Source: an uncultured Gemmatimonadales bacterium
Lineage (GTDB): Bacteria > Gemmatimonadota > Gemmatimonadetes > Longimicrobiales > RSA9
Length of the DNA: 64,000 nucleotides
Assembly (NCBI GenBank): GCA_963708135.1
Contig: OY970192.1
Location: 3,328,001 to 3,392,000 of the forward strand
Direction: 5' to 3'
Part shown: positions 1 through 64,000 of the stretch, piece after piece
Numbering within the stretch: position 1 is the stretch's first letter
How the letters are laid out: each line of letters opens with the position of its first letter
Translations under genes and position numbers: made by a program
The notes under the pieces: generated by a model
The model's database searches: none
Told to the model about the DNA's origin: nothing
The model's input: only the letters and a program-made list of their open reading frames with translations

Positions 1-1502
1 GGCTGGTGATAGCGGTGCGCCGTGTAGTCCTCGTCCTGCTGCTTCCCCCACCCGGCGGGGCGGCCCACGAAGTCGGTGCCCGCGCCGATCGAGACGCTCG
101 GCACACCGACCTTCGCGCAGGAGAAGTGGTCGGAGCGGTAGAAGTGCCCCTGCTCGGGGTGCTCGTCGGGCGAAATGCGCATCCCCGCGGCGGCCAGCTG
201 CTTGGCGAGCGTCGCCCCGAGCGAGCTCCTGTCCGCGCCCAGCACGGAGAGGTCATTCACGCGGCCGAGCAGGTTGCCGCCATCGATGTTCACGTCGGCC
301 ACGAGCCCCGCCACGCCGAAGGGCGAGTGCCGCGCGAGGTACTCGGAGCCCAGCAGCCCCGACTCCTCCGCCGCAACGAACGCGAACAAGAGCGAGCGAC
401 GCGGCGCCGGAGACGTCGCCGCCGCGCGCGCCATGGCCAGCAGGTCCGCGACGCCCGAGGCGTTGTCCAGCGCGCCGTTGTAGATCGAGTCGCCGTCCAC
501 GGCGGGGCCGATCCCGAGGTGGTCCCAGTGCGCGCTGAGCACGACGCCCTCGTCGCGCACGCGCCTGTCGCTGCCGCGGACGATGCCGAGCACGTTGCGC
601 GACTTCATGTGCGCCACGTCGCTCTCGAGGCTCAGCTCCATCGCGATCCCCGTGTCCACGGGCCGGAAGCCGCGCGTGCCGGCCTCGGAGCGCAACCGTG
701 CCAGGTCGAGCCCCGCCTGCGCCAGCAGCGCCGTGGCCGCGCTGTCCGTGATCCAGCCGCGCACCCCCAGCGGCGGCGGCAGTGCTGGATCGCGCGGCAG
801 CATCCGCTGCGGCGTGGACCACGAGCCGACCACCGTGTGCCACGGGTAGCCGGCCCGTTCCGTGGTGTGGACGATCAGCATCCCGGCCGCGCCCTGGCGC
901 TCGGCCTCCTCGAACTTGTAGGTCCAGCGCCCGTAGTACGTCATTGCCCGCCCGCCGAAGAGGTCCGGCTCCGCCGCCGTGGCGGGCGGATCGTTGACCA
1001 GCACCAGCAGCACCTTGCCGGCGAGGTCGGCGCCCTTGAAGTCGTCCCAGCGGTACTCCGGCGCCCGGATCCCGTAGCCGACGAACACCAGCTCGCCCTT
1101 CGCCACGCCGCGCGGCGCCGCGGAGCCGGCCCACACGACCACGTCCTCGGGATCGCGCAGCGTGGCCGTCGCCTTGCCCGAGGCCGCGACCCGGATGCTC
1201 GCCGGCCGCTCCGTCACCACGTCGATCGGCACGTCCTGGAAGTAGCCGCCGTTCTCCCCCGCCGGCCTCACTCCGCAGGCCATGAGCTGGCTCGCGATGT
1301 ACTCGGAGGCGAGGCGGCCGCCGCGCGTGGCGGGCGCGCGGCCCTCCAGCAGGTCGGAGGAGAGGAAGCGCAGGTGGGCATCGATCTCGCGCGCCGAGAT
1401 CGGCGCGGCCGGCGCGGCCGCGGGCGCGCGCTGCGCCGCGAGCGGAGGCGCGGCAGCGGCGAGAGCGGCGGCGGCCAGCATGGCGGAGATGCGTCGTCGC
1501 AT
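1..1502 (-). CDS. M28 family metallopeptidase with PA domain (3' end runs off the window)
   Basis: ATG at 1502 after AAAGGA; signal peptide, then HLRFLSSDLLEGR, FVGYGI, YYGRWTYKFEEA, SAHWDHLG, GALDNASG, AEESGLLGS. Not in the ORF track because the stop lies outside the window. Confidence 0.9.
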   Translation of the reverse strand, partial: MRRRISAMLAAAALAAAAPPLAAQRAPAAAPAAPISAREIDAHLRFLSSDLLEGRAPATRGGRLASEYIASQLMACGVRPAGENGGYFQDVPIDVVTERPASIRVAASGKATATLRDPEDVVVWAGSAAPRGVAKGELVFVGYGIRAPEYRWDDFKGADLAGKVLLVLVNDPPATAAEPDLFGGRAMTYYGRWTYKFEEAERQGAAGMLIVHTTERAGYPWHTVVGSWSTPQRMLPRDPALPPPLGVRGWITDSAATALLAQAGLDLARLRSEAGTRGFRPVDTGIAMELSLESDVAHMKSRNVLGIVRGSDRRVRDEGVVLSAHWDHLGIGPAVDGDSIYNGALDNASGVADLLAMARAAATSPAPRRSLLFAFVAAEESGLLGSEYLARHSPFGVAGLVADVNIDGGNLLGRVNDLSVLGADRSSLGATLAKQLAAAGMRISPDEHPEQGHFYRSDHFSCAKVGVPSVSIGAGTDFVGRPAGWGKQQDEDYTAHRYHQ

Positions 1503-1575
1503 GCGGTCATCCTTTGTGTGGGGCGTCCGGCGGATGTTTACCTCGCCCGGCGCCCCGGCGCAAGCAGGCGCCGCC

Positions 1576-1953
1576 TCAGCTGCCGACCGTGACGAGGTTC
1601 GCCTGCATGTCCCACGTCGCGACCTCGCCCTCCCCGAGCGTGAACGGGTTCGAGTCGATGTCCGTGCCCGCGGTGGTCCGCGCCACCAGCCGATAGCGGC
1701 CGGTCGCGAGCGCGGGGTCGAAGGAGAAGCGCGCGGTCCCCGACGGCCCCACGCTGCCGAGCAGCGTGCCGACGCCGTTCTCCGGCACCACGCGCACGCT
1801 CACGGAGGTCGGCGGCGTCAGGTTGTTCCGCACGTCGACGGTCACGCTGCCCGCCGACGCGGCCCCGGCGCCGCCCCGGGCTGAGGCGCACGCGCCTGCC
1901 GCCAGGGTGAGCAGCAACCCGGCCGCCGCGCGCAGCAGTCGTCCCGATCTCAC
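1576..1953 (-). CDS. Small lipoprotein (Ig-like beta fold likely)
   Basis: GTG at 1953 after GGGAG; hydrophobic leader ending in lipobox-like AGAC; beta-rich mature part. Confidence 0.7.
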   Translation of the reverse strand: MRSGRLLRAAAGLLLTLAAGACASARGGAGAASAGSVTVDVRNNLTPPTSVSVRVVPENGVGTLLGSVGPSGTARFSFDPALATGRYRLVARTTAGTDIDSNPFTLGEGEVATWDMQANLVTVGS

Positions 1954-2231
1954 GATGTCTCCCTTCCCTGAACGATCCGACCGCGCCGGCGCCTGCCCGC
2001 GGCAGCCCGCGGTCGGCCTCGCGCCCCCACCGGCCATGGCGCACCATGCGTGCCGCGACCCCGGGCCGCAGCGCTGCGCCACCGGCCCGGCCGCATGGAC
2101 CTTTTCCGAAGCGCGGGAATGACATAGCTTGTTCGATGGTGGCCGGCCGCCGCGCCGTGCGAGGAAGCCGGCGGCCGCCCCGAATCCACGGCCGCCGACC
2201 CGCGATCCCCCAGGTGGCCCACTCAACGTAG

Positions 2232-3380
2232 GTGAGTGCCATGTCCGCTGATGGATCCCTGCGCGGCCGCGCCTTGCGTGGCTCGTCGGCGCTCGCGCTC
2301 GTGTATGCGCTCGCCACGGGCGCGTGCGCGGCCGGGAACGGCCCCGTCGTCTTCGGCGTCGCCGGCCCCTTCCAGACCGATTACGGCGCCTCGATGAAGC
2401 AGGGCGCGGAGCTGGCCGCCAACGAGCTGAACGCCGCCGGCGGGATCGGCGGCCGGCAGCTCGAGCTGCGCGAGAAGGACGACCAGGCCAACCCCGAGCA
2501 GGCCATCCAGGTCGCGTCCGACTTCCTGGCCGACCCGCAGGTCGTGGCCGTGGTCGGCCACGTGAACTCGAGCACCACGACGGCCGCCGGCGCCGTGTAC
2601 GCCGGCGGGCTGCCGGCCGTGGCCACGAGCGCGACCAGCCCGGTGATCTCCACGCTCGGGCCCTGGATCTTCCGCGTCGCCTCGAGCGACTCCTCCAACG
2701 CCGTGGCGCTCGCCGCCTACGCCACCCGCGTCAGCGGCGGCCGCACCGCCGTGCTCTACGAGAACGACGACTACGGCCGCGGCCTGGCCGGCGCCTTCGC
2801 GGCGGCGTTCCGCGCCCACGGCGGCGCGGTGCTCGAGCTCGATCCCTACCTCGAGACCACCGAGGACCTGACGCCGTACCTCGAGCGGCTGCACCGCGAG
2901 GGCCTGCCGCTCGTCTTCATCGCCGGCCTCCAGGACGGCGCCGCGCGCATCATCGAGCAGGCGCGCAAGGTGGGGCTCGAGGCGCGCTTCATCGGGGGCG
3001 ACGGCCTCGAGGGCCTCAAGACCATGGGCTCCGCGTTCGACGGCACCATGGTCGGGCTGCTCTATCATCCACAGGAATCCACCGAGGCGACGAAGTTCGC
3101 CGCCGCCTTCCAGGCGGCCTACGGCCGGCCTCCGGATTCCTTCGCGGCGCTCGGCTACGATGCGGTCCGCCTGCTCGCGCGCGCCGCCGCGGCCGCGGGG
3201 CCCGACCGCAAGGCGATCCGTGACTACCTGGCCGCCGTCGGCCGGCCCGGCGGCTCGCCGCCATACCTCGGCGCGGCCGGTGTCATCCGCTTCGACCAGA
3301 ACGGCGACCCGCAGGGGAAGCAGTTCGCGATCGGCGTGATCCGGGGCGGTGCCATGCAGCTCGCGGAGGGGGCACAATGA
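2232..3380 (+). CDS. LivJ/LivK-like periplasmic substrate-binding lipoprotein
   Basis: [49 protein letters not shown] motifs; the start may be the ATG at 2241. Confidence 0.9.
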
Positions 3381-5101
3381 GCGCGCCCGAGCGAAGCAGG
3401 CGGATGCCGTTGTTCCTGGCAACGATCAAGGGCCGGTTGATCGCCGGCGCGGGCCTGCTCCTCGGCCTCCTCGCCACCGCGACGCTGATCGGGTACGTGA
3501 CGGTCGGGCAGCTCGTGCGCGAGCTGGACGCGAGCCTCGCGAGCCTCCAGCAGAGCAGCAGCATCGGCAGCGAGTTCGAGGCGCTGATCCTCGACCAGAT
3601 CGACGCCGCCGAGGGCTACCTCACGCGCCAGGACAGCGTGGCCGAGCGTGGCTTCAGCTCCTCCGGCCTGCGCGCCCAGGACATGCGCCGCCGCTACAAG
3701 GCCCTGCCCGGGCTCACCCCCAGCGAGCTGGCGCAGATCGAGTCCGTCGAGGACCTGCACTCGAAGATGGAGGTCGACTACGCGCTCGCCATGGCGCAGC
3801 TCGACAACGGCCACAGGGGCGCGGCCAACGCCATGGCCGTGACCGCCCGCGAGGAGGCCCAGCACGTCCGCCACGCCATTCTCGGCATCACACGCGGCCA
3901 GTCCGTCAAGGTTGCCACCGCCGCCGGGGCCCTGACCACCCGCGCCCACCACCGGCAGGCCGTGCTCGTCGGCATGCTGCTCGTGGCGCTGCTCACCGCC
4001 GCGCTCGTCATGTGGCTCACCATCCGCGGCATCGACGCCCCCCTCGCCGTCCTGCTGGACGGCGCCACCCGGCTCGGCCGCGGCGACCTGCGCATGCGCA
4101 TCGAGGGCCCCATGCCCGCCGAGCTCGGCTCCCTCGCCCACGCCTTCAACCTCACCGCCGAGCAGCTCCGCACCATTGTCAGCGAGACGATCGGCACCGC
4201 CGACCACATCGCCCGCTCCGCCTCCGACGTCTCCAGCATCAGTGAGCAGGTCTCCGCCTCCAGCCAGGAGGTCGCCGCCGCCATGCTCGAGATCACCCAC
4301 GGCGCCGAGGTGCAGTCGCAGGAGCTGCGCAGCACCCGCGAGGCCCTCGAGCAGATGACCATCGGCGCGGGCGAGATCGATCGCGCCGCCGGCAGCGTCG
4401 AGGCGCTCGGGGTCGAGATCCACGCCGTCGCCTCGCGCAGCCGTGAGCGCGTCTCCTCCGCCCTCGGCCTGCTCCTCGACCTGCGCCAGGTCGTCGAGAG
4501 CTCCGCCGGCGAGGTCGGCGAGCTGGAGCGCGCATCGGGACAGATCGACGAGTTCGTCGAGACCATCTCCGCCATCGCCGGCCAGACCAACCTGCTCGCC
4601 TTGAACGCCGCCATCGAGGCCGCCCGTGCCGGCGAGCACGGCCGCGGCTTCGCCGTCGTCGCCGCCGAGGTGCAGAAGCTCGCCGACGAGTCCGCCCGCG
4701 CCGCCCGCCAGGTCGCCCAGAACGTCCGCACCATCCGCTCCCGCATCGAGAGCGTCGTCGCCACCATGGGCCAGGGCACCCAGAAGGTGGCCGGCGTCGA
4801 GCAGGTCTCCCGCGACGCCGACACCGCCCTCGAGCAGATCATGACCGCCGTCGAGGGCGTGCGCGAGGCCGCCGCCCGCGTGGCCGCCGCCGCCGAGCGC
4901 AACCGGACCGGCATTGACGGCATCCAGACCGCCGTCGGCGCCGTGGCCGGCACCGCCGAGTCCCACGCCGCCAGCGCCGAGGAGGTCTCCGCCGCCGCCG
5001 AGGAGCAGTCCGCCTCCACCGAGGTGCTCTCCGCCGCCACGTCCCAGCTGCAGGCCGCCGCCGACCAGCTCAAGCAGCTCGTCGAGGGCTTCGAGACCTG
5101 A
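3377..5101 (+). CDS. Methyl-accepting chemotaxis protein
   Basis: Two TM helices, HAMP region, [33 protein letters not shown] hairpin; ATGA overlap with the upstream gene. Confidence 0.95.
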
Positions 5102-5184
5102 CAACTGCGACTGCGGGTAGCAAGGCACTCAGCCGCTCCAGGGCGGAACGCCTCGTGAGTCCCTCCTTCGCGATGGTGGGCGGC

Positions 5185-5363
5185 CGCGGTGAACTCCCCA
5201 CGCGCACCCCGGCGCGAAGACGGTTGGGGAGTTGACCGCGCTATTCGTTGTCAACTCCCCAGGCGCCGCAGGTCCATGGGAACGATTGGGGACTTTGCCG
5301 CGCTATTCGTTGTCAACTCCCCAACCGTCGATTCCACCACCAATGCGTGGGGACTTTCCTGCC
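5185..5363 (+). repeat. 179-bp triple-palindrome dispersed element, family A, copy 1
   Basis: GTGAACTCCCCA-N24-TGGGGAGTTGAC CGCGCTATTCGTT GTCAACTCCCCA-N25-TGGGGACTTTGC CGCGCTATTCGTT GTCAACTCCCCA-N24-TGGGGACTTTCCTGCC; colinear with 15633-15811 (-) and 51297-51475 (+). Confidence 0.92.
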
Positions 5364-5542
5364 TCACGGGCCCGATGCGTCGGCGCGCACGGCGGACCCC
5401 CCATGCTGGCGGGGATTTTCCTGCCCGCGCGGGCCCGATGCGCCGGCGCGCACCCCGCAAGTCCGCTCCGGCGTGGAAGTTGCTCCGCGATCCGTGCCCG
5501 GGGAGCGTGCGCTCCCCGAAAGGGACGCACACGGGAGGGACG

Positions 5543-6310
5543 ATGAGGCTACGGTACCGCAGCGCCGTCACGGCGCTTTTCGTTTTTCTGCCCGCGCTGG
5601 CCGGGAGCGCGGTCGCGCAGGGGCGCGGCCACAGGTTCGAGGAGTCGGAGCGCCCGGCGCCGCTGCGCCGGGTGTCGGTCGGCGTCATGGGGGGGATGTT
5701 CACCTTCGGCCGCTTCCTCGAGCAGCACGTCACCGGCGGGGACCGCGAGCTCAAGGCCGGCGCGTCGCCCGGATTCGCCGGCAGCCTCGACCTGAACGTG
5801 GGCAAGCAGACCGCGGTGCGCGCGTCGTTCCTCTATGCGCCCGCGACGCTCGAGTTCCGCGATGACACCGGCACCGGCTCGACGCGGCTCGACCGGAACA
5901 ACCTGGCCGATCTGCACGCGGCGGTGGTGAGCGGGGACGTGCTGCAGTTCGTGGTGGACCAGCGGCGCCCGATCGCGCCCTACGCGGTGGCCGGCTTCGC
6001 CGCCGGGTTCTGGTCGCTCAACAACGCCGCGGACGAGATCGCCGGCGGGGCGTCCGGCAGCCGCGAGACGCGCTTCGGCTCCGTCGTCGGTGTGGGGGTC
6101 CAGCTCCGGGCCACCCCCGGCCTCGCCCTCCGCCTGGAGGCGACGTCGGACCGGCTGGGCAACCCCTTCGACGGCAACGACTCCTTCCGCGTCACGTCCG
6201 GCGATACCTTCGACGAGCCGTCCAAGAGCGACGTCAACCGCATCTCGCTCGCGCTCGTCTTCTCGCCCGCGCTGCACCACGGCCGGAGCCGCGCCCGCCG
6301 GCCCTACTAG
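5543..6310 (+). CDS. Outer-membrane beta-barrel protein
   Basis: ATG at 5543 after GGGAGG; signal peptide ending AVAQ; alternating beta-strand pattern (PYAVAGFAAG, GVGVQL). Confidence 0.7.
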   Translation: MRLRYRSAVTALFVFLPALAGSAVAQGRGHRFEESERPAPLRRVSVGVMGGMFTFGRFLEQHVTGGDRELKAGASPGFAGSLDLNVGKQTAVRASFLYAPATLEFRDDTGTGSTRLDRNNLADLHAAVVSGDVLQFVVDQRRPIAPYAVAGFAAGFWSLNNAADEIAGGASGSRETRFGSVVGVGVQLRATPGLALRLEATSDRLGNPFDGNDSFRVTSGDTFDEPSKSDVNRISLALVFSPALHHGRSRARRPY

Positions 6311-6484
6311 CGGACCGCGTCCCTGGTGCGGTGAGCACCGGCGAATGCCATCGCTACTTCGGAGACGGTCGGCTGGCGTCGTGACACCGAAGCGCCGTTC
6401 CCACGGCGCGTCCGGATGACGAGGCTGGCGGCGCGAGGAAGCGGCCCGGCGCCCCGCAGGGCGCCGCGCGGTCGCCGCGTCGCC

Positions 6485-6691
6485 TCAGCGCAGCGCTATG
6501 CTGCCGTCGACGCGGATCTCCGGCGCGAGCCCGTCGAGCTCCAGCCGCGCGTGCACGCCCAGCGTCTCTCCGCCCTCGAGCGTGCCGGCCTCCAGCGCCT
6601 CGCGGACCGCCCGCTCGATCTCGCGCTGCGCCGTGATGCCGAACTTCTTCAGAAAGCGCCGCAGCTCCAGGTTGAAGACTTCCTCGTCCAT
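6485..6691 (-). CDS. Small conserved protein (DUF6494-like)
   Basis: MDEEVFNLELRRFLKKFGITAQREIERAV; GGGAGG RBS before the ATG at 6691. Confidence 0.75.
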   Translation of the reverse strand: MDEEVFNLELRRFLKKFGITAQREIERAVREALEAGTLEGGETLGVHARLELDGLAPEIRVDGSIALR

Positions 6692-6706
6692 GGGGACCTC
6701 CCTTTT

Positions 6707-6901
6707 CGGGGCTCGAGGCCGGGGCTCGAGGCCGGGGCTCGGGGGCCAGGGCGCGGGGCTCGGGGCTCGGGGCTCGGCCGGCCCGGAGCGGCCGGCGGCA
6801 CGCGCGTCCGCCATGGAGCGCATGCGCCTGGCGCCGACCCGCCTCCGTGGTTCCGAGCTCCGAGCCACGCAGCCCGCACCCCGAGCCCCGCATCCCGAGC
6901 C
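6707..6901. repeat. Inverted pair of degenerate heptamer tracts (GGGGCTC)n ... (CCCGAGC)n
   Basis: GGGGCTC runs at ~6707-6776 and complementary CCGAGCC-type units at ~6860-6901. Confidence 0.6.
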
Positions 6902-6902
6902 G

Positions 6903-8549
6903 CTATCTCGTCCCTGTCTCCGCCGCGACCGGCAGTCCGTATGCCGCCACGGCGATCTCGCCCAGCGTCTGGCCGGCCATCTTCGTGATCGCGTCCAGCG
7001 CGTCCAGCGTGACCGGCATCCGGTTCAGGTAGAACGCGAAGGCCAGGTGGCGGCCGTTCGCCGTGGTCATGTAGCCCGCAAGCCCCTTGGCCGTCAACAT
7101 CGGCCGCTTGTTCAGCTTGTCCCAGGCGCTGAACGTGCCCGTCTTGGCGTGCACCTGCCCGACCGCGCTCGACTCCGTCTGGATGTTCCACAGCGTGCCG
7201 TCCCGCCCGAGCACCGGCAGCGCCGCGTGGAACGCGGGGAAGAGGTCCGGCTGCTTCGCCATGTAGGCCAGGTAGTGCACCATGAAGTCCGGTGCGAAGA
7301 ACGCCGACTGCGCGCCGCCCGCGCCGTCGCCCTGCGAGGCGCCCGTCAGGTCGAGCCCGGCGCTCGTCAGGAACTCCCGCTCCACGTCGAAGCCCGCCTG
7401 CTCCGCATCCTTGTGCTCCCCCTTCACCACCGCGCCCAGGATGTAGGGCATCGTGCTCGCGTGCAGGTTCTGGCTCACCTTGAGCGTGACCTTCACCTCC
7501 TCCGACAGCGGCGGCGAGACGTGCTCCGCGACGACGTTCCCCGCCGTGTACGAGCGCGACAGCGCCGCCGCGTCCACCGGCGCCGAAGCCACCCGCGGCG
7601 CCGCCTCGATACCCGCATCCCGCAGCGCCTCCGCGAACGTGACCTCCGCGTAGCGGCTCGGCTGCGGCACGGCGTAGCTGAACAGCCACGCGTGCTCCCC
7701 CGCCGGGAAGTGCCCCGTCACCGTCACCACCCGGCTGCCGTCCGGCTGCACCTCATCCTTCGACCACCGGATCTCGGGCCGCGTGCCCGCCGCCGCCGTC
7801 GTCGCCTCGTTCACGAACCGCACGTACGCCGTCTTCGGCGACGCCGACAGCGTCACCGGAGCTCCCTCCGAGCCGCCCGGTCCGATCGTCACGTCCACCA
7901 GGTTGTCGTTCACCGCCACCGGCGAGATCACCACCCCGCTGCCCAGCTCCCGCGCCCCCTCGGGGAACAGGCTGACGTCCACCACCACGTGCCCCGCCAC
8001 CTTCCTGATCCCCGCCGACCGCAGCTGCCCCGCCAGCTCCCGCAGCACCGCGAGCGGATCGCCCGGCACCGCCTTCGTGTCCGGGCTGCCGTCGTACGCG
8101 TGGTCCTCGTTCTCGAACGCCAGCGTGCCGTCCGGCTGGATCCGGTTCGACAGGTCCGGGTCCCCGCTCGCCACCAGCACCACGTCCCCCTTCACCACCC
8201 CGCCCGATACCGGGCCCGTCCGGTACACCTTCGTGTGGAACCGGTAGTCCGGCCCCAGCACCTTCAGCGCCGTCCCCATCGTCAGCAGCTTCGTCGTCGA
8301 TGCGGGCGTCATGAGCATCGGCCCGTTCAACGAGAAAACCGCCCGCCCGGCGTCCAGGTCGTACAGCTCGACCCCGAACAGCGAGTGCACGAACTCCGGC
8401 CGCGACGTGATCTCCCGCAGCCTCGCCTCGAACGTGGACTGTGCCGCCGCACGCAGCGGCGCGAGCGTGCCCACGACGAGCAGCAGCGCGACGAACGTGT
8501 GGACGCGTGGCCGTCCGGCCGCAGTTGTGGCACGATGGCGCAGTGGCAT
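6903..8549 (-). CDS. dacB: D-alanyl-D-alanine carboxypeptidase/endopeptidase (peptidase S13, PBP4)
   Basis: PASTTK (SxxK), SQN (SxN), AKTGT (KTG), signal peptide; start is approximate. Confidence 0.92.
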   Translation of the reverse strand: MPLRHRATTAAGRPRVHTFVALLLVVGTLAPLRAAAQSTFEARLREITSRPEFVHSLFGVELYDLDAGRAVFSLNGPMLMTPASTTKLLTMGTALKVLGPDYRFHTKVYRTGPVSGGVVKGDVVLVASGDPDLSNRIQPDGTLAFENEDHAYDGSPDTKAVPGDPLAVLRELAGQLRSAGIRKVAGHVVVDVSLFPEGARELGSGVVISPVAVNDNLVDVTIGPGGSEGAPVTLSASPKTAYVRFVNEATTAAAGTRPEIRWSKDEVQPDGSRVVTVTGHFPAGEHAWLFSYAVPQPSRYAEVTFAEALRDAGIEAAPRVASAPVDAAALSRSYTAGNVVAEHVSPPLSEEVKVTLKVSQNLHASTMPYILGAVVKGEHKDAEQAGFDVEREFLTSAGLDLTGASQGDGAGGAQSAFFAPDFMVHYLAYMAKQPDLFPAFHAALPVLGRDGTLWNIQTESSAVGQVHAKTGTFSAWDKLNKRPMLTAKGLAGYMTTANGRHLAFAFYLNRMPVTLDALDAITKMAGQTLGEIAVAAYGLPVAAETGTR

Positions 8550-8724
8550 GGCGTCGACCCTCGGTGTACGTGTACGGGATTGTATACGACACAAGCTACC
8601 ACGCCGCAGTGCGCGCCGCGAGGGGATGGGCGCCGCACCCCGCGCCCGGTTGCCCGCACCCCTCGACCGGCCCTAAGATGAGCGCTGCCGGTCCCATCGC
8701 ATCACCCGGTGCCCCCCGGAGCCC

Positions 8725-9114
8725 ATGGGCAGGAAACTGAAGGTGTTGTACGACTGTGAGGCATGCACCGCCTACTGCTGCAGCTATCCCCGCATCATCG
8801 TCACGGAGTCCGACATCGCGCGGCTCGGCGAGCGGTTCGGCCTCTCGCCGGAGGAGGCGCGGCGCAAGTTGACGAAGGCCGGCTACGAGGACGGCGAGCG
8901 GGTGCTTCGCCACCGGCGGGACCGCATCTTCGGCAGCGCGTGCCAGTTCCTCGACCGCAAGACCCGCCGCTGCACCGTCTACGAGCACCGGCCCGAGGTG
9001 TGCCGGGACTTCCCGGGCCAGCGGCGCTGCGGCTACTACGATTTCCTGACGTTCGAGCGGCGGGTCCAGGAGGACCCTGACCTGGTCGTGCGGGCGAGCG
9101 TGGAGCTGAGCTGA
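8725..9114 (+). CDS. YkgJ-family cysteine-cluster (Zn/Fe-chelating) protein
   Basis: CEACTAYCC ... CQFLD ... CTVYEHRPEVCRDFP pattern. Confidence 0.88.
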   Translation: MGRKLKVLYDCEACTAYCCSYPRIIVTESDIARLGERFGLSPEEARRKLTKAGYEDGERVLRHRRDRIFGSACQFLDRKTRRCTVYEHRPEVCRDFPGQRRCGYYDFLTFERRVQEDPDLVVRASVELS

Positions 9115-9155
9115 GCGCGGCCGCTGCACGGAACCGACAGGTGAAGGAGGCACGG

Positions 9156-9551
9156 ATGAGCGAGAGCGGCGAGCGGGCCCCGGGCGTGGTGCGGCCGGCG
9201 GCCGGGGTGCCCGGCCAGCAGGTGGCGGCGGGGCGGGACACGCGCATGCAGGTGCTGGTCGGCCCGGGCGAGGGCGCGCCGAACTTCGTGCTGCGGCGAT
9301 TCACCATGGAGCCGGGTGGCGGGATCCCGCTCCACACGAACGAGGTGGAGCACGAGCAGTACGTGCTGCGCGGCCGGGCCCGGATCACCATCGGCGCCGC
9401 CACCCACGACGTCGGCCCGGACGACACCCTCTACATCCCGGCCGGCGCGCCGCACAGCTACGAGGTGGTCGAGGGCCCGTTCGAGTTCCTGTGCGTGGTG
9501 CCGAACGCGCCCGACCGGCTCACCATCGTCGAGGGCGAGGGCCGCCGCTGA
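9156..9551 (+). CDS. Cupin-domain protein
   Basis: AAGGAGG RBS; GGGIPLHTNEVEHEQYVLRG and YIPAGAPH cupin motifs. Confidence 0.9.
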   Translation: MSESGERAPGVVRPAAGVPGQQVAAGRDTRMQVLVGPGEGAPNFVLRRFTMEPGGGIPLHTNEVEHEQYVLRGRARITIGAATHDVGPDDTLYIPAGAPHSYEVVEGPFEFLCVVPNAPDRLTIVEGEGRR

Positions 9552-9794
9552 GGCGGCGCCGCGGCGTCCGGCCGGGTGGTCGTCGCGTTTGGGTCCGGGC
9601 GCCGGGAGGGCGGAGAGTGGGGGAGTGGGGGAGTGGGGGATGCGGCTGGCCTGGGCGCGTCCCTCCGGCTGCCAGGCGCGGCGCCGATCCCGGCGCGCGC
9701 CGCGTTCAGGCGGCCGCCGCCCGGGCAGAGCGGACCGCGCCGGACAAGGGGCATCGCGCGCGACAGGCGGGACGGGCGGAATCGCGCGCTGCAC

Positions 9795-9885
9795 CGGCGG
9801 AACGGCGCGGGACGGGCGGAACCGCGCGGGACAGGCGGAACCGCGCGGGACAGGCGGAACGGCGCGGGACGGGCGGAACGCGCGG
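9795..9885 (+). repeat. ~19-bp tandem repeat (CGCGGGACRGGCGGAACSG) between convergent genes
   Basis: About 4-5 units read directly; the region is bracketed by (GGGAGTGG)n at ~9612-9639 and (CCCACTCT)n at ~9961-9978. Confidence 0.75.
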
Positions 9886-10046
9886 ATGCCGCCTGAAGGT
9901 GCGTCCGCCCGGTCCCGCTCTGGCCCGGCGACGCTCGGCCGCCGCCATCGTCGCCCGGTCTCCCACTCTCCCACTCTGGCGCGGAGCACACCCGCGCCTC
10001 GCCCGAACCTTCCCGCCGTGAAAAATCCTGAGCGCCGCGCCCTGCG

Positions 10047-10709
10047 TCAGAACGTGAAGCGCAGTCCCGCCGTCAGCGCCACGTTGTTCAGGTCCTTCGT
10101 CTTGGCGTCCAGCACGCCGAACGGACCCAGGTCGTACGTGCCGAAGTCGGCCTTCGCGATGTAGTCCTTGGCCAACAGCCGGAGCGCGAGGCTCTGCGTG
10201 AGCGGCACGTCCACCCCCAGGCCTCCGCTGACCATGAAATCGGTCGTGCGCGCGTGCAGCCCGGACACCGCGATGTCGCGATGGATGGCCCCGCCGCCCA
10301 GCTGGACGAGGGGGATCAGCCGCTTCCCCTGCGCGGCCCAGGAATCGGCGCGCAGCTGGACGGCGGCCTCGTAGATATAGGCCTTGCTCTGCCCGACGCC
10401 GATGCCGCCGACGAGCGGGATCCCGGCCTCCAGGTTGCCGCCGGAGTAGGCGAACCCGCCCAGCAGCGACGCGCTCGGCGCCAGCGGCAGCCCGGCCTGC
10501 ACGCCGTAGACGCCCGTGCTCGCCGGCCCCACCTCCGCGCCGGAGTAGTGCGCGAACTTCTGCGTCAGCATGACGCCGGCGAACGGCGCCACCTCGAACG
10601 AGCCGCGGTTGACCGACACCGTGGAGCCCGCCCGCTGCGCGAGCAGCGGGAGCGGAGACAGGAGCGCGCCGGCGCACAGCCCGGCGGCGGCAAGATTGAA
10701 GACGCGCAT
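10047..10709 (-). CDS. Outer-membrane beta-barrel protein
   Basis: GAGG RBS, signal peptide, amphipathic strands, C-terminal LTAGLRFTF beta-signal. Confidence 0.8.
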   Translation of the reverse strand: MRVFNLAAAGLCAGALLSPLPLLAQRAGSTVSVNRGSFEVAPFAGVMLTQKFAHYSGAEVGPASTGVYGVQAGLPLAPSASLLGGFAYSGGNLEAGIPLVGGIGVGQSKAYIYEAAVQLRADSWAAQGKRLIPLVQLGGGAIHRDIAVSGLHARTTDFMVSGGLGVDVPLTQSLALRLLAKDYIAKADFGTYDLGPFGVLDAKTKDLNNVALTAGLRFTF

Positions 10710-11008
10710 GATCACCTCTCGGCGCGGATGGATCTCGAGACTGCCCGCCCCATGGGGAAGCAGGCCGGGTGCCAGACGCCTGGCGCTGCTGGGACTCCTT
10801 GCCGGGCAGCGGTTCCCGTCAATCGCGAGGATGGGGCCGCGCCGCGTGGGTGTCCCCGTGATGGGACGTATTCGCGTCCCACCGCGGCGCCAGGGCCGGT
10901 TGCGCGCGGCGGTCCGGGCACGTAGAACGAGGCACCCGTCGCGGCAGGACGGCGGAACGTGCTCCGGTCCGCCGCCGCGGACGGAGTCAACCAGGATGGA
11001 GAGCGGCG

Positions 11009-11395
11009 ATGAACACGGTGGTGACGGCGACGCGGATGCTGATCCGGCTGGACGGGCTGGCCCTGCTGGTGCTGGGCGTGCTGATCTGGACGGGCACGGC
11101 CGCGGGGCTGGTGGGGATCCACATCATGCTCGGCTTCCTGCTCGTGCTGCTCATGTGGACGCTGGCGGGGCTGGGCGCGTGGGCGGGGGTCGGCACGGGG
11201 CAGGTCCTGGTGCTGGCGGTCTGGGCGCTGGTGATGCCGGCGTTCGGCCTCGTGCAGCGGACGCTGCACCCCGGGCCGGGGCACTGGGTGATCGCGGTCG
11301 TCCACCTGCTGATCGGCCTGGCCGCGCTGGGCCTCGCGGAAGGGCTCGGCGCGCGCACCCGGCGGCGGGTGCTGCCGGGGTCGGCGGGTCCCTGA
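11009..11395 (+). CDS. Four-TM membrane protein with intramembrane His residues
   Basis: GGAG RBS; four hydrophobic segments with GIHIMLG and VVHLLIG. Confidence 0.75.
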   Translation: MNTVVTATRMLIRLDGLALLVLGVLIWTGTAAGLVGIHIMLGFLLVLLMWTLAGLGAWAGVGTGQVLVLAVWALVMPAFGLVQRTLHPGPGHWVIAVVHLLIGLAALGLAEGLGARTRRRVLPGSAGP

Positions 11396-11403
11396 GACGC
11401 GCG

Positions 11404-11433
11404 GCGGGCGGCGCCGGGTCAGGCGCCGCCCGC
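11404..11433. terminator. GC-rich hairpin between convergent genes
   Basis: GCGGGCGGCGCC-GGGTCA-GGCGCCGCCCGC, a perfect 12-bp stem without a clear U-tract. Confidence 0.45.
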
Positions 11434-11441
11434 TTACCGCC

Positions 11442-12134
11442 TCAGCCGGCGAAGCAGTAGTTGGCGCCCTTTTCCTGGGCGAGCCCGACGGCGAGCACGC
11501 CCGACGGGACGAGCTGGACGCCCGGCAGCAGGTGGTCGACCCAGTCCTGGTGGATCTTGGCCGCGTCGCCGCCGGTCTTCTTGGCGACCGCCGCGGCGTC
11601 GACCGTGAGCGCCATGTTGCAGACGCCCACGAGCACGCCGGTGTCGATCAGGCGGGTGACGCCAATGTCGGGCAGCGGCAGCCCCTTGATGTCCGCGTAG
11701 ATATTGCGCCTGGCGGGCTTGCCGTTCTCCTCGATCTTCAGGTCCTCGCCGAACGGGTACTTGGCCCACATCGCGTCCTGGAGTCCGAGCGCGGCCGACT
11801 CGTGCCGCAGGACCAGCACGGCCGTGGCGTCCTTGGCGGCGCCCGGGTAGGTCTGGTCCAGCGTCAGCAGGTAGACGCGGGGCCAGACCGCGGGGAGCCC
11901 GCCGTGGGGCGCGGGCGAGTCGAAGACGATCTTGTGCGTGCCCTTGATGCGCTCGAGCCACGCATCCAGAGAGGGGTCGGCCGCGCCGCGCAGCGGACTC
12001 GTGACGCCCGGCTTCGTGCGCCCGTGGGTGGCGGGCGCGAAGCCGGCGAGTCCCGTGAAGCCGAGCGCGGCGGCGGCGCCGAGGCGCCCGATGAAGCCGC
12101 GCCGATGGGTCGTCGGGCGAGCGGGATCGGACAT
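11442..12134 (-). CDS. Tat-exported DsrE-like protein
   Basis: AGGAGGAG RBS; HRRGFIGRL twin-arginine leader; HKIVFD, GVCNMAL, LVPSGVLAVGLAQEKG. Confidence 0.75.
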   Translation of the reverse strand: MSDPARPTTHRRGFIGRLGAAAALGFTGLAGFAPATHGRTKPGVTSPLRGAADPSLDAWLERIKGTHKIVFDSPAPHGGLPAVWPRVYLLTLDQTYPGAAKDATAVLVLRHESAALGLQDAMWAKYPFGEDLKIEENGKPARRNIYADIKGLPLPDIGVTRLIDTGVLVGVCNMALTVDAAAVAKKTGGDAAKIHQDWVDHLLPGVQLVPSGVLAVGLAQEKGANYCFAG

Positions 12135-12332
12135 TGTGCTCCTCCTTTGTGGGGGGACGCATTGGGGGGTCCGGTACGTCGTCGCAGGCTTTCAGGAATT
12201 ACACGCGCGGGCGTTCGTGTCAATGCGGACGATTTTCGGCAGGTGACGGCCCCTTTGCCCGCGCACCCGCCACGGCTTACGTTGGCGTGCGGCTGTCCCG
12301 CCGCGAACCCATCCGAACAACGGAAGGCCACG

Positions 12333-14834
12333 ATGCCCGAACGCCACGCCCTCCTGCGTCCCGTCCCGCTGCTCCTCCTGGCGACGTCTCTGCTCGCCGC
12401 GCCGCCGGCGCTCTCCGCGCAGGGCGCGGGGGCGAGTTCGTCGCCTCCCTCGATTGCGGACAAGACGCGCGGCATGGAGAAGCGCGACGGGCTGTTTCCG
12501 CTGTACTGGGACTCGGCCACGGGCAGGGTCTTCCTGGAGATCCCGCACCTGGACCGGCAGTACCTCTACGTGGAGGCGCTGCCGTGGGGCATGGGCTCCA
12601 ACGACATCGGGCTGGACCGCGGCCAGGAGGGGCAGGAGAAGCTGGTGGAGTTCCACCGCTCGGGGCCGAAGATCCTCATGGTGCAGCCGAACCTCGACTA
12701 CCGCGCCGAGACCGAGAATGCGGCGGAGCGGCGCGCGATCGAGCAGTCGTTCGCGCGCTCCGTCATCTGGGGCTTCAAGGTGGCGGCGGAGACGGACGGG
12801 CGGGTGCTCGTGGACGCCACGGACTTCGCCGTGCGCGACGTGCACGACGTGGTGGGCGCGCTCAAGCGCTCGAACCAGGGCGCCTACCACCTCGACCGCG
12901 ACCGCAGCGCCATCTACCTGCCCGACACGCGGGCGTTCCCCCGCAACACCGTCATCGAGGCGACGCTGACCTACGAGGGCGACGCGCCCGGGCGCTGGGT
13001 CCGCGACGTGACGCCGACGCCCACGGCCATCACGCTGCGCGAGCGCGTGGAGCTGGTCGAGCTGCCGGGCCCCGGCTTCCACGAGGTCAGGAACACCCCC
13101 GGCGCCGGCTATTTCGGGATCACCTACGACAACTACGCCGCGCCGCTCGGGCACCCGATGACGGAGCGCTTCATCACCAAGCACCGGCTCGAGAAGAAGG
13201 ACCCGGCGGCGGCCGTGAGCGAGCCCGTCCAGCCGATCGTCTATTACCTGGACCCGGGCGTGCCGGAGCCGATCCGCTCCGCGCTGCTGCGCGGCGTCGG
13301 CTGGTGGAACCAGGCCTTCGAGGCCGCCGGCTTCCGCAACGCCTTCCGCGTCGAGATGCTGCCCGACAGCGCCGACCCGCTCGACATCCGCTACAACGTC
13401 GTCGAGTGGGTGCACCGCGCCACGCGCGGCTGGAGCTACGGCGGCTCCATCGTGGATCCGCGCACGGGCGAGATCATCCAGGGCCACGTCACGCTCGGCT
13501 CGCTGCGCGCGCGCCAGGACTACCTGATCGGCCGCGGCCTCATCGGCCCCTACCACGGCGACGACGCCGACACCGCCCGCATCGCGCGCATGGTGCTCGC
13601 CCGCATGAGCCAGCTCGGCGCCCACGAGACCGGCCACACCCTCGGCCTGGCCCACAACTACATCGCCAGCACCGAGGGCCGCGCCTCCGTCATGGACTAC
13701 CCGTACATGGACGTGAAGCTGGCGCCCGACGGCTCGCTCGACCTCTCGGACGCCTACGCCAGCGGGATCGGCGCCTGGGACAAGGTCACCATCGCCTACG
13801 GCTACTCCGTCTTCCCGCCCGGCGTGAACGACGACTCCGCGCGCATGGCCATCCTGGCCGATGCGCGCGCGCACGGCATCACCTTCCTCACCGACCAGGA
13901 CGCCCGGCCGACCGGCTCCGTGCACCCCCGGGTCCACCTCTGGGACAACGGCACCGACGCCGCCGCCGAGCTCGAGCGGCTGATCCGCGTGCGCGCCGCG
14001 GCGCTCGACCGCTTCGGCGAGACCTCGATCCGCCAGGGCATGCCCGTCGCCACCATGGAGGAGGCCCTCGTACCGATCTACCTGTTCCACCGCTACCAGG
14101 TCGAGGCCGCCGCCAAGGTCGTGGGCGGCGAGTCCTACGACTACGCGCTCCGCGGCGACGGGCAGACGCCGATGCGGCGTGTCCCCGGCCCCGAGCAGCA
14201 CCAGGCGCTGGCCGCGCTCATGCACACCCTCTCGCCCGCCGTGCTGGCGCTGCCCCGCTCCATCGTGGACCGGCTCCCGCCCCGCCCGTTCCTCTATCCC
14301 GCGCACCGCGAGCTCTTCGAGCGCTACACCGGCCTCGCCTTCGACCCCGTCGCGCCGGCCCGCGTGGCCGCGGACCTGACCGTCTCCATGCTGCTCCAGC
14401 CGCAGCGGGCCGCCCGCCTGGTCGAGCAGCACGCGCTCGACGCCTCGCTGCCCGGGCTCGCCCAGGTGCTGGACACGCTCGTCCAGGCCACGTTCGGCGC
14501 CCGCACCCGCCCGGGCTACGACGGCGCCGTCCAGCGGACCGTCCGCGACGTCGTGCTCCACGACCTGCTCTCCCTCGGCGCGGGCGCCCCGATGCCCGAC
14601 GTGCGTGCCCAGGTCCTCTACCGCGTCCAGGCGCTCCGCCGCCGCCTGGCCGCCGCCGCCCCCGGCGCGCCCGAGCAGGACCGCGCCCAGGCCGCCCTCA
14701 TGGTGAACGAGATCGACCGCTTCGTGAAGGACCCGACCCCCTTCGCCAAGCCCGCGGCGGCGCTCGAGATCCCGCCCGGCAGCCCGATCGGGCAGGCAAT
14801 GCTCGATTATCTCCGGGAGTATGCCGGCTGGTAG
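12333..14834 (+). CDS. Secreted zinc-dependent metalloprotease (EcxA/DUF5117-DUF4953-like)
   Basis: Signal peptide; WNQAFEAAGF, DPRTGEII, HETGHTLGLAH (HExxHxxGxxH), SVMDY Met-turn. Confidence 0.92.
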   Translation: MPERHALLRPVPLLLLATSLLAAPPALSAQGAGASSSPPSIADKTRGMEKRDGLFPLYWDSATGRVFLEIPHLDRQYLYVEALPWGMGSNDIGLDRGQEGQEKLVEFHRSGPKILMVQPNLDYRAETENAAERRAIEQSFARSVIWGFKVAAETDGRVLVDATDFAVRDVHDVVGALKRSNQGAYHLDRDRSAIYLPDTRAFPRNTVIEATLTYEGDAPGRWVRDVTPTPTAITLRERVELVELPGPGFHEVRNTPGAGYFGITYDNYAAPLGHPMTERFITKHRLEKKDPAAAVSEPVQPIVYYLDPGVPEPIRSALLRGVGWWNQAFEAAGFRNAFRVEMLPDSADPLDIRYNVVEWVHRATRGWSYGGSIVDPRTGEIIQGHVTLGSLRARQDYLIGRGLIGPYHGDDADTARIARMVLARMSQLGAHETGHTLGLAHNYIASTEGRASVMDYPYMDVKLAPDGSLDLSDAYASGIGAWDKVTIAYGYSVFPPGVNDDSARMAILADARAHGITFLTDQDARPTGSVHPRVHLWDNGTDAAAELERLIRVRAAALDRFGETSIRQGMPVATMEEALVPIYLFHRYQVEAAAKVVGGESYDYALRGDGQTPMRRVPGPEQHQALAALMHTLSPAVLALPRSIVDRLPPRPFLYPAHRELFERYTGLAFDPVAPARVAADLTVSMLLQPQRAARLVEQHALDASLPGLAQVLDTLVQATFGARTRPGYDGAVQRTVRDVVLHDLLSLGAGAPMPDVRAQVLYRVQALRRRLAAAAPGAPEQDRAQAALMVNEIDRFVKDPTPFAKPAAALEIPPGSPIGQAMLDYLREYAGW

Positions 14835-14934
14835 CGGGATGCGTGTTTGGGGGGGGCGGGATGCGGGAATGGGAGGGTGCCACCCGGTTGAGCGCAACCC
14901 CGCCGCCAGCCTCGGGGACCCTCCCCCCGCACCC

Positions 14935-15095
14935 CGTGCCGCAGTCCGTCGTGCCGCAGTTCCGTCGTGCCGCAGTCCGTCGTGCCGCAGTTCCGTCGTG
15001 CCGCAGTCCGTCGTGCCGCAGTCTGTCGTGCCGCAGTCCGTCGTGCCGCAGTCCGTCGTGCCGCAGTCCGTCGTGCCGCAGTCCGTCGTGCCGCA
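14935..15095 (+). repeat. 15-bp tandem repeat (CGTGCCGCAGTCCGT), ~10 copies
   Basis: Near-perfect units, two with an extra T; intergenic. Confidence 0.95.
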
Positions 15096-15405
15096 CCGCC
15101 CCACCGCACCCTTGTACCGCCGCGTCTCCCCCTCCCTGGGGGGGGACTTCCGGGATGACGTGTGCCTGCGGCGCAACTCGGCTTGGGGACCGGCGTCCGG
15201 ATCGGCCTGGCGGCTGGCGTCATGGCGACGCCGGGTCCGCCCCCTGCGCCTGACGGCGCCGCCGTTGCCCCCTTCCACCGCCACCTCCGCTTTCGCGCCC
15301 CCGCCCCGTAGCATCCAGGGGTCCGGGGGAACTCAGGGGCGGCGCGAAAAGCACGGCGCGATTCGCGGGCGGGCTCGAGGACGGGCCGACCCGGGCCGGG
15401 GGGAG

Positions 15406-15584
15406 CGAGCAAGATCGGGGTGTGGACCTCTCCGTGAGGATCGGAACCCCTCTTCTTATCGGGATTCGAGAAGAAAGGCGCAGTGGCCGCCTCTCGGCGA
15501 CACCGCGACCGCCATCTTGCTCGATTTCCGGGATGATTCGGGATCTGGGCGGTTTGGCGCCCGTCCATTGGGCGATCTTGATCG
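15406..15584 (+). repeat. 179-bp triple-palindrome dispersed element, family B, copy 1
   Basis: Starts CGAGCAAGAT; TYYTRVTCG-type arms begin at 15453, 15515, 15576 (62/61 spacing); colinear with 56348-56526 and 59012-59190. Confidence 0.8.
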
Positions 15585-15632
15585 CGCCGCGAGCGCTGTT
15601 GTGGGCCGATGAGCCGCTCTGCCGCCCGCGAG

Positions 15633-15811
15633 GGCAGGAAAGTCCCCACCCTTCCGTCGCGGAATGGACGCTTGGGGACTTGACTGCGAATAGCGCGGCA
15701 AAGTCCCCAATCGTTCCGATCGGCCTCCGACGCTTGGGGAGTTGACAACGAATAGCGCGGTCAACTCCCCAAACGCCTTCGCGGGGGGGTACGGCTGGGG
15801 AGTTCACGGCC
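15633..15811 (-). repeat. 179-bp triple-palindrome dispersed element, family A, copy 2
   Basis: Reverse complement of the 5185-5363 element; same length, arms conserved, inner segments diverged. Confidence 0.92.
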
Positions 15812-15843
15812 GCCGCACGCAGCCGCCGCCCGCGCGAACCGCA

Positions 15844-16350
15844 CCAGCCCCGGCTCCCACCCGCGCGCGGACGAGGGGCTGCCGGCCTGGATGACCGTGC
15901 CCGCGCCAGCCCCGGCTCCCACCCGCGCGCGGACGAGGGCTGCTCATCGCCGCGGCGGCCACCGTCCCCGCCCCGGCCCGCGCCCGCGCGCGGAAGAGTC
16001 TGCTGCGCCCGCGCGGCTTCGACGACGTCCACCCCGGTCCGCGGCCGCGCGGGGAAGAGGCGGCCGCAGTGTTGCGGGCAACCGAAACGACGCGCGCCCG
16101 CGCCCGCGCGGGGAAGAGCGGGTCCGCCCCCTGCGCCAGCAACGTCCGCACCCCGCGCCCGCGCCCGCGCGGGGAAGAGGTCAGCCGGATCGCCGCAGTG
16201 CGCGTCGGTGCGCCCGCGCCCGCGCCCGCGCGGGGAAGAGGGAGGAGGTCGTGAGCCGCGAGGACGCGCTAGACCCGCGCCCGCGCGGGGAAGAGGGAGG
16301 AGATGGTGAGCCGCGAGGACGCGCTGGACCCGCGCCCGCGCGGGGAAGAG
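15844..16350 (-). CRISPR. Degenerate orphan CRISPR-like array (type I-E-like geometry), 9 repeats
   Basis: The + strand motif CCCGCGCCCGCGCGGGGAAGAG (or variants) ends at 15875, 15937, 15998, 16059, 16118, 16179, 16240, 16295, 16350 (spacings 62,61,61,59,61,61,55,55); intervening sequences are mostly unique; the minus strand CTCTTCCCCGCGCG resembles the 5' part of I-E repeats. No cas genes in the window. Confidence 0.5.
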
Positions 16351-16592
16351 GGCGGGGGCGGCGGCGGGTCGGGCCCGGCGGGGAGTCGTGAGCCCGCGGC
16401 GCGCCGCGCGCCTCCGCCAACGGAAGCCGGCGCGGCCGGGCGGCAGCCCCCTCGAGCCCCGAGCCCCGAGCCCCCAGCCCCGAGCCCGAGCCCGAGCCCG
16501 AGCCCCGCCCCCGACCCGTCCGTTCAGTCCGGCCGGGCGCACCGATCGGCCCCGGCCGTCGCTGGCTCGGGCAGGCCGATGCGAGACGCACT

Positions 16593-18512
16593 TCAGTACT
16601 TCACCGTCCACCGGTCGTTCGACGTGTCGGCGTCCATCCAGATCCCGCCGTCGAGGGTGAGCGACTGGAGCGTCTTGCCGGTATGCACGGTGACGGTGGC
16701 CTTGGCCTGGTCGGGCGCCCAGATGGCGGGGGTCTCGTGCACGGTCTCGGTGGTGCCGTCGCCGTAGGTGAGGACGAGGTTCACGGGCGCGGGCATCCCG
16801 CCGACGTTCTCGAGGCTCACGGTATAGCCGCCGCTGGTCTTCTTCACCCCGCGGACGGCCAGGTCGATGTAGCCGTTGGAGAAGAACCAGTCGCGCCAGA
16901 ACCAGTCCAGGCCGCGGCTGGCCACGCCGTCGAACGTGTAGAAGAAGTCCCACGGCTGCGGGTGCTTGCCGTTCCAGCGCGCGATGTACGCCCGCAGGCA
17001 CTGCTTGAAGAGCCGGTCGCCGAGCAGGTCCTTCATGGCCAGGTAGCCGAGCGCCGCCTTGCCGTAGGCGTTGTCGCCGTAGGCGACCCCGCCCAGCACG
17101 TCCGCCGGCGTCACGATCGGCAGGTCGGATAGCGGCGAGGGGTTGTGGATCCAGCGGTTCACGCGGAAGCTCCGGAACAGCGACGTCGCCTTCGGCAGCC
17201 CCATGTCGGCGCTGTTGATGAGATACTCGAACGTCGTCGCCCAGCCCTCGTCCATGAACGCGTAGCGGGTCTCGTCGATGCCCATGTAGAACGGCATGTA
17301 GGTGTGCGCGATCTCGTGGTCGGCCACGAAGCGCGAGAAGCTGGTGTCCGGCACGGAGCCGTCGTTCACCATCATCGGATACTCCATGTCCGCGCTTCCC
17401 TGCACGATGGTGCTCTTCGGGTACGGGTACGGCACGCCCGGCCAGTTGTGGGAGAACCAGTCCAGCGCGTGCTCCCCGAAGCCGACCATGTAGTGGAAGT
17501 CCTCGGCGCTGTCGTCGTAGGCCGCCTGCACGCTCGCGCGCCGGTGCGCCGCCTCGTCCACCAGCACGCTGCCGGCGTCCCAGTCGTAGTGGTTCGACAG
17601 CGCGAAGGCCACGTCCGGCACGTAGCGCGACTCGAAGCGCCAGGCGTTGACGGAGTCCGGCTTCGTGACCTGCCCGCCGGCGAGCTGCGCCCCCGTCGCC
17701 ACGTGGATCGTGCCATCGGCGGTGAGCGAGCTCCGGTAGCGCGCGAGCGGCTCCGGCTGCAGCACGGCGGCCGCGTCGCCGAGCATCCCCGTCCCCCACA
17801 CCACGTAGTTCGCCGGCACGCGCACGGTGACGTCGTAGTCGTTGAAGTCGCTGTAGAACTCGTGCCCGGTGTGCTCCATGGTGTCCCACCCGTCCACGTC
17901 GTCGTAGACGGCGACGCGCGGGTAGAAGTACGCCAGGAAGTAGGTCGTGGAGTCGAGCATCCCCTCCCGCCCCGCCCGCTTCGAGACGTCGTAATGCCAG
18001 TCGAAGGCGAGGCGCACGGAGTCGTGGGGCGCAAGCGGCTGCGGCAGCTTCACGGACTGCCACGTCACCGACCGCCCGCTCTCCTTCCACTCCTGCGGCT
18101 GCCCGTTCACGGCGAAGCGGTCGATGTGCGTGCCGGACGTCAGGAAGTCGGGCGACGTCGCCCCCCCGCGCGCCGCGGTCGGGCGGTGGAAGTTCTCGAA
18201 CAGCTTGATCACGAGGCTCGGCAGCGTGTCCGGGCTGTCGTTCCGGTACACGATCTCCTCGCTCCCCGTGATCTGCCGGTCGGGCGGCATCGCGCTCACC
18301 GTGATCCGGTAGCGCGCGTGGTTCTCCCAGTACCGCGGCCCCGGCTCGCCGCTGAGCGTCCGGGTGCCCTTCGCCACCGCCTGCTTGAAGGTGCGCGGCA
18401 TGTAGAGGTGCTGCGCGGCGGCCGGCGCCGGCAGGAAGGCCAGGCCCAGCAGCGGCGGGAGCCAGCCTTGCCGGAAGCTGCGGCCCGCCGGCGCGGGGGA
18501 GGTGGTTGTCAT
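16593..18512 (-). CDS. M1 family metallopeptidase (secreted aminopeptidase)
   Basis: DMEYPM, HEIAH ... MDEG zinc motif, AYGK; signal peptide. Confidence 0.92.
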   Translation of the reverse strand: MTTTSPAPAGRSFRQGWLPPLLGLAFLPAPAAAQHLYMPRTFKQAVAKGTRTLSGEPGPRYWENHARYRITVSAMPPDRQITGSEEIVYRNDSPDTLPSLVIKLFENFHRPTAARGGATSPDFLTSGTHIDRFAVNGQPQEWKESGRSVTWQSVKLPQPLAPHDSVRLAFDWHYDVSKRAGREGMLDSTTYFLAYFYPRVAVYDDVDGWDTMEHTGHEFYSDFNDYDVTVRVPANYVVWGTGMLGDAAAVLQPEPLARYRSSLTADGTIHVATGAQLAGGQVTKPDSVNAWRFESRYVPDVAFALSNHYDWDAGSVLVDEAAHRRASVQAAYDDSAEDFHYMVGFGEHALDWFSHNWPGVPYPYPKSTIVQGSADMEYPMMVNDGSVPDTSFSRFVADHEIAHTYMPFYMGIDETRYAFMDEGWATTFEYLINSADMGLPKATSLFRSFRVNRWIHNPSPLSDLPIVTPADVLGGVAYGDNAYGKAALGYLAMKDLLGDRLFKQCLRAYIARWNGKHPQPWDFFYTFDGVASRGLDWFWRDWFFSNGYIDLAVRGVKKTSGGYTVSLENVGGMPAPVNLVLTYGDGTTETVHETPAIWAPDQAKATVTVHTGKTLQSLTLDGGIWMDADTSNDRWTVKY

Positions 18513-18773
18513 GGCGGGTCGTGCCTCTCCGTTCGCGGATCCCACTCGGTGCGATGGACGCCGGGCAACCTGGCCCGGGCCGGGCGTCCGCGCCAGCGGG
18601 CGCCGGCCCCCTATACGGCACCAGGCGCCGCGAGGATCCATGGCCGTCCGCGGCGGCGCGGAAGTCGGGGCGGGCGACGCGCGCCGGGCCGCGCCGTCGC
18701 TTGCCTCCCGCAGCCCGGAGCCCTACCCTCCGCCCCGGGCAACCCCGGAACCTCGCTGGTGGAGGGCAGGACC

Positions 18774-20465
18774 ATGCGCACCCCGCGGTGGAAGGCAGCG
18801 GCCCTCCTGGCCGGCCTGGTGATGCTGGCGACGTCGCCCGCGCACGTGCTCGCGCAGCGCCTGCCCCGGACGGTGCCGGAGCGCACCGGCTACGACAGCA
18901 CCTCGAGCACGCGCCAGGTGGCCGTCTTCCTCGACAGCCTGCTCGCCGCCGGCGCGCCGGTGACGCTCGGCAGCATGGGCCGCACGGCGGAGGGCCGTCC
19001 GCTCCTGCTGGCCATCGCCTCCGACCCGCGCGTGACGAGCCCCCGCGAGGCCGCCCGCTCCGGCAAGCTCGTGGTCTACATCCAGGCCAACATCCACGGC
19101 GGCGAGGTGGAGGGGAAGGAGGCGGTGCAGGAGCTGCTGCGCGAGATGGCGGGCCCGCGCCGCGAGCTGCTCTCGAAGCTGATCCTGCTCGTGGCGCCGG
19201 TCTACAACGCGGACGGCAACGACGCCCTCGGCCCCGTCGCCGAGAACCGGTCGGAGCAGGACGGGCCGCCGCTGGTGGGCCTCCGCCCCGACGGCCTGAA
19301 GCTGGACCTCAACCGCGACTACCTGAAGGCCGAGGCGCCCGAGACGCGCGCCTCCCTCGAGCGCATCTACGACACGTGGGATCCCGCGCTCATGATGGAC
19401 CTGCACACGACCGACGGCACGCTGCACGGCTACCTGCTCACCTACTCGCCGCCGCTCGAGCCGAACGGGCCGCCGGGGCCGATCGCCTTCGCGCAGGACA
19501 CGCTGCTCCCCGCCGTGCGCGCCACCATGCAGCGCCAGTACGGCGAGCCCGTCTTCCCCTACGGCAACGTGCGCGACCCGCTGCACCCGGAGGCGTGGAC
19601 GACCTACTCGCCGCTCGCGTGGTACGGCACCAACTACGTGGGCCTGCGCGGCCGCATCGCGATCCTCAGCGAGGCCTACTCGCACGCCGACTTCCGCACC
19701 CGCATCAAGGTCACCCACGACTTCGTCGTCACCGTGCTCGAGTACGCCGCGGCGCACGCGGACGAGATCCGTCGCCTGGAACAAGAGGCGGACCGGCGCA
19801 CCACCCTGGAGGGTGCAGGCGACGTCGCCCGCCCCGCGCTCGCGGTGGACTTCACGCCCGCCCGGCGTGGCACGGAGCCGGTGGTGCTGCGCCGCATGCG
19901 CGCTGCCGGCACGACACCCTCCGGGCGGCCCCGCCTCGAGCCGACGGACCGGCTGGACACGCTCCGCCTGCCGGTCTACGACCGCTTCGTGGCGTCGCGG
20001 ACGCAGACGTTGCCGGGCGGCTACATCCTGCCGCCCGCGGAAGGGCGCACGGCCGCCCTGCTCCGGCTGCACGGCATCCAGGTGCGGCGGCTGCTCGCCG
20101 CCTGGACCGGCGCCGGCCAGGTGTTCCGGATCGACAGCCTCGCGTGGGGCGGGGACGAGTTCCAGGGGCACCACCTGCTGGCCGTGCGCGGCGCCTGGGA
20201 CGCGGCCCGGCTGAGCGTGCCCGCCGGCGCCTACTACATCAGCACCGCGCAGCCGCTCGGCCGGCTCGTCTTCGCGCTGCTCGAGCCCGAGGCGTACGGC
20301 CTCCCCCGCTGGAACGTCTTCGACCGCCTGCTCGGCTCCGAGGAGGGCGCGCTCTCGGGGCTGGTCTACGGCTCGAACCCGCTCGGGACGTTCCCCGTCC
20401 AGCGCGTGGACCGCGACCCGCCGGTGCCGATGCGTACGCTCGGGCCGGGCGGACCCGAGCGCTGA
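18774..20465 (+). CDS. M14 family zinc carboxypeptidase
   Basis: GGAGG RBS; IHGGEVEG (HxxE), DLNRD, MDLHTTDG, LSE motifs. Confidence 0.9.
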   Translation: MRTPRWKAAALLAGLVMLATSPAHVLAQRLPRTVPERTGYDSTSSTRQVAVFLDSLLAAGAPVTLGSMGRTAEGRPLLLAIASDPRVTSPREAARSGKLVVYIQANIHGGEVEGKEAVQELLREMAGPRRELLSKLILLVAPVYNADGNDALGPVAENRSEQDGPPLVGLRPDGLKLDLNRDYLKAEAPETRASLERIYDTWDPALMMDLHTTDGTLHGYLLTYSPPLEPNGPPGPIAFAQDTLLPAVRATMQRQYGEPVFPYGNVRDPLHPEAWTTYSPLAWYGTNYVGLRGRIAILSEAYSHADFRTRIKVTHDFVVTVLEYAAAHADEIRRLEQEADRRTTLEGAGDVARPALAVDFTPARRGTEPVVLRRMRAAGTTPSGRPRLEPTDRLDTLRLPVYDRFVASRTQTLPGGYILPPAEGRTAALLRLHGIQVRRLLAAWTGAGQVFRIDSLAWGGDEFQGHHLLAVRGAWDAARLSVPAGAYYISTAQPLGRLVFALLEPEAYGLPRWNVFDRLLGSEEGALSGLVYGSNPLGTFPVQRVDRDPPVPMRTLGPGGPER

Positions 20466-20537
20466 CGGGCGGACGCGGGCGCCGAGGGCCGGGCCCGGGC
20501 GCCGAGGGACCGGCCCGGGCGCCGAGCGAACCGCCCC

Positions 20538-21008
20538 TCAGGACCGCTCGTCCCCGACCACCTCCGCGAGCGCATCGAGCAGCGGCGTCTGACCGGCCAG
20601 GATCCGGCGGCGCGCCTCGGCCAGGTCGAACCATTCCGCCCGGTCAACTTCCGGGAAGGAGCGCATCCTGCCGGAGCGCGGCGGCCACTCGATCGTGAAC
20701 TCGTTGCTGCGGAGCGCCGCCGGGTCCACGTCGGCCTCGACCGCCCAGGCGTGCACGAGCTTGCCGGCCTTCTGCCTCACCGAGCCGAGCGGCAGCGCCG
20801 TGCCCTCCGGCGCGCAGCCCGTCTCCTCGGCGAGCTCCCGCCGCGCCGCCGCCAGCGGATCCTCTCCCGGCGCCACCTCGCCCTTCGGGATCGACCACGC
20901 GCCCGCATCCTTCCGGGCCCAGAACGGCCCGCCCGGGTGCACCAGCAGCACCTCGAGGCCCGCCGCGGCCCGCCGGAAGAGGAGCAGGCCCGCGCTCACC
21001 GCGGCCAC
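20538..21008 (-). CDS. NUDIX hydrolase
   Basis: WSIPKGEVAPGEDPLAAARRELAEETG Nudix box; HPGGPFW and FPEVDRA family motifs. Confidence 0.92.
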   Translation of the reverse strand: MAAVSAGLLLFRRAAAGLEVLLVHPGGPFWARKDAGAWSIPKGEVAPGEDPLAAARRELAEETGCAPEGTALPLGSVRQKAGKLVHAWAVEADVDPAALRSNEFTIEWPPRSGRMRSFPEVDRAEWFDLAEARRRILAGQTPLLDALAEVVGDERS

Positions 21009-21046
21009 TCAGGTCCTCCCTCGGTCCGACGCATCGCGCTGGTCCA

Positions 21047-23785
21047 TCACCTCGTTCCAACCTCCGCCACCCAAATGTCGCTCTCGCGATCGCCGAGGGT
21101 GAAGTAGAACCGCCCGTTGCGCACCCGGAAGCCGTAGCGGTGCCACGGTCGCGTGGGGTCGTCGAAGCGCACGGCCACCCGGGGAGGCGCGCCGGAGACC
21201 GGGGCCGCCACGATGCGCCCGATCCGTCCGGGGGCATCCGGCGAGATGTAGAAGACCGTGCGGCCATCCTCCGACCACTGCGGAAACGCCCACCCCGCCG
21301 TCGAGTACGGACTGCGCAGCCGGCGCGCCGGGCCCCCGCCGGCGGGCACGACCACAATGCCGCCGAGGCCGCACGCGCACGCGATCCAGCGTCCATCGGG
21401 CGACCAGGCGGAGAGCCCCGTCGGCGCGACGCCGTCCTTGCCGACGACCACCCGAAGCGGCCGCGGCGCCGACCAGCGGCCGTCGCGGAGCCGACTCACG
21501 ATGTCGATCTCGGGGTGCGTTCCCCAGCTCGCGAGGAGCATGAGCCGCGTGCCGTCCGGCGCCCACTCGGGGGAGCGCTCGTCCCGCGAGCCATCGGTCA
21601 CCGGGATGGCCGGCCCGCCGCCCTCGACCGGCATGGTGAAGACCTGGCGGCGGTCGCCGCGGAAGGCGTGGAAGGCGATCCGCCGGTCGTCGGGCGACCA
21701 GGACGGCCAGTAGGCGGGCGTGGTGTCGGTGGTGAGCTGCTGGGGTTCCGACGACAGCGGGTCGAGCCGCAGCCGGTACAGCTCGACCGTCCCCCTCAGG
21801 TCGGAGCTGAACGCGAGCCAGCGGCCGTCGTGGGACACGCCGATGTTCTCGATGATCTGGTCTCCCGTGGTCACGGGGCGGGCGCTGGAAACCGAGAGCC
21901 CGCCGCTCCGACTCCCCGGCACCGGCAGCGTCCACACGTTCAATGTCTCCCTGAAGCTCGCGTACGCCAGGTGGGAGCCGTCCAGCGACATGGCGATCCC
22001 CAGCGCGTTCAGGCCCGTCGTGAGGCGCACCGGCGCGCCGGCGGGGCTCCCCGATTTCGCCAGGCTCAGCTGATAGACATCCCGCGTTCCATCGCGATTG
22101 GAGACGAACAGGAGTGCCCCACCCGGCGTCCACGCGGGGCTCACGTTGGTGAAGTCGTTGCTCGTCACGCGGACCGGTCGTCCGCCGCTCGCGCGCACGA
22201 CCCAGACGCTGCTCGTTGCGCCGTTGCCCAGGTCCGCCGTGCTGATGTACTGCACGTTCCCCGACACGAACGCGATCCAGCGCCCGTCCGGCGACCACGC
22301 CGGCGAGTGCACCTCCCACCCGGTCGCGACCGCGCGCGGGGCGGCGCCATCCAGCGGCGCCGCGTAGATCGAGTCGTGGGAGACGTAGGCGAAGAACCGT
22401 CCGTCCGGGGCGGTGGTCACGCCCCGGTCGAGGTCCGTCCCGGCGACCAGCAGCCGGCGCGGACCGCCCAGTGCCGGGACGCTCTCGATGCCGCGACCGT
22501 CGATGAACACCAGCTGCTGCCCGTCCGGCACCCACGCGGGCCAGCGGCCCTTGCCATCGCCGTCGTGGACGACGCGGATCGGCTCCGCTCCGCCGAGCTG
22601 GCGGACCATCAGGACGCCACCCGCCCCGGAGTACGCCACGAGCCTGCCATCCGGCGAGAGCGCCGGGTCGAGCTCCAGGCCGGGGTCGTTCGTCACCTGC
22701 GAGACGCGCCCCAGCCGGAGTAGCGGCGCCGCGCGGCGCTTCAGCAGCTGGCTGCCCAGCACGGCAACGAGCACGACCGCAAGCACCGCCGCCGCCAATG
22801 CGACGCGGGGTACCAGCGACCTCCCGGCGCGCGGCCGATCCCCGGCGGAAGCCGGCGCTGCCGCGGGGCTCGGTTCGCCGGACCCGCTCTCGCGGGCGTT
22901 CCCCTCGGGCCTGCTCCCCTCGGCCTGCTCCGGCTCGACCGGCGGCGGCGCGACCGGTGGCGGCGCGACCGGTGGCGGCGCGCGGACGGGCGCGGCCGGC
23001 CCCGAGGGCACGGCGCCCGCGGCCGCCACGTCGCCGCGAGGTGGCGCCTCCGCCGCCCGCGGCCGCGCCCGCAGCTCCTCCACGAACGCCAGCAGCTCGG
23101 CGTCCGGCTCGAGCTCCAGCTCCCCCTCGAGCAGCAGCGCGTGAACCCGCGCGTGCCGCAGCGCCGCCGGGGCGTCTCCGCTCCGGTCGAGCGCCCGCAT
23201 GAGCCGCAGCGCCACGCGCGAGCTGTAGGGGTCCTGCGCCGCCAGCAGCCGCCACCAGCGGACCGCCTCGGCACCCTCGCCCGCCTGCTCCGCCGCCTCC
23301 GCCAGCGCCTCGAGCGCGCGCGCCCGCTCCCGCGCGAGCGTTTCCCGCTGCGCGTCCACCCACCGCTCGAGCTCGTCCGCCCCCGTCAGGAAGAAGCCGT
23401 CGAGGAACGGCGCCGCGTGCAGCACGACCGCGCGCCGCCAGTCCCGCGCCTCGAGCGCCTCGGCGAACTCCCAGGCATCGCTCGGCAGCCGCGCGGGATC
23501 CAGCCGCAGCTCGTCGCCCACGGCGACGATGCCCTCTCCACCCAGCGCCTGATTGATTCGGTACACGGAGTCCGACAGCAGCCGGCGCGCCCGCTCCGGG
23601 TCCGAGTCGGGCCACAGGTAGCCGATCAGCTTGTCGCGCGTGAGCCCGCGCTGGCGCGCCCGGGCGAGGAGCGCGAGCAGCGCCAGGCGCCGCCGCTGCA
23701 CCGCGCGACCGGTCAACGGACCGTCGGGACTCTCGATGGAGGCGCTGCCGAAGAGCTTGAGCCGGAACAATTCGCTGCGAAGCAA
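21047..23785 (-). CDS. SARP/BTAD-type transcriptional activator fused via a TM helix to a TolB/PD40 beta-propeller
   Basis: RLKLFG ... LTRDKLIGYLWP wHTH, BTAD helices, Pro-rich linker, TM, repeated WSPDG/SPDG motifs; the start may be the TTG at 23770. Confidence 0.88.
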   Translation of the reverse strand: MLRSELFRLKLFGSASIESPDGPLTGRAVQRRRLALLALLARARQRGLTRDKLIGYLWPDSDPERARRLLSDSVYRINQALGGEGIVAVGDELRLDPARLPSDAWEFAEALEARDWRRAVVLHAAPFLDGFFLTGADELERWVDAQRETLARERARALEALAEAAEQAGEGAEAVRWWRLLAAQDPYSSRVALRLMRALDRSGDAPAALRHARVHALLLEGELELEPDAELLAFVEELRARPRAAEAPPRGDVAAAGAVPSGPAAPVRAPPPVAPPPVAPPPVEPEQAEGSRPEGNARESGSGEPSPAAAPASAGDRPRAGRSLVPRVALAAAVLAVVLVAVLGSQLLKRRAAPLLRLGRVSQVTNDPGLELDPALSPDGRLVAYSGAGGVLMVRQLGGAEPIRVVHDGDGKGRWPAWVPDGQQLVFIDGRGIESVPALGGPRRLLVAGTDLDRGVTTAPDGRFFAYVSHDSIYAAPLDGAAPRAVATGWEVHSPAWSPDGRWIAFVSGNVQYISTADLGNGATSSVWVVRASGGRPVRVTSNDFTNVSPAWTPGGALLFVSNRDGTRDVYQLSLAKSGSPAGAPVRLTTGLNALGIAMSLDGSHLAYASFRETLNVWTLPVPGSRSGGLSVSSARPVTTGDQIIENIGVSHDGRWLAFSSDLRGTVELYRLRLDPLSSEPQQLTTDTTPAYWPSWSPDDRRIAFHAFRGDRRQVFTMPVEGGGPAIPVTDGSRDERSPEWAPDGTRLMLLASWGTHPEIDIVSRLRDGRWSAPRPLRVVVGKDGVAPTGLSAWSPDGRWIACACGLGGIVVVPAGGGPARRLRSPYSTAGWAFPQWSEDGRTVFYISPDAPGRIGRIVAAPVSGAPPRVAVRFDDPTRPWHRYGFRVRNGRFYFTLGDRESDIWVAEVGTR

Positions 23786-23859
23786 GAGGGCATGGCGATG
23801 GCGACCACGGCCGGGCGATCACCTTGGGGCAATGTGGACGGCGGGAGATGTGACGGCAA

Positions 23860-23989
23860 GCGTGCAGCGGTTGTCCCAGAAGGCGATCGAGTTCGGCTCC
23901 CAGCGGAAGCGGCACTGGAGCCTGGGCCTCGAGCGCGACGAGCGCCGCCTCCACGTCGTCCGCCGGGACGCTGAAATGCTCCGCGACGC
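23860..23989. repeat. Intergenic chimera of duplicated tauD and lhr fragments
   Basis: 23860-23921 is identical to 24698-24759 (62/62); 23921-23989 matches 26833-26901 (64/69). Confidence 0.9.
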
Positions 23990-24124
23990 AGTCGATCCCG
24001 CCGCGTCCCGTTCGTCGCATCACTGGAGCCGGGCCACGGCTCCGCACCCGACACGCGGACGCGGCGCCCTGACGACGCCTCGCCACGGGCCCGCGCGCTC
24101 CGCCCCACGCTGGAGGCGATCCCC

Positions 24125-24535
24125 ATGCGGCTCTTCACCTACTTGAACTACAACGGCAACTGCCGCGAGGCGTTCGAGTTCTACGCGGAACACCTCGGGG
24201 CGCGCATCGTCATGCTCACGACGCACGGCGAGGCGCCCGACCCGAGCCGGGTCCCGCCCGAGATGAAGGACGCCGTGCTTCACGCCCGCCTCGAGCTGGG
24301 CGACGGCGTGCTCCTCGGCGCCGACATCCCGAAGGCCGAGCCCATGCGCAGCGCCTATCTCACGCTCAGCCTGGACAGCAGCGAGGAGGCCGAGCGCGTC
24401 TACGCCCTGCTCTCCGACGGCGGCGAGGTCTTCATGCCCATGGAGGAGACCTTCTTCGCCCACCGCTTCGCCATGCTGCGCGACCGCTTCGGCACGTCGT
24501 GGATGCTGCTCCACGAGCGCGAGATGGGGGCGTAA
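24125..24535 (+). CDS. VOC/PhnB-family protein
   Basis: YLNYNGNCREAFEFY, HARL, DRFGTSWML; GGAGG RBS. Confidence 0.92.
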   Translation: MRLFTYLNYNGNCREAFEFYAEHLGARIVMLTTHGEAPDPSRVPPEMKDAVLHARLELGDGVLLGADIPKAEPMRSAYLTLSLDSSEEAERVYALLSDGGEVFMPMEETFFAHRFAMLRDRFGTSWMLLHEREMGA

Positions 24536-24608
24536 TGGCGGCCGCGCACGACCACGAGGCCGAACTGCTGCCGGTGCACTTCCTGCAGCACGCGGAAGGC
24601 GTGGCGCC

Positions 24609-25442
24609 TTACACCGCCCCCACCGGCCGCTCGCCGCGCACCGTCACCCGGTACCCCGAGCGCGTGTGCGGGAAGTAGTCCCACACCGCGAAGTGCTGCG
24701 TGCAGCGGTTGTCCCAGAAGGCGATCGAGTTCGGCTCCCAGCGGAAGCGGCACTGGAGCTCGGGGTCCTGCACGTGCCGGAACAGGAAGTCGAGCACGGC
24801 GTCGCTCTCGGCTTTCGGCACGCCCACGATGCGCGTCGTGAACATCGAGTTCACGAACAGGCACTTCCGCCCGGACACCGGGTGCACGCGCACGACCGGG
24901 TGCTCGGCGCGCGGGTAGGCGCGGCCGCCATCGTCGCGTCCGATGATGGCGTTCACCTCGCGGTAGTACGGCCCGCCGTCGTGGATCGCGGTGAGCCCCT
25001 CGAGGTACGCCTTCATCCGCTCCGACAGCGCGTCCCAGGCCGCGTACATGCTGGCGAAGAGCGTGTCTCCGCCGCTCGGCGGGACGCGGAACAGCCGCAG
25101 GATCGAGCCCATCGGCGGCTCGGGCGCGCACGAGACGTCGGAGTGCCAGGTCTGCCCCGCCACCCGCTTCGAGCGCTCGTCCGCGTGGATGACCATGACC
25201 TCGGGGTGGCCGTCCAGCCCGGGGTCGTTCGGGTGCACGTCCAGCGTGCCGAAGCGCGCGCCCAGCGCCTTGTGCGCCTCGATCGAGATGTCCTGGTCGC
25301 GGAAGAAGACCACCAGGTGCTCCGTCAGCGCATCCCGGATGAGCTCGGCCGTGGCGTCGTCGAGGTGCTCCAGCTCGACACCCAGGATCTCGGCGCCCAG
25401 CGTGGGCGTGAGCGGACGGATCTCGGGGCGGGAGGGGCTCAC
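24609..25442 (-). CDS. tauD: TauD/TfdA family Fe(II)/2-oxoglutarate dioxygenase
   Basis: GAEILGV, WHSDVS (HxD), GGDTLFA, WDNRCTQH; GTG start overlaps the lhr stop (GTGA). Substrate not established. Confidence 0.9.
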   Translation of the reverse strand: MSPSRPEIRPLTPTLGAEILGVELEHLDDATAELIRDALTEHLVVFFRDQDISIEAHKALGARFGTLDVHPNDPGLDGHPEVMVIHADERSKRVAGQTWHSDVSCAPEPPMGSILRLFRVPPSGGDTLFASMYAAWDALSERMKAYLEGLTAIHDGGPYYREVNAIIGRDDGGRAYPRAEHPVVRVHPVSGRKCLFVNSMFTTRIVGVPKAESDAVLDFLFRHVQDPELQCRFRWEPNSIAFWDNRCTQHFAVWDYFPHTRSGYRVTVRGERPVGAV

Positions 25443-28400
25443 GGGCTCGTCTCCTGTTCGGCCAGCCAGCGCGGGCGGCGGCGGGGCCGACCCGCATAGG
25501 GGCGCAGGGTGGGCGGGACGCGGCGGGTCAGCGCGGGCGCGAGCAGGCGCGTCGCCGGCAGCTCCTGCGGCTGCAGGCGCTCGAGCTTGCCGGCCACGAG
25601 GGCCGCCACGGGGACGCCGTCGCGGTAGACGACGCGATTCGTCGCCAGAGCCGGCACGCGGCCCTCCGGCGTCGTGATGCCGGTGAGGTTGAGCGGATCC
25701 GCGGCGCTTATGCCGAGGAGCAGGCCGTCCGGCGGCTCGTCGCGGATCGAGCGGAGCAGCCCCACGGCCTCCGGGAGCGCGAACTGCTCGCCGGCAAAGC
25801 CGGCGACGAAGCGCCCGCCGCGCACCTCGCCGCGCGCCTCGAGCCGGCGCAGCGCCCGCACCAGCTCGCGCCACGGCAGCGCCGCGGACTCCCGCGCGGC
25901 CACCCGCCGGCACACCACCCCCCAGCGGCGCAGCAGCGCGCGCGCCTGCGCCTCCGCGCGCTCGGCGCGCAGCACCCCGGCGCGCGCGGGCTCCGCGCCG
26001 GCGCTCGGCCCTGCCTCGAGCGCGGAGGACGTCCGCGACCAGCGGCCGGCCGTCTCCACGGAGTACGGCGCCGCGTCCGCGCGTCGCGACCGCCTGCGCC
26101 GGGGCGGCAGGGCGGCGGCCCCGTCGCCTTCCACCACGCGCGCCGGCGACTCCAGGCGCGGGCGCTTCTGCGCCGGGGTGAGCAGCGCGCGCACGCCGGC
26201 GAAGCCGTCGGACGTGACATGCCCCGCGGCCACGAGCTCGGCGAGCGCGCTCTCGACGCGCGTGGGCAGCAGCCCCGCCGCCGCCACGAGCTCCGCGAAG
26301 AACGATGCGCCGCGCCCGCCCAGCGCCTCGAGCACGCGCATGGCGTCGGAGGACAGGGCCGCGCCCTCGCCTTCCGGATCGACGGCCTCGCGCCACGGCT
26401 CGGCCGCGCCGCGCGGCAGCAGCGCGAGAGGCGTGGAGCGCAGCGGGCCGCGCGGCCGGCCGTTGCCGTCGCCGGCCGGCGGACGGAGGCGCAGCCAGGC
26501 GACGCGCCCGCCGAACGTCAGCGCGTCCAGCGCCGCCGGCGAGTAGTCCTCCACGCGCGCGGCGAGCACGTCCGCCTCCCACGCGCCCGCCGGCACCTCG
26601 AAGCCGGCGAGCTGCTCGATCACGCCCGCCAGCCCCTCCGGCCCCGCGGCCTGGCTCCCGGGCTGCACCCGCTGCCAGCGGAACAGGAAGCGCATGTAGT
26701 CGGCCGGCTCGACGGGCCGGATCTCGGCCCTCAGCCGGTCCAGCGTGTAGCGGTGGATGCGCGCCAGCAGACGCCGGTCGCACCATTCCCGCCCGCTCGC
26801 TCCCGGCGTGAACGCGCCGCGCAGCACCGTCCCCTGGGCCTCGAGCGCGACGAGCGCCGCCTCCACGTCGCCCGCCACCACGCCGAAATGCTCCGCGACG
26901 CCGGCGGCCGTGGTCGGCCCGGCCACCTCCATCCAGCCCCGCACCAGCTCGCGCAGCGCCTCCTCCCGCTCGGGCGGCTCGGCCAACCCGCGCGCGATCT
27001 CGAGCACCCGCGCCGGCTCGACCACGGCGCCGGGGTGCACGGCGACGAGCTCCAGCACCCGCTCCGTCGCCGACAGCAGCGCCGCCCCGTCCACGGACAC
27101 GACCGCCGCGCGCCCCGAGCCGGCCAGCTCCTGGAACAGCGCCTCCGCGGCAGGATCCATGTCCGACCCGCGCAGCGCGCCCGCCAGCAGCAGGAAGTCG
27201 TGCAGCTCGTCGGCGTCCCGGGCGTCGAGCCCGGCCTCCGCCCGCACCCGCTCGATTGCCGCGGCGTCCAGCGCGCCGAGGTCCCGCGCGCCGGACGGCT
27301 CGAGCGCCCGGCGGGTGTAGACCGCCTGCGTCCGGCGCTCCTCGAGCGGCGCGTCGTCGAGGAACTCGTACGCCCGCGCGTTGAGGATCTGCGAGGAGAC
27401 CGGCGAGGGCTCCGGCACGTCCCGGGCAAGGCACTCGACGGTGCCGGCGCCGATCGCCTCTAGCACCGCGACCAGCCCGCGCAGATCCATCGCCTCCTCG
27501 AGGCAGTCGCGCAGCGTCTGGCGCACGAGCGGGTGGTCCGGGACCTCGCGGTCACCCGCGATGTTCTCGATGCACGCCGCGGCATCCGGGAACGCGGCGG
27601 CGAGCAGGTCCTCCGCCTGCATGCGCTGGATCGGCGGCGGCACGCGCCGCCCGCCGCGCTGGCGCGGCACGGCCAGCGAGATGGTCGTGTTCCAGCGCCA
27701 GCGCGTCTGGAAGAGCGGCGAGTCCAGCACCGCCTGCACGAGCACGTCGCGGACGCTCTTCGGATGCAGGTAGCGGAACACGTCCTCCAGCGGGAAGGAG
27801 TGCTGCGGCCCGAGCGAGAGCAGCACGCCCTCCTCGGTGGCGGCGGCCTGCAGCTCGAAGTTGAACGTGCGGCAGAACTTCTTGCGCAGCGCGAGCCCCC
27901 AGGCGCGGTTCACCCGCGCGCCGAACGGCGCGTGCAGCACGAGCTGCATCCCGCCCGCCTCATCGAAGAAGCGCTCGAGCACGAGGCGACGCTGCGTCGG
28001 CACCACCCCGAGCAGCCGCTTCGTCTCCGCCAGGTACGCGGCGAGCTGCTCGGCCGCGGCCGGCGGCACGCCGGTCTCCGCCGCGATGCGCGCGGCCACG
28101 GCCGCGATCGCCTGCTCCGTCCCCGCTCCGGCCTCCTCGAGCCACGCGTCGATGTCGGCCCTGAGCTCCGACACGGCGGCGCTCAGCTCATCGCTCCGCG
28201 ACGGCGCCTCGCCTAGCCAGAACGGGATGTTCGGCGGCGCGCCCTCGGCGTCCGCCACCCGGACCACGCCCTGCTGGATGCGCAGCACCCGCCACGACGT
28301 GTTGCCGAGCTGGAAGATGTCGCCGGCCATGCTCTCGACCGCGAAGTCCTCGTTCACCGTGCCGACGATCGTGCCCTCCGGCTCCACCACGACGCGGTAG

Positions 28401-29911
28401 TCCGCGTTGTCCGGGATCGCGCCGCCGGACGTGAGCGCCAGCAGCCGCGCCCCGCGCCGGCCGCGCAGCCGCCGGTTCACGGCGTCCCGGTGCAGCAGCG
28501 CCGCGCGGCGTCCCCGCCGCGTCGTGTAGCCGCTGCCGAGCATGGCGAGCACCGCGTCGAAGCGCGCGCGCTCGAGGTCGCGGTACGGCGTCGCGCGGCG
28601 CACCAACGCGTAGAGGTCGTCCTCGGCCCAGTCCGAGGCCGCCGTCTCCGCCACCACCTGCTGCGCCAGCACGTCGAGCGGCGCCTGCGGCATCACCATG
28701 CGGTCGAGCTCGCCGCGCCGGACCAGCCGGAAGAGCGCGGCCGACTCGAGCAGGTCGTCGCGCGAGAGTGGGAAGAGCCGCCCCTTCGGCGTGCCGGAGA
28801 CCGTGTGGCCCGACCGGCCGACCCGCTGCAGGAACGTGGCGACGCGGCGCGGCGAGCCGATCTGGCAGACCAGGTCCACGTGGCCGATGTCGATGCCGAG
28901 CTCGAGCGAGGCCGTCGCCACGAGCGCCCGCAGCCGCCCCGCCTTGAGCCGCTCCTCCGCGTCGAGCCGGACCTCCTTCGCCAGGCTGCCGTGGTGCGCC
29001 GCCACGGCCCCCTCGCCGAGCCGCTCGCCGAGATGGCGCGAGATGCGCTCCGCCAGCCGGCGCGTGTTCACGAACACGAGCGTCGTCCGGTGCCGGCGCA
29101 CCAGCGCCGCGAGCCGGTCGTAGACCTCGTCCCAGACCTCCCCCGACATCACCGCCTCGAGCGCGGACTCGGGCAGCTCGAGCGCCAGGTCCAGCTCCCG
29201 CGCGTGCCCCTCGTCGATCACCGAGCACGGCGCCGGCGCGGACGTGCCGGAGAGGAACTCGGCGACGCGCTCGATCGGCCGCTGCGTCGCCGACAGGCCG
29301 ATCCGCTGCAGCCGCCGGCCCGCCACGTGGTCGAGGCGCTCCAGCGAGAGGGCGAGGTGCGCGCCGCGCCGCGACTCGATGACCGCGTGGATCTCGTCCA
29401 CGATCACCGTGCGCGCCGTCCGCAACATCTCGCGGCCCCGCGCCGCCGTGAGGAGCAGGTACAGCGACTCCGGCGTGGTCACGAGGATGTGCGGCGGCGT
29501 GCGCAGCATCATCGCCCGCTCCGCCTGCGTCGTGTCGCCGCTCCGGACCGCGGCCGTGATGCGCACGTCGGGGAGCCCCGCCGCGCGCGCCAGCGCCCGG
29601 ATCTCGCGCCGCGGCTCGGCCAGGTTCCTGTGGATGTCGGCGCTCAGGGCCTTCAGCGGCGAGACGTAGACGACGCGCGTCTCGTCCGGAAGCCCGCCCG
29701 CCTCGAGCCCCTCGCGCAGCAGGTCGTCGATGGCGGTGAGGAACGCGGCCAGCGTCTTCCCCGAGCCGGTCGGCGCCGCGATCAGCGCGTCGCCGCCGCC
29801 CCGGATGGCCTCCCACCCGCGCGCCTGGGCGGGCGTGGGCTCGCCGAGCCGGTCGGCGAACCACTGGCCGACGACCGGATGGAAGCCGGAGAAAGCGCTG
29901 GATGGGGACAT
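25439..29911 (-). CDS. lhr: Lhr-family ATP-dependent DEAD/DEAH-box helicase (long form)
   Basis: APTGSGKT, TTPESL, DEIH, LSAT, SLELGID, QRVGRSGH; C-terminal winged-helix extension (GRFVAGFAGEQFA). Confidence 0.93.
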   Translation of the reverse strand: MSPSSAFSGFHPVVGQWFADRLGEPTPAQARGWEAIRGGGDALIAAPTGSGKTLAAFLTAIDDLLREGLEAGGLPDETRVVYVSPLKALSADIHRNLAEPRREIRALARAAGLPDVRITAAVRSGDTTQAERAMMLRTPPHILVTTPESLYLLLTAARGREMLRTARTVIVDEIHAVIESRRGAHLALSLERLDHVAGRRLQRIGLSATQRPIERVAEFLSGTSAPAPCSVIDEGHARELDLALELPESALEAVMSGEVWDEVYDRLAALVRRHRTTLVFVNTRRLAERISRHLGERLGEGAVAAHHGSLAKEVRLDAEERLKAGRLRALVATASLELGIDIGHVDLVCQIGSPRRVATFLQRVGRSGHTVSGTPKGRLFPLSRDDLLESAALFRLVRRGELDRMVMPQAPLDVLAQQVVAETAASDWAEDDLYALVRRATPYRDLERARFDAVLAMLGSGYTTRRGRRAALLHRDAVNRRLRGRRGARLLALTSGGAIPDNADYRVVVEPEGTIVGTVNEDFAVESMAGDIFQLGNTSWRVLRIQQGVVRVADAEGAPPNIPFWLGEAPSRSDELSAAVSELRADIDAWLEEAGAGTEQAIAAVAARIAAETGVPPAAAEQLAAYLAETKRLLGVVPTQRRLVLERFFDEAGGMQLVLHAPFGARVNRAWGLALRKKFCRTFNFELQAAATEEGVLLSLGPQHSFPLEDVFRYLHPKSVRDVLVQAVLDSPLFQTRWRWNTTISLAVPRQRGGRRVPPPIQRMQAEDLLAAAFPDAAACIENIAGDREVPDHPLVRQTLRDCLEEAMDLRGLVAVLEAIGAGTVECLARDVPEPSPVSSQILNARAYEFLDDAPLEERRTQAVYTRRALEPSGARDLGALDAAAIERVRAEAGLDARDADELHDFLLLAGALRGSDMDPAAEALFQELAGSGRAAVVSVDGAALLSATERVLELVAVHPGAVVEPARVLEIARGLAEPPEREEALRELVRGWMEVAGPTTAAGVAEHFGVVAGDVEAALVALEAQGTVLRGAFTPGASGREWCDRRLLARIHRYTLDRLRAEIRPVEPADYMRFLFRWQRVQPGSQAAGPEGLAGVIEQLAGFEVPAGAWEADVLAARVEDYSPAALDALTFGGRVAWLRLRPPAGDGNGRPRGPLRSTPLALLPRGAAEPWREAVDPEGEGAALSSDAMRVLEALGGRGASFFAELVAAAGLLPTRVESALAELVAAGHVTSDGFAGVRALLTPAQKRPRLESPARVVEGDGAAALPPRRRRSRRADAAPYSVETAGRWSRTSSALEAGPSAGAEPARAGVLRAERAEAQARALLRRWGVVCRRVAARESAALPWRELVRALRRLEARGEVRGGRFVAGFAGEQFALPEAVGLLRSIRDEPPDGLLLGISAADPLNLTGITTPEGRVPALATNRVVYRDGVPVAALVAGKLERLQPQELPATRLLAPALTRRVPPTLRPYAGRPRRRPRWLAEQETSP

Positions 29912-30097
29912 GGCAGGGAGATACCCGTCTGGCGGGCCGGGGTTTCTGCGCGCCGCGGCCGCGCGGCCACGCGGGACGCGCGGGCGGGGACGTCGCCCGG
30001 GAGCCATGCGGCGGCCGGCCTCGACGTCGGGAACATTGCCCGCCCCCGGTGGCGTCCGCATCCTTGGCCAGCACGCCCCCCGCACGCGGAGCTCCCC

Positions 30098-31915
30098 ATG
30101 GCCGCCACCCGCCGAACGAAAGGCCCGCTCACCGTCACCGCCTACCGCGGCGACGCCAAGACGCTCCTCGCCTTCGACCTCGCCAAACAGGCGACGACGA
30201 ACCTGGCCGGCTTCACCATCCGCTCGGAGCCCGACGGGCGGCCGGCCTACTACCTCTACAACCAGCTCCAGTTCAGGACGCCGTCGCACCACGCGCAGGA
30301 CCCGACGGAGCCGCCCAACTCGAGCGTAAACGCGCCCCTCCACATCTTCCGCTGGGTGCACATCCCGGGGGTGGCGCACCAGGGGACCCGGCCGTTCCTC
30401 GGGCGCTACCGCTACACCGTCACGCCGCGCTACGTCGACGGCCACGGCTCCATGCTGCCGCTCGATCCGGGCCTCGGCTGCACGGTGCCGACCGACGTCG
30501 TGCCCTTCGAGAAGGGAAAGCTCGCCCTCGGCTTCGCGCGCGGGTTCACGCAGTCCCAGGCCTTCGTGAACCACTACGGCCGCAACGCCCGCATCCGCCC
30601 GCCGGGAAAGGAGCTCCTGTTCGACACCTCGCAGGAGTCGGGCGTGAACGCCGACGGCGAGCACTACACCTACGCCGACCAGTACGAGTGGCTCGGCTTC
30701 ACCGCGCGCGAGCGGGTGTTCCATCTGCTCCGCGAGGTGCTGTCCCGCAAGACGCTGCGGCTCGACATGTTCGCCTACGACCTGAACGAGCCGGACCTGC
30801 TGGAGATCGTGCTCGAGCTGGCCAGGCAGGGGCGCGCCCGGCTCATCCTCGACAACGCCGCGCTGCACCACAGCAAGTCGAAGCCGAAGCCCGAGGACCA
30901 GGTGGAGGCGAGGTTCACCGCCGTGGCCACGGCGCCGGCCGCGGTCCTGCGCGGCCACTTCGGCAGGTACGCGCACGACAAGGTGATGATCGTCTCCGGC
31001 AGGACCGGCCCGCTCAGGGTGCTCACCGGCTCCACCAACTTCTCCATCACCGGCCTGTACGTGAACTCCAACGACGTGATGGTCTTCGCCGACCATGCCG
31101 TGACCCGCCTCTACGCGCAGGTGTTCGAGGAGAGCTGGCGGGACGGCGTGAAGAGGGCGGCCTTCCGGGCCTCGCCCCTCTCCGCCGCGACGTATGCGTT
31201 CGACGGCCACGTCCCGAAGACCGAGATCACCTTCTCCCCGCACGAGGAGGAGCGGGCCGCGGAGATCCTCGACGCCGTGGCCGCTCGCATCGCGAAGGAG
31301 GAGGAGAAGCCGGACGGCAACGTGCTGTTCGCCGTCATGCAGGTGGACAACGGCACCAGCCCCGTCTACACCGCGCTCCGCAACCTGCACGCGAACGAGA
31401 CGATCTTCAGCTTCGGCATCTCCGACACGACCGAGGGCATCGCGCTCTACAAGCCCGGGCGGAAGACCGGCCTCCTGGTCACCGGCAAGCCCGCCTCCAC
31501 CATGCTGCCGCCCCCCTTCCACGAGGTGCACCGCATCGGCCTCGGCCACCAGGTCCACCACAAGTTCGTCGTGTGCGGCTTCCAGCGCGGCGACGCCGTC
31601 GTCTACTGCGGCTCCTCCAACCTCGCCAACGGCGGCGAAACCCTGAACGGCGACAACCTCCTCGCCATCCACGACCGCGACGTCGCCACCGCCTTCGCCA
31701 TCGAGGCCGTCACCCTCGTGGACCACTTCAACTTCCTCGACCGCTACACCACCAAGGGCAAGACGACGAAGCCCGCCGCCGAAACCACGAAGGCCGCCGC
31801 CGACGCCGGCTGGTTCCTCTCGACCACCGACCGCTGGGTCCGCCGCTACTACGACCCCGCCGACCTCAAGTACGCCGACCGGCGGCTGTTCGGGGGCGGG
31901 GCGGGGAGCGACTGA
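30098..31915 (+). CDS. Phospholipase D superfamily protein with two HKD-like motifs
   Basis: HDKVMIVS...GSTNFS and HHKFVVCG...GSSNL; no signal peptide; GGAG before the ATG at 30098. Confidence 0.85.
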   Translation: MAATRRTKGPLTVTAYRGDAKTLLAFDLAKQATTNLAGFTIRSEPDGRPAYYLYNQLQFRTPSHHAQDPTEPPNSSVNAPLHIFRWVHIPGVAHQGTRPFLGRYRYTVTPRYVDGHGSMLPLDPGLGCTVPTDVVPFEKGKLALGFARGFTQSQAFVNHYGRNARIRPPGKELLFDTSQESGVNADGEHYTYADQYEWLGFTARERVFHLLREVLSRKTLRLDMFAYDLNEPDLLEIVLELARQGRARLILDNAALHHSKSKPKPEDQVEARFTAVATAPAAVLRGHFGRYAHDKVMIVSGRTGPLRVLTGSTNFSITGLYVNSNDVMVFADHAVTRLYAQVFEESWRDGVKRAAFRASPLSAATYAFDGHVPKTEITFSPHEEERAAEILDAVAARIAKEEEKPDGNVLFAVMQVDNGTSPVYTALRNLHANETIFSFGISDTTEGIALYKPGRKTGLLVTGKPASTMLPPPFHEVHRIGLGHQVHHKFVVCGFQRGDAVVYCGSSNLANGGETLNGDNLLAIHDRDVATAFAIEAVTLVDHFNFLDRYTTKGKTTKPAAETTKAAADAGWFLSTTDRWVRRYYDPADLKYADRRLFGGGAGSD

Positions 31916-31958
31916 GGGGGCGCGGGCCGCGGGGCGGTCGAGCGCGCGCGTGCTGGCT

Positions 31959-32030
31959 TCGGAAACAGATCCGGTACTGATCCTTGATCCAGATGCTGTG
32001 CTGGGCGTTCCTTTCGCCGGTCAATGCCTC
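31959..32030 (-). pseudogene. higB: Fragment of a HigB/RelE-type (plasmid maintenance killer) toxin gene
   Basis: Translates EALTGERNAQHSIWIKDQYRICFR, close to the HigB C-terminal consensus EALKGDRKGQHSIRINDQWRICF; no N-terminus and no higA. Confidence 0.7.
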
Positions 32031-32339
32031 GGGCACGGCGAAACCAGCAAGCACAATCCCCAAATGAGGCTCACCTTGCGCGGTGGAGGTGTCAGGTCAA
32101 TCTTGCGGCGGTACTTCAAGCCTGCTAACGGAAGCTTTATTAGCACCGGCGCCTCCCAACGCCTCGAGAATGACGCCGCGCGATCGGCTGGTGAACGATC
32201 TTCTTGAGGGGATCAGCCCCCGGGGAGGAGCGCGATTCGCGAAAGCACCGGATTGAGTTGCGCTTCACCGAAAGTCGTTGATCAGACGTTAGGCGAAAGT
32301 GGTCCTTTAGCTAACAACAACGAACCGGGAGCGCTTCGT

Positions 32340-32954
32340 ATGCGCCCGCCACCAGAGATCGATGATGGCTTTGGCAGCTGGGAGGAGTGGCATTACCGGC
32401 ACGAGTTCTTTTGGGCTGCAACGATCCGGTGGGTCGTCGCGGTACTCGCGGTCGCGGCACTTCCCTACACGAGCTCCGAGGTACGCACCTTCTTCGGCCT
32501 CTGGACGGTAGCGTTCCCGGCATTTGCCTGCATTCTGGGGGTGGTCGCCTTCGTTCATCTGCTCGCCGAGCACGCCCGGGCCTTGTACGTGCGCTGGCAC
32601 GTGGGTTATCGCGAGCGTGAACGGGAATTTCTCCACGACCGAACGGGCGTGAAGACGAGTTCCGCTCAGATTTTGCTGCGGCGGCCCATCCGCTGGCGCA
32701 TCGGGCCTTACATATTCGCTGCCCTGTCGCTGGCGTTCTTCAGCTTGACCGGCCTCAACCTGCTCGTCTTCTACCCGTCACTCGCAGAGCAACTCAGCAA
32801 GGCGCCGAGCAGCGTCATCGGAGCGGTCCTCCAGATACTCGGCTGGATTTGGATTGCCAGCGGGTTTATCGTGGCGGGCATTCTGATCGTTCGAGACCAG
32901 GTCCATTACACGGACGCCGAGGGCAAGCCTGTAAGGAAGGAGCCTAGCGCCTGA
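32340..32954 (+). CDS. Hypothetical four-TM membrane protein, lower GC
   Basis: GGGAG then ATG at 32340; two pairs of hydrophobic helices; atypical codon usage. Confidence 0.6.
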   Translation: MRPPPEIDDGFGSWEEWHYRHEFFWAATIRWVVAVLAVAALPYTSSEVRTFFGLWTVAFPAFACILGVVAFVHLLAEHARALYVRWHVGYREREREFLHDRTGVKTSSAQILLRRPIRWRIGPYIFAALSLAFFSLTGLNLLVFYPSLAEQLSKAPSSVIGAVLQILGWIWIASGFIVAGILIVRDQVHYTDAEGKPVRKEPSA

Positions 32955-33389
32955 AGAACACGAACCACCTTCGCCAGATGTGCCGAAGCAGGTCGACCTT
33001 CCGGCAGGCGAGCAATCGATCCAGAGCGCGACCCTCTACCATATCCGCCGGATAAACAACCGCATTGCTGGTAAGCTGTCGCACTACCTGGATTTCAAAT
33101 GGTCGTGACCGCGCGGTCGGCCTTGCAGCCCCATGCACCAACGCACGCAGGGCTCCCGACGTTGTCGTTCCGCGCTAGCCGGCTGGCAACAGCCACCGCG
33201 GGCGCGCCAATCCGAGAGAGGCGTCGCGGTGGCATAGACCGCGTGCGGTAGCCGCGCCTGGATTGTAGGTTCCCCTTGTTTCCGGCGGCCGGAGCAGGAG
33301 CATCGGTGGGGCAGTCCCCAGCAGTACTCACTGCCTCCGGTGCACCGCTTCCCCGCCCCTCCACCATCCGTGAAACGTGACGAAGCGAC

Positions 33390-34874
33390 ATGGCCTTGAC
33401 GCAGCAACAGCTGGAGAAGCACCTCTGGCGAGCCGCAGACATCCTGCGCGGCCGCATCGATTCCGGTGACTACAAGCACTACATCTTCGGCCTCCTCTTC
33501 TTCAAGCGCCTGAGCGACGTCTGGCGCGAGGAGTACGAGGCGCGCCTCGAGATGTACGACGGCGACGAGCTCCTCGCCTCCGACCCCGACGAGCACCGCT
33601 TCGATATCCCGGAAGGCCACTTCTGGGAAGACGTCCGGGAAGAGACCACGGACATCGGGGCATCCCTGAATAACGCGCTGCACGCGATCGAGGACGCGAA
33701 CCTGCGCCTCCGCGGCGTCTTCCAGGACGTGGACTTCAACAACAAGGATCGCTTCCCGGACACCGTCCTCGAGGCGCTCCTCCAGCACTTCGACCAGCAC
33801 CGGCTCCGCAACGAGGACGTGCCGGCCGACGTGCTCGGCGCCGCGTACGAGTACCTGATCGCGCAGTTCGCCGACGACGCCGGCAAGAAGGGTGGCGAGT
33901 TCTACACGCCGAAAATGGTGGTCCGGCTCATCGTCGAGATGATCCGGCCGGAGGAGGGCATGCACGTCTACGATCCCACGTGCGGGTCGGGCGGCATGCT
34001 CCTCGAGACCGTGCACAACCTCGAGCGGCAGGGGAAGAACGCGAAGTCGCTCCACCTGTTCGGGCAGGAGATGAACCTGAACACGTGGGCGATCTGCAAG
34101 ATGAACCTCTTCCTCCACGACATCGACGACGCCGACATCGCCCGCGGCGACACGCTCCGCGACCCGAAGAACCTCACGCCGTCGAACACGCTCCGCCGCT
34201 ACGACCGGGTCCTCGCGAACCCGCCGTTCTCGCTCAAGGAGTGGGGCTACAAGGAGTGGAAGAACGGGGACAAGTTCGGCCGCGACGTGTTCGGGTGCCC
34301 GCCGAAGTCGTACGCCGACTACGCCTTCGTCCAGCACATGGTGGCGAGCCTCAAGAGCGACGGCATGCTCGGCGTCGTGCTTCCGCACGGCGTCCTCTTC
34401 CGCGGCGGTGCGGAGGGGCGGATCCGGGAGGGTCTGCTCCGGGAGGACCTGGTTGAAGCGGTCGTCGGACTCGGCCCCAACCTCTTCTACGGCTCCGGCA
34501 TCCCCGCGTGCATCGTAGTCATGAACCGGGCGAAGCCGGCGGAGCGGAAGGGGAAGGTGCTCTTCATCCACGGCGCCGACGAGCTGGTCGAGGGCAAGGC
34601 GCAGAACCACCTCTCCGACGAGAACATCGCGCGCATGGCCGGCGCCTTCCACGCGTGGAAGGACGAGGAGCGGTTCTGCCGCGTCGTAGACCTCGACGAG
34701 ATCGAGGCGAACGACTTCAACTTGAACATCCCCCGGTACGTGGATACGACGGAGCCGGAGGAGGAGATCGACGTCGCCGCCGAGTTGGCGGCGCTCAAGA
34801 CGCTGATGGCGGAGCGGGACGATGCGGAGGCGAAGATGCTCGGGTACCTGGAAGAGATGGGGTATGCTGGCTGA
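33390..34874 (+). CDS. hsdM: Type I restriction-modification methyltransferase subunit
   Basis: LWRAADILRG, GEFYTP, DPTCGSGGML (motif I), NPPF (motif IV), HGVLFRGG. Confidence 0.97.
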   Translation: MALTQQQLEKHLWRAADILRGRIDSGDYKHYIFGLLFFKRLSDVWREEYEARLEMYDGDELLASDPDEHRFDIPEGHFWEDVREETTDIGASLNNALHAIEDANLRLRGVFQDVDFNNKDRFPDTVLEALLQHFDQHRLRNEDVPADVLGAAYEYLIAQFADDAGKKGGEFYTPKMVVRLIVEMIRPEEGMHVYDPTCGSGGMLLETVHNLERQGKNAKSLHLFGQEMNLNTWAICKMNLFLHDIDDADIARGDTLRDPKNLTPSNTLRRYDRVLANPPFSLKEWGYKEWKNGDKFGRDVFGCPPKSYADYAFVQHMVASLKSDGMLGVVLPHGVLFRGGAEGRIREGLLREDLVEAVVGLGPNLFYGSGIPACIVVMNRAKPAERKGKVLFIHGADELVEGKAQNHLSDENIARMAGAFHAWKDEERFCRVVDLDEIEANDFNLNIPRYVDTTEPEEEIDVAAELAALKTLMAERDDAEAKMLGYLEEMGYAG

Positions 34875-36129
34875 GATTCCTCCGGGGTGGACGGCACAGC
34901 CCCTCGAACGCCTTGGCACGCTCCACAAGGGCCGGGGCGGGCCGAAGAGCGACGACGAGCCGTCTGGGATGCCTGTCATCCGCTACGGCGAGCTCTACAC
35001 GCATCACAACGAGGTGGTGCGGAGCGTCCGATCGTTCGTACCTGCCGAGAAGGCTGAGAACTACACGCCGCTCAGGCCCGGAGACGTCCTCTTCGCGGGA
35101 GCGGGGGAGACGGCGGAAGAGATCGGAAAGTCAGCCGTCTTCCTCGGCCCCGCGCCTGCTTACGCAAGCGGGGATTTGGTCATCTTCCGACCGAACGGAC
35201 AGCTCGATCCGCTCTTCCTCGGCTACGCCTCGAACGGTCCCGCGGCGACTGCCTACAAGCAGTCGGTGGGCCAGGGCAGCTCCATCCTTCACATCTACTC
35301 GCGGGATCTGCAGGCGCTCGAACTCCTCGTGCCGCCCCTCCCCGAACAGCGGAAGATCGCCGCCATCCTCTCCAGCGTCGATGACGCCATCGCGGCGACG
35401 GGGAAGGTCATCGAGCAGACGAAGCGGGTGAAGCAGGGGCTCCTTCAGGCGCTCATGACCCGCGGCATCGGGCACACCCGGTTCAAGAAGACGGAGATCG
35501 GCGAGATCCCGGAATCATGGGAACTGGTGCCGCTGGGCGATGTCTGTGCCCACATCACCAAGGGTGCCACGCCGACTACCTACGGCTACCAGTGGATCGA
35601 GAGTGGTGACGACGGGGTCCTCTTTCTCCGGAGCGAATGCGTCTCAGAGGAGGGTTTTCAGCTGAGGGGGTCGGAGCGCATACCCGAACCCGCCCATGCA
35701 TCGATGTCACGATCGGAGATCCGCGGCGACGACGTTCTGGTCACCATTACGGGCAACGTCGGCCGAGTCGGGCAGGTTCCGGAGGAGATCGAACGAGGGA
35801 ATATCAACCAGCATCTCGCACGTGTCCGCGTAGAGGCCCGCGAGCTTTTTCAGGATTTTGTGCATCTCGCTTTGCAGACGAAGCGACAGCGGAATCGGTT
35901 CGAGACGATCGTTACCGGGCTGGCATATCCGCAGTTGAGCCTGAAGCAGATCCGGGAGACGATCGTGCCGATGCCGCGGAGAGCCGAGCAAGAGGAGATA
36001 GTCGAGCGAATCGCGGCCATTAAGGACGTGATAGTTCGCAGTGAACGATCTCTTGCGGCATGGCAGAAAATGAAGCGCGGTCTCATGCAGGACCTCCTCA
36101 CCGGGCGCGTCCGCGTCCAGACGGACTGA
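34864..36129 (+). CDS. hsdS: Type I RM specificity subunit
   Basis: Two TRDs separated by PPLPEQRKIAAIL...KQGLLQALMT; ends KRGLMQDLLTG. Confidence 0.96.
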   Translation: MLAEIPPGWTAQPLERLGTLHKGRGGPKSDDEPSGMPVIRYGELYTHHNEVVRSVRSFVPAEKAENYTPLRPGDVLFAGAGETAEEIGKSAVFLGPAPAYASGDLVIFRPNGQLDPLFLGYASNGPAATAYKQSVGQGSSILHIYSRDLQALELLVPPLPEQRKIAAILSSVDDAIAATGKVIEQTKRVKQGLLQALMTRGIGHTRFKKTEIGEIPESWELVPLGDVCAHITKGATPTTYGYQWIESGDDGVLFLRSECVSEEGFQLRGSERIPEPAHASMSRSEIRGDDVLVTITGNVGRVGQVPEEIERGNINQHLARVRVEARELFQDFVHLALQTKRQRNRFETIVTGLAYPQLSLKQIRETIVPMPRRAEQEEIVERIAAIKDVIVRSERSLAAWQKMKRGLMQDLLTGRVRVQTD

Positions 36130-36133
36130 CGCG

Positions 36134-39100
36134 ATGCCCGGCCCCGAGTTCGGCCTCGTCGAGAAGCCCGCGATCGATGTGCTCACGGGCCTCGGCTACG
36201 ACTACCTTCCGGCCGCGCAGAACGAGCTCGCGCGCGACGGGCTGAACCAGGTGCTCCTCCGGGAACATATAATCGATGCGGTCCAGCAACTGAACGGCCT
36301 CGATGCCGACATGGCCGGCCGCGTCTACCACGACCTGCTCAACGTCTCCGACAACGAGCGCTGGATCGAGGTCCTGCGCGGCCAGTATTCGCGCGCCGTG
36401 CCTGGTGAGGCGACGCACCAGACCATCCGGCTGATCGACTTCCTCCATCCGACGAACAACCGCTTCACGGTCACGAACCAGCTCCACGTGAAGTCGGAGC
36501 ACCCCCGCTGCGCGGACCTCGTCGTCTACGTGAACGGGATCCCGCTGGTGGTGATCGAGGCGAAGAAGCCGGGCGCGGGCAAGCTCCACATGGCGTACGA
36601 GCAGATCCGGCAGTACGAGGAGCAGATCCCGCGGCTCTTCTACTCGAACGCGTTCAACATCGTCACGGACCGGCACGAGACGCGGTTCGGCACGACGGGC
36701 GCGCCTTGGGCGTACTGGGGGACATGGCGGGACCCATGGCCGCGGAGCGAGGCCGACTTCGCCGACGACTTCGAGAAGACGCTGTGGGCGCTCCTCGATC
36801 CGCATCGCCTGCTCGACATCCTCGCCCATTTCATCGTGTTCGAGCGGGAGGGCGACTCCGGCCGGATCGTGAAGAAGATGTGCCGCTACCAGCAGTTCCG
36901 GGCGGCGAATAGAATCGTGGAGCGGGCGCAGGACGCCGAGAAGCGGCGAGGGCTGATCTGGCACACGCAGGGGAGCGGGAAGTCGCTCACCATGGTGTTC
37001 TCGGTGCTGAAGCTGAAGCTCCACCGCACGCTCGACACCCCCGCGCTCGCCAGCCCCAACATCCTCGTCATCACGGACCGGAAGGACCTGGACCGGCAGA
37101 TCTCGGCCACGTTCCAGGCGTGCGGGCTCCCGAACCCGAAGCCGATGGGGTCGATGGCGGAGCTCCGGCGCACGATCCACAGCGGCGTCGCCGGGCTCAC
37201 GGTGCTCTCGACGATCCACAAGTTCGAGGGCTCGAAGGCGCCGGTCGAGAACAGCGGCAACTGGATCGCACTGGTGGACGAGGCCCACCGCACGCAGGAG
37301 AAGGATCTCGGCGCGTTCCTGCGCGCCACCTTCCCCGATGCGCGCCTGTTCGGCTTCACCGGCACGCCGGTGAAGAAGAAGGACCTGGACACCTTCCAGA
37401 ACTTCAGCCCGCCGGGCGAGGGGTACCTGGACCGGTACAGTATCGACGACGCCGTCGCCGACGGCGCCACCGTGCCGATCCGCTACACGTCACGAAAGGC
37501 GGAGTGGCACGTCGATCCGGCGAAGATCGACATTCTCTTCGACAGCTGGTTCGCCGACGAGTCCGAGGAGCGGCTGGAGGCGATCAAGAAGCGGGGCGTG
37601 ACCATTGCCGAGCTGGCGAAGCACCCGCGGCGCGTCGAGCTCATCGCGTTCGACATCTGGACCCACTTCAAGGGGCACGCTCTCCCCGACGGCTACAAGG
37701 CGCAGATCGTGGCCATCGACCGCGAGGCGATCATCCTCTACAAGCGGGCCCTGGACCGGGTGATCGCGGAGCACCTCCGGAAGGACGGGCTGACGGCGCA
37801 CGAGGCGCTGGGTCGTGCCGCGGCCATGTCGGTCCCCGTCTACTCCTCGGCGCAGTGGGACGCCATGCCCAGCGAGGACGCTTGGGTGAACGATGTCCGC
37901 GCGGACCTGCGCCGCTACGCGCTCGACGAGGACGGCGAGAAGCAGGCGATCGCCGCGTTCCAGAAGCCGGGCGCGCCGCCCCATTTCCTCATCGTCTGCA
38001 ACAAGCTCCTGACCGGCTTCGACGCGCCGGCCGAGAGCGTGATGTACCTGGACAGCCCGCTCACGGACCACAACCTCCTGCAGGCCATCGCCCGGACGAA
38101 TCGGGTGTCGGGGCCGAAGAAGAGGTTCGGGCTGATCGTGGACTACATCGGCATCACGCGGAAGCTCGACGAGGCGCTGGCCGCGTACCGCGAGGAGGAC
38201 GTCGAGAACGTGATGAAGGACCTGGAGGTCGAGCGGGACGCGCTGCGGAAGGCGCACCGCGAGGTCTTCGCCATGGTGCCGAAACGAACCGGCGACATGA
38301 GCGCCGATTACGACGCCCTCGTCGCCGCGCTCGGCACGGAGGACGTCTGGTACACGTTCCGGCGCAAGGCGGACGCGTTCGTCCAGGCCTACGAGAGCCT
38401 GAGCCCGGATCCGGCGATCCTCGAGTACCGACACGACCTGAAGTGGATCGTCGGCTTCATCCAGTATGCGACGCCGATCATCGAGAAGGACCCGCCGCCC
38501 GACCTGAGCGGCGTGAGCGGCAAGATCCGCCGCCTTCTCGAGGAGCACCTGGACGTAACCGGGATCAGGACCGTGGTGAAGCTCCGCCAGCTCACCGATC
38601 CGGACTTCTGGACGGACTTCGACAGCGACAGGCCGGCGCGGGAGCTCCGCCGCGCCACGATCCGGAAGGCGACGGAGCTCAAGCGGATCACGTACGACAA
38701 GGTCGAGGAGAACCCGCTCCGCTACCAGAAGTTCTCCGAGCGCGTGCTCGAGGTGATCCGGCGCTTCGAGGAGGGCCAGCTCGCGGCGGCCGAGGCGCTG
38801 AAGGAATTCCAGGACATCGCGAAGGACCTCGAGGACGAGGACCGGGCCCACGAGAGCTCGGGGTTGAACGAGCGCGCGTACGGTGTGCTCAAGATCCTCG
38901 AATCCCTGGAGGCCGCGGACGCGAGCGTGTCCGCGGGAGGACGCGTCGCCGAAGGCAGGGCGTCCTATCCGGAGGCTGCCCCGGTGCGCGGCCTCGCCGA
39001 GCTCGCGGCGGACATCGACGGTATCTACGCCAGCGACGAGAAGGCGCCGGCGGGCTGGCACCTGAAGGACCAGCTCCGCAAGGAACTGCGCCAGGAGGTC

Positions 39101-39196
39101 CGCCATCGCTCGCACCGGGCGGGGCTGAAGGAGGTGAAGGAAGTGGCCGCCCGCGTGGAGGAGTACGCGCTCCGGCACTACGTGAAGGTGGCGTGA
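36134..39196 (+). CDS. hsdR: Type I RM restriction subunit
   Basis: DLVVYVNGIPLVVIEAK nuclease motif, WHTQGSGKS, DEAHR, FTGTP, LLTGFDAP, QAIARTNR. Confidence 0.97.
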   Translation: MPGPEFGLVEKPAIDVLTGLGYDYLPAAQNELARDGLNQVLLREHIIDAVQQLNGLDADMAGRVYHDLLNVSDNERWIEVLRGQYSRAVPGEATHQTIRLIDFLHPTNNRFTVTNQLHVKSEHPRCADLVVYVNGIPLVVIEAKKPGAGKLHMAYEQIRQYEEQIPRLFYSNAFNIVTDRHETRFGTTGAPWAYWGTWRDPWPRSEADFADDFEKTLWALLDPHRLLDILAHFIVFEREGDSGRIVKKMCRYQQFRAANRIVERAQDAEKRRGLIWHTQGSGKSLTMVFSVLKLKLHRTLDTPALASPNILVITDRKDLDRQISATFQACGLPNPKPMGSMAELRRTIHSGVAGLTVLSTIHKFEGSKAPVENSGNWIALVDEAHRTQEKDLGAFLRATFPDARLFGFTGTPVKKKDLDTFQNFSPPGEGYLDRYSIDDAVADGATVPIRYTSRKAEWHVDPAKIDILFDSWFADESEERLEAIKKRGVTIAELAKHPRRVELIAFDIWTHFKGHALPDGYKAQIVAIDREAIILYKRALDRVIAEHLRKDGLTAHEALGRAAAMSVPVYSSAQWDAMPSEDAWVNDVRADLRRYALDEDGEKQAIAAFQKPGAPPHFLIVCNKLLTGFDAPAESVMYLDSPLTDHNLLQAIARTNRVSGPKKRFGLIVDYIGITRKLDEALAAYREEDVENVMKDLEVERDALRKAHREVFAMVPKRTGDMSADYDALVAALGTEDVWYTFRRKADAFVQAYESLSPDPAILEYRHDLKWIVGFIQYATPIIEKDPPPDLSGVSGKIRRLLEEHLDVTGIRTVVKLRQLTDPDFWTDFDSDRPARELRRATIRKATELKRITYDKVEENPLRYQKFSERVLEVIRRFEEGQLAAAEALKEFQDIAKDLEDEDRAHESSGLNERAYGVLKILESLEAADASVSAGGRVAEGRASYPEAAPVRGLAELAADIDGIYASDEKAPAGWHLKDQLRKELRQEVRHRSHRAGLKEVKEVAARVEEYALRHYVKVA

Positions 39197-39921
39197 TGGG
39201 CGAGATCGTGATCGGCTCGCGCGTCATCCGCTACCAGGTCCGGCGCAGCGCCCGGGCCGGCCGGAAGCGCATCGAGGTGACCCCGGGAGGCGTGCAGGTC
39301 ATCGTCCCGGATGACGCCTCCGCGGAGGAGGTCGAGCGATTCGTCCAGCGGAAGCGCCGCTGGCTCCACGACAGGACGCAGGAGATCCGGGAAGAGGTGG
39401 AACGGCTCCGGGGAGACACCCCCGAGGGGTTCCACTCGGGCGCGAAGATCCTGTTCCGGGGGCGGTACCTGAAGCTGAGGATCCGAACCTCGGATTCGGA
39501 CCGGCCGTCGCTCAGCTACCGCACCGCCTTCCAGCTCGAGCTGCCCCGGGACCTGCCTCGGGACCAGCGGGAGCAGGTCGTGCGACGCCTCGTCGAGCGC
39601 TGGCTCGAGGAGCGGCTCACGGAGGACGCCTGGGAGGTCGTGCGCCGGCGCGGCGCGGCCCACGGCCTGGAGCCCCGCGGCCTCCGGATCAAGGACCAGT
39701 GGACCCTCTGGGGAAGCTGCGGCCGCGACAACGTGATCCGACTCGACCGGAAGCTCGCCCGGGTCCCGAAGCCGGTGTTCGAGTACGTCGTGGTCCACGA
39801 GCTCTGCCACCTCGAGCATCGGGATCACTCGCCCGCCTTCTGGGGTCTGGTGAAGCGAGTCCTGCCGGACTACGAGGAGCGGAAGGAATGGCTGGAGCAG
39901 CACGAGGTCAGACTGCGGTGA
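39196..39921 (+). CDS. YgjP/SprT-like (DUF45) zinc metalloprotein
   Basis: TGATG overlap with hsdR; WGSC, YVVVHELCHLEHRDHSPAFW. Confidence 0.92.
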   Translation: MGEIVIGSRVIRYQVRRSARAGRKRIEVTPGGVQVIVPDDASAEEVERFVQRKRRWLHDRTQEIREEVERLRGDTPEGFHSGAKILFRGRYLKLRIRTSDSDRPSLSYRTAFQLELPRDLPRDQREQVVRRLVERWLEERLTEDAWEVVRRRGAAHGLEPRGLRIKDQWTLWGSCGRDNVIRLDRKLARVPKPVFEYVVVHELCHLEHRDHSPAFWGLVKRVLPDYEERKEWLEQHEVRLR

Positions 39922-40023
39922 GATCGGCGAGGTGTTATCTTCGTAGTGAGCGCGCGGCGAGGAAGTCATTCTCGCTCAGGAAAGGGCCGTGGCCAGGATT
40001 CTGAAAGTGAGTTCTATCTGCTT

Positions 40024-40503
40024 ATGCGGGTTTTGACGGTTATTTGTACCGCGCTGGTGCTGGCGAGCTGTTCGGATGTCACGGCGCCCGGTGGAGTCAT
40101 GCCGGGGAAATCCACGTTGGTGATTCGAGGCGCGACCAGCCTGGATCTCAACGGGGACGCGCAGCTGATTCCTGGAGACGTTGCGGGCACGGTTCGAAAC
40201 GTGAATCTGCTTACGCAGAGTCCCGATTTCTTCTACAGCCTCGAGATCGCATTTGTACCTCCTGCGGCGCCTCCACCTGGAACGTTGAGCGTCGGAGCCG
40301 CCGGACCGGTTCAGGCAGTGTTCTACATGTTCGATCGGCGGACCAAGGAATACGTCGAGATCGCCGTAGCCCGATCAGGAACTCTGACACTGGATGAGTG
40401 CTCCGAGACGCGCTGCGTCGGACGGCTGGATGCAAACGCAACTCTTGCGAACACGGATGTCGCGCTTACGTTCGCGGCATCGTTCAACGCTCGTATCCAG
40501 TGA
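40024..40503 (+). CDS. Hypothetical lipoprotein, lower GC
   Basis: MRVLTVICTALVLASC lipobox; beta-rich mature part. Confidence 0.6.
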   Translation: MRVLTVICTALVLASCSDVTAPGGVMPGKSTLVIRGATSLDLNGDAQLIPGDVAGTVRNVNLLTQSPDFFYSLEIAFVPPAAPPPGTLSVGAAGPVQAVFYMFDRRTKEYVEIAVARSGTLTLDECSETRCVGRLDANATLANTDVALTFAASFNARIQ

Positions 40504-40691
40504 ATGTCTGGCCTGGGGGGCGACGGCGCTCTCGAACGGGCACCGGCTGATCCCCGCCGGAGGTGGGCAGCTGGGCGATCCTGACGCTGTGGTGAGTGGC
40601 GCCCGAGACGGCGGGGCCGTCCATCCGGGGTCAGGTCACTGCGGATCCGCTGGATGCCGACCTCGTCGCACGCCTGCAATCCCCTATTCGG

Positions 40692-40813
40692 GTGCGCTGA
40701 CTGCCGCTATGCTCAAACCCGGTCCGGTATGGGATCCGATCCGCAATGACCCGCGCGTTCAGAGGTTGATCGCAGACGGCGACGCCGCGGCACGATCGAA
40801 GGCGACGCAATGA
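40692..40813 (+). pseudogene. C-terminal remnant of a TolB-like/TPR protein gene
   Basis: PVWDPIRNDPRVQRLI resembles the family tail also seen in the next gene (PALDPLRGDPRFKAIL); its stop overlaps the next ATG. Confidence 0.55.
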
Positions 40814-42594
40814 GCGGGTCGTCCTTCTCCGCCGAGCTCAAGCGGCGCAATGTGCTGCGCGCCGGTGCGTTCTACGCCGCGAGCGCGTGGCTGCTGGTCC
40901 AGATTGCGACCCAGGTCTTTCCGTTCTTCCACATTGCCGAGTGGGTGGTTCGCTGGATCGTGGTCGCTGCGGTCATCGGGTTCCCGTTCGCGCTGGCCTT
41001 CGCCTGGTTCTACGAATTCACGCCGCAAGGATTGAAGCGTGAGAGCGAGGTCGCCCTGAACGAATCGATCACCCGCCGCACCGGCAGGAAACTCGATCGC
41101 TGGATCATAGCCGTGCTCGCCCTCGCGGTGGTGTTGTTGCTGGCCAATACCTTCGTGCTCCACAAGGGTGCGGGCGGCAGCATGGCCCGGGCTGCGCCGG
41201 CGAAATCCATCGCGGTGCTGCCGTTCGCCAACCTGAGTGGCGATCCGAAGAACGCGTATTTCAGCGACGGCATCACCGAGGAGATCCTCAACGCGCTGGC
41301 GCAGGTTCGCGATCTGAAAGTCGCCGGGCGCACCTCCGCGTTTCAGTTCAACGGCCAGAACGAGGATCTGCGCAAGGTCGGTGAAACCCTGGGCGTGGCG
41401 ACCGTGCTCGAAGGCAGCGTGCAACGCGCGCAGGATCAGGTGCGCATCACCGCGCAGCTGGTGGATGCGCACAGCGGCTACCAGCTGTGGTCGGAGAAAT
41501 TCGATCGCAAGCTGACCAATATCTTCGCGGTCGAGGATGAGATTTCGAACGCGATCGCGGAGAAGCTGAGCGTTCAGTTGAGCACCGGGCGCGCGGAAGT
41601 CTCGGGCAACACGGCCAATCCGCAGGCGCATGAGCTCTACCTGCGGGGGCTGACCCTGCTGGCTGCGCGCGGACCCGGCCTGCGCGAGGCGATCGCGGCG
41701 TTCCGCCAGGCCGTCGAGCTGGACCCGCGCTACGCCCAGGCCTGGGGTGGGTTGGCCGAGGCCGAACAACTGCTGCCGGGCTACGTGTTCGTGGATGTCG
41801 ATACGGCGATGGAGCGTGCCGAAACGGCCGCGCAAAGCGCGCTTCGGATCGATCCGGATATGCCGTCGGCGCTGGTCGCCATGGGTAATGTGTATGGGTA
41901 CCGCATACAATGGGCGGAAGCCGACAGCGCATTTCGCCATGCATTGAGCGTGGCCCCGGCGGATGTCGAGGCGATCGACCAGTATGCGCAGTTCCTGGAA
42001 ACGACCGGGCAGCTCGAGGCGGCTTTGCGCCAGATCGAACGCGCGCAACGGCTTGATCCTCTGTCCGCGGTCATCGGCGCAGTCCGAACCTCCGTTCTGA
42101 TGGGATTGCATCGTGATGCCGATGCCGTGGCGCAGATTCAAGGCGTGCTATCCGCCCGCCCCGGTTTCTACCCGGCGTGCATCAACGCGGTGGTGCTGTA
42201 CGTCCACCTCGGGCGTTACGCTGATGCCGAAACGCAGCTTCGCGCGATGGCGCGGACTCTGGGCGTGGATGTGGATGCCAAGGTCCTGCTGGTTCGCGGG
42301 ATGGCCGATCCTGCCGAACGCAGCGCGGCATTGCGCAGTCTGGAGGCCGCGCCTGCGAACGCCGATCTGCGTGCGGATGCGCTGATTCATGCCACCTTCC
42401 TGGCCTTGCTCGGCGACAGGGACCGGGCATTCGATCAGTTGGACACCTACGCGGCCAGGCGCAACGGGGTCGCCTCCGGATTCATGTGGCTGCCGGCCCT
42501 GGATCCGTTGCGTGGCGATCCACGATTCAAGGCCATCTTGAAGAAGCTGGGCTTGCCGTACGCGCCTGCGGAAGCGGCGCCATCAATCTCCTGA
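40810..42594 (+). CDS. Membrane-anchored TolB-like N-terminal domain + TPR protein
   Basis: ELKRRNV 3-TM module, SIAVLPFANLS, FSDGITEEILNAL, LEGSVQR, TPR repeats; lower GC than the backbone. Confidence 0.88.
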   Translation: MSGSSFSAELKRRNVLRAGAFYAASAWLLVQIATQVFPFFHIAEWVVRWIVVAAVIGFPFALAFAWFYEFTPQGLKRESEVALNESITRRTGRKLDRWIIAVLALAVVLLLANTFVLHKGAGGSMARAAPAKSIAVLPFANLSGDPKNAYFSDGITEEILNALAQVRDLKVAGRTSAFQFNGQNEDLRKVGETLGVATVLEGSVQRAQDQVRITAQLVDAHSGYQLWSEKFDRKLTNIFAVEDEISNAIAEKLSVQLSTGRAEVSGNTANPQAHELYLRGLTLLAARGPGLREAIAAFRQAVELDPRYAQAWGGLAEAEQLLPGYVFVDVDTAMERAETAAQSALRIDPDMPSALVAMGNVYGYRIQWAEADSAFRHALSVAPADVEAIDQYAQFLETTGQLEAALRQIERAQRLDPLSAVIGAVRTSVLMGLHRDADAVAQIQGVLSARPGFYPACINAVVLYVHLGRYADAETQLRAMARTLGVDVDAKVLLVRGMADPAERSAALRSLEAAPANADLRADALIHATFLALLGDRDRAFDQLDTYAARRNGVASGFMWLPALDPLRGDPRFKAILKKLGLPYAPAEAAPSIS

Positions 42595-42680
42595 TCCATG
42601 TGGGTGTCGCGGCTTGCTGTATCCGCGCGGAATCCTGCCCGGCTTGGACGGCCGGCCGGCGCCAGATCATCACGCGCCTC

Positions 42681-45092
42681 CTACTCGCCCACCAGCCGCG
42701 CCAGCGCGCGGCGCACGCCTTCGACCTCTGGTACGAGGGAGGGCTCCGGGTCGGTGCGCAGCGCCAGATAGCGACGGTACGCCTCGATCGCGCCGCGGCG
42801 GTCCCCGGTGAGCGCCGCCAGCCGGCCTTCCTCCCGCAGCAGGTCGGCCTGGTAGCCGACGACCTGGTGGTGGTACTCGCGCCGGCGCACCGCCGCCAGT
42901 GCGCGCTTCGGCTCTCCGAGCTTCTCCCAGAGGCGGGCGGCGAGCAGGTTGAGCTGGCGCGTGGGGCCGGCCATCTGCCCCGCGGCCACATCGCGGTCCA
43001 GCCTTTCCAGCGCCGCCCGGGCATCGGGCGCGCCACGTGCCACCGCCGCCGTGGCGTCCACCGCCTCCGCCAGCATCTCCGTCACCGGCGAGGCTCCTGA
43101 GCCCGCGCGGGCCGCACGCAGCCGAGCGGCGGTTTCCGCGGCGGTCGAGGTGTTCCCGCGCCGGATGCGCCAGAGCTCGGCGGCCGTGCGCAGCGCGACC
43201 CATCGCCGCATGAGGTCGAGTGACGCGGGCGGGCTCCCCGCCACCTGCGGCCAGACCGCTGCCAGCGCACTGTCGGCCGCCGCCGCGCTCCCATCGGAGA
43301 AGACCGCGTCGGAGAGCACCTGGAAGTCCTGGAAGCCCTGCGCGGGCGCGGGCGCGTCCGCCATGATCGCGGCTGCCCGCGCCGGCTGCCCCATGGCCCG
43401 CTCCAGCCGGGCCGCCGCCGAGCGAACCGCGAGCTGCTCGCTGGGCGTTCCGGTCCGTGCCAGCCCGGCCTCGACCGCGGCCCGCGCGTCCTCCAGGCCC
43501 GCAGCCTCCAGCTCCGCCGTGCCGATGATCCGGAGCAGGCTCTGGATCGACGTCCTGGGGAACTCCGCCCGCAGCCGCGCGAGCGCCGCGGTGTCGTGCG
43601 CCGCGAGCGCGACGCGCCAGCGGACGAACGCGACGACGTCGCCTTCGGGGTTGATGGCGGCGAAGCGGTCCGCCAGCCGGCGCGCCCGTCCGATGTCGCC
43701 CTCGCGGATCGAGACCTCCACCAGGTGCATCAGCGGCACCGCGTAGCTGGAGTCCAGCTCCACGGCGCGCGAGAGGGCCGCATCCGCCCGCCGGATCGCA
43801 TCCGCCTGCCCGAGGTAGCCTCCGTCGTGGAACTCCAGGTCGCCCAGGACGTTCCACGCCTCCGGCCGGTCGGGCGCCGCCTGCACCGCGCGCTGCGCGG
43901 CCTCGATCGCGTCCGCATACGACGGCGGCCGCGGCCCCTCGCCGTGCGGCCCGGGTGGGCCGGCAATCGCGTCCAGGAGCGCCCGGTCGCGGCCGCTCAG
44001 CCGGTCGCGCAGCGACCACGCCGGCTGCACCAGCGCCCCGGTCTCCTGGTCGATCACCCAGTTCCCCGCCACCAGGCGGCCCAGCGCCGCCAGCGCGAAC
44101 GTCGAGTCCAGCTCGAGTGCCCGGTTGTAGTCCGCCAGCGCCTTCTGGTAGGCGCCACGCCTGTAGGCGACGCTGCCGTCCAGGTACGCGCGCAGCGCCG
44201 GCAGCGGGGTGGCCGAGAGCGCCGCCAGATGCCGCGCGTCCTCCCCCGCGCCGCCCGCCAGGAGCTGCCCCGCCAGCCGGTCCACCAGCGCCGGAAGCGA
44301 GTCGGGCGCTCCCTCCACGCTCGCCCGCGCCCGGGTCCCGCCGCCGCGGGCGTCCAGGAGTGAGGCGGAGAGCGTGAGGTGCGACGCCGACCCCACGACG
44401 GTGCCCTCCAGCAGCCCGCCCGCACCCAGCTGGCGGGCGAGGCCGAGCGCAGCGTCCTGGTCGAGGTCGTCCGCGCCGGAGCCGCCCGCGGACCGCCACG
44501 CCGCGAGCAGCGTCCGCGGCTCGACCGCCCGCGGCCCGCCCTCGCCCGTGAGCTTGGCGGCCAGGAGATCGAGCATGCCTTCCCGCAGATACGAGAGGGA
44601 GGGATCCGCGGCCGCGACCCGGAACGGCACCACGGCGACCAGCCCGCGGTCGAGCTCCGCGCCTTCGTGGTGCAGCCGCGCCGCCGTGAGCCACGCGCCC
44701 GAAAGGGCGACCGCGACGCCGAGCGCGAACCATGGGGCGCGGCGGGAGCGCCGGCCGGCGGCGAACGCGCGCGCAGGAGCCGCGGGGGCGACGTCGCCTG
44801 CAGGCACTTCGTGCGACGTCTCCGCCCCCGCCTCGCCGGCGTCCGCCGGCCCCTCGTCCCACCGCACCCCCTCCGGCGTGACCTGGAGCGCCCAGGCCAG
44901 TGTCACGGCGATAGGGAACCCGGCGAGGGCGAGGACCCAGAGGAGCGTCATCGTCCACGCGGGCAGGCGCAGCGGAGCGACGGCCAGATCCACGGCCTGG
45001 AGGACGCCGAATGCCACGACGGCATAGGCGGCAGCCACGCGGAACACCTTCCGGCGGCGGAGCTCGGAGATGAAGGACGGCTTGTGGGTCAT
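42681..45092 (-). CDS. Membrane-anchored TolB-like/TPR protein (same N-terminal module as 40810)
   Basis: ELRRRKVFRVAAAY, VAVVPF, ALELDSTFALA TPR repeats. Confidence 0.85.
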   Translation of the reverse strand: MTHKPSFISELRRRKVFRVAAAYAVVAFGVLQAVDLAVAPLRLPAWTMTLLWVLALAGFPIAVTLAWALQVTPEGVRWDEGPADAGEAGAETSHEVPAGDVAPAAPARAFAAGRRSRRAPWFALGVAVALSGAWLTAARLHHEGAELDRGLVAVVPFRVAAADPSLSYLREGMLDLLAAKLTGEGGPRAVEPRTLLAAWRSAGGSGADDLDQDAALGLARQLGAGGLLEGTVVGSASHLTLSASLLDARGGGTRARASVEGAPDSLPALVDRLAGQLLAGGAGEDARHLAALSATPLPALRAYLDGSVAYRRGAYQKALADYNRALELDSTFALAALGRLVAGNWVIDQETGALVQPAWSLRDRLSGRDRALLDAIAGPPGPHGEGPRPPSYADAIEAAQRAVQAAPDRPEAWNVLGDLEFHDGGYLGQADAIRRADAALSRAVELDSSYAVPLMHLVEVSIREGDIGRARRLADRFAAINPEGDVVAFVRWRVALAAHDTAALARLRAEFPRTSIQSLLRIIGTAELEAAGLEDARAAVEAGLARTGTPSEQLAVRSAAARLERAMGQPARAAAIMADAPAPAQGFQDFQVLSDAVFSDGSAAAADSALAAVWPQVAGSPPASLDLMRRWVALRTAAELWRIRRGNTSTAAETAARLRAARAGSGASPVTEMLAEAVDATAAVARGAPDARAALERLDRDVAAGQMAGPTRQLNLLAARLWEKLGEPKRALAAVRRREYHHQVVGYQADLLREEGRLAALTGDRRGAIEAYRRYLALRTDPEPSLVPEVEGVRRALARLVGE

Positions 45093-45114
45093 TGCGAACC
45101 GGATTGGCGTTGGG

Positions 45115-47914
45115 TCAGCCCTTCGGCGCGGGATCGAACTCCACGACGAGGTGGGAGGGGAACGGTCCGTCCATCTGCAGCGTGCCGTCCGTTCCGGCGG
45201 CCCTCCGCAGGTTGGGCCGGCCGAGGACGGCCTGCGCGATGCGCGGGATCTGCACCATGTTGATATACTGCCCGAAACAGGTGTGCATGCCGTAGCCGAA
45301 GTGCATGTATTCGTGGGCCGGGCGGTCCACCCGGAACTCCTCCGGCGACGGGATGCGGTCGCCGTCGAAGGTGGCCGACTGCAGCACGGCCAGCACCCTG
45401 GTCCCCGCCTTCAGGGTCGTGGCGCGATGCGTGCCCCGGGCGATGGTGTAGTCCGCCAGGACCATGCGCGGGACGCCGGGGCCGAGCGGGTTGAACCGCA
45501 TCGCCTCCGAAACGTAGCTCGCGACGGTGCCGCTGTCGCCCCTGGCCGCGGCGGCGTGCGCCAGCGCGAGCTCGCGGGGCCGGCGCAGCAGCTCGTCGAT
45601 GGCGCGCGCCGCCATGGCCGCGGTGGTCGGAATCGCACCGACGACCAGCCCGAAGAGGTTCACCGCGAGCGTCTCGTCGTCCATCCCCGGCACGCCGGCA
45701 TCCTGGAGCACGAGGCAGCGCTCGAGGACATCGTCGCGCGGGCCGCGCGCCGACTTCCGCGCGGCGATCGAGGCGCGCAGGGCGGTGAGCATCCGGCCGG
45801 CCGCCTGCTGCGCCCCGGCGCGCAGGTTGGCGGCGGAGAGGAAGAGGTAGCCGGAGATCAGCCCGGCCTCCGTGGCGAAGGCGCCGGGCGTGGGGCTGGG
45901 CGTGCCGAAGTAGTCCGCCACGAACTCGCCGGCGACGCGCAGCGCCAGCTCCTGCACCACGTCGATGCGCCCGGGGGCCGCCGCCACGATCGCGTCCGCC
46001 GTCGTGGCGACGAACGGAGCGATGCGAGCCGGGATGTCGTCCCGCCGCACCACGATGCGCATGTTGGAGACGTCGCGCTGGTACTCCGGCGTGTTGCTCA
46101 TCCCCAGGAAGAAGTTCCGCCCACCGGTGAGCTCGGCGAAGTTGTCGGCGTACGGCACCTGGAAGACCGCGTCGCGGGAGAGGACCTCCTGCACGTCCTC
46201 GAACCGGGTGACCAGGGTGAGGTCCTTGATCGTCAGGATCGGCTTCAGCCGGCGCAGCACCGCGAAGATCCGCTCGGGGTGCGCCACCGCCCACGCTTTC
46301 AGGCCGTCCTCGATGTGGTGCAGCTCCGTGCCGAGGGCGCCGAGCTCCTCATCGACGAGGTGGGCGATCTCGTGCGGGAGCGCGGCCGCGTGCCGGCCGA
46401 TCTTCGCCTCGATCGCCTCGATGCGCGAGATGATCGCCTCATGCACGGGGGCACCTCCGGGTGATGGCATTGGCAGGGTGTCGTCGCCGACGCCCGTCTC
46501 GTCGAAGCGGATCAGCCGCGCCTCGAGCACGTCCCGGGCGCGCACCATCCAGCGGAGCGCCGTGATGCTCGGCATGAAGAAGTAGGCGCCGCCGCGCATC
46601 TCGACGAGCTGGGGCAGGCCGAAGCAGACGTGTGGCCGGTGGCCCCCGGGCGCGCTGGCGTCGCCCGGGATCACCATCTTGTCCGAGGCCGCCCGGCTGC
46701 CCATGAGGGGGTCGGTGTCGTTTCCCTGGCTGAACTCGTTTCCGTAGTTGAGCCACTGCTGCAGCACGAACTCGAACTGCTCCTGCAGCGAGGCGCACAG
46801 CGCGACGAAGATCACCCCGTGCTCGCCGGTGTCATCGCCCGGCTCGTCGGCCGGGATCCACCGGCCGTACGGCAGCCCGCGGCGGATGATGCGGCGGCCG
46901 GCGGTCAGCGAGGTGCCGAAGCCGAGGGCATCGCGGGGGTTGGCGCGGCGGATGTGGGAGCCGAGCGGGCAGCGCAGTCCGTCGGGGTCGGCGGCGTAGC
47001 GGAAGTCGATCACGCGGTCGGCGTCCGCCACGATCGATGGATCGGGGTGATCGGGTGACAGGGCGAGGGGCGTCCCGTCGCGCCAGCGCCCGACCATCTT
47101 CGCCGCGAGTCGCTCCGGGCCGCCCGGAACGCGCGCTCCCTCCTCGGCGAGGAACCGCCGGAAGCTGCCCACGTTCTGGTGCAGCTTGGTGTACGCGACG
47201 AAGGTCCCGTTCCTGAACAGGTTGATCGGCGGCGGGGTGTGCGCGATCTCGCCCGCTTCGTTGCGGTGGCCGAGAAGGAACTCGCCCGCCGCGACCGGCT
47301 CCCAACCGCGGTCCGTCGGCTTGCCGCCGCCGGGCCTGGGCGGCAGTCCGGTCGAGGCGATGTGCGGATTCCCGAAGCCGTCCGAGTAGCCGAAGTGCTC
47401 CTTGTTGCTCGGCTTCCCGCCGATGACCAGGGCGCCCGCATCCTGGCTCCCGACCAGTGTGGCGCCACCCGACGTCCGGCGCAGGTCCTCGAGCCAGGCG
47501 ACGCGGGCCGCGAGCGCATCCGGATCCCTCGCGCCGATCATGACGAAGCAGTGCACGGCTTCGTCGCGCCAGAGCGGTTCCCACCTGCTCGGGTCGCTCG
47601 GCCCGACCTCGCCCAGCGTGCGCGCGCGCGCGCGAAATCCCTGCCGGAAGTCGGCGGGGAACGCATTCGAGGGCGTCCGGCGGCAGGCCGAGCGCCTGCA
47701 GCCCGGGGTAGCTGAAGGCGACGTTCACCGTGGAGGCCGGCTTCCCGCCGTCCCATTCCACCGACGTCGTGACCTCGTGGGTGATCGCCTCGACGAGGCT
47801 GCGCGCCTTCGCGGCGTCATCGAACCGCAGGAAGACGTAGCGCGCCACCCTCGAGCGGTAGCCGCGGATGATGTTCCCCTGGATGTCGGCCAGGTCGAGC
47901 CGAAGTTCGCTCAT
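45115..47914 (-). CDS. DyP-type peroxidase - cytochrome P450 fusion, interrupted by one extra base near 47668
   Basis: DIQGNII start (ATG 47914), EHFGYSDG, HIRRANPR, IIRRGLPYG, then in the same frame EAMR and FGYGMHTCFG. The span is 2800 bp (3n+1); removing one base at 47668/9 gives LGLPPDALNAFPADFRQG. Confidence 0.85.
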
Positions 47915-48504
47915 ATCGTCCCCGGCGCTGGCGGTGCGGCGCCCTGCAGGTCTTCTGCGAAGGCGCTGAAGGCGCGCTGCAGATCCGCCGCCGGCGCGCC
48001 CTGATGGTGCCGCAGGAAGTCGATCAGCCGCCGCTGGGTGTCGAGCGCCCGCAGCACGCCCGACAGCGGCGTCGTCGCATACGCGCCGAAGGCGAAGGTC
48101 GAGGTGATCCGGCAGCGGCCCATGTAGCGCCGGAACGCCTCGAGATCGCGCGTTCCCGGAAAGCCGACGCAATGCTCCCAGAGCGCGTCGACCAGGTCGC
48201 CCGCCTTCATCGCCAGGGCCACGAGAAAGGCGGGGAGGTCCCCGTCGAAGTCGGCGGTGAAGACCAGGTACTTCGACCGGAGGTGATCCTCCCTGGCCGG
48301 GATGCCCTGGTTCCGCACGTCGTCCAGCACGACGAAGCGGCACACGTGCAGCGTCGGGATGGCGGCCAGCGGACTCCCGGCGCCCTGCGGGAGCTGTGAG
48401 AGGACGGTGCGGATCGCCGTCGCGTGCACGGACCCGCGGGTGTGGCCCCCGATGATCGGGGAGAGGATCGTGAGGGCGTAGGCCTGGCCGAAGCGATCGG
48501 GCAT
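47911..48504 (-). CDS. DyP-operon-associated hypothetical protein
   Basis: YALTILSPI, LHVCRFVV, YLVFTADFDG, WEHCVGFPG; ATGA-coupled to the DyP start; looks paralogous to the upstream gene. Confidence 0.8.
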   Translation of the reverse strand: MPDRFGQAYALTILSPIIGGHTRGSVHATAIRTVLSQLPQGAGSPLAAIPTLHVCRFVVLDDVRNQGIPAREDHLRSKYLVFTADFDGDLPAFLVALAMKAGDLVDALWEHCVGFPGTRDLEAFRRYMGRCRITSTFAFGAYATTPLSGVLRALDTQRRLIDFLRHHQGAPAADLQRAFSAFAEDLQGAAPPAPGTI

Positions 48505-48510
48505 GGGGCC

Positions 48511-49171
48511 TCAGGCCGGCGGCGGGGCGGACGGCGTGAGCGTCGGCTCGGTGCTCGCATCGAGGGCCACCGCCACCGCATTCGGGGCCCGTCGTGGACA
48601 GCGACCCCTGGACCGAGGTGACGAAGGCGTAGAACGCGCGCTCGAACTCCTCGGGAGACAGGCCCCGGCTGGCCGGGATGAAGGCGTCCAGCCGCGCCTG
48701 CAGGTCGATCGCGTGACGGATGTCGCTGGTGGTCGCGCCCGGCGTCGCGTTGTAGTAGTAGTCGTTGTCGTACTGGTTCTGCGCGATGTAGGCCAGAAAC
48801 GGCGTGATCGGCCGGGAGCCCGGATAGCTCGTGGACCAGCGCCAGATGTTGTTCATGCCACCGGGGATCACCTCCGAGAAGGCGTCGATGTACTGCTCCC
48901 AGCTGCCGTTGAAGTTGCTGCAGAAGAGGAGGTAGTCGTAGTGGAGCGATTCCTCCGGCTGCGACGGGTCGAGCCGCGGGAAGCGGCCGCGCGGAATGAT
49001 CACCCAGCGGGCGAAATGGATGAACGAGAGGTTGGCCAGGTTCTGCTGGTCCTTCTTCGGCACGCCGAGGCGCCCGATCACGAAAAACACCAGGCGCAGG
49101 AAGACCGTCTTCCACGGCGCCATGGGCGTGGTGTTGGTGATGGCGAAGGCTTTCCCGGCGACATTGGCCAT
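48511..49171 (-). CDS. DyP-operon-associated hypothetical protein (one extra base near 48583)
   Basis: GGAG RBS; IHFARWVII, YLLFCSNFNGSWEQYIDAF. The span is 661 bp (3n+1); removing one base gives a GC3-rich tail ending at TGA 6 bp before the next ATG. Confidence 0.75.
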
Positions 49172-49362
49172 CCGCTGCTCCAACCGTCGGGTGGGAAGCA
49201 CACTCGGGCGACCGCTGACACGCTGCGGCATGGCCCGGCGAGGACTGCCAAGATGCGCCCGGCGGGGCTGTTCGCGGAAGGGTCTTGTGGCTCGGCTCGT
49301 CGCCGTCTCACGTGGGCTCCGCCGGCCGGCGACCGGCGGGCGACCGGCGACGGTTCGCCCCC

Positions 49363-49737
49363 GTGTGCGTGCGCGTGTGCGTGTGCGGTGGTTCGTGCCG
49401 TGTCTTCACGCCCGGCACGCTTGCGCGACCGGCTTGCGCTCGCGCGCGGCCGCACGCGGGTCGCGCAGGCGCAAAAGGGGGTGCCGAAAAGGGTCGGGGG
49501 CGCGGGGACGGGGACGGGGACGGGGACGGGGACGGGGACGGGCACGGGCACGGGCACGGGCACGGGCACGGGCACGGGGCACGGGGCACGGGCACGGGGG
49601 ACGGGCGCGGGCACACGCTACGCCCGGCACGCTTACGGGCACACGCGTTCGCACACGGGCACACGCACGGGCACTGTCACACCCACACGCATACGCACAC
49701 GGGTTCGCACCTGCACACGCACACGCACACGCACACG
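49363..49737. repeat. Compound hexamer microsatellites: (GTGTGC)n ... (GGGGAC)n(GGGCAC)n ... (ACACGC)n
   Basis: Read directly at ~49363-49387, 49503-49613 and 49640-49737, in a divergent intergenic region. Confidence 0.85.
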
Positions 49738-49771
49738 GGTCCTATCCCCCGCAGCGAAGAAGAGGTGCTCC

Positions 49772-50098
49772 ATGATATGCCGAATCTGGCGTGGCTGGAC
49801 CACACCGGCCGATTCAGACACGTACGAACGGTTGCTCCGTAGCGAGATCATCGTGGGGATCGCCGAGCGAAACATTCCCGGGTTCCGCCGGATCGATGTG
49901 CTGCGTCGCGATCTGTCGGATGGCAGCGAGTTCACGACGCTGATGTGGTTCGACGATCTCGATGCGGTGCGACTCTTCGCGGGCGAGGATTACGAGGCGG
50001 CCGTCGTGCCACCCGCGGCGCGTCAGGTGCTGGCCAGGTTCGATGAGCGCAGCGCGCATTGCCGCGTTCTGGAGCAGCTCGAGCCGGGCGGAGGATGA
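49772..50098 (+). CDS. Antibiotic biosynthesis monooxygenase (ABM)-like protein
   Basis: MICRIWRGWT ... FAGEDYEAAVVP family pattern; GAGG RBS. Confidence 0.85.
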   Translation: MICRIWRGWTTPADSDTYERLLRSEIIVGIAERNIPGFRRIDVLRRDLSDGSEFTTLMWFDDLDAVRLFAGEDYEAAVVPPAARQVLARFDERSAHCRVLEQLEPGGG

Positions 50099-50126
50099 CG
50101 GCGAGTCCGCGGGCCGCGTGGAATCC

Positions 50127-51041
50127 TCAGCCCCACCCGCCCGTCCCGAGCGCCCGCACGAGATCGACCAGCGCCGCGTCCGGTTCCTCCTGAAGGCGCC
50201 GCCACGTCACGCGCATCACGCGCAGCCCGGCGGCCATCAGCTCGGCGTCCCGCCGCCGATCCCGCTCGAACGCCAGCTGCGATGAGTGGAACGCGAAGCC
50301 GTCGACTTCGACCACGAGCCGCTGCTTCCTCCACAGGAGATCGACCTGGTGCCCCGCAACCCGGACGTTCACCTCCGGCTCCGGCAGCTTCCCCCGGCGG
50401 ACCAGGTCGAGCAGCCGCTCCTCCGCCTCCGACCGCGTCCGCGCCGGCTCGCCCCGGTCCAGCAGCGCGCGCAGCTCCGGCGATCCCGGCCCGCGCGGGT
50501 GGCGCGCCAGCAGCCTCCGGAGCTCCTGCGGCGTGGTGAGCCGGAGCGCGAGCGCCTCGGCCAGCGCCCGCTCGAGTCCTCGCCCATCCAGCACGCCGGC
50601 AAGGTCGTAGAGGGTGCGGGCGGGAGTGGTGATCGGGATGCCGTCGAGGGTGGTGACCTCGTCGACGCGGAGGGTGGTCACACGGCGGACCAGCAGGCCC
50701 GGCTTTCTCGGGTCGCCTGCGCGTGCCATTACCTCGATCGGCCCGGCGGCAGCCGTGCCCGGGATGCGCCACAGCCGCGCCGCGGTCCCGTGGCTCAGGA
50801 CCGCCGAGGGTCCGCACGCCAGCGCGGCCGCCATCTCCGCCGCGAGCGGCGGCGCCGTCGGTCCCGCCAGGTAGACACCTCGATGCAACGCTCTCAGCCG
50901 CCCCGCCTGAACGCGTCGATCGATCGCATCGGCACTCACGCCTCCGGCCAGCAACTGGCTGCGGGCGACGACCCCGTGCTGCCGCCCGGCCAGCACGGCG
51001 ACGATCTCCTCCGCGTTCCGTGGCCCTGGCGGCGCGTGCAT
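50127..51041 (-). CDS. AbiEi-like HTH N-terminus + DUF559 (Vsr-like) endonuclease
   Basis: RQHGVV...LHRGVY, LSHGTAA.LW, TTPARTLYDL, VDLLW...LVVEVDG..FH...DRRRD...L...G.RVMRVTW; GGAGG RBS. Confidence 0.9.
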   Translation of the reverse strand: MHAPPGPRNAEEIVAVLAGRQHGVVARSQLLAGGVSADAIDRRVQAGRLRALHRGVYLAGPTAPPLAAEMAAALACGPSAVLSHGTAARLWRIPGTAAAGPIEVMARAGDPRKPGLLVRRVTTLRVDEVTTLDGIPITTPARTLYDLAGVLDGRGLERALAEALALRLTTPQELRRLLARHPRGPGSPELRALLDRGEPARTRSEAEERLLDLVRRGKLPEPEVNVRVAGHQVDLLWRKQRLVVEVDGFAFHSSQLAFERDRRRDAELMAAGLRVMRVTWRRLQEEPDAALVDLVRALGTGGWG

Positions 51042-51099
51042 GGCGATCGAGCCTCCCGGTGTTCGGATTGTCGATCCGGCGCGCTCCGCGGGTGGCCCC

Positions 51100-51260
51100 G
51101 GCGGGCGCCGCGGTGCCCGGGAGCGCCCGGGTCCTGGCGGGCGCCCTGGTCCTCGGCGGGCGCGCTGGTGCCCGGCGGGCGCGGCGGTCCTCGGCGGGCG
51201 CCCTGGTCCTCGGCGGGCGCGCTGGTGCCCGGCGGGCGCGCCGGTCCTCGGCGGGCGCCC
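51100..51260 (+). repeat. ~19-bp degenerate tandem repeat (GGCGGGCGCSCTGGTSCYC), ~8 units
   Basis: Read directly between the DUF559 start and the family A element. Confidence 0.8.
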
Positions 51261-51296
51261 GCGTCGCCGGCCGACGCCCCGGTTGCGTGCGGCGGG

Positions 51297-51475
51297 CGCG
51301 GTGAACTCCCCACGCGTACCCCGGCTCGGAGACGGTTGGGGAGTTGACCGCGCTATTCGTTGTCAACTCCCCACGGACCTCAGGTCCATGGGAACCATTG
51401 GGGACTTTGCCGCGCTATTCGTTGTCAACTCCCCAAACGTCGATTTCACGACCGATCCGTGGGGACTTTCCTGCC
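51297..51475 (+). repeat. 179-bp triple-palindrome dispersed element, family A, copy 3
   Basis: Colinear with 5185-5363; lies ~255 bp upstream of the DUF559 gene. Confidence 0.92.
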
Positions 51476-51519
51476 CCCGTCCCGCCCGCGGTGCCGGCCA
51501 TGGGATCGGCGCCCGGGTG

Positions 51520-51768
51520 CCCGCCCCGCGCCGCGCCCCCCACCTCCCCCGCACGGTCGCCTCGCCACCGCGGCACCGCCATGGCGGGATCGGCCGCCAG
51601 ACACCCGCCCCGCGCCGCGCCCCCCACCTCCCCCGCACGGTCGCCTCGCCACCGCGGCACCGCCATGGCGGGATCGGCCGCCAGACGCCCGCCCCGCGCC
51701 GCGCCCCCCACCTCCCCCGCGCACGGTCGCCTCGCCGCCGGGGCGCCGCCATGCCTGGATCGGCCGAC
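51520..51768 (+). repeat. 84-bp tandem repeat, 3 units
   Basis: Units start at 51520, 51604 and 51688 (CCCGCCCCGCGCCGCGCCCCCCACCTCCCCCGC...). Confidence 0.9.
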
Positions 51769-51993
51769 GTGTGCTGACCGAGCGCCGCGTCCGGCGAGAG
51801 AAAGCCGGGGCACCTCGTGGAGGCAGGGTCACCGTGGACGCGCGCCCGGGCGTCTCCAGGCGTCCCGGAGGGTGGGGGTTGACGCCGGCGGTGGCGTCCT
51901 GAGGCGACCTCGCCCACATTCTGGCGTCCGTGGGCAGGACCTTGGCCCGCAACGATCGTCGTCGGCCTCAACGATCCATGAAAGGCGCACCCG

Positions 51994-53514
51994 ATGGCGC
52001 ATGCGAGCACCGAGCGCTTCACACGGAGCCGATCCGTGCAACGTCCCATCGCACCGTCCGCGCGGGCGCTGCACCCGGTCGGCGCACGCCGGATCCTCGC
52101 CGTCGGCGCACGCCGGCTGCCCGCGCTCGGCGCACGCCGGCTGGTTCCGCTCGGCGCACGGCGGCTCCTCGTCCGCGCACGCCGGCTGGTTCCGCTCGGC
52201 TCACGCCGGCTGCTCGCGCTCGGCGCAGCGCGGCTGGTTCCGGTCGCCGCACGGCGACTCCTCGCCCTGGGCGCGCGCCGGCTCCTCGCCCTCGACACAC
52301 GCCGGCTGCTCCTACTCGGCGCGCGGCGGCTGCTCCCGCTCGGCGCGCTCGGAATCCTCGCCGCCTGCTCGCTGCCGGCCAGTCGCGGCGGCGCGGTTCC
52401 GGCGGAATCCGCGGCCCGGCGGGCGCTGGCGGATGCGGACACGCTGCGCGTGCGCGATGTGGCACCGGGCGTCCGCTACGTCTACGCGTGGCGGTCCACC
52501 GGGCCGTGGGGCATCAACGTGCTGGAGGTGGACGGACGCGTCTGCGCGGCCGACTGGGAGGCCAGGAAGATGCCGGGGGTGGACTCGCGTGCCACCACCT
52601 CCTCCCTCGGCGCCGGCGATCTGGCCGCCGTCAACGGGGATTTCTTCGCGATCCCGGCGGGCACACCGGTGAACGCCTTCGTGCACGAGGGGCTGCCGTG
52701 GATCGGCCCGTCGTCGTGGCCGGCGTGGATCCTGACGGGAAGGCGCGCGACGATCGGGACGCCGGGCTTTCGCGGCGGAATCGTCGCCGGAGGCGACACG
52801 CTCCGCCTCAGCTCGCTCAACCGGGCACCTGTACGGACCACCGCCTACCACCCGGCTCCCGATGGGGCGACGCTGTTCACCACGCGCGTCGGGAAGGCGA
52901 CGCTCGGCGATTCCGCCGCCACGCTGCTGTGGCTGGACGACGCGGCCGGCGACGAGCGCGCCGGCGGCGGGCGGAGCGCCGCGACCGAGGCACTGCCGGC
53001 GGCCGAAGACACCGCGGCGCGGCGCGCGGACGTGCCCGCCGGCCGCGCCCTGCTCGTGCTGCGCGGCGGCTCCCGCGCGTGGGCGAAGCGGCATCGCCCG
53101 GGCGAGCGCGTACGCTGGTGGACCGCCGTGCTCTCTCCCGCCGGCGACGTCGCCCGGGAGGTGGTGGGCGGGTTCCCGGTGCTGCTCCGGAACGGCCAGC
53201 CCGTCGAGCACGGCGGCGAGGTGCGTCCATCCTTCGGCGAAACGAGGCATCCCCGCTCCGCCATCGGCTGGAGCGCGGACGGAACGCGGACGTTCCTCGT
53301 CGTCGTCGATGGCCGGCAGGAGTCCTACAGCGGCATGTCGCTTCCCGAGCTCGCCGCGCTGATGCGCGAGCTGGGCGCGGCCGAGGCACTGAACCTCGAC
53401 GGCGGCGGCTCCTCGGCCATGGTGGTGCGGGGCTCGGTCGTGAGCCACCCGTCCGACAGGGACGGCGAGCGGCCGGTGGGCGACGCCCTGGCGCTCGCCG
53501 GGTGCGCGCGCTGA
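51994..53514 (+). CDS. Phosphodiester glycosidase (NAGPA-domain) lipoprotein with a repetitive N-terminus
   Basis: AVNGDFF, RHPRSAIG, VVVDGRQ, ALNLDGGGSS; lipobox-like LAAC after xGARRLxx repeats; start uncertain. Confidence 0.85.
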   Translation: MAHASTERFTRSRSVQRPIAPSARALHPVGARRILAVGARRLPALGARRLVPLGARRLLVRARRLVPLGSRRLLALGAARLVPVAARRLLALGARRLLALDTRRLLLLGARRLLPLGALGILAACSLPASRGGAVPAESAARRALADADTLRVRDVAPGVRYVYAWRSTGPWGINVLEVDGRVCAADWEARKMPGVDSRATTSSLGAGDLAAVNGDFFAIPAGTPVNAFVHEGLPWIGPSSWPAWILTGRRATIGTPGFRGGIVAGGDTLRLSSLNRAPVRTTAYHPAPDGATLFTTRVGKATLGDSAATLLWLDDAAGDERAGGGRSAATEALPAAEDTAARRADVPAGRALLVLRGGSRAWAKRHRPGERVRWWTAVLSPAGDVAREVVGGFPVLLRNGQPVEHGGEVRPSFGETRHPRSAIGWSADGTRTFLVVVDGRQESYSGMSLPELAALMRELGAAEALNLDGGGSSAMVVRGSVVSHPSDRDGERPVGDALALAGCAR

Positions 53515-53613
53515 GCCGCGGCCCGCCTCGCCGCGGAAGCCGCGTGGCGCCCGCCGCACCGAGCAACCCCGACTGGATGACCCGGAGCGACGCTGCCGTG
53601 GCGACTCTGCCAG

Positions 53614-54093
53614 CTACGGCAACAGTACCGTGCCCGCTGACACGGGATTCTTGGGCACGTCCAGGAATGTGGGCTCCACCTCGATGGCATACTCGCCCGA
53701 CTTGATCGTGTCGCCGAGAATCATCTGCAGCGGAACTGTCGCAGTAAATGCGCTCGACTGCTTCGGCTCGAGCCTCTCCGATTTCAATCCTGCGCCGCAC
53801 ACCGCATTAGCGTACGCAACTCCAGCATCCCAAACGAGACCAGCGCCGCCTTCCGGCGTCTCGTATATTCGCACAAGCACGGGATCCGTCGGGCAGAGGC
53901 CAAACTCGAGGCTGACGGTGGAGCCGCCCAGGTTCGTCGCAGTCAACGTCGCTCGAAGGGCAGGCGGGGGTCCCGGCACCACCACTGCATGCGCGGAAAA
54001 ACTCACGCTATCCAAACCGCTCACCTCCGTGCCCCTCGAGCACGCCGTGAAGGCAGCCAGCAGCACGGCCGTCAGGCGAAACGCGGCACGCAT
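53614..54093 (-). CDS. Hypothetical lipoprotein, lower GC
   Basis: GGAGG RBS; MRAAFRLTAVLLAAFTAC lipobox; Ig-like beta pattern. Confidence 0.7.
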   Translation of the reverse strand: MRAAFRLTAVLLAAFTACSRGTEVSGLDSVSFSAHAVVVPGPPPALRATLTATNLGGSTVSLEFGLCPTDPVLVRIYETPEGGAGLVWDAGVAYANAVCGAGLKSERLEPKQSSAFTATVPLQMILGDTIKSGEYAIEVEPTFLDVPKNPVSAGTVLLP

Positions 54094-54209
54094 AGTGCCC
54101 CCTCCGACTATCAGTAATCCTGCATGGTGACATCGGTTCGGCCGCTCCATCTGAAAACGGCCGAACCGCTGTACTCCAGCGCCAACCCCTGCTTGGACCT
54201 CATCATAGC

Positions 54210-54318
54210 AGAGGAGCCTGCCCCGGCGGCCCGGACGCGTCGAGAGGTCCGCCGTCCACGCCTGCGCGTCCCTGGCGGTGATGCTCGAAGGGTCCCTCCT
54301 CGTGCCGAAGAACGCCAC
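54210..54318 (-). pseudogene. Possible tyrosine-integrase core-binding-domain remnant
   Basis: AFFGTRRDPSSITARDAQAWTADL resembles the integrase FG...L..IT..DVQ.W pattern and lies just downstream of a tRNA 3' end. Confidence 0.35.
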
Positions 54319-54369
54319 CGCCGGGTTACCTTACACGGAACGTTACAACGCCCAAACCGCGTCTGCCGG

Positions 54370-54408
54370 AAATACGAAATCCCTACCAGGCAAGTCCTGG
54401 TAGGGATT
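54370..54408 (-). terminator. Intrinsic terminator of the tRNA-rnpB-tRNA operon
   Basis: 13-bp stem AATCCCTACCAGG/CCTGGTAGGGATT, 5-nt loop, followed by TCGTATTT on the minus strand. Confidence 0.7.
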
Positions 54409-54419
54409 CCGTTTACACA

Positions 54420-54493
54420 TGCGCCCGACAGGATTCGAACCTGTGACCTCGTGCTCCGGAGGCACGCGCTCTATCCAACTGAGCTACGGGCGC
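54420..54493 (-). tRNA. trnR: tRNA-Arg (CCG)
   Basis: GCGCCCGTAGCTCAGTTGGATAGAGC...CGTGC-CTCCGGA-GCACG...GGTTCGAATCC...CGGGCGCA; CCA not encoded. Confidence 0.97.
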
Positions 54494-54505
54494 GAACAAA
54501 GGGGC

Positions 54506-54911
54506 GGACGGGAAGCGCGATAAGCCGAGTCCTGTCGCCGGCGCCGTCGCCTGAAGGCGAGCCGCCGGGGCGGATCATTTCTCTGGGACGGCGGTTGCCC
54601 GCCGCCTCGAGCGGCCTACCCGGGACTTCCAGCAGCCTTTCGGCTGCGACGGCGCGGGCCGCGCCTCATCCCTGCTTGGCCTTGCTCCGGGTGGGGTTTG
54701 CCGTGCCGCCTCCGTCGCCGGAGACGCGGTGGGCTCTTACCCCACCGTTTCACCCTTGCCTGTGCCCCCGAGGGGGCCATCGGCGGTCTGTTCTCTGTGG
54801 CACTTTCCGTCGTGTCGCCACGCCCGGCCGTTAGCCGGCACCCTGCCCTGCGGAGCTCGGACTTTCCTCGACCGCCGCATCGGCGGCCGCGATCCGCTGC
54901 GCTTCCCGTCC
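54506..54911 (-). ncRNA. rnpB: RNase P RNA (type A)
   Basis: GAGGAAAGTCCGAGC, GGAAAGTGCCACAGA, GGGTGAAACGG, GGCAAACCCC, ACAGGACTCGGCTTAT; P1 pairing of GGACGGGAAGCGC with GCGCTTCCCGTCC. Confidence 0.97.
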
Positions 54912-54924
54912 TGTCAAACAGCAG

Positions 54925-54998
54925 CGCGCCCGAGAGGACTCGAACCTCTAACCTTCTGATCCGTAGTCAGATGCTCTATCCAATTGAGCTACGGGCGC
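54925..54998 (-). tRNA. trnR: tRNA-Arg (ACG)
   Basis: GCGCCCGTAGCTCAATTGGATAGAGCATCTGA-CTACGGA-TCAGA...GGTTCGAGTCC...CGGGCGCG; CCA not encoded. Confidence 0.97.
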
Positions 54999-55135
54999 TT
55001 GTGTGGAGCGGGCGACGCCCCCCGCCTCCGGACCCCCCGCCCCCCCGCCCCCCTTAGACGCGAAACCCCGCGGTCCGGCGTCCATGCTGCTCGACGCTCC
55101 GCGAGGCTGCGGGGGTTGCTCGTTCCAACCGTGAA

Positions 55136-55164
55136 AAGTTATCCGGGGAGAGGGGCCATGTCAA
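55136..55164 (-). promoter_or_regulatory. Sigma70-type promoter for the stable-RNA operon
   Basis: TTGACA (55164-55159), 17 bp spacer, TAACTT (55141-55136). Confidence 0.75.
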
Positions 55165-55468
55165 GGTGCGGACGCCCTCGACAGGGAGTGGGTGAACCGC
55201 CGGGCGGACGCACGTTTCCGGGCCGCGGAAACATCCCCGCGACCGCCATCCGGGCGGGGGACCGGGCGACGTGCCGGGCCACGAGCGCCTCCGAGCCAGG
55301 CGCCCCTCGCGGCTACCGCCGCCCTCTGTAGAACGTCGGGAGGCGCGGCGGGAGGCGCGGCGGCCGCGAGCGCTCCAGGCCGATGCACGCGCGGCCACCG
55401 CAATCGTCGCCCGGTCCCCCACTCCCCCACTCCTCCACTCTGGTGGGGAGATGGAGCGGCGGCGACGC

Positions 55469-55900
55469 CTACGGCTCCGGCTCGGAGATCTCCTCCACGA
55501 GCTCGCCGACATCACTGCCGCCGTCGCGCTCGAGGGCCACGTCGGCCTGGGCGATCATGCCGACCAGGCGGTCGCCGTCCTCGACCACGGGGACGCGGCG
55601 CACCCTGTCGCGCTCCATGGAGCGCAGGACCTCGGAGAGGTCGGCGTCCGGCCGAACGCAGGTCAGCCGCTCGGTCGTCATGTGGTCACCCACACGGCAG
55701 TCGTCCGTGTGCCGCTCCGCCGTGTGCCGGATCGCCAGGTCGCGGTCGGTGATGATGCCCCGCAGGTGCATCCCGGTCCGGTCGTCGACCACCGGGATGG
55801 CGCCGCAGTCGTTCTCGCGCATGAGCTGCGCGGCTCGGCTGACGGTATCGTCCGGGGTGAGGCATGCCGGGTCGCCGGTCATGATCTCGCGCGCCTTCAT
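55469..55900 (-). CDS. CBS-domain pair protein
   Basis: AAGGAG RBS; MKAREIMT, GAIPVV, GIITDRD, RRVPVV, LVGMIAQAD. Confidence 0.92.
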   Translation of the reverse strand: MKAREIMTGDPACLTPDDTVSRAAQLMRENDCGAIPVVDDRTGMHLRGIITDRDLAIRHTAERHTDDCRVGDHMTTERLTCVRPDADLSEVLRSMERDRVRRVPVVEDGDRLVGMIAQADVALERDGGSDVGELVEEISEPEP

Positions 55901-56007
55901 GGGCTGGCTCCTTCCGTTCTGTGAGGCGGATCCGTCCGGGCGGGCACCGGCGCCCACCCGTGCCATGAAGCGTGCAACTCGTGTGCCTGCAATCAATTAG
56001 CAGCCCA

Positions 56008-56193
56008 TCATCCGACGAGCTGATCCGGCGGCGTGGGCAGCTGCGTCGCGGGGTCCTTGCAGTCGACCTCGGCGCCCGCCGGGTGATAGCGCAGGCACTC
56101 GGGGCAGGGCTCCCACTCCTCGCCCTGCTCCACGGCCCGCTTCGCGATCCGCCTCCAGCGCTTCTCGGATTCCGTCAGTGTGGTCAGTCCCAT
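56008..56193 (-). CDS. Small hypothetical protein with CxxC-x3-H-x7-C (possible Zn finger)
   Basis: AAAGGAAGG RBS before the ATG at 56193; 61 aa; CPECLRYHPAGAEVDC. Confidence 0.6.
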   Translation of the reverse strand: MGLTTLTESEKRWRRIAKRAVEQGEEWEPCPECLRYHPAGAEVDCKDPATQLPTPPDQLVG

Positions 56194-56347
56194 GGGCCTT
56201 CCTTTCGTCGGCTCGAGGATGGCTTGACTACTTGTGTATGCCTCGGGCGGCGGATGGGTCCCCGGGGTACGGGTACGGATTCGGGTGCGGGTGCGGGTGC
56301 GGGTGCGGGGCCGGGTTCGGGATGCGGCGGGCAGTGGCGCGGCGCAA

Positions 56348-56526
56348 CGAGCGAAAACGGGGAATGGAGCCCGCCGCCGGCGCCGGAATCGCGATTCTGC
56401 TCGGTATCCGAGAGGAAACGCGCAGCGGCCGCGCCGGCGACGTCGCCGGATCCCACTTCTGCTCGGTATCCGAGACGAATCGGCGGACGGACGGCCCGCG
56501 CGACCTCGGCTGCGCGATTCTGCTCG
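56348..56526 (+). repeat. 179-bp triple-palindrome dispersed element, family B, copy 2
   Basis: CGAG arms at 56348, 56409, 56471; TTCTGCTCG arms at 56395, 56457, 56518; GTATC linkers. Confidence 0.85.
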
Positions 56527-56615
56527 CCTTCCGCCGAACACCCAGCCCGCCCTCACCGCACCCCCCAATCCCGCGCCGCGCATCCCGAGCGCCTCGCGCC
56601 TACCGCCCGGAGCGT

Positions 56616-57797
56616 CTAGAACGCCGAAAACCCGGTCAGGTCCTGCCCCAGCACGAGGGTGTGGATGTCGTGCGTGCCCTCGTAGGTGTAGACGGACTCG
56701 AGGTTGGCCATGTGGCGCATGGCGGAGTACTCGACGAGGATGCCGTTGGCGCCGAGCAGGCGGCGGGCCTCGCGGGCGACGTCGCAGGCCATGTCGCAGT
56801 TGGCGCGCTTGGCGAGGGAGACCTGCTGGGGGCGCATGGTGCCGCGGTCCTTGAGGCGCCCGAGCTGGAGGCAGAGGAGCTGGGCCTGCGTGATGCCGGT
56901 GAGCATCTCGGCCAGGCGCGCCTGCTGGAGCTGCTTGGCGCCGATCGGCGTGCCGAACATGACGCGCTCCTTCGCGTAGCGGACCGCCTCGTCGAGGCAG
57001 CCCATGGCGGCGCCGACGACGCCGAAGGCGATGCCGTAGCGCGCCTGCGTCAGGCACATGAGCGGGCTCTTGAGGCCGCCGGAGGAGGGCAGCAGCGCGT
57101 CGGGGCCGACGCGCACGTCCTGGAGCGCGAGCTCGCTCGTGTCGGAGGCCAGGAGCGAGAGCTTGCCCTTCTGGTCGCGGGCCTCGAAGCCGGGGGTGTC
57201 GGTCGGCACGATGAAGCCGCGGATGGAGGCCTGGTCGTCCAGCTCCCCGGTCTTGGCCCAGACGATGGCGATGTCGGCCATGGAGCCGTTGGTGATCCAC
57301 ATCTTGGCGCCGTTCAGCACCCAGCCCTCGCCGTCCTTCCGGGCGGTGGTGATCATCCCGGCCGGGTTGGAGCCGAAGTCCGGCTCCGTCAGCCCGAAGC
57401 AGCCGATCACCCTGCCCGCGGCCATGTCGGGCAGGTAGGCGCGCTTCTGCTCCTCGCTGCCAAAGGCGTGGATCGGGTACATGCACAGCGCGCCCTGCAC
57501 GGAGGCGAAGGAGCGGAGCCCGGAGTCGCCGCGCTCGAGCTCCTGCATGATGAGCCCGTAGGCGACGTTGTTCAGCCCCGCGCACCCGTACTCCTCGGGC
57601 AGGTTCGCGCCGAGCAGCCCCAGCTCGCCCATCTGCGGGATGAGCTCGGTGGGGAAGTGCCGGCCGATGTAGGCCTCCTCGATGACCGGCAGCACCTGCT
57701 CGTCCACCCAGGTCCGCACCGTGTCGCGCACCATGCGCTCCTCCTCGGAGAGGAGCGAGTCGAGATCGAAGTAGTCGATTCCGCTGAAGGCAGCCAT
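56616..57797 (-). CDS. gcdH: Acyl-CoA dehydrogenase (glutaryl-CoA dehydrogenase-like)
   Basis: ELERGDSGLRSF.SVQ, CFGLTEPDFGSNP, KMWITN, YTYEGTHDIH. Confidence 0.88.
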   Translation of the reverse strand: MAAFSGIDYFDLDSLLSEEERMVRDTVRTWVDEQVLPVIEEAYIGRHFPTELIPQMGELGLLGANLPEEYGCAGLNNVAYGLIMQELERGDSGLRSFASVQGALCMYPIHAFGSEEQKRAYLPDMAAGRVIGCFGLTEPDFGSNPAGMITTARKDGEGWVLNGAKMWITNGSMADIAIVWAKTGELDDQASIRGFIVPTDTPGFEARDQKGKLSLLASDTSELALQDVRVGPDALLPSSGGLKSPLMCLTQARYGIAFGVVGAAMGCLDEAVRYAKERVMFGTPIGAKQLQQARLAEMLTGITQAQLLCLQLGRLKDRGTMRPQQVSLAKRANCDMACDVAREARRLLGANGILVEYSAMRHMANLESVYTYEGTHDIHTLVLGQDLTGFSAF

Positions 57798-58016
57798 GTG
57801 AGCACCGCTGATCCGGTTGAGGTCGTTTCGAGGCCCCAAGTTAGCACCGCGCTCCGGGCCCCGCGAGGGGCGCTCCCCCTCCCGACGCACGGCCCCCGCC
57901 CGTGGTCCGGCGCGCCGGGATCGGACCGGGCTGTGGCGGGCCGCGCCCAATTGTCCGGGCACGGCGCCCCGGCTATCTTGCTGCCATCCACCCACCCTCA
58001 AAGCGTTGGAGTGACG

Positions 58017-58913
58017 ATGCCGAGGAACGCTCTCCCCCCCCGGATCCTGGTGCTGGCCGCGCTGCTGCTCTCGGCGGCGGCGTGCGAGTCGGCGAAGACG
58101 AAGCAGCAGATCGCGGATCTGCAGGCCGCCGCGTCCCAGACGGACAGCCTCATGTCGGAGGTGGCGACGAACGCGCGCATGATGAGCGAGATCGGCGCGG
58201 AGGTCGCGCGAGTGCAGGGGGCCCCGCTCGCGGGGCAGAGTGGCGAGCGGATCGCGACCCCGGCCAATCCAGACACGATCCTGGCGGGGATCCGTGTGCT
58301 GAGCGCGCGGCTGGACAGCACGCAGGCGGCGCTCACGCGCAGCGAGGCGCGGGCGAAGAAGCTGAGCGGACAGGAGGGCTCGCTGCGCCACTCGCTCGCC
58401 GATCTGCGCGCGGCCGTGACGAACCAGAAGGCGACGATCGCGGCGCTGACGGAGCAGATCGCGAGCCTGCAGCAGGAGAACACCCGCCTTTCGGGCGAGA
58501 ACACGAAGCTGGCGAGCACGAACCAGCAGCTCGGCGACACGGTCCAGGCGCTGTCGAAGCGGGCTGCAACCGTCTACTACGTGGTCGGCACGAAGGAGGA
58601 CCTGCTCCAGCACGGCATCGTGAAGGAGACCGGCGGCAGCCGCGTGCTCTTCATCTTCGGCAAGCGCGGCAAGGTGCTCGTCCCCGCAAGCGACATGGAC
58701 CCGAACTACTTCACGCCGGTCGACATGCGGACCACCATGGACATCCAGCTGCCGGACTCGACCCGCGCCTACAAGATCGTCACTCCGCAGGACCAGTCGG
58801 CGCTCTCGAACACGCCCGACGACAAGGGACGGTTCCACGGCGACGCCCTGCACATCACCGATGCGCAGCGCTTCTGGGCGAAGGGCCGCTACCTGATCCT
58901 GGTCGAGTCCTGA
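58017..58913 (+). CDS. Coiled-coil lipoprotein (Cbp1-like C-terminal domain possible)
   Basis: Lipobox-like AAAC, long heptad region, VYYVVGTKEDL...G..K..GG C-terminal domain. Confidence 0.75.
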   Translation: MPRNALPPRILVLAALLLSAAACESAKTKQQIADLQAAASQTDSLMSEVATNARMMSEIGAEVARVQGAPLAGQSGERIATPANPDTILAGIRVLSARLDSTQAALTRSEARAKKLSGQEGSLRHSLADLRAAVTNQKATIAALTEQIASLQQENTRLSGENTKLASTNQQLGDTVQALSKRAATVYYVVGTKEDLLQHGIVKETGGSRVLFIFGKRGKVLVPASDMDPNYFTPVDMRTTMDIQLPDSTRAYKIVTPQDQSALSNTPDDKGRFHGDALHITDAQRFWAKGRYLILVES

Positions 58914-59011
58914 CGCCACGGACGAGAGCCCGGCCGGCGCCGCACCGTCGTTCGGATTCGCGGCACACCGCCGGGTGAGCTCCGGCGTCCAGCTGCGGCC
59001 TGACGGTCGCG

Positions 59012-59190
59012 CGAGCAAAATCGCGCACTCGACGCATCCCGATCCGGCGGGATCCCGATCTGTCTCGGAAAGCGAGCAGGATCGGGGTCCCGTCGGGGCT
59101 CCGCCGCGCCCACTACGCCGTTCGTCTCGGATTCCGATCAAATTCGGGATCCCGTTGCCCGCGGCGGCCTCCATTCCTCGATCCTGCTCG
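59012..59190 (-). repeat. 179-bp triple-palindrome dispersed element, family B, copy 3
   Basis: Reverse complement is colinear with 56348-56526; arm copies at 59012, 59073, 59135 (61/62 spacing). Confidence 0.8.
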
Positions 59191-59346
59191 CGTTCTCACG
59201 CTCCGGCCAGCCACGTCCGCCCGGAGCCGGCGTTGGTGGCCACACGCCCGTCGCCGGTTGCGCGGCGACGAGCCTCCGCCACATCATGGTCCGCACCTGC
59301 CCATCCGCAGCACGCACGACTGCAACCCGCACGCACGGAGGCCGAC

Positions 59347-62300
59347 TTGGTCCCGACCCGCCGCCGGCGAGCGGCGCCGCACGCCCTCGCCTCGACGCCC
59401 GCCGTTCGCCCGCCGTCCACGATCCGCCCGCTCGCGCCGGCCGCCCCGGTCCTCGCGCTGGCCCTCGGCCTCCTGCTCCTGCCCGCGGGCGCCCGCGCGC
59501 AGCGCCGCGGCGAGGGGCCGGATTCGACCAGCCGGCCGCTGCGCTTCGAGTTCCTTGGACCCGCGGCGGGCGGCCGCATCGCATCCGTGGCGGGGGTGCC
59601 CGGCGACCCGGACACCTACTACGCCGGCGCCGCATCGGGGGGTGTGTGGAAGACGACGGACGGCGGCCGCACGTTCGCGGCGATCTTCGACGAGGAGCCC
59701 GTCCAGGCGATCGGCGCGCTGGCGGTGGCGCCGTCGGCGCCCGCCATCGTGTGGGCGGGGACGGGGGAGGCGTGGACGATCCGGGATGCGGACGTGACGG
59801 GGGACGGCGTCTACAAGTCGGTCGATGGCGGGAGGACCTGGACCCACATGGGGCTGGAGAACGCCGGCCGCATCGGGCGGATCGTGGTGCATCCGTGGGA
59901 TCCGGACATCGTCTACGTCTGCGCGCTCGGCCGCACGACGGCGCCGCAGCAGGAGCGCGGCGTGTACCGCACGACCGATGGCGGCAGGAGCTGGCAGCGG
60001 GTGCTGTTCGTGGACGCCAATACGGGCTGCTCGGGGCTGGCCATGGAGCCGAACGACCCGCAGGTGCTCTACGCCGGCACCTGGCAGATCTCGATGCGGC
60101 CGTGGGCCGAGAAGAGCGGCGGGGCAGGCAGCGGCGTGTGGATGTCGCGCGACGGCGGCACCACCTGGAAGCGGCTCGCGGACGGGCTGCCGCACTCCCC
60201 CGTCGGCAAGGTGGACGTGGCCGTGGCGCGCTCGGACGCGAACCGCGTCTACGCCCTCATCGAGACGCCGGACCAGGGCTCGGTGTGGCGCTCGGATGAC
60301 GCGGGCGCGCACTGGAAGGTGGTGAGCTGGGACCGCACGCTGATCGGCCGGGCGGGCTACTACGTGCGGCTGGCGGTCTCGCCCACGGACGCGGACGAGC
60401 TCATCGTCGCCTCGAGCTCGCTGCACCGCTCGACCGATGGCGGCGAGACCTTCACCACCATCCGCGGCGGCTGCGGCGACTGCCACGACGTCTGGTGGGA
60501 CTCCGACAACCCGGACCACTTCGCCGTCACGGGCGACGGCGGCATGGGCATCACCACGAGCCACGGCCGGCGCTTCACCAGCGCCGCGCTGCCGATCGCG
60601 CAGATGTACCACGTGGCCGTGGACGACCGCCGCCCGTACTGGGTCTACGGCAACCGCCAGGACAATGGCACCATGCGCGGACCGAGCGACTCGCCCGAGC
60701 TGCCCGACAACGTCCCCGCGCTGAACCCGCGGCGGCGCTTCGGCAACTTGGGCGGCGGCGGCCAGAGCGACTGGCAGCACGGGCTCGGCGGCTGCGAGTC
60801 GGGCTTCACGCTGCCGGAGCCGGGCGACCCCGACATCGTCTGGGCCACCTGCTACGGCGACGAGGTCAGCCGCTGGGACGCGAAGACGCGTCTTGCCCGC
60901 TCCGTCAGCCCGTGGATGCACACCCTCGACTCGCCGCCCGACGCGCTGAAGTACCGCTGCCACTGGACGCCGCCACTGGCCATCGACCCCTTCGACCCCG
61001 GCACCGTCTACTACGGCTGCCAGGTCGTCTTCCGCACGACGGATGGCGGGCAGAGCTGGAGCGTGATCAGCCCCGACCTCTCCACGAAGGACTCGAGCCG
61101 CATCGTCTCCTCGGGCGGCCTGATCGGCGACAACCTGGGCCAGTTCTACGGCGAGGTGGTGTTCGCGATCGCGCCGTCGCCGGTGCGGAAGGGGCTCATC
61201 TGGGCCGGCACCAACGACGGCCAGGTCTGGTACACGGCCGACGCCGGGGGGCACTGGACCAATGTGACCGCCGGCCTCGAGGGCCTGCCGCCGTGGGGCA
61301 CCGTGCGCCGCATCGAGCCCTCGCCCTTCGATTCGGCCACCGCATACGTGGCCGTCGACCGGCACCTGATGGATGACCCCACGCCGTACATCTACAGGAC
61401 CACGGACCTCGGGAAGACGTGGACCCGCATCAGCGGCGGGCTGCCCGCGGACCACCCGCTCTCGTACGTGATGACCGTGGCGGAGGACCCGAACCGGCAG
61501 GGGCTGCTCTTCGCCGGCACCGGGCACGGCTTCTTCTACTCGCGCGACGACGGCGGCCACTGGACCGCGCTCCAGGACGGGCTGCCGGCGGCGCCGGTCA
61601 CGTGGATCGCGGTCGCGAAGCCGGCGCACGACGTCGTCGCCTCGACCTACGGCCGCGGGATCTACGTGCTGCGCGACGTCACGCCGCTCGAGCAGGGCGA
61701 CGTCTCCGCCCCGATCGCGGCCGCCCGCCTCTTCGCGCCCGCGCCCGCGCTGCGCCAGGCCCGCGACGGCAAGGCGTACGTCGATTTCGCCCTGCCGGCC
61801 GCGCCCGCCGCCCCCGTGAAGGTCGAGGTGCTGGACGCCGGCGGCACCCCGGTCCGGACCATGCCGCTCGTGGCCCACGACGGCCTCAACCGCGCCACCT
61901 GGGACCTCCGCTACGACCCGCCCCGGCAGGTCGAGATGCGCACGCCCGCGCCCGACAACCCGCACGTCTTCGACGAGCCCCGCTTCAAGGGGAAGGCGAC
62001 CCGGCCCGTCACCCACTGGGGCATCGAGGGCCCGCAGCGCACCGGCCCGATCGCCCCGCCGGGGCGCTACACCGTGCGGCTCACCACCCCGGGCGGCACG
62101 CTGACCGAGCCGCTCGAGGTCGTGAAGGCGCCCGCGATCGCCGCATCCGCGGAGGACCTGGCCGCCTCGACCGCCGCGCAGCTCCGCATCCGCAACGCCA
62201 TCGACACCGTGGCCGACATGGCCAACACGCTCGAGATCGTGCGCCGCCACATCCTGGACGCGCGCTCCCGCCACCGCAACGACACCGCTACCGACAGCGC

Positions 62301-62631
62301 GCTCGCCGCGCTGGACCGCCAGGCCATGGACGTGGAGCTGCGCCTGCTCTCCCGCTCCAGCATGCAGAGCGACGACAAGTGGTTCGTCGAGCCCTACGCC
62401 CTCTACCTGAACCTCGTCTGGCTGAACGCCGAGGTTGGCTCCGGCGGCGGCGACGTCTCCGGCGGCGCCGACCACGCGCCCACCGCCGCGTCGCTCGCCA
62501 TCCTGTCCGACCTCGAGCGGAAGCTGGGCGAGGCGAAGACGGCGTACCACGCGTTCATCGACACCACCCTGCCGGCGTTCAACCGGGCGATGGTGGGGAA
62601 GGTGGGGCCGATCGGGACGGCGATGAGGTAG
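59347..62631 (+). CDS. BNR/Asp-box (VPS10/sortilin-like) beta-propeller glycosyl hydrolase
   Basis: Many S/TxDGGxTW Asp-boxes, GPAAGGRI, signal peptide; TTG start after GGAGG is uncertain. Confidence 0.9.
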   Translation: MVPTRRRRAAPHALASTPAVRPPSTIRPLAPAAPVLALALGLLLLPAGARAQRRGEGPDSTSRPLRFEFLGPAAGGRIASVAGVPGDPDTYYAGAASGGVWKTTDGGRTFAAIFDEEPVQAIGALAVAPSAPAIVWAGTGEAWTIRDADVTGDGVYKSVDGGRTWTHMGLENAGRIGRIVVHPWDPDIVYVCALGRTTAPQQERGVYRTTDGGRSWQRVLFVDANTGCSGLAMEPNDPQVLYAGTWQISMRPWAEKSGGAGSGVWMSRDGGTTWKRLADGLPHSPVGKVDVAVARSDANRVYALIETPDQGSVWRSDDAGAHWKVVSWDRTLIGRAGYYVRLAVSPTDADELIVASSSLHRSTDGGETFTTIRGGCGDCHDVWWDSDNPDHFAVTGDGGMGITTSHGRRFTSAALPIAQMYHVAVDDRRPYWVYGNRQDNGTMRGPSDSPELPDNVPALNPRRRFGNLGGGGQSDWQHGLGGCESGFTLPEPGDPDIVWATCYGDEVSRWDAKTRLARSVSPWMHTLDSPPDALKYRCHWTPPLAIDPFDPGTVYYGCQVVFRTTDGGQSWSVISPDLSTKDSSRIVSSGGLIGDNLGQFYGEVVFAIAPSPVRKGLIWAGTNDGQVWYTADAGGHWTNVTAGLEGLPPWGTVRRIEPSPFDSATAYVAVDRHLMDDPTPYIYRTTDLGKTWTRISGGLPADHPLSYVMTVAEDPNRQGLLFAGTGHGFFYSRDDGGHWTALQDGLPAAPVTWIAVAKPAHDVVASTYGRGIYVLRDVTPLEQGDVSAPIAAARLFAPAPALRQARDGKAYVDFALPAAPAAPVKVEVLDAGGTPVRTMPLVAHDGLNRATWDLRYDPPRQVEMRTPAPDNPHVFDEPRFKGKATRPVTHWGIEGPQRTGPIAPPGRYTVRLTTPGGTLTEPLEVVKAPAIAASAEDLAASTAAQLRIRNAIDTVADMANTLEIVRRHILDARSRHRNDTATDSALAALDRQAMDVELRLLSRSSMQSDDKWFVEPYALYLNLVWLNAEVGSGGGDVSGGADHAPTAASLAILSDLERKLGEAKTAYHAFIDTTLPAFNRAMVGKVGPIGTAMR

Positions 62632-62658
62632 GGGGGGGCCGAGCTCGCCGGCGAGGCA

Positions 62659-62696
62659 TGGTTGTGGTTGTGGTTTTGGTTTTGGTTTTGGTTGTG
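62659..62696 (+). repeat. (TGGTTK)n tract, left flank of the four-helix-bundle gene
   Basis: Six TGGTTG/TGGTTT units. Confidence 0.9.
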
Positions 62697-62749
62697 CGCG
62701 GCCGGGACTGCTATGGGCGCGCCCGGGCGCGAGGGATATGCTCGGGGGT

Positions 62750-63124
62750 ATGGAGAGCTACGATTTCGAGGGGCTGGAGGCGTTCAGGGTCGCACTGGAG
62801 GTTGCGGTTCTCGGGGACGAGGCCTTCGCGCGGCTCCGTTCCGTTCGGCCGCACCTGGCCCACCAGATCGGGCGCTGCAGTCTCTCGGCCATGCTGAACA
62901 CGGCGGAAGCGACCGGTCGCAGAACACCCGCCGACCAGGCACACTTCTATTCCATCGCACGCGGCTCCGGCGCGGAAACCGCAGCCGCGTTCCTCTTCTG
63001 CGAGCGTCGCCGGCTGCTCCCCAGCGAGATGACGTCCCGGGCCCGAGAGCTGCTCCTGCCATTGCTCAAGATGCAATCCCGACTCGCCCGGCCCCGTCCT
63101 CCGTCCACCGGCCCACGCCCCTGA
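62750..63124 (+). CDS. Four-helix-bundle protein (23S rRNA IVP / bAvd-like family)
   Basis: FEGLEAF, LAHQI.R.S.S..LN.AE..GR, FYSIARGS.AE signature. Confidence 0.85.
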   Translation: MESYDFEGLEAFRVALEVAVLGDEAFARLRSVRPHLAHQIGRCSLSAMLNTAEATGRRTPADQAHFYSIARGSGAETAAAFLFCERRRLLPSEMTSRARELLLPLLKMQSRLARPRPPSTGPRP

Positions 63125-63211
63125 ACCCAAACCCAAACCCAAACCCAAACCCAAACCCAAACCCAAACCCAAACCAAAACCAAACCAAGACCCAAACCAA
63201 AACCAATAACC
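63124..63211 (+). repeat. (AACCCA)8 plus degenerate (AACCAA)n tract, right flank
   Basis: Eight consecutive CCC-containing hexamers, then degenerate units; complementary in type to the left tract. Confidence 0.95.
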
Positions 63212-63279
63212 GGATTCGCCCCTGACCCCCCGTCCGTCCCGAAGGACCCGCGGGACAAGGACCCCCGCGGCGCCCCCCG

Positions 63280-63322
63280 TTGACGCAGGCGTCCATAGGT
63301 GTAAGATTGGTGTAGAGGTGTA
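63280..63322 (+). promoter_or_regulatory. Putative vapBC promoter with GGTGTA direct repeats
   Basis: TTGACG-16 bp-TAAGAT; GGTGTA at 63298, 63309 and 63317. Confidence 0.5.
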
Positions 63323-63325
63323 ACC

Positions 63326-63598
63326 ATGGCACTGAACATAAAGAACCCGGAGGTGGAGCGGCTCGCGGCCGAGCTCGCTCGCCTCACCGGAGAGACGAAG
63401 ACCGAAGCGATCCGCCGGGCGCTGAACGAACGGTATGCGCGCGTGCGGAGCCGGGTCACGGACGCGGGTCGGCGGGAGCGCGTGCTGCGTTTCCTGGAGA
63501 CGGAGGTCTGGGCGCGTGTGCCGCCGGACCAGCTCGGCCGCGCCCCGGACAAGGCGGAGCGGGAGGCGATCCTCGGCTACGGCCCCGAGGGCGTGTGA
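63326..63598 (+). CDS. vapB: Type II TA antitoxin (VapB, Rv0623-like)
   Basis: MALNIKNPEVERLAAELARLTGETKTEAIRRAL; ILGY tail. Confidence 0.92.
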   Translation: MALNIKNPEVERLAAELARLTGETKTEAIRRALNERYARVRSRVTDAGRRERVLRFLETEVWARVPPDQLGRAPDKAEREAILGYGPEGV

Positions 63599-63981
63599 TC
63601 GTCGATTCCTCCGCGCTCCTGGCCGTCATCTTCCGCGAGCCCGGCTATCAGGAGCTCATCAACCGCGTGGAGGCAGCAGACGCGGTCACCGCCGGAGCGC
63701 CGACGCTGGCCGAGACCGGCATCGTGCTCCATTCCCGACTGGGCGAGGCGTCCCGCGGATTGCTGGAGCGGGTGCTGGACGAGCTCGGCATCCAGGAGAT
63801 CCCCTTCGGCGAGATCCACTGGCGGGAAGCCGTCGAGGGCTTCCGCCGCTTCGGGAAGGGCCACCACCCCGCCGCGCTCAACTTCGGCGACTGCCTGACC
63901 TACGCCGCGGCCCGCCTCTCGGGGGAGCCGTTGCTGTTCGTGGGGAAGGATTTCTCGAAGACTGACCTCGAGGCGGCCTGA
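63595..63981 (+). CDS. vapC: Type II TA PIN-domain toxin
   Basis: MIVDSSAL, FGKGHHPAALNFGDC, LLFVGKDF; GTGA overlap with vapB. Confidence 0.95.
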   Translation: MIVDSSALLAVIFREPGYQELINRVEAADAVTAGAPTLAETGIVLHSRLGEASRGLLERVLDELGIQEIPFGEIHWREAVEGFRRFGKGHHPAALNFGDCLTYAAARLSGEPLLFVGKDFSKTDLEAA

Positions 63982-64000
63982 CCTTCCGGGGCGGCGACTG

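Follow-up and report, generated by a model that had tools for sequence, protein, structure and literature searches.

The window, by which we mean the whole 64,000-nucleotide stretch of DNA analysed here, raises the question of what holds the length and internal spacing of six dispersed 179-bp elements constant while their sequences differ. The preliminary description of this DNA viewed the elements as three hairpin units and proposed either a DNA substrate measured by a protein or a structured RNA, within a REP/BIME-like superfamily. Our best reading is a competence-timed nuclease and its operator-derived repeats, a system that follows a RAYT- or Ssn-like logic and is a member of neither group.

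Geometry and constraint of the dispersed elements

The preliminary description placed all six elements correctly (Table 1), each composed of 56+5+57+5+56 bp with CG-N5-CG junctions, left-arm starts 61 then 62 bp apart and right-arm ends 62 then 61 bp apart, and a dicodon gene caller also finds all six to be intergenic. Junction centres are CTATT in family A and GGATT, ATTTC, GTATC, GAATC or CTTTC in family B, three of these five B forms having been given previously. The inner segments have a mean pairwise identity of 0.62 in B, a strong divergence, and of 0.85 in A, where divergence is only moderate. The geometry behind the view of three hairpin units is real, but it is only one of two equally good descriptions, because dyads centred on the junctions are as good as those centred on the units. 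In a family-profile scan, five dyads are located at 43.5, 74, 105, 136 and 166.5 in families A, B and F, with spacings of 30.5/31/31/30.5, and arm conservation extends ∼22 bp into each arm.

Table 1. Features of the window and the partner gene of family B (coordinates are window positions unless prefixed)
Feature	Coordinates	Strand	Remarks
Element A1, family A six-site array	5185..5363	+	between MCP chemoreceptor gene and outer-membrane beta-barrel-like gene
15-bp tandem repeat	14915..15111	.	about 300 bp away from B1; one of the tandem amplifications that are enriched next to elements
Element B1, family B	15406..15584	+	convergent intergenic gap, A2 in same gap
Element A2, family A	15633..15811	-	convergent intergenic gap, B1 in same gap
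Direct repeats of 55 to 62 bp forming a patchwork	15834..16383	.	beside A2
Predicted 304-aa AbiEi-like DNA-binding protein (~8-199) fused to Vsr/EDxHD-type nuclease domain (~204-301)	50127..51041	-	family A partner; Pfam, PADLOC AbiEi models, predicted structure
19-bp tandem repeat	51117..51283	.	between nuclease start and A3
Element A3, family A, gene-adjacent copy	51297..51475	+	between upstream motif copies and nuclease start codon
GCCATGG-N4-GCCCC motif, three copies (30-mers 51563-51592, 51647-51676, 51733-51762)	51563..51762	-	in 84-bp tandem repeat; faces nuclease gene
Element B2, family B	56348..56526	+	adjoins acyl-CoA dehydrogenase gene
Element B3, family B	59012..59190	-	upstream of BNR/sortilin-repeat protein gene
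Family B partner nuclease gene	G000:C1:3162550-3163494	-	outside window, B elements on both sides

A search of the whole chromosome of this soil bacterium identified five families with 98 full copies in total (A 25, B 23, C 18, D 25 and F 7), of which 97 are intergenic, and families A and B are not chance resemblances. The D count includes one copy (G000:C1:216804) that is a member of a sixth family; this family has about 6 copies, and no nuclease gene was found alongside them. The first seed for family F matched a PadR-like gene family and was dropped.

Spacing is nearly indel-free even at about 60% identity, substitutions exceeding indel events 69- to 634-fold. Together with the candidate protein that adjoins each family, these values support the earlier suggestion that spacing is under selection, as in protein-measured DNA of about six helical turns per unit. 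Private changes reach 7.9% in site cores vs 15.3% in spacers, indicating that the copies stay constrained. Every dispersed copy differs from all the others, nearest neighbours in A sharing 88–93%, and neither an empty-site allele nor a movement event was observed, which suggests that spread is slow or old. Copies are weakly enriched near their own gene within 50 kb (p 0.03), not significantly at 100 or 250 kb, and the correlation between distance and identity among copies is absent or of the wrong sign.

Pairing of the arms

Arm pairing equals that expected from column composition alone in covariation sets freed of near-identical or offset copies (n = 22, 18, 10, 19 and 6). The RNAalifold covariation term is −0.06, and simulation indicated that 25% compensation would have been detected. 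Hairpin tests of unit, junction, long-range and crossed pairings gave no excess, with unit 1 of family D as the one outlier (+18.5 cells), which may reflect subfamilies. Junction-centred pairing in B stood at 9/500 shuffles for percent paired, within the tool's stated false-positive range, and cyclic pairing, in which a left arm would pair with the right arm of the following unit, found no support. The arms of family C carry TTT in place of AAA, a change that breaks pairing and keeps the A/T tract. Covariation of the arms is thus absent, leaving the proposed structured RNA unsupported, and at gathering score no element matched an Rfam family, with two chance matches only at E up to 1. Single copies do fold favourably (z −4.8 for A3, −2.7 for B1), as structured RNAs, terminators or small-RNA precursors would. 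Such a role is nonetheless hardly credible and already largely refuted by the missing Rfam match and covariation and by the absence of polarity to transcription (18 same, 24 opposite).

The same folding energies would also suit a RAYT/Ssn-like single-strand mechanism, in which the arms fold into DNA hairpins recognised and processed by the nuclease. The gene-plus-repeat layout, the REP-like enrichment of elements in convergent gaps (30/92 vs 143/956) and the lean of family A to one replichore orientation (18 to 7, origin and terminus being estimated from GC skew) point in this direction. We consider it quite improbable, as compensatory change is absent, the AAA/TTT swap breaks pairing in C, the predicted folds of A3 and B1 are unlike each other, and no consistent strand bias is seen in the other four families.

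AbiEi-nuclease genes and their repeat families

The partner gene of family A lies 256 bp from A3 and was missed in the preliminary description, as were the other families and the upstream motif. Its product matches a PADLOC AbiEi model (E 6e-25) and is modelled with pLDDT 94. Residues 1–192 of the model align with whole AbiEi (Z 13.2, 183 aligned of 195 residues, rmsd 3.6) and with Rv2827c (Z 9.1), and residues 197–294 with I-Bth0305I (Z 14.1) and Vsr (Z 12.3). E207, D234, E245, D247, H252 and D261 are invariant in 109/109 aligned homologs; D234, D247, H252 and D261 align with I-Bth0305I D196, N208, H213 and D222, in a numbering whose offset was derived from two alanine mutations in the solved chain. 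The protein is a predicted DNA-binding nuclease with intact catalytic residues. NCBIfam has no family for it. The protein family spans several phyla with 13,111 clusters at 50% identity (E up to 1e-30) and is present in 23/36 other genomes of the bacterial family. Its genes lie on chromosomes, with 0 phage records and 5 weak plasmid matches.

The catalytic fold and residues (E, D, x, H, D) are those of EDxHD I-Bth0305I and Vsr. Unlike EDxHD homing endonucleases as described in the accessible part of PMC3239194, the present genes are free-standing and intergenic, not intron- or intein-encoded, with no Rfam intron family in the window, and have an AbiEi rather than a NUMOD DNA-binding region. 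A homing endonuclease cuts the element-free allele, whereas the present gene has its own putative site next to it in many copies.

Proteins of the AbiEi family bind inverted repeats of 23 bp, each as a monomer, and reportedly with cognate specificity in the operators of S. agalactiae AbiEi and M. tuberculosis Rv2827c, and the Rv2827c promoter carries four such sites with gaps of 13/4/13 bp (PMC7319586, accessible text), from which we calculate a period of 63 bp. The present system shares with these operators the whole-length two-domain fold of wHTH and C-terminal domain, tandem inverted sites of ∼22–23 bp and a similar period, 60–62 bp (61.5). It differs in the extra nuclease domain, the six sites and the about 100 dispersed copies vs one promoter copy. 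It is also unlike AbiE type IV toxin-antitoxin systems in having no adjacent AbiEii toxin, PF08843, the one toxin family searched, giving 0 matches in G000, the genome analysed. In geometry, the arrays would fit tandem ∼23-bp inverted operator sites of the AbiE type near their gene.

Six-site arrays were also sought in relatives with a detector of free period, which fires on 23/81 relatives' nuclease loci, 1/56 comM/recA flanks and 8/539 other intergenic gaps, and which is insensitive, missing 58/81 relatives' loci and 4/7 own loci. Total span is 120–123 bp in 23/27 scoring flanks of relatives, 90–160 bp being allowed. Homologs in actinobacteria carry a two-unit version of the array, observed with a period of 60–61 directly upstream of 15/40 scanned Thermoleophilia loci vs 0/40 in-gene controls. 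This upstream position, that of A3 between motif and gene, and the repressor nature of AbiEi would agree with a role in regulation or DNA architecture alone, in which the AbiEi part would repress or bend DNA at its roughly 100 sites, with some other task for the nuclease domain. We find this very doubtful: the arrays are over-represented between convergent genes, lack transcription polarity and flank unrelated genes, and both dispersal and tandem duplications would be left unexplained.

Six of seven paralogs in the genome each lie within about 400 bp of a distinct multi-copy repeat family. The seventh is interrupted by an in-frame TGA and has single-copy flanks, and no dispersed family was found for it. 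Enzyme and repeat co-evolve. All 6 loci with a B/F-type element fall in one nuclease clade (SH-aLRT 98), vs 0 of the other 90 rows, in a quick tree of 96 rows that holds 8/56 actinobacterial loci, and relatives carrying the B clade (G012, G027 and G032) also carry dispersed B-type copies. The exception is G035, whose nuclease beside a B-type element was expected in the B clade and failed to be placed there, its AbiEi part being sister only (support 83). G030 (87% complete) has B-type copies, with no B-clade nuclease found, and the association is weaker for A.

Solo arrays could be scars or landing sites of an array-gene-array mobile cassette that enters and leaves by recombination between direct repeats. 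Indeed, the genes of B, C and D each have copies in the same orientation on both sides; the two of B share 96% identity and lie in a ∼350-bp direct repeat, and the two of C are mutual nearest neighbours. A cassette is improbable, however: a copy is present on just one side of the A and F genes, the two D copies share 76% identity, every paralog occurs once in the genome, and scars would be expected to decay freely, which the arrays do not.

As an analogy the REP/BIME-like label is apt. Like RAYT/REP/REPIN/BIME systems, as far as their accessible descriptions extend (PMC2817692; bioRxiv 10.1101/2021.07.10.451892), a single-copy chromosomal enzyme gene is flanked by its cognate repeat and paralogs each have a family, with co-evolution, intergenic copies, hybrid arrays and rarity on plasmids and phages. 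As a classification it fails, palindromy not being maintained by compensation and the Y1/RAYT transposase (PF01797) giving 0 matches in this 97.65% complete single-contig genome, in a search whose control was positive in 6/14 genomes. A Vsr-fold nuclease stands in place of the IS200-type tyrosine transposase, the copies on either side of the B, C and D genes are in direct rather than inverted orientation, spacers keep a constant length, unlike the variable segments between REPs, and on inspection the GTAG/CGTC end tag is absent at the A, B, C, D and F consensus ends. The Ssn/NTS (SRM) system of Neisseria and others similarly combines a nuclease gene lying between dispersed repeats of its own with a link to natural transformation. 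In the text available (PMC11893778), Ssn consists of a single GIY-YIG domain and acts on single-stranded hairpins of 20–50 nt. The enzyme described here is a DNA-binding fusion, and its phased arrays span 179 bp and show no hairpin covariation. No description of an array-nuclease pairing was found in openly accessible main texts.

Upstream motif, neighbouring duplications and a candidate mechanism

The GCCATGG-N4-GCCCC motif, trained on relatives' nuclease upstream regions only, scores above 16 within 900 bp of 7/7 paralogs vs 41/4270 genes. It scores above 13 before comM in 21/26 genomes and before recA in 3/30, with 0 on the reverse strand, and is also found before pilB, yraN and a miaB-comEC run (the comEC operon). 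ComM and YraN process transformation D-loops (PMC13663708, accessible text). A motif common to the nuclease and DNA-uptake genes suggests that the system likely acts during DNA uptake. The motif is absent before dprA and HHH_3 genes and present before unrelated genes, including a glycogen debranching enzyme and a sigma-54 activator, so that competence is something we infer.

Sharing of the motif with comM and yraN would also be expected of a domesticated host function, in which pairs mark the chromosome for D-loop-resolving nicks or limit self or foreign uptake as SsnA does, the copies being under host selection. Copies are constrained in place, and the gene family is chromosomal, like the vertically inherited RAYTs (bioRxiv 10.1101/2021.07.10.451892, available part). 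We regard domestication as rather unlikely, for patchy presence, up to seven paralogs with private families and broken paralogs have the look of selfish elements, and the fact that IS91-like transposases, Uma2 nucleases and IVP genes are preceded by the motif points to selfish elements using a host regulon.

Tandem repeats are present in 46/71 element gaps vs 180/864 others, at 3.35 vs 0.77 per kb. Slippage at bound or structured DNA, with no cut at all, could also produce them. No target-site duplication was detected, the longest end repeat averaging 3.9–4.9 bp vs 4.1–4.5 bp in mismatched pairs, and element ends are fuzzy, identity fading over 10–15 bp. MITEs are short, non-coding, dispersed elements with inverted ends, as are the present ones, which unlike MITEs have no target-site duplication, fuzzy ends, an internal six-site structure and no linked transposase. 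Among the genomes searched there was no second one of the genus, and one informative DNA run, apparently of the same organism and of low depth, gave no element joint among those listed, in data lacking the stretch that holds A3, B2 and B3.

There is about an even chance that the elements are six-site (∼22 bp) duplex arrays for their own AbiEi-nuclease, which would be switched on at competence and nick or cut DNA beside the arrays, retaining and occasionally spreading them. One monomer would occupy each site, as in AbiEi, with six on one helical face, their dyads three turns apart, and the DNA bent. The array may derive from the gene's own operator. With the nuclease expressed at competence, cutting near the array would bias transformation, an intact array resisting replacement by an array-free allele and being gainable from donors (transformation-linked drive), and aberrant repair of the cuts would give rise to neighbouring tandem duplications and to rare new copies lacking target-site duplications. 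That these are selfish DNA, a repressor operator having become the mobile unit, with six AbiEi-nuclease monomers looping the 179-bp array and competence-timed cutting beside it winning transformation, is a more tentative proposal, possible rather than probable. If true, it would represent a gene drive in bacteria that is read from the geometry of duplex DNA and can be programmed through protein-site pairs, existing in two- and three-unit forms across a protein family of more than 13,000 clusters in several phyla.

The AbiEi-nuclease would join RAYTs and Ssn as the third enzyme class paired with dispersed repeats in bacteria, and would be the first appearing to read phased duplex sites from a toxin-antitoxin operator. 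Candidate DNA substrates can now be named for six paralogs in one genome, with built-in cognate and non-cognate controls, and such natural orthogonal protein-array pairs could serve as DNA-targeting parts. The upstream sequence gives a little-studied phylum a candidate competence motif. A large uncharacterised protein family thereby gains a testable function, one that bears on how and why REP-like repeats persist and that ties repeats to competence.

Copies and families of the element in the host genome

Iterated profile searches of the host genome (5.45 Mb, single contig, 72% GC) recovered 25 full copies of family A and 23 of family B, together with three further families of the same build, C, D and F, with 18, 25 and 7 full copies. 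The six elements in the window are built as the preliminary description had them, 179 bp in length and composed of 56+5+57+5+56 bp with CG-N5-CG junctions. Their placement between genes, claimed from the window, extends genome-wide, as 97 of the 98 full copies lie outside genes according to our own gene caller. On the terminus side, between 1.0 and 2.5 Mb, copies are few: 7 of 204 gaps there contain an element vs 85 of 752 elsewhere. A further family, E, forms tandem arrays at four or five loci in the host genome, and a sixth consists of approximately six solo copies of ∼180 bp, with the build of the other families.

Coordinates of features in the window and of sixth-family copies in the host genome
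Feature	Coordinates	Strand
RNase P RNA gene, tRNA gene on each side	window 54420-54998	all minus
Type I restriction-modification locus (HsdR 36134-39196), then YgjP-like metallopeptidase	window 33390-39921	
ORF matching Dyp-type peroxidase and cytochrome P450 in one frame, possible fusion	window 45115-47541	
Tract of hexamer-like repeats, downstream of nuclease gene	window 49484-49740	
24-bp tandem repeat, start of NAGPA-family gene	window 52034-52384	
Sixth-family copies	G000:C1:213953, 216804, 473934, 478979, 1121039, 4281318	

Tandem repeats are 4.3 times denser in gaps that contain elements than in other gaps, also within length classes, and many of them end ≤100 bp from an element. Whole elements are tandemly duplicated in families C and D and terminal parts in B and D; no target-site duplication was detected at the elements. 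On the host contig, approximately eight A-like units of 61/62 bp with variant junctions (GCATAT/GCATAG) lie in tandem at G000:C1:867372-867867. At G000:C1:5092451-5093149 a mosaic array is observed, in which a C element is followed by amplified A units, five to six in number, that are joined in register to the initial half of a B element, suggesting exchange between families.

The partner nuclease in the host and its relatives

The gene at window 50127-51041 (minus strand), 256 bp from the family A copy A3, has Pfam matches to AbiEi_4, DUF559 and MTES_1575. A structure model built from 109 homologs (pLDDT 94) predicts a match to AbiEi over the whole length of the latter, while its last 100 residues are predicted to match I-Bth0305I and Vsr. 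Residues E207, D234, E245, D247, H252 and D261 are unchanged in 109 of 109 homologs, and four of these align with catalytic positions named in PMC3239194. The nuclease family, of about 13,000 clusters, is large and chromosomal, the nearest homologs in named records being from Gemmatimonadota (many labelled Longimicrobiales), then Thermoleophilia. The host is accordingly assigned to Gemmatimonadota. Neither a Y1 transposase nor AbiEii gave a match in the host genome.

Seven nuclease paralogs with 46-50% identity are present in the host genome. Families A, B, C, D, E and F each adjoin one paralog, with B, C, D and E flanking theirs on both sides; the seventh paralog carries an in-frame TGA, possibly a sequencing error, and has single-copy flanks. 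No nuclease gene was found beside any copy of the sixth family, which may be served by the E-family paralog or by the broken one.

Among 36 other genomes of the host's family, 23 carry the nuclease, often in several copies. A six-site detector with free period scored 23 of the relatives' 81 nuclease loci, with site sequences that differ, and 1 of 56 controls; spans fell between 120 and 123 bp for 23 of the 27 flanks. The same detector scored 0 of 56 actinobacterial loci, and a four-site detector found a period of 60-61 directly upstream in 15 of the first 40 actinobacterial loci (16 matches in all). With both strands counted, the family B model matched 15, 26, 25, 3 and 4 times in relatives G012, G032, G035, G027 and G030, respectively, elsewhere giving single weak matches in three more genomes; the remaining 52 of the 60 genomes gave no match. 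The six loci with B/F-type elements all belong to a single nuclease clade, a rule associating B-type elements with the B clade that is broken by G035. There is good support for a pairing between arrays and AbiEi-nuclease genes, and no published description of it was found in the literature searched.

Arrays of two phyla (loci L093, L118, L144, L081 and L088) share a GTCAAC/GTTGAC core and a TAT-containing junction, a sequence that resembles the family A site. A nuclease paralog of G035 (L218:850-1950) contains a repeat insertion of ∼50 residues (GRGPT-like units) in the loop of its AbiEi part, a tandem amplification within the nuclease gene itself.

Constant spacing, predicted duplex binding and the rejected RNA reading

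In families A, B and F five dyads are spaced 30.5, 31, 31 and 30.5 bp apart; the same frame fits C, with weaker outer dyads, while the D units are 55/56/55 bp. Constancy of length, proposed from the six window elements, is borne out in 22 of 25 A, 20 of 23 B, 11 of 18 C and 23 of 25 D copies, a count in which profile detection possibly favoured indel-free copies, though partial matches are few (5, 5, 1 and 4). B copies are 62% and D copies 59% identical, and length is nonetheless constant in most. Substitutions per indel event number 122 in A, 211 in B with four F copies, 69 in C and 634 in D. For comparison, mismatches amount to 7.3% and indels to 4.9% in the intergenic tandem repeats of the host genome, a lenient control given their tendency to slip. 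Each element can be read as six sites in alternating orientation with ∼22 bp conserved, and an A/T pair at site positions 8-9 is common to all five families. Private changes avoid the site cores, thus old copies would be either still under selection or turned over.

According to PMC7319586, AbiEi monomers bind 23-bp inverted repeats and bend the DNA, Rv2827c binds four sites of this kind, separated by 13, 4 and 13 bp, with one protein per site, and neither protein binds the other's sites. The period of the Rv2827c operator works out at 63 bp compared to 61.5 bp in the elements, which have a 5-bp junction. The elements thus resemble AbiEi operators with six sites. The dyads, 30.75 bp apart, correspond to three turns at 10.25 bp, a value near the twist of protein-wrapped DNA. 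With this three-turn spacing all six proteins would lie on one face of the DNA, which they may wrap. Operator-type binding of the duplex arrays by the partner protein is predicted, and we consider it very probable.

The alternative raised by the preliminary description, a structured RNA, did not hold, as arm pairing equals the expectation from column composition. With families summed, paired vs expected values are 63.6 vs 62.1%, 64.3 vs 64.9% and 57.6 vs 57.9% for the units and 58.7 vs 58.6% and 64.7 vs 65.2% for the junctions. The unit structure in 22 B copies was equalled by 295 of 500 shuffles; for the junction structure in B copies, 9 of 500 shuffles reached the percent paired and 29 of 500 the covariation. 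The RNAalifold covariation term was -0.06. Simulated compensation of 25% of changes produced an excess of +31 cells, compared to the -6.7 seen (null SD 5.9), while compensation of 10% produced +8.5 cells, too small for firm exclusion. Single copies do fold, as would any palindromic array. Element orientation shows no polarity relative to transcription, and copies occur preferentially in convergent gaps.

Upstream motif, probable timing and proposed mechanism

A GCCATGG-N4-GCCCC motif, for which relatives alone served as training set (53 of 80 upstream regions), is present upstream of all seven host paralogs. Of 26 genomes, 21 have it ahead of comM; for recA the figure is 3 of 30. Across the host genome and loci L223-L250 the motif often resides 45-66 bp ahead of the start codon. 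In the host genome it is also found before pilB, yraN, a miaB-comEC run, a RecQ-like helicase, two Uma2 nucleases, four IS91-like transposases and two IVP genes; none was detected upstream of dprA. In the host's family the motif is a candidate for a competence promoter or for the site of a regulator. ComM with YraN matures transformation D-loops, according to PMC13663708. Action of the array-nuclease system at competence is likely.

Four IS91-like (Y2 transposase) copies, each with the comM/nuclease-type upstream motif, lie within 35 kb at G000:C1:1814933-1849526. In a relative (L237, G012:C1:1833451-1835895) several copies of the comM 3' end occur, both downstream of the gene and at a distance of 22 kb, which is the pattern of elements integrating into comM.

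The arrays and their nucleases work like RAYT/REPIN and Ssn/NTS systems but lack the defining features of either. The main rival explanation is that nuclease-array pairs benefit the host. Selfish drive linked to transformation is the best single mechanism, to which we give an even chance, with its chain of steps in outline.
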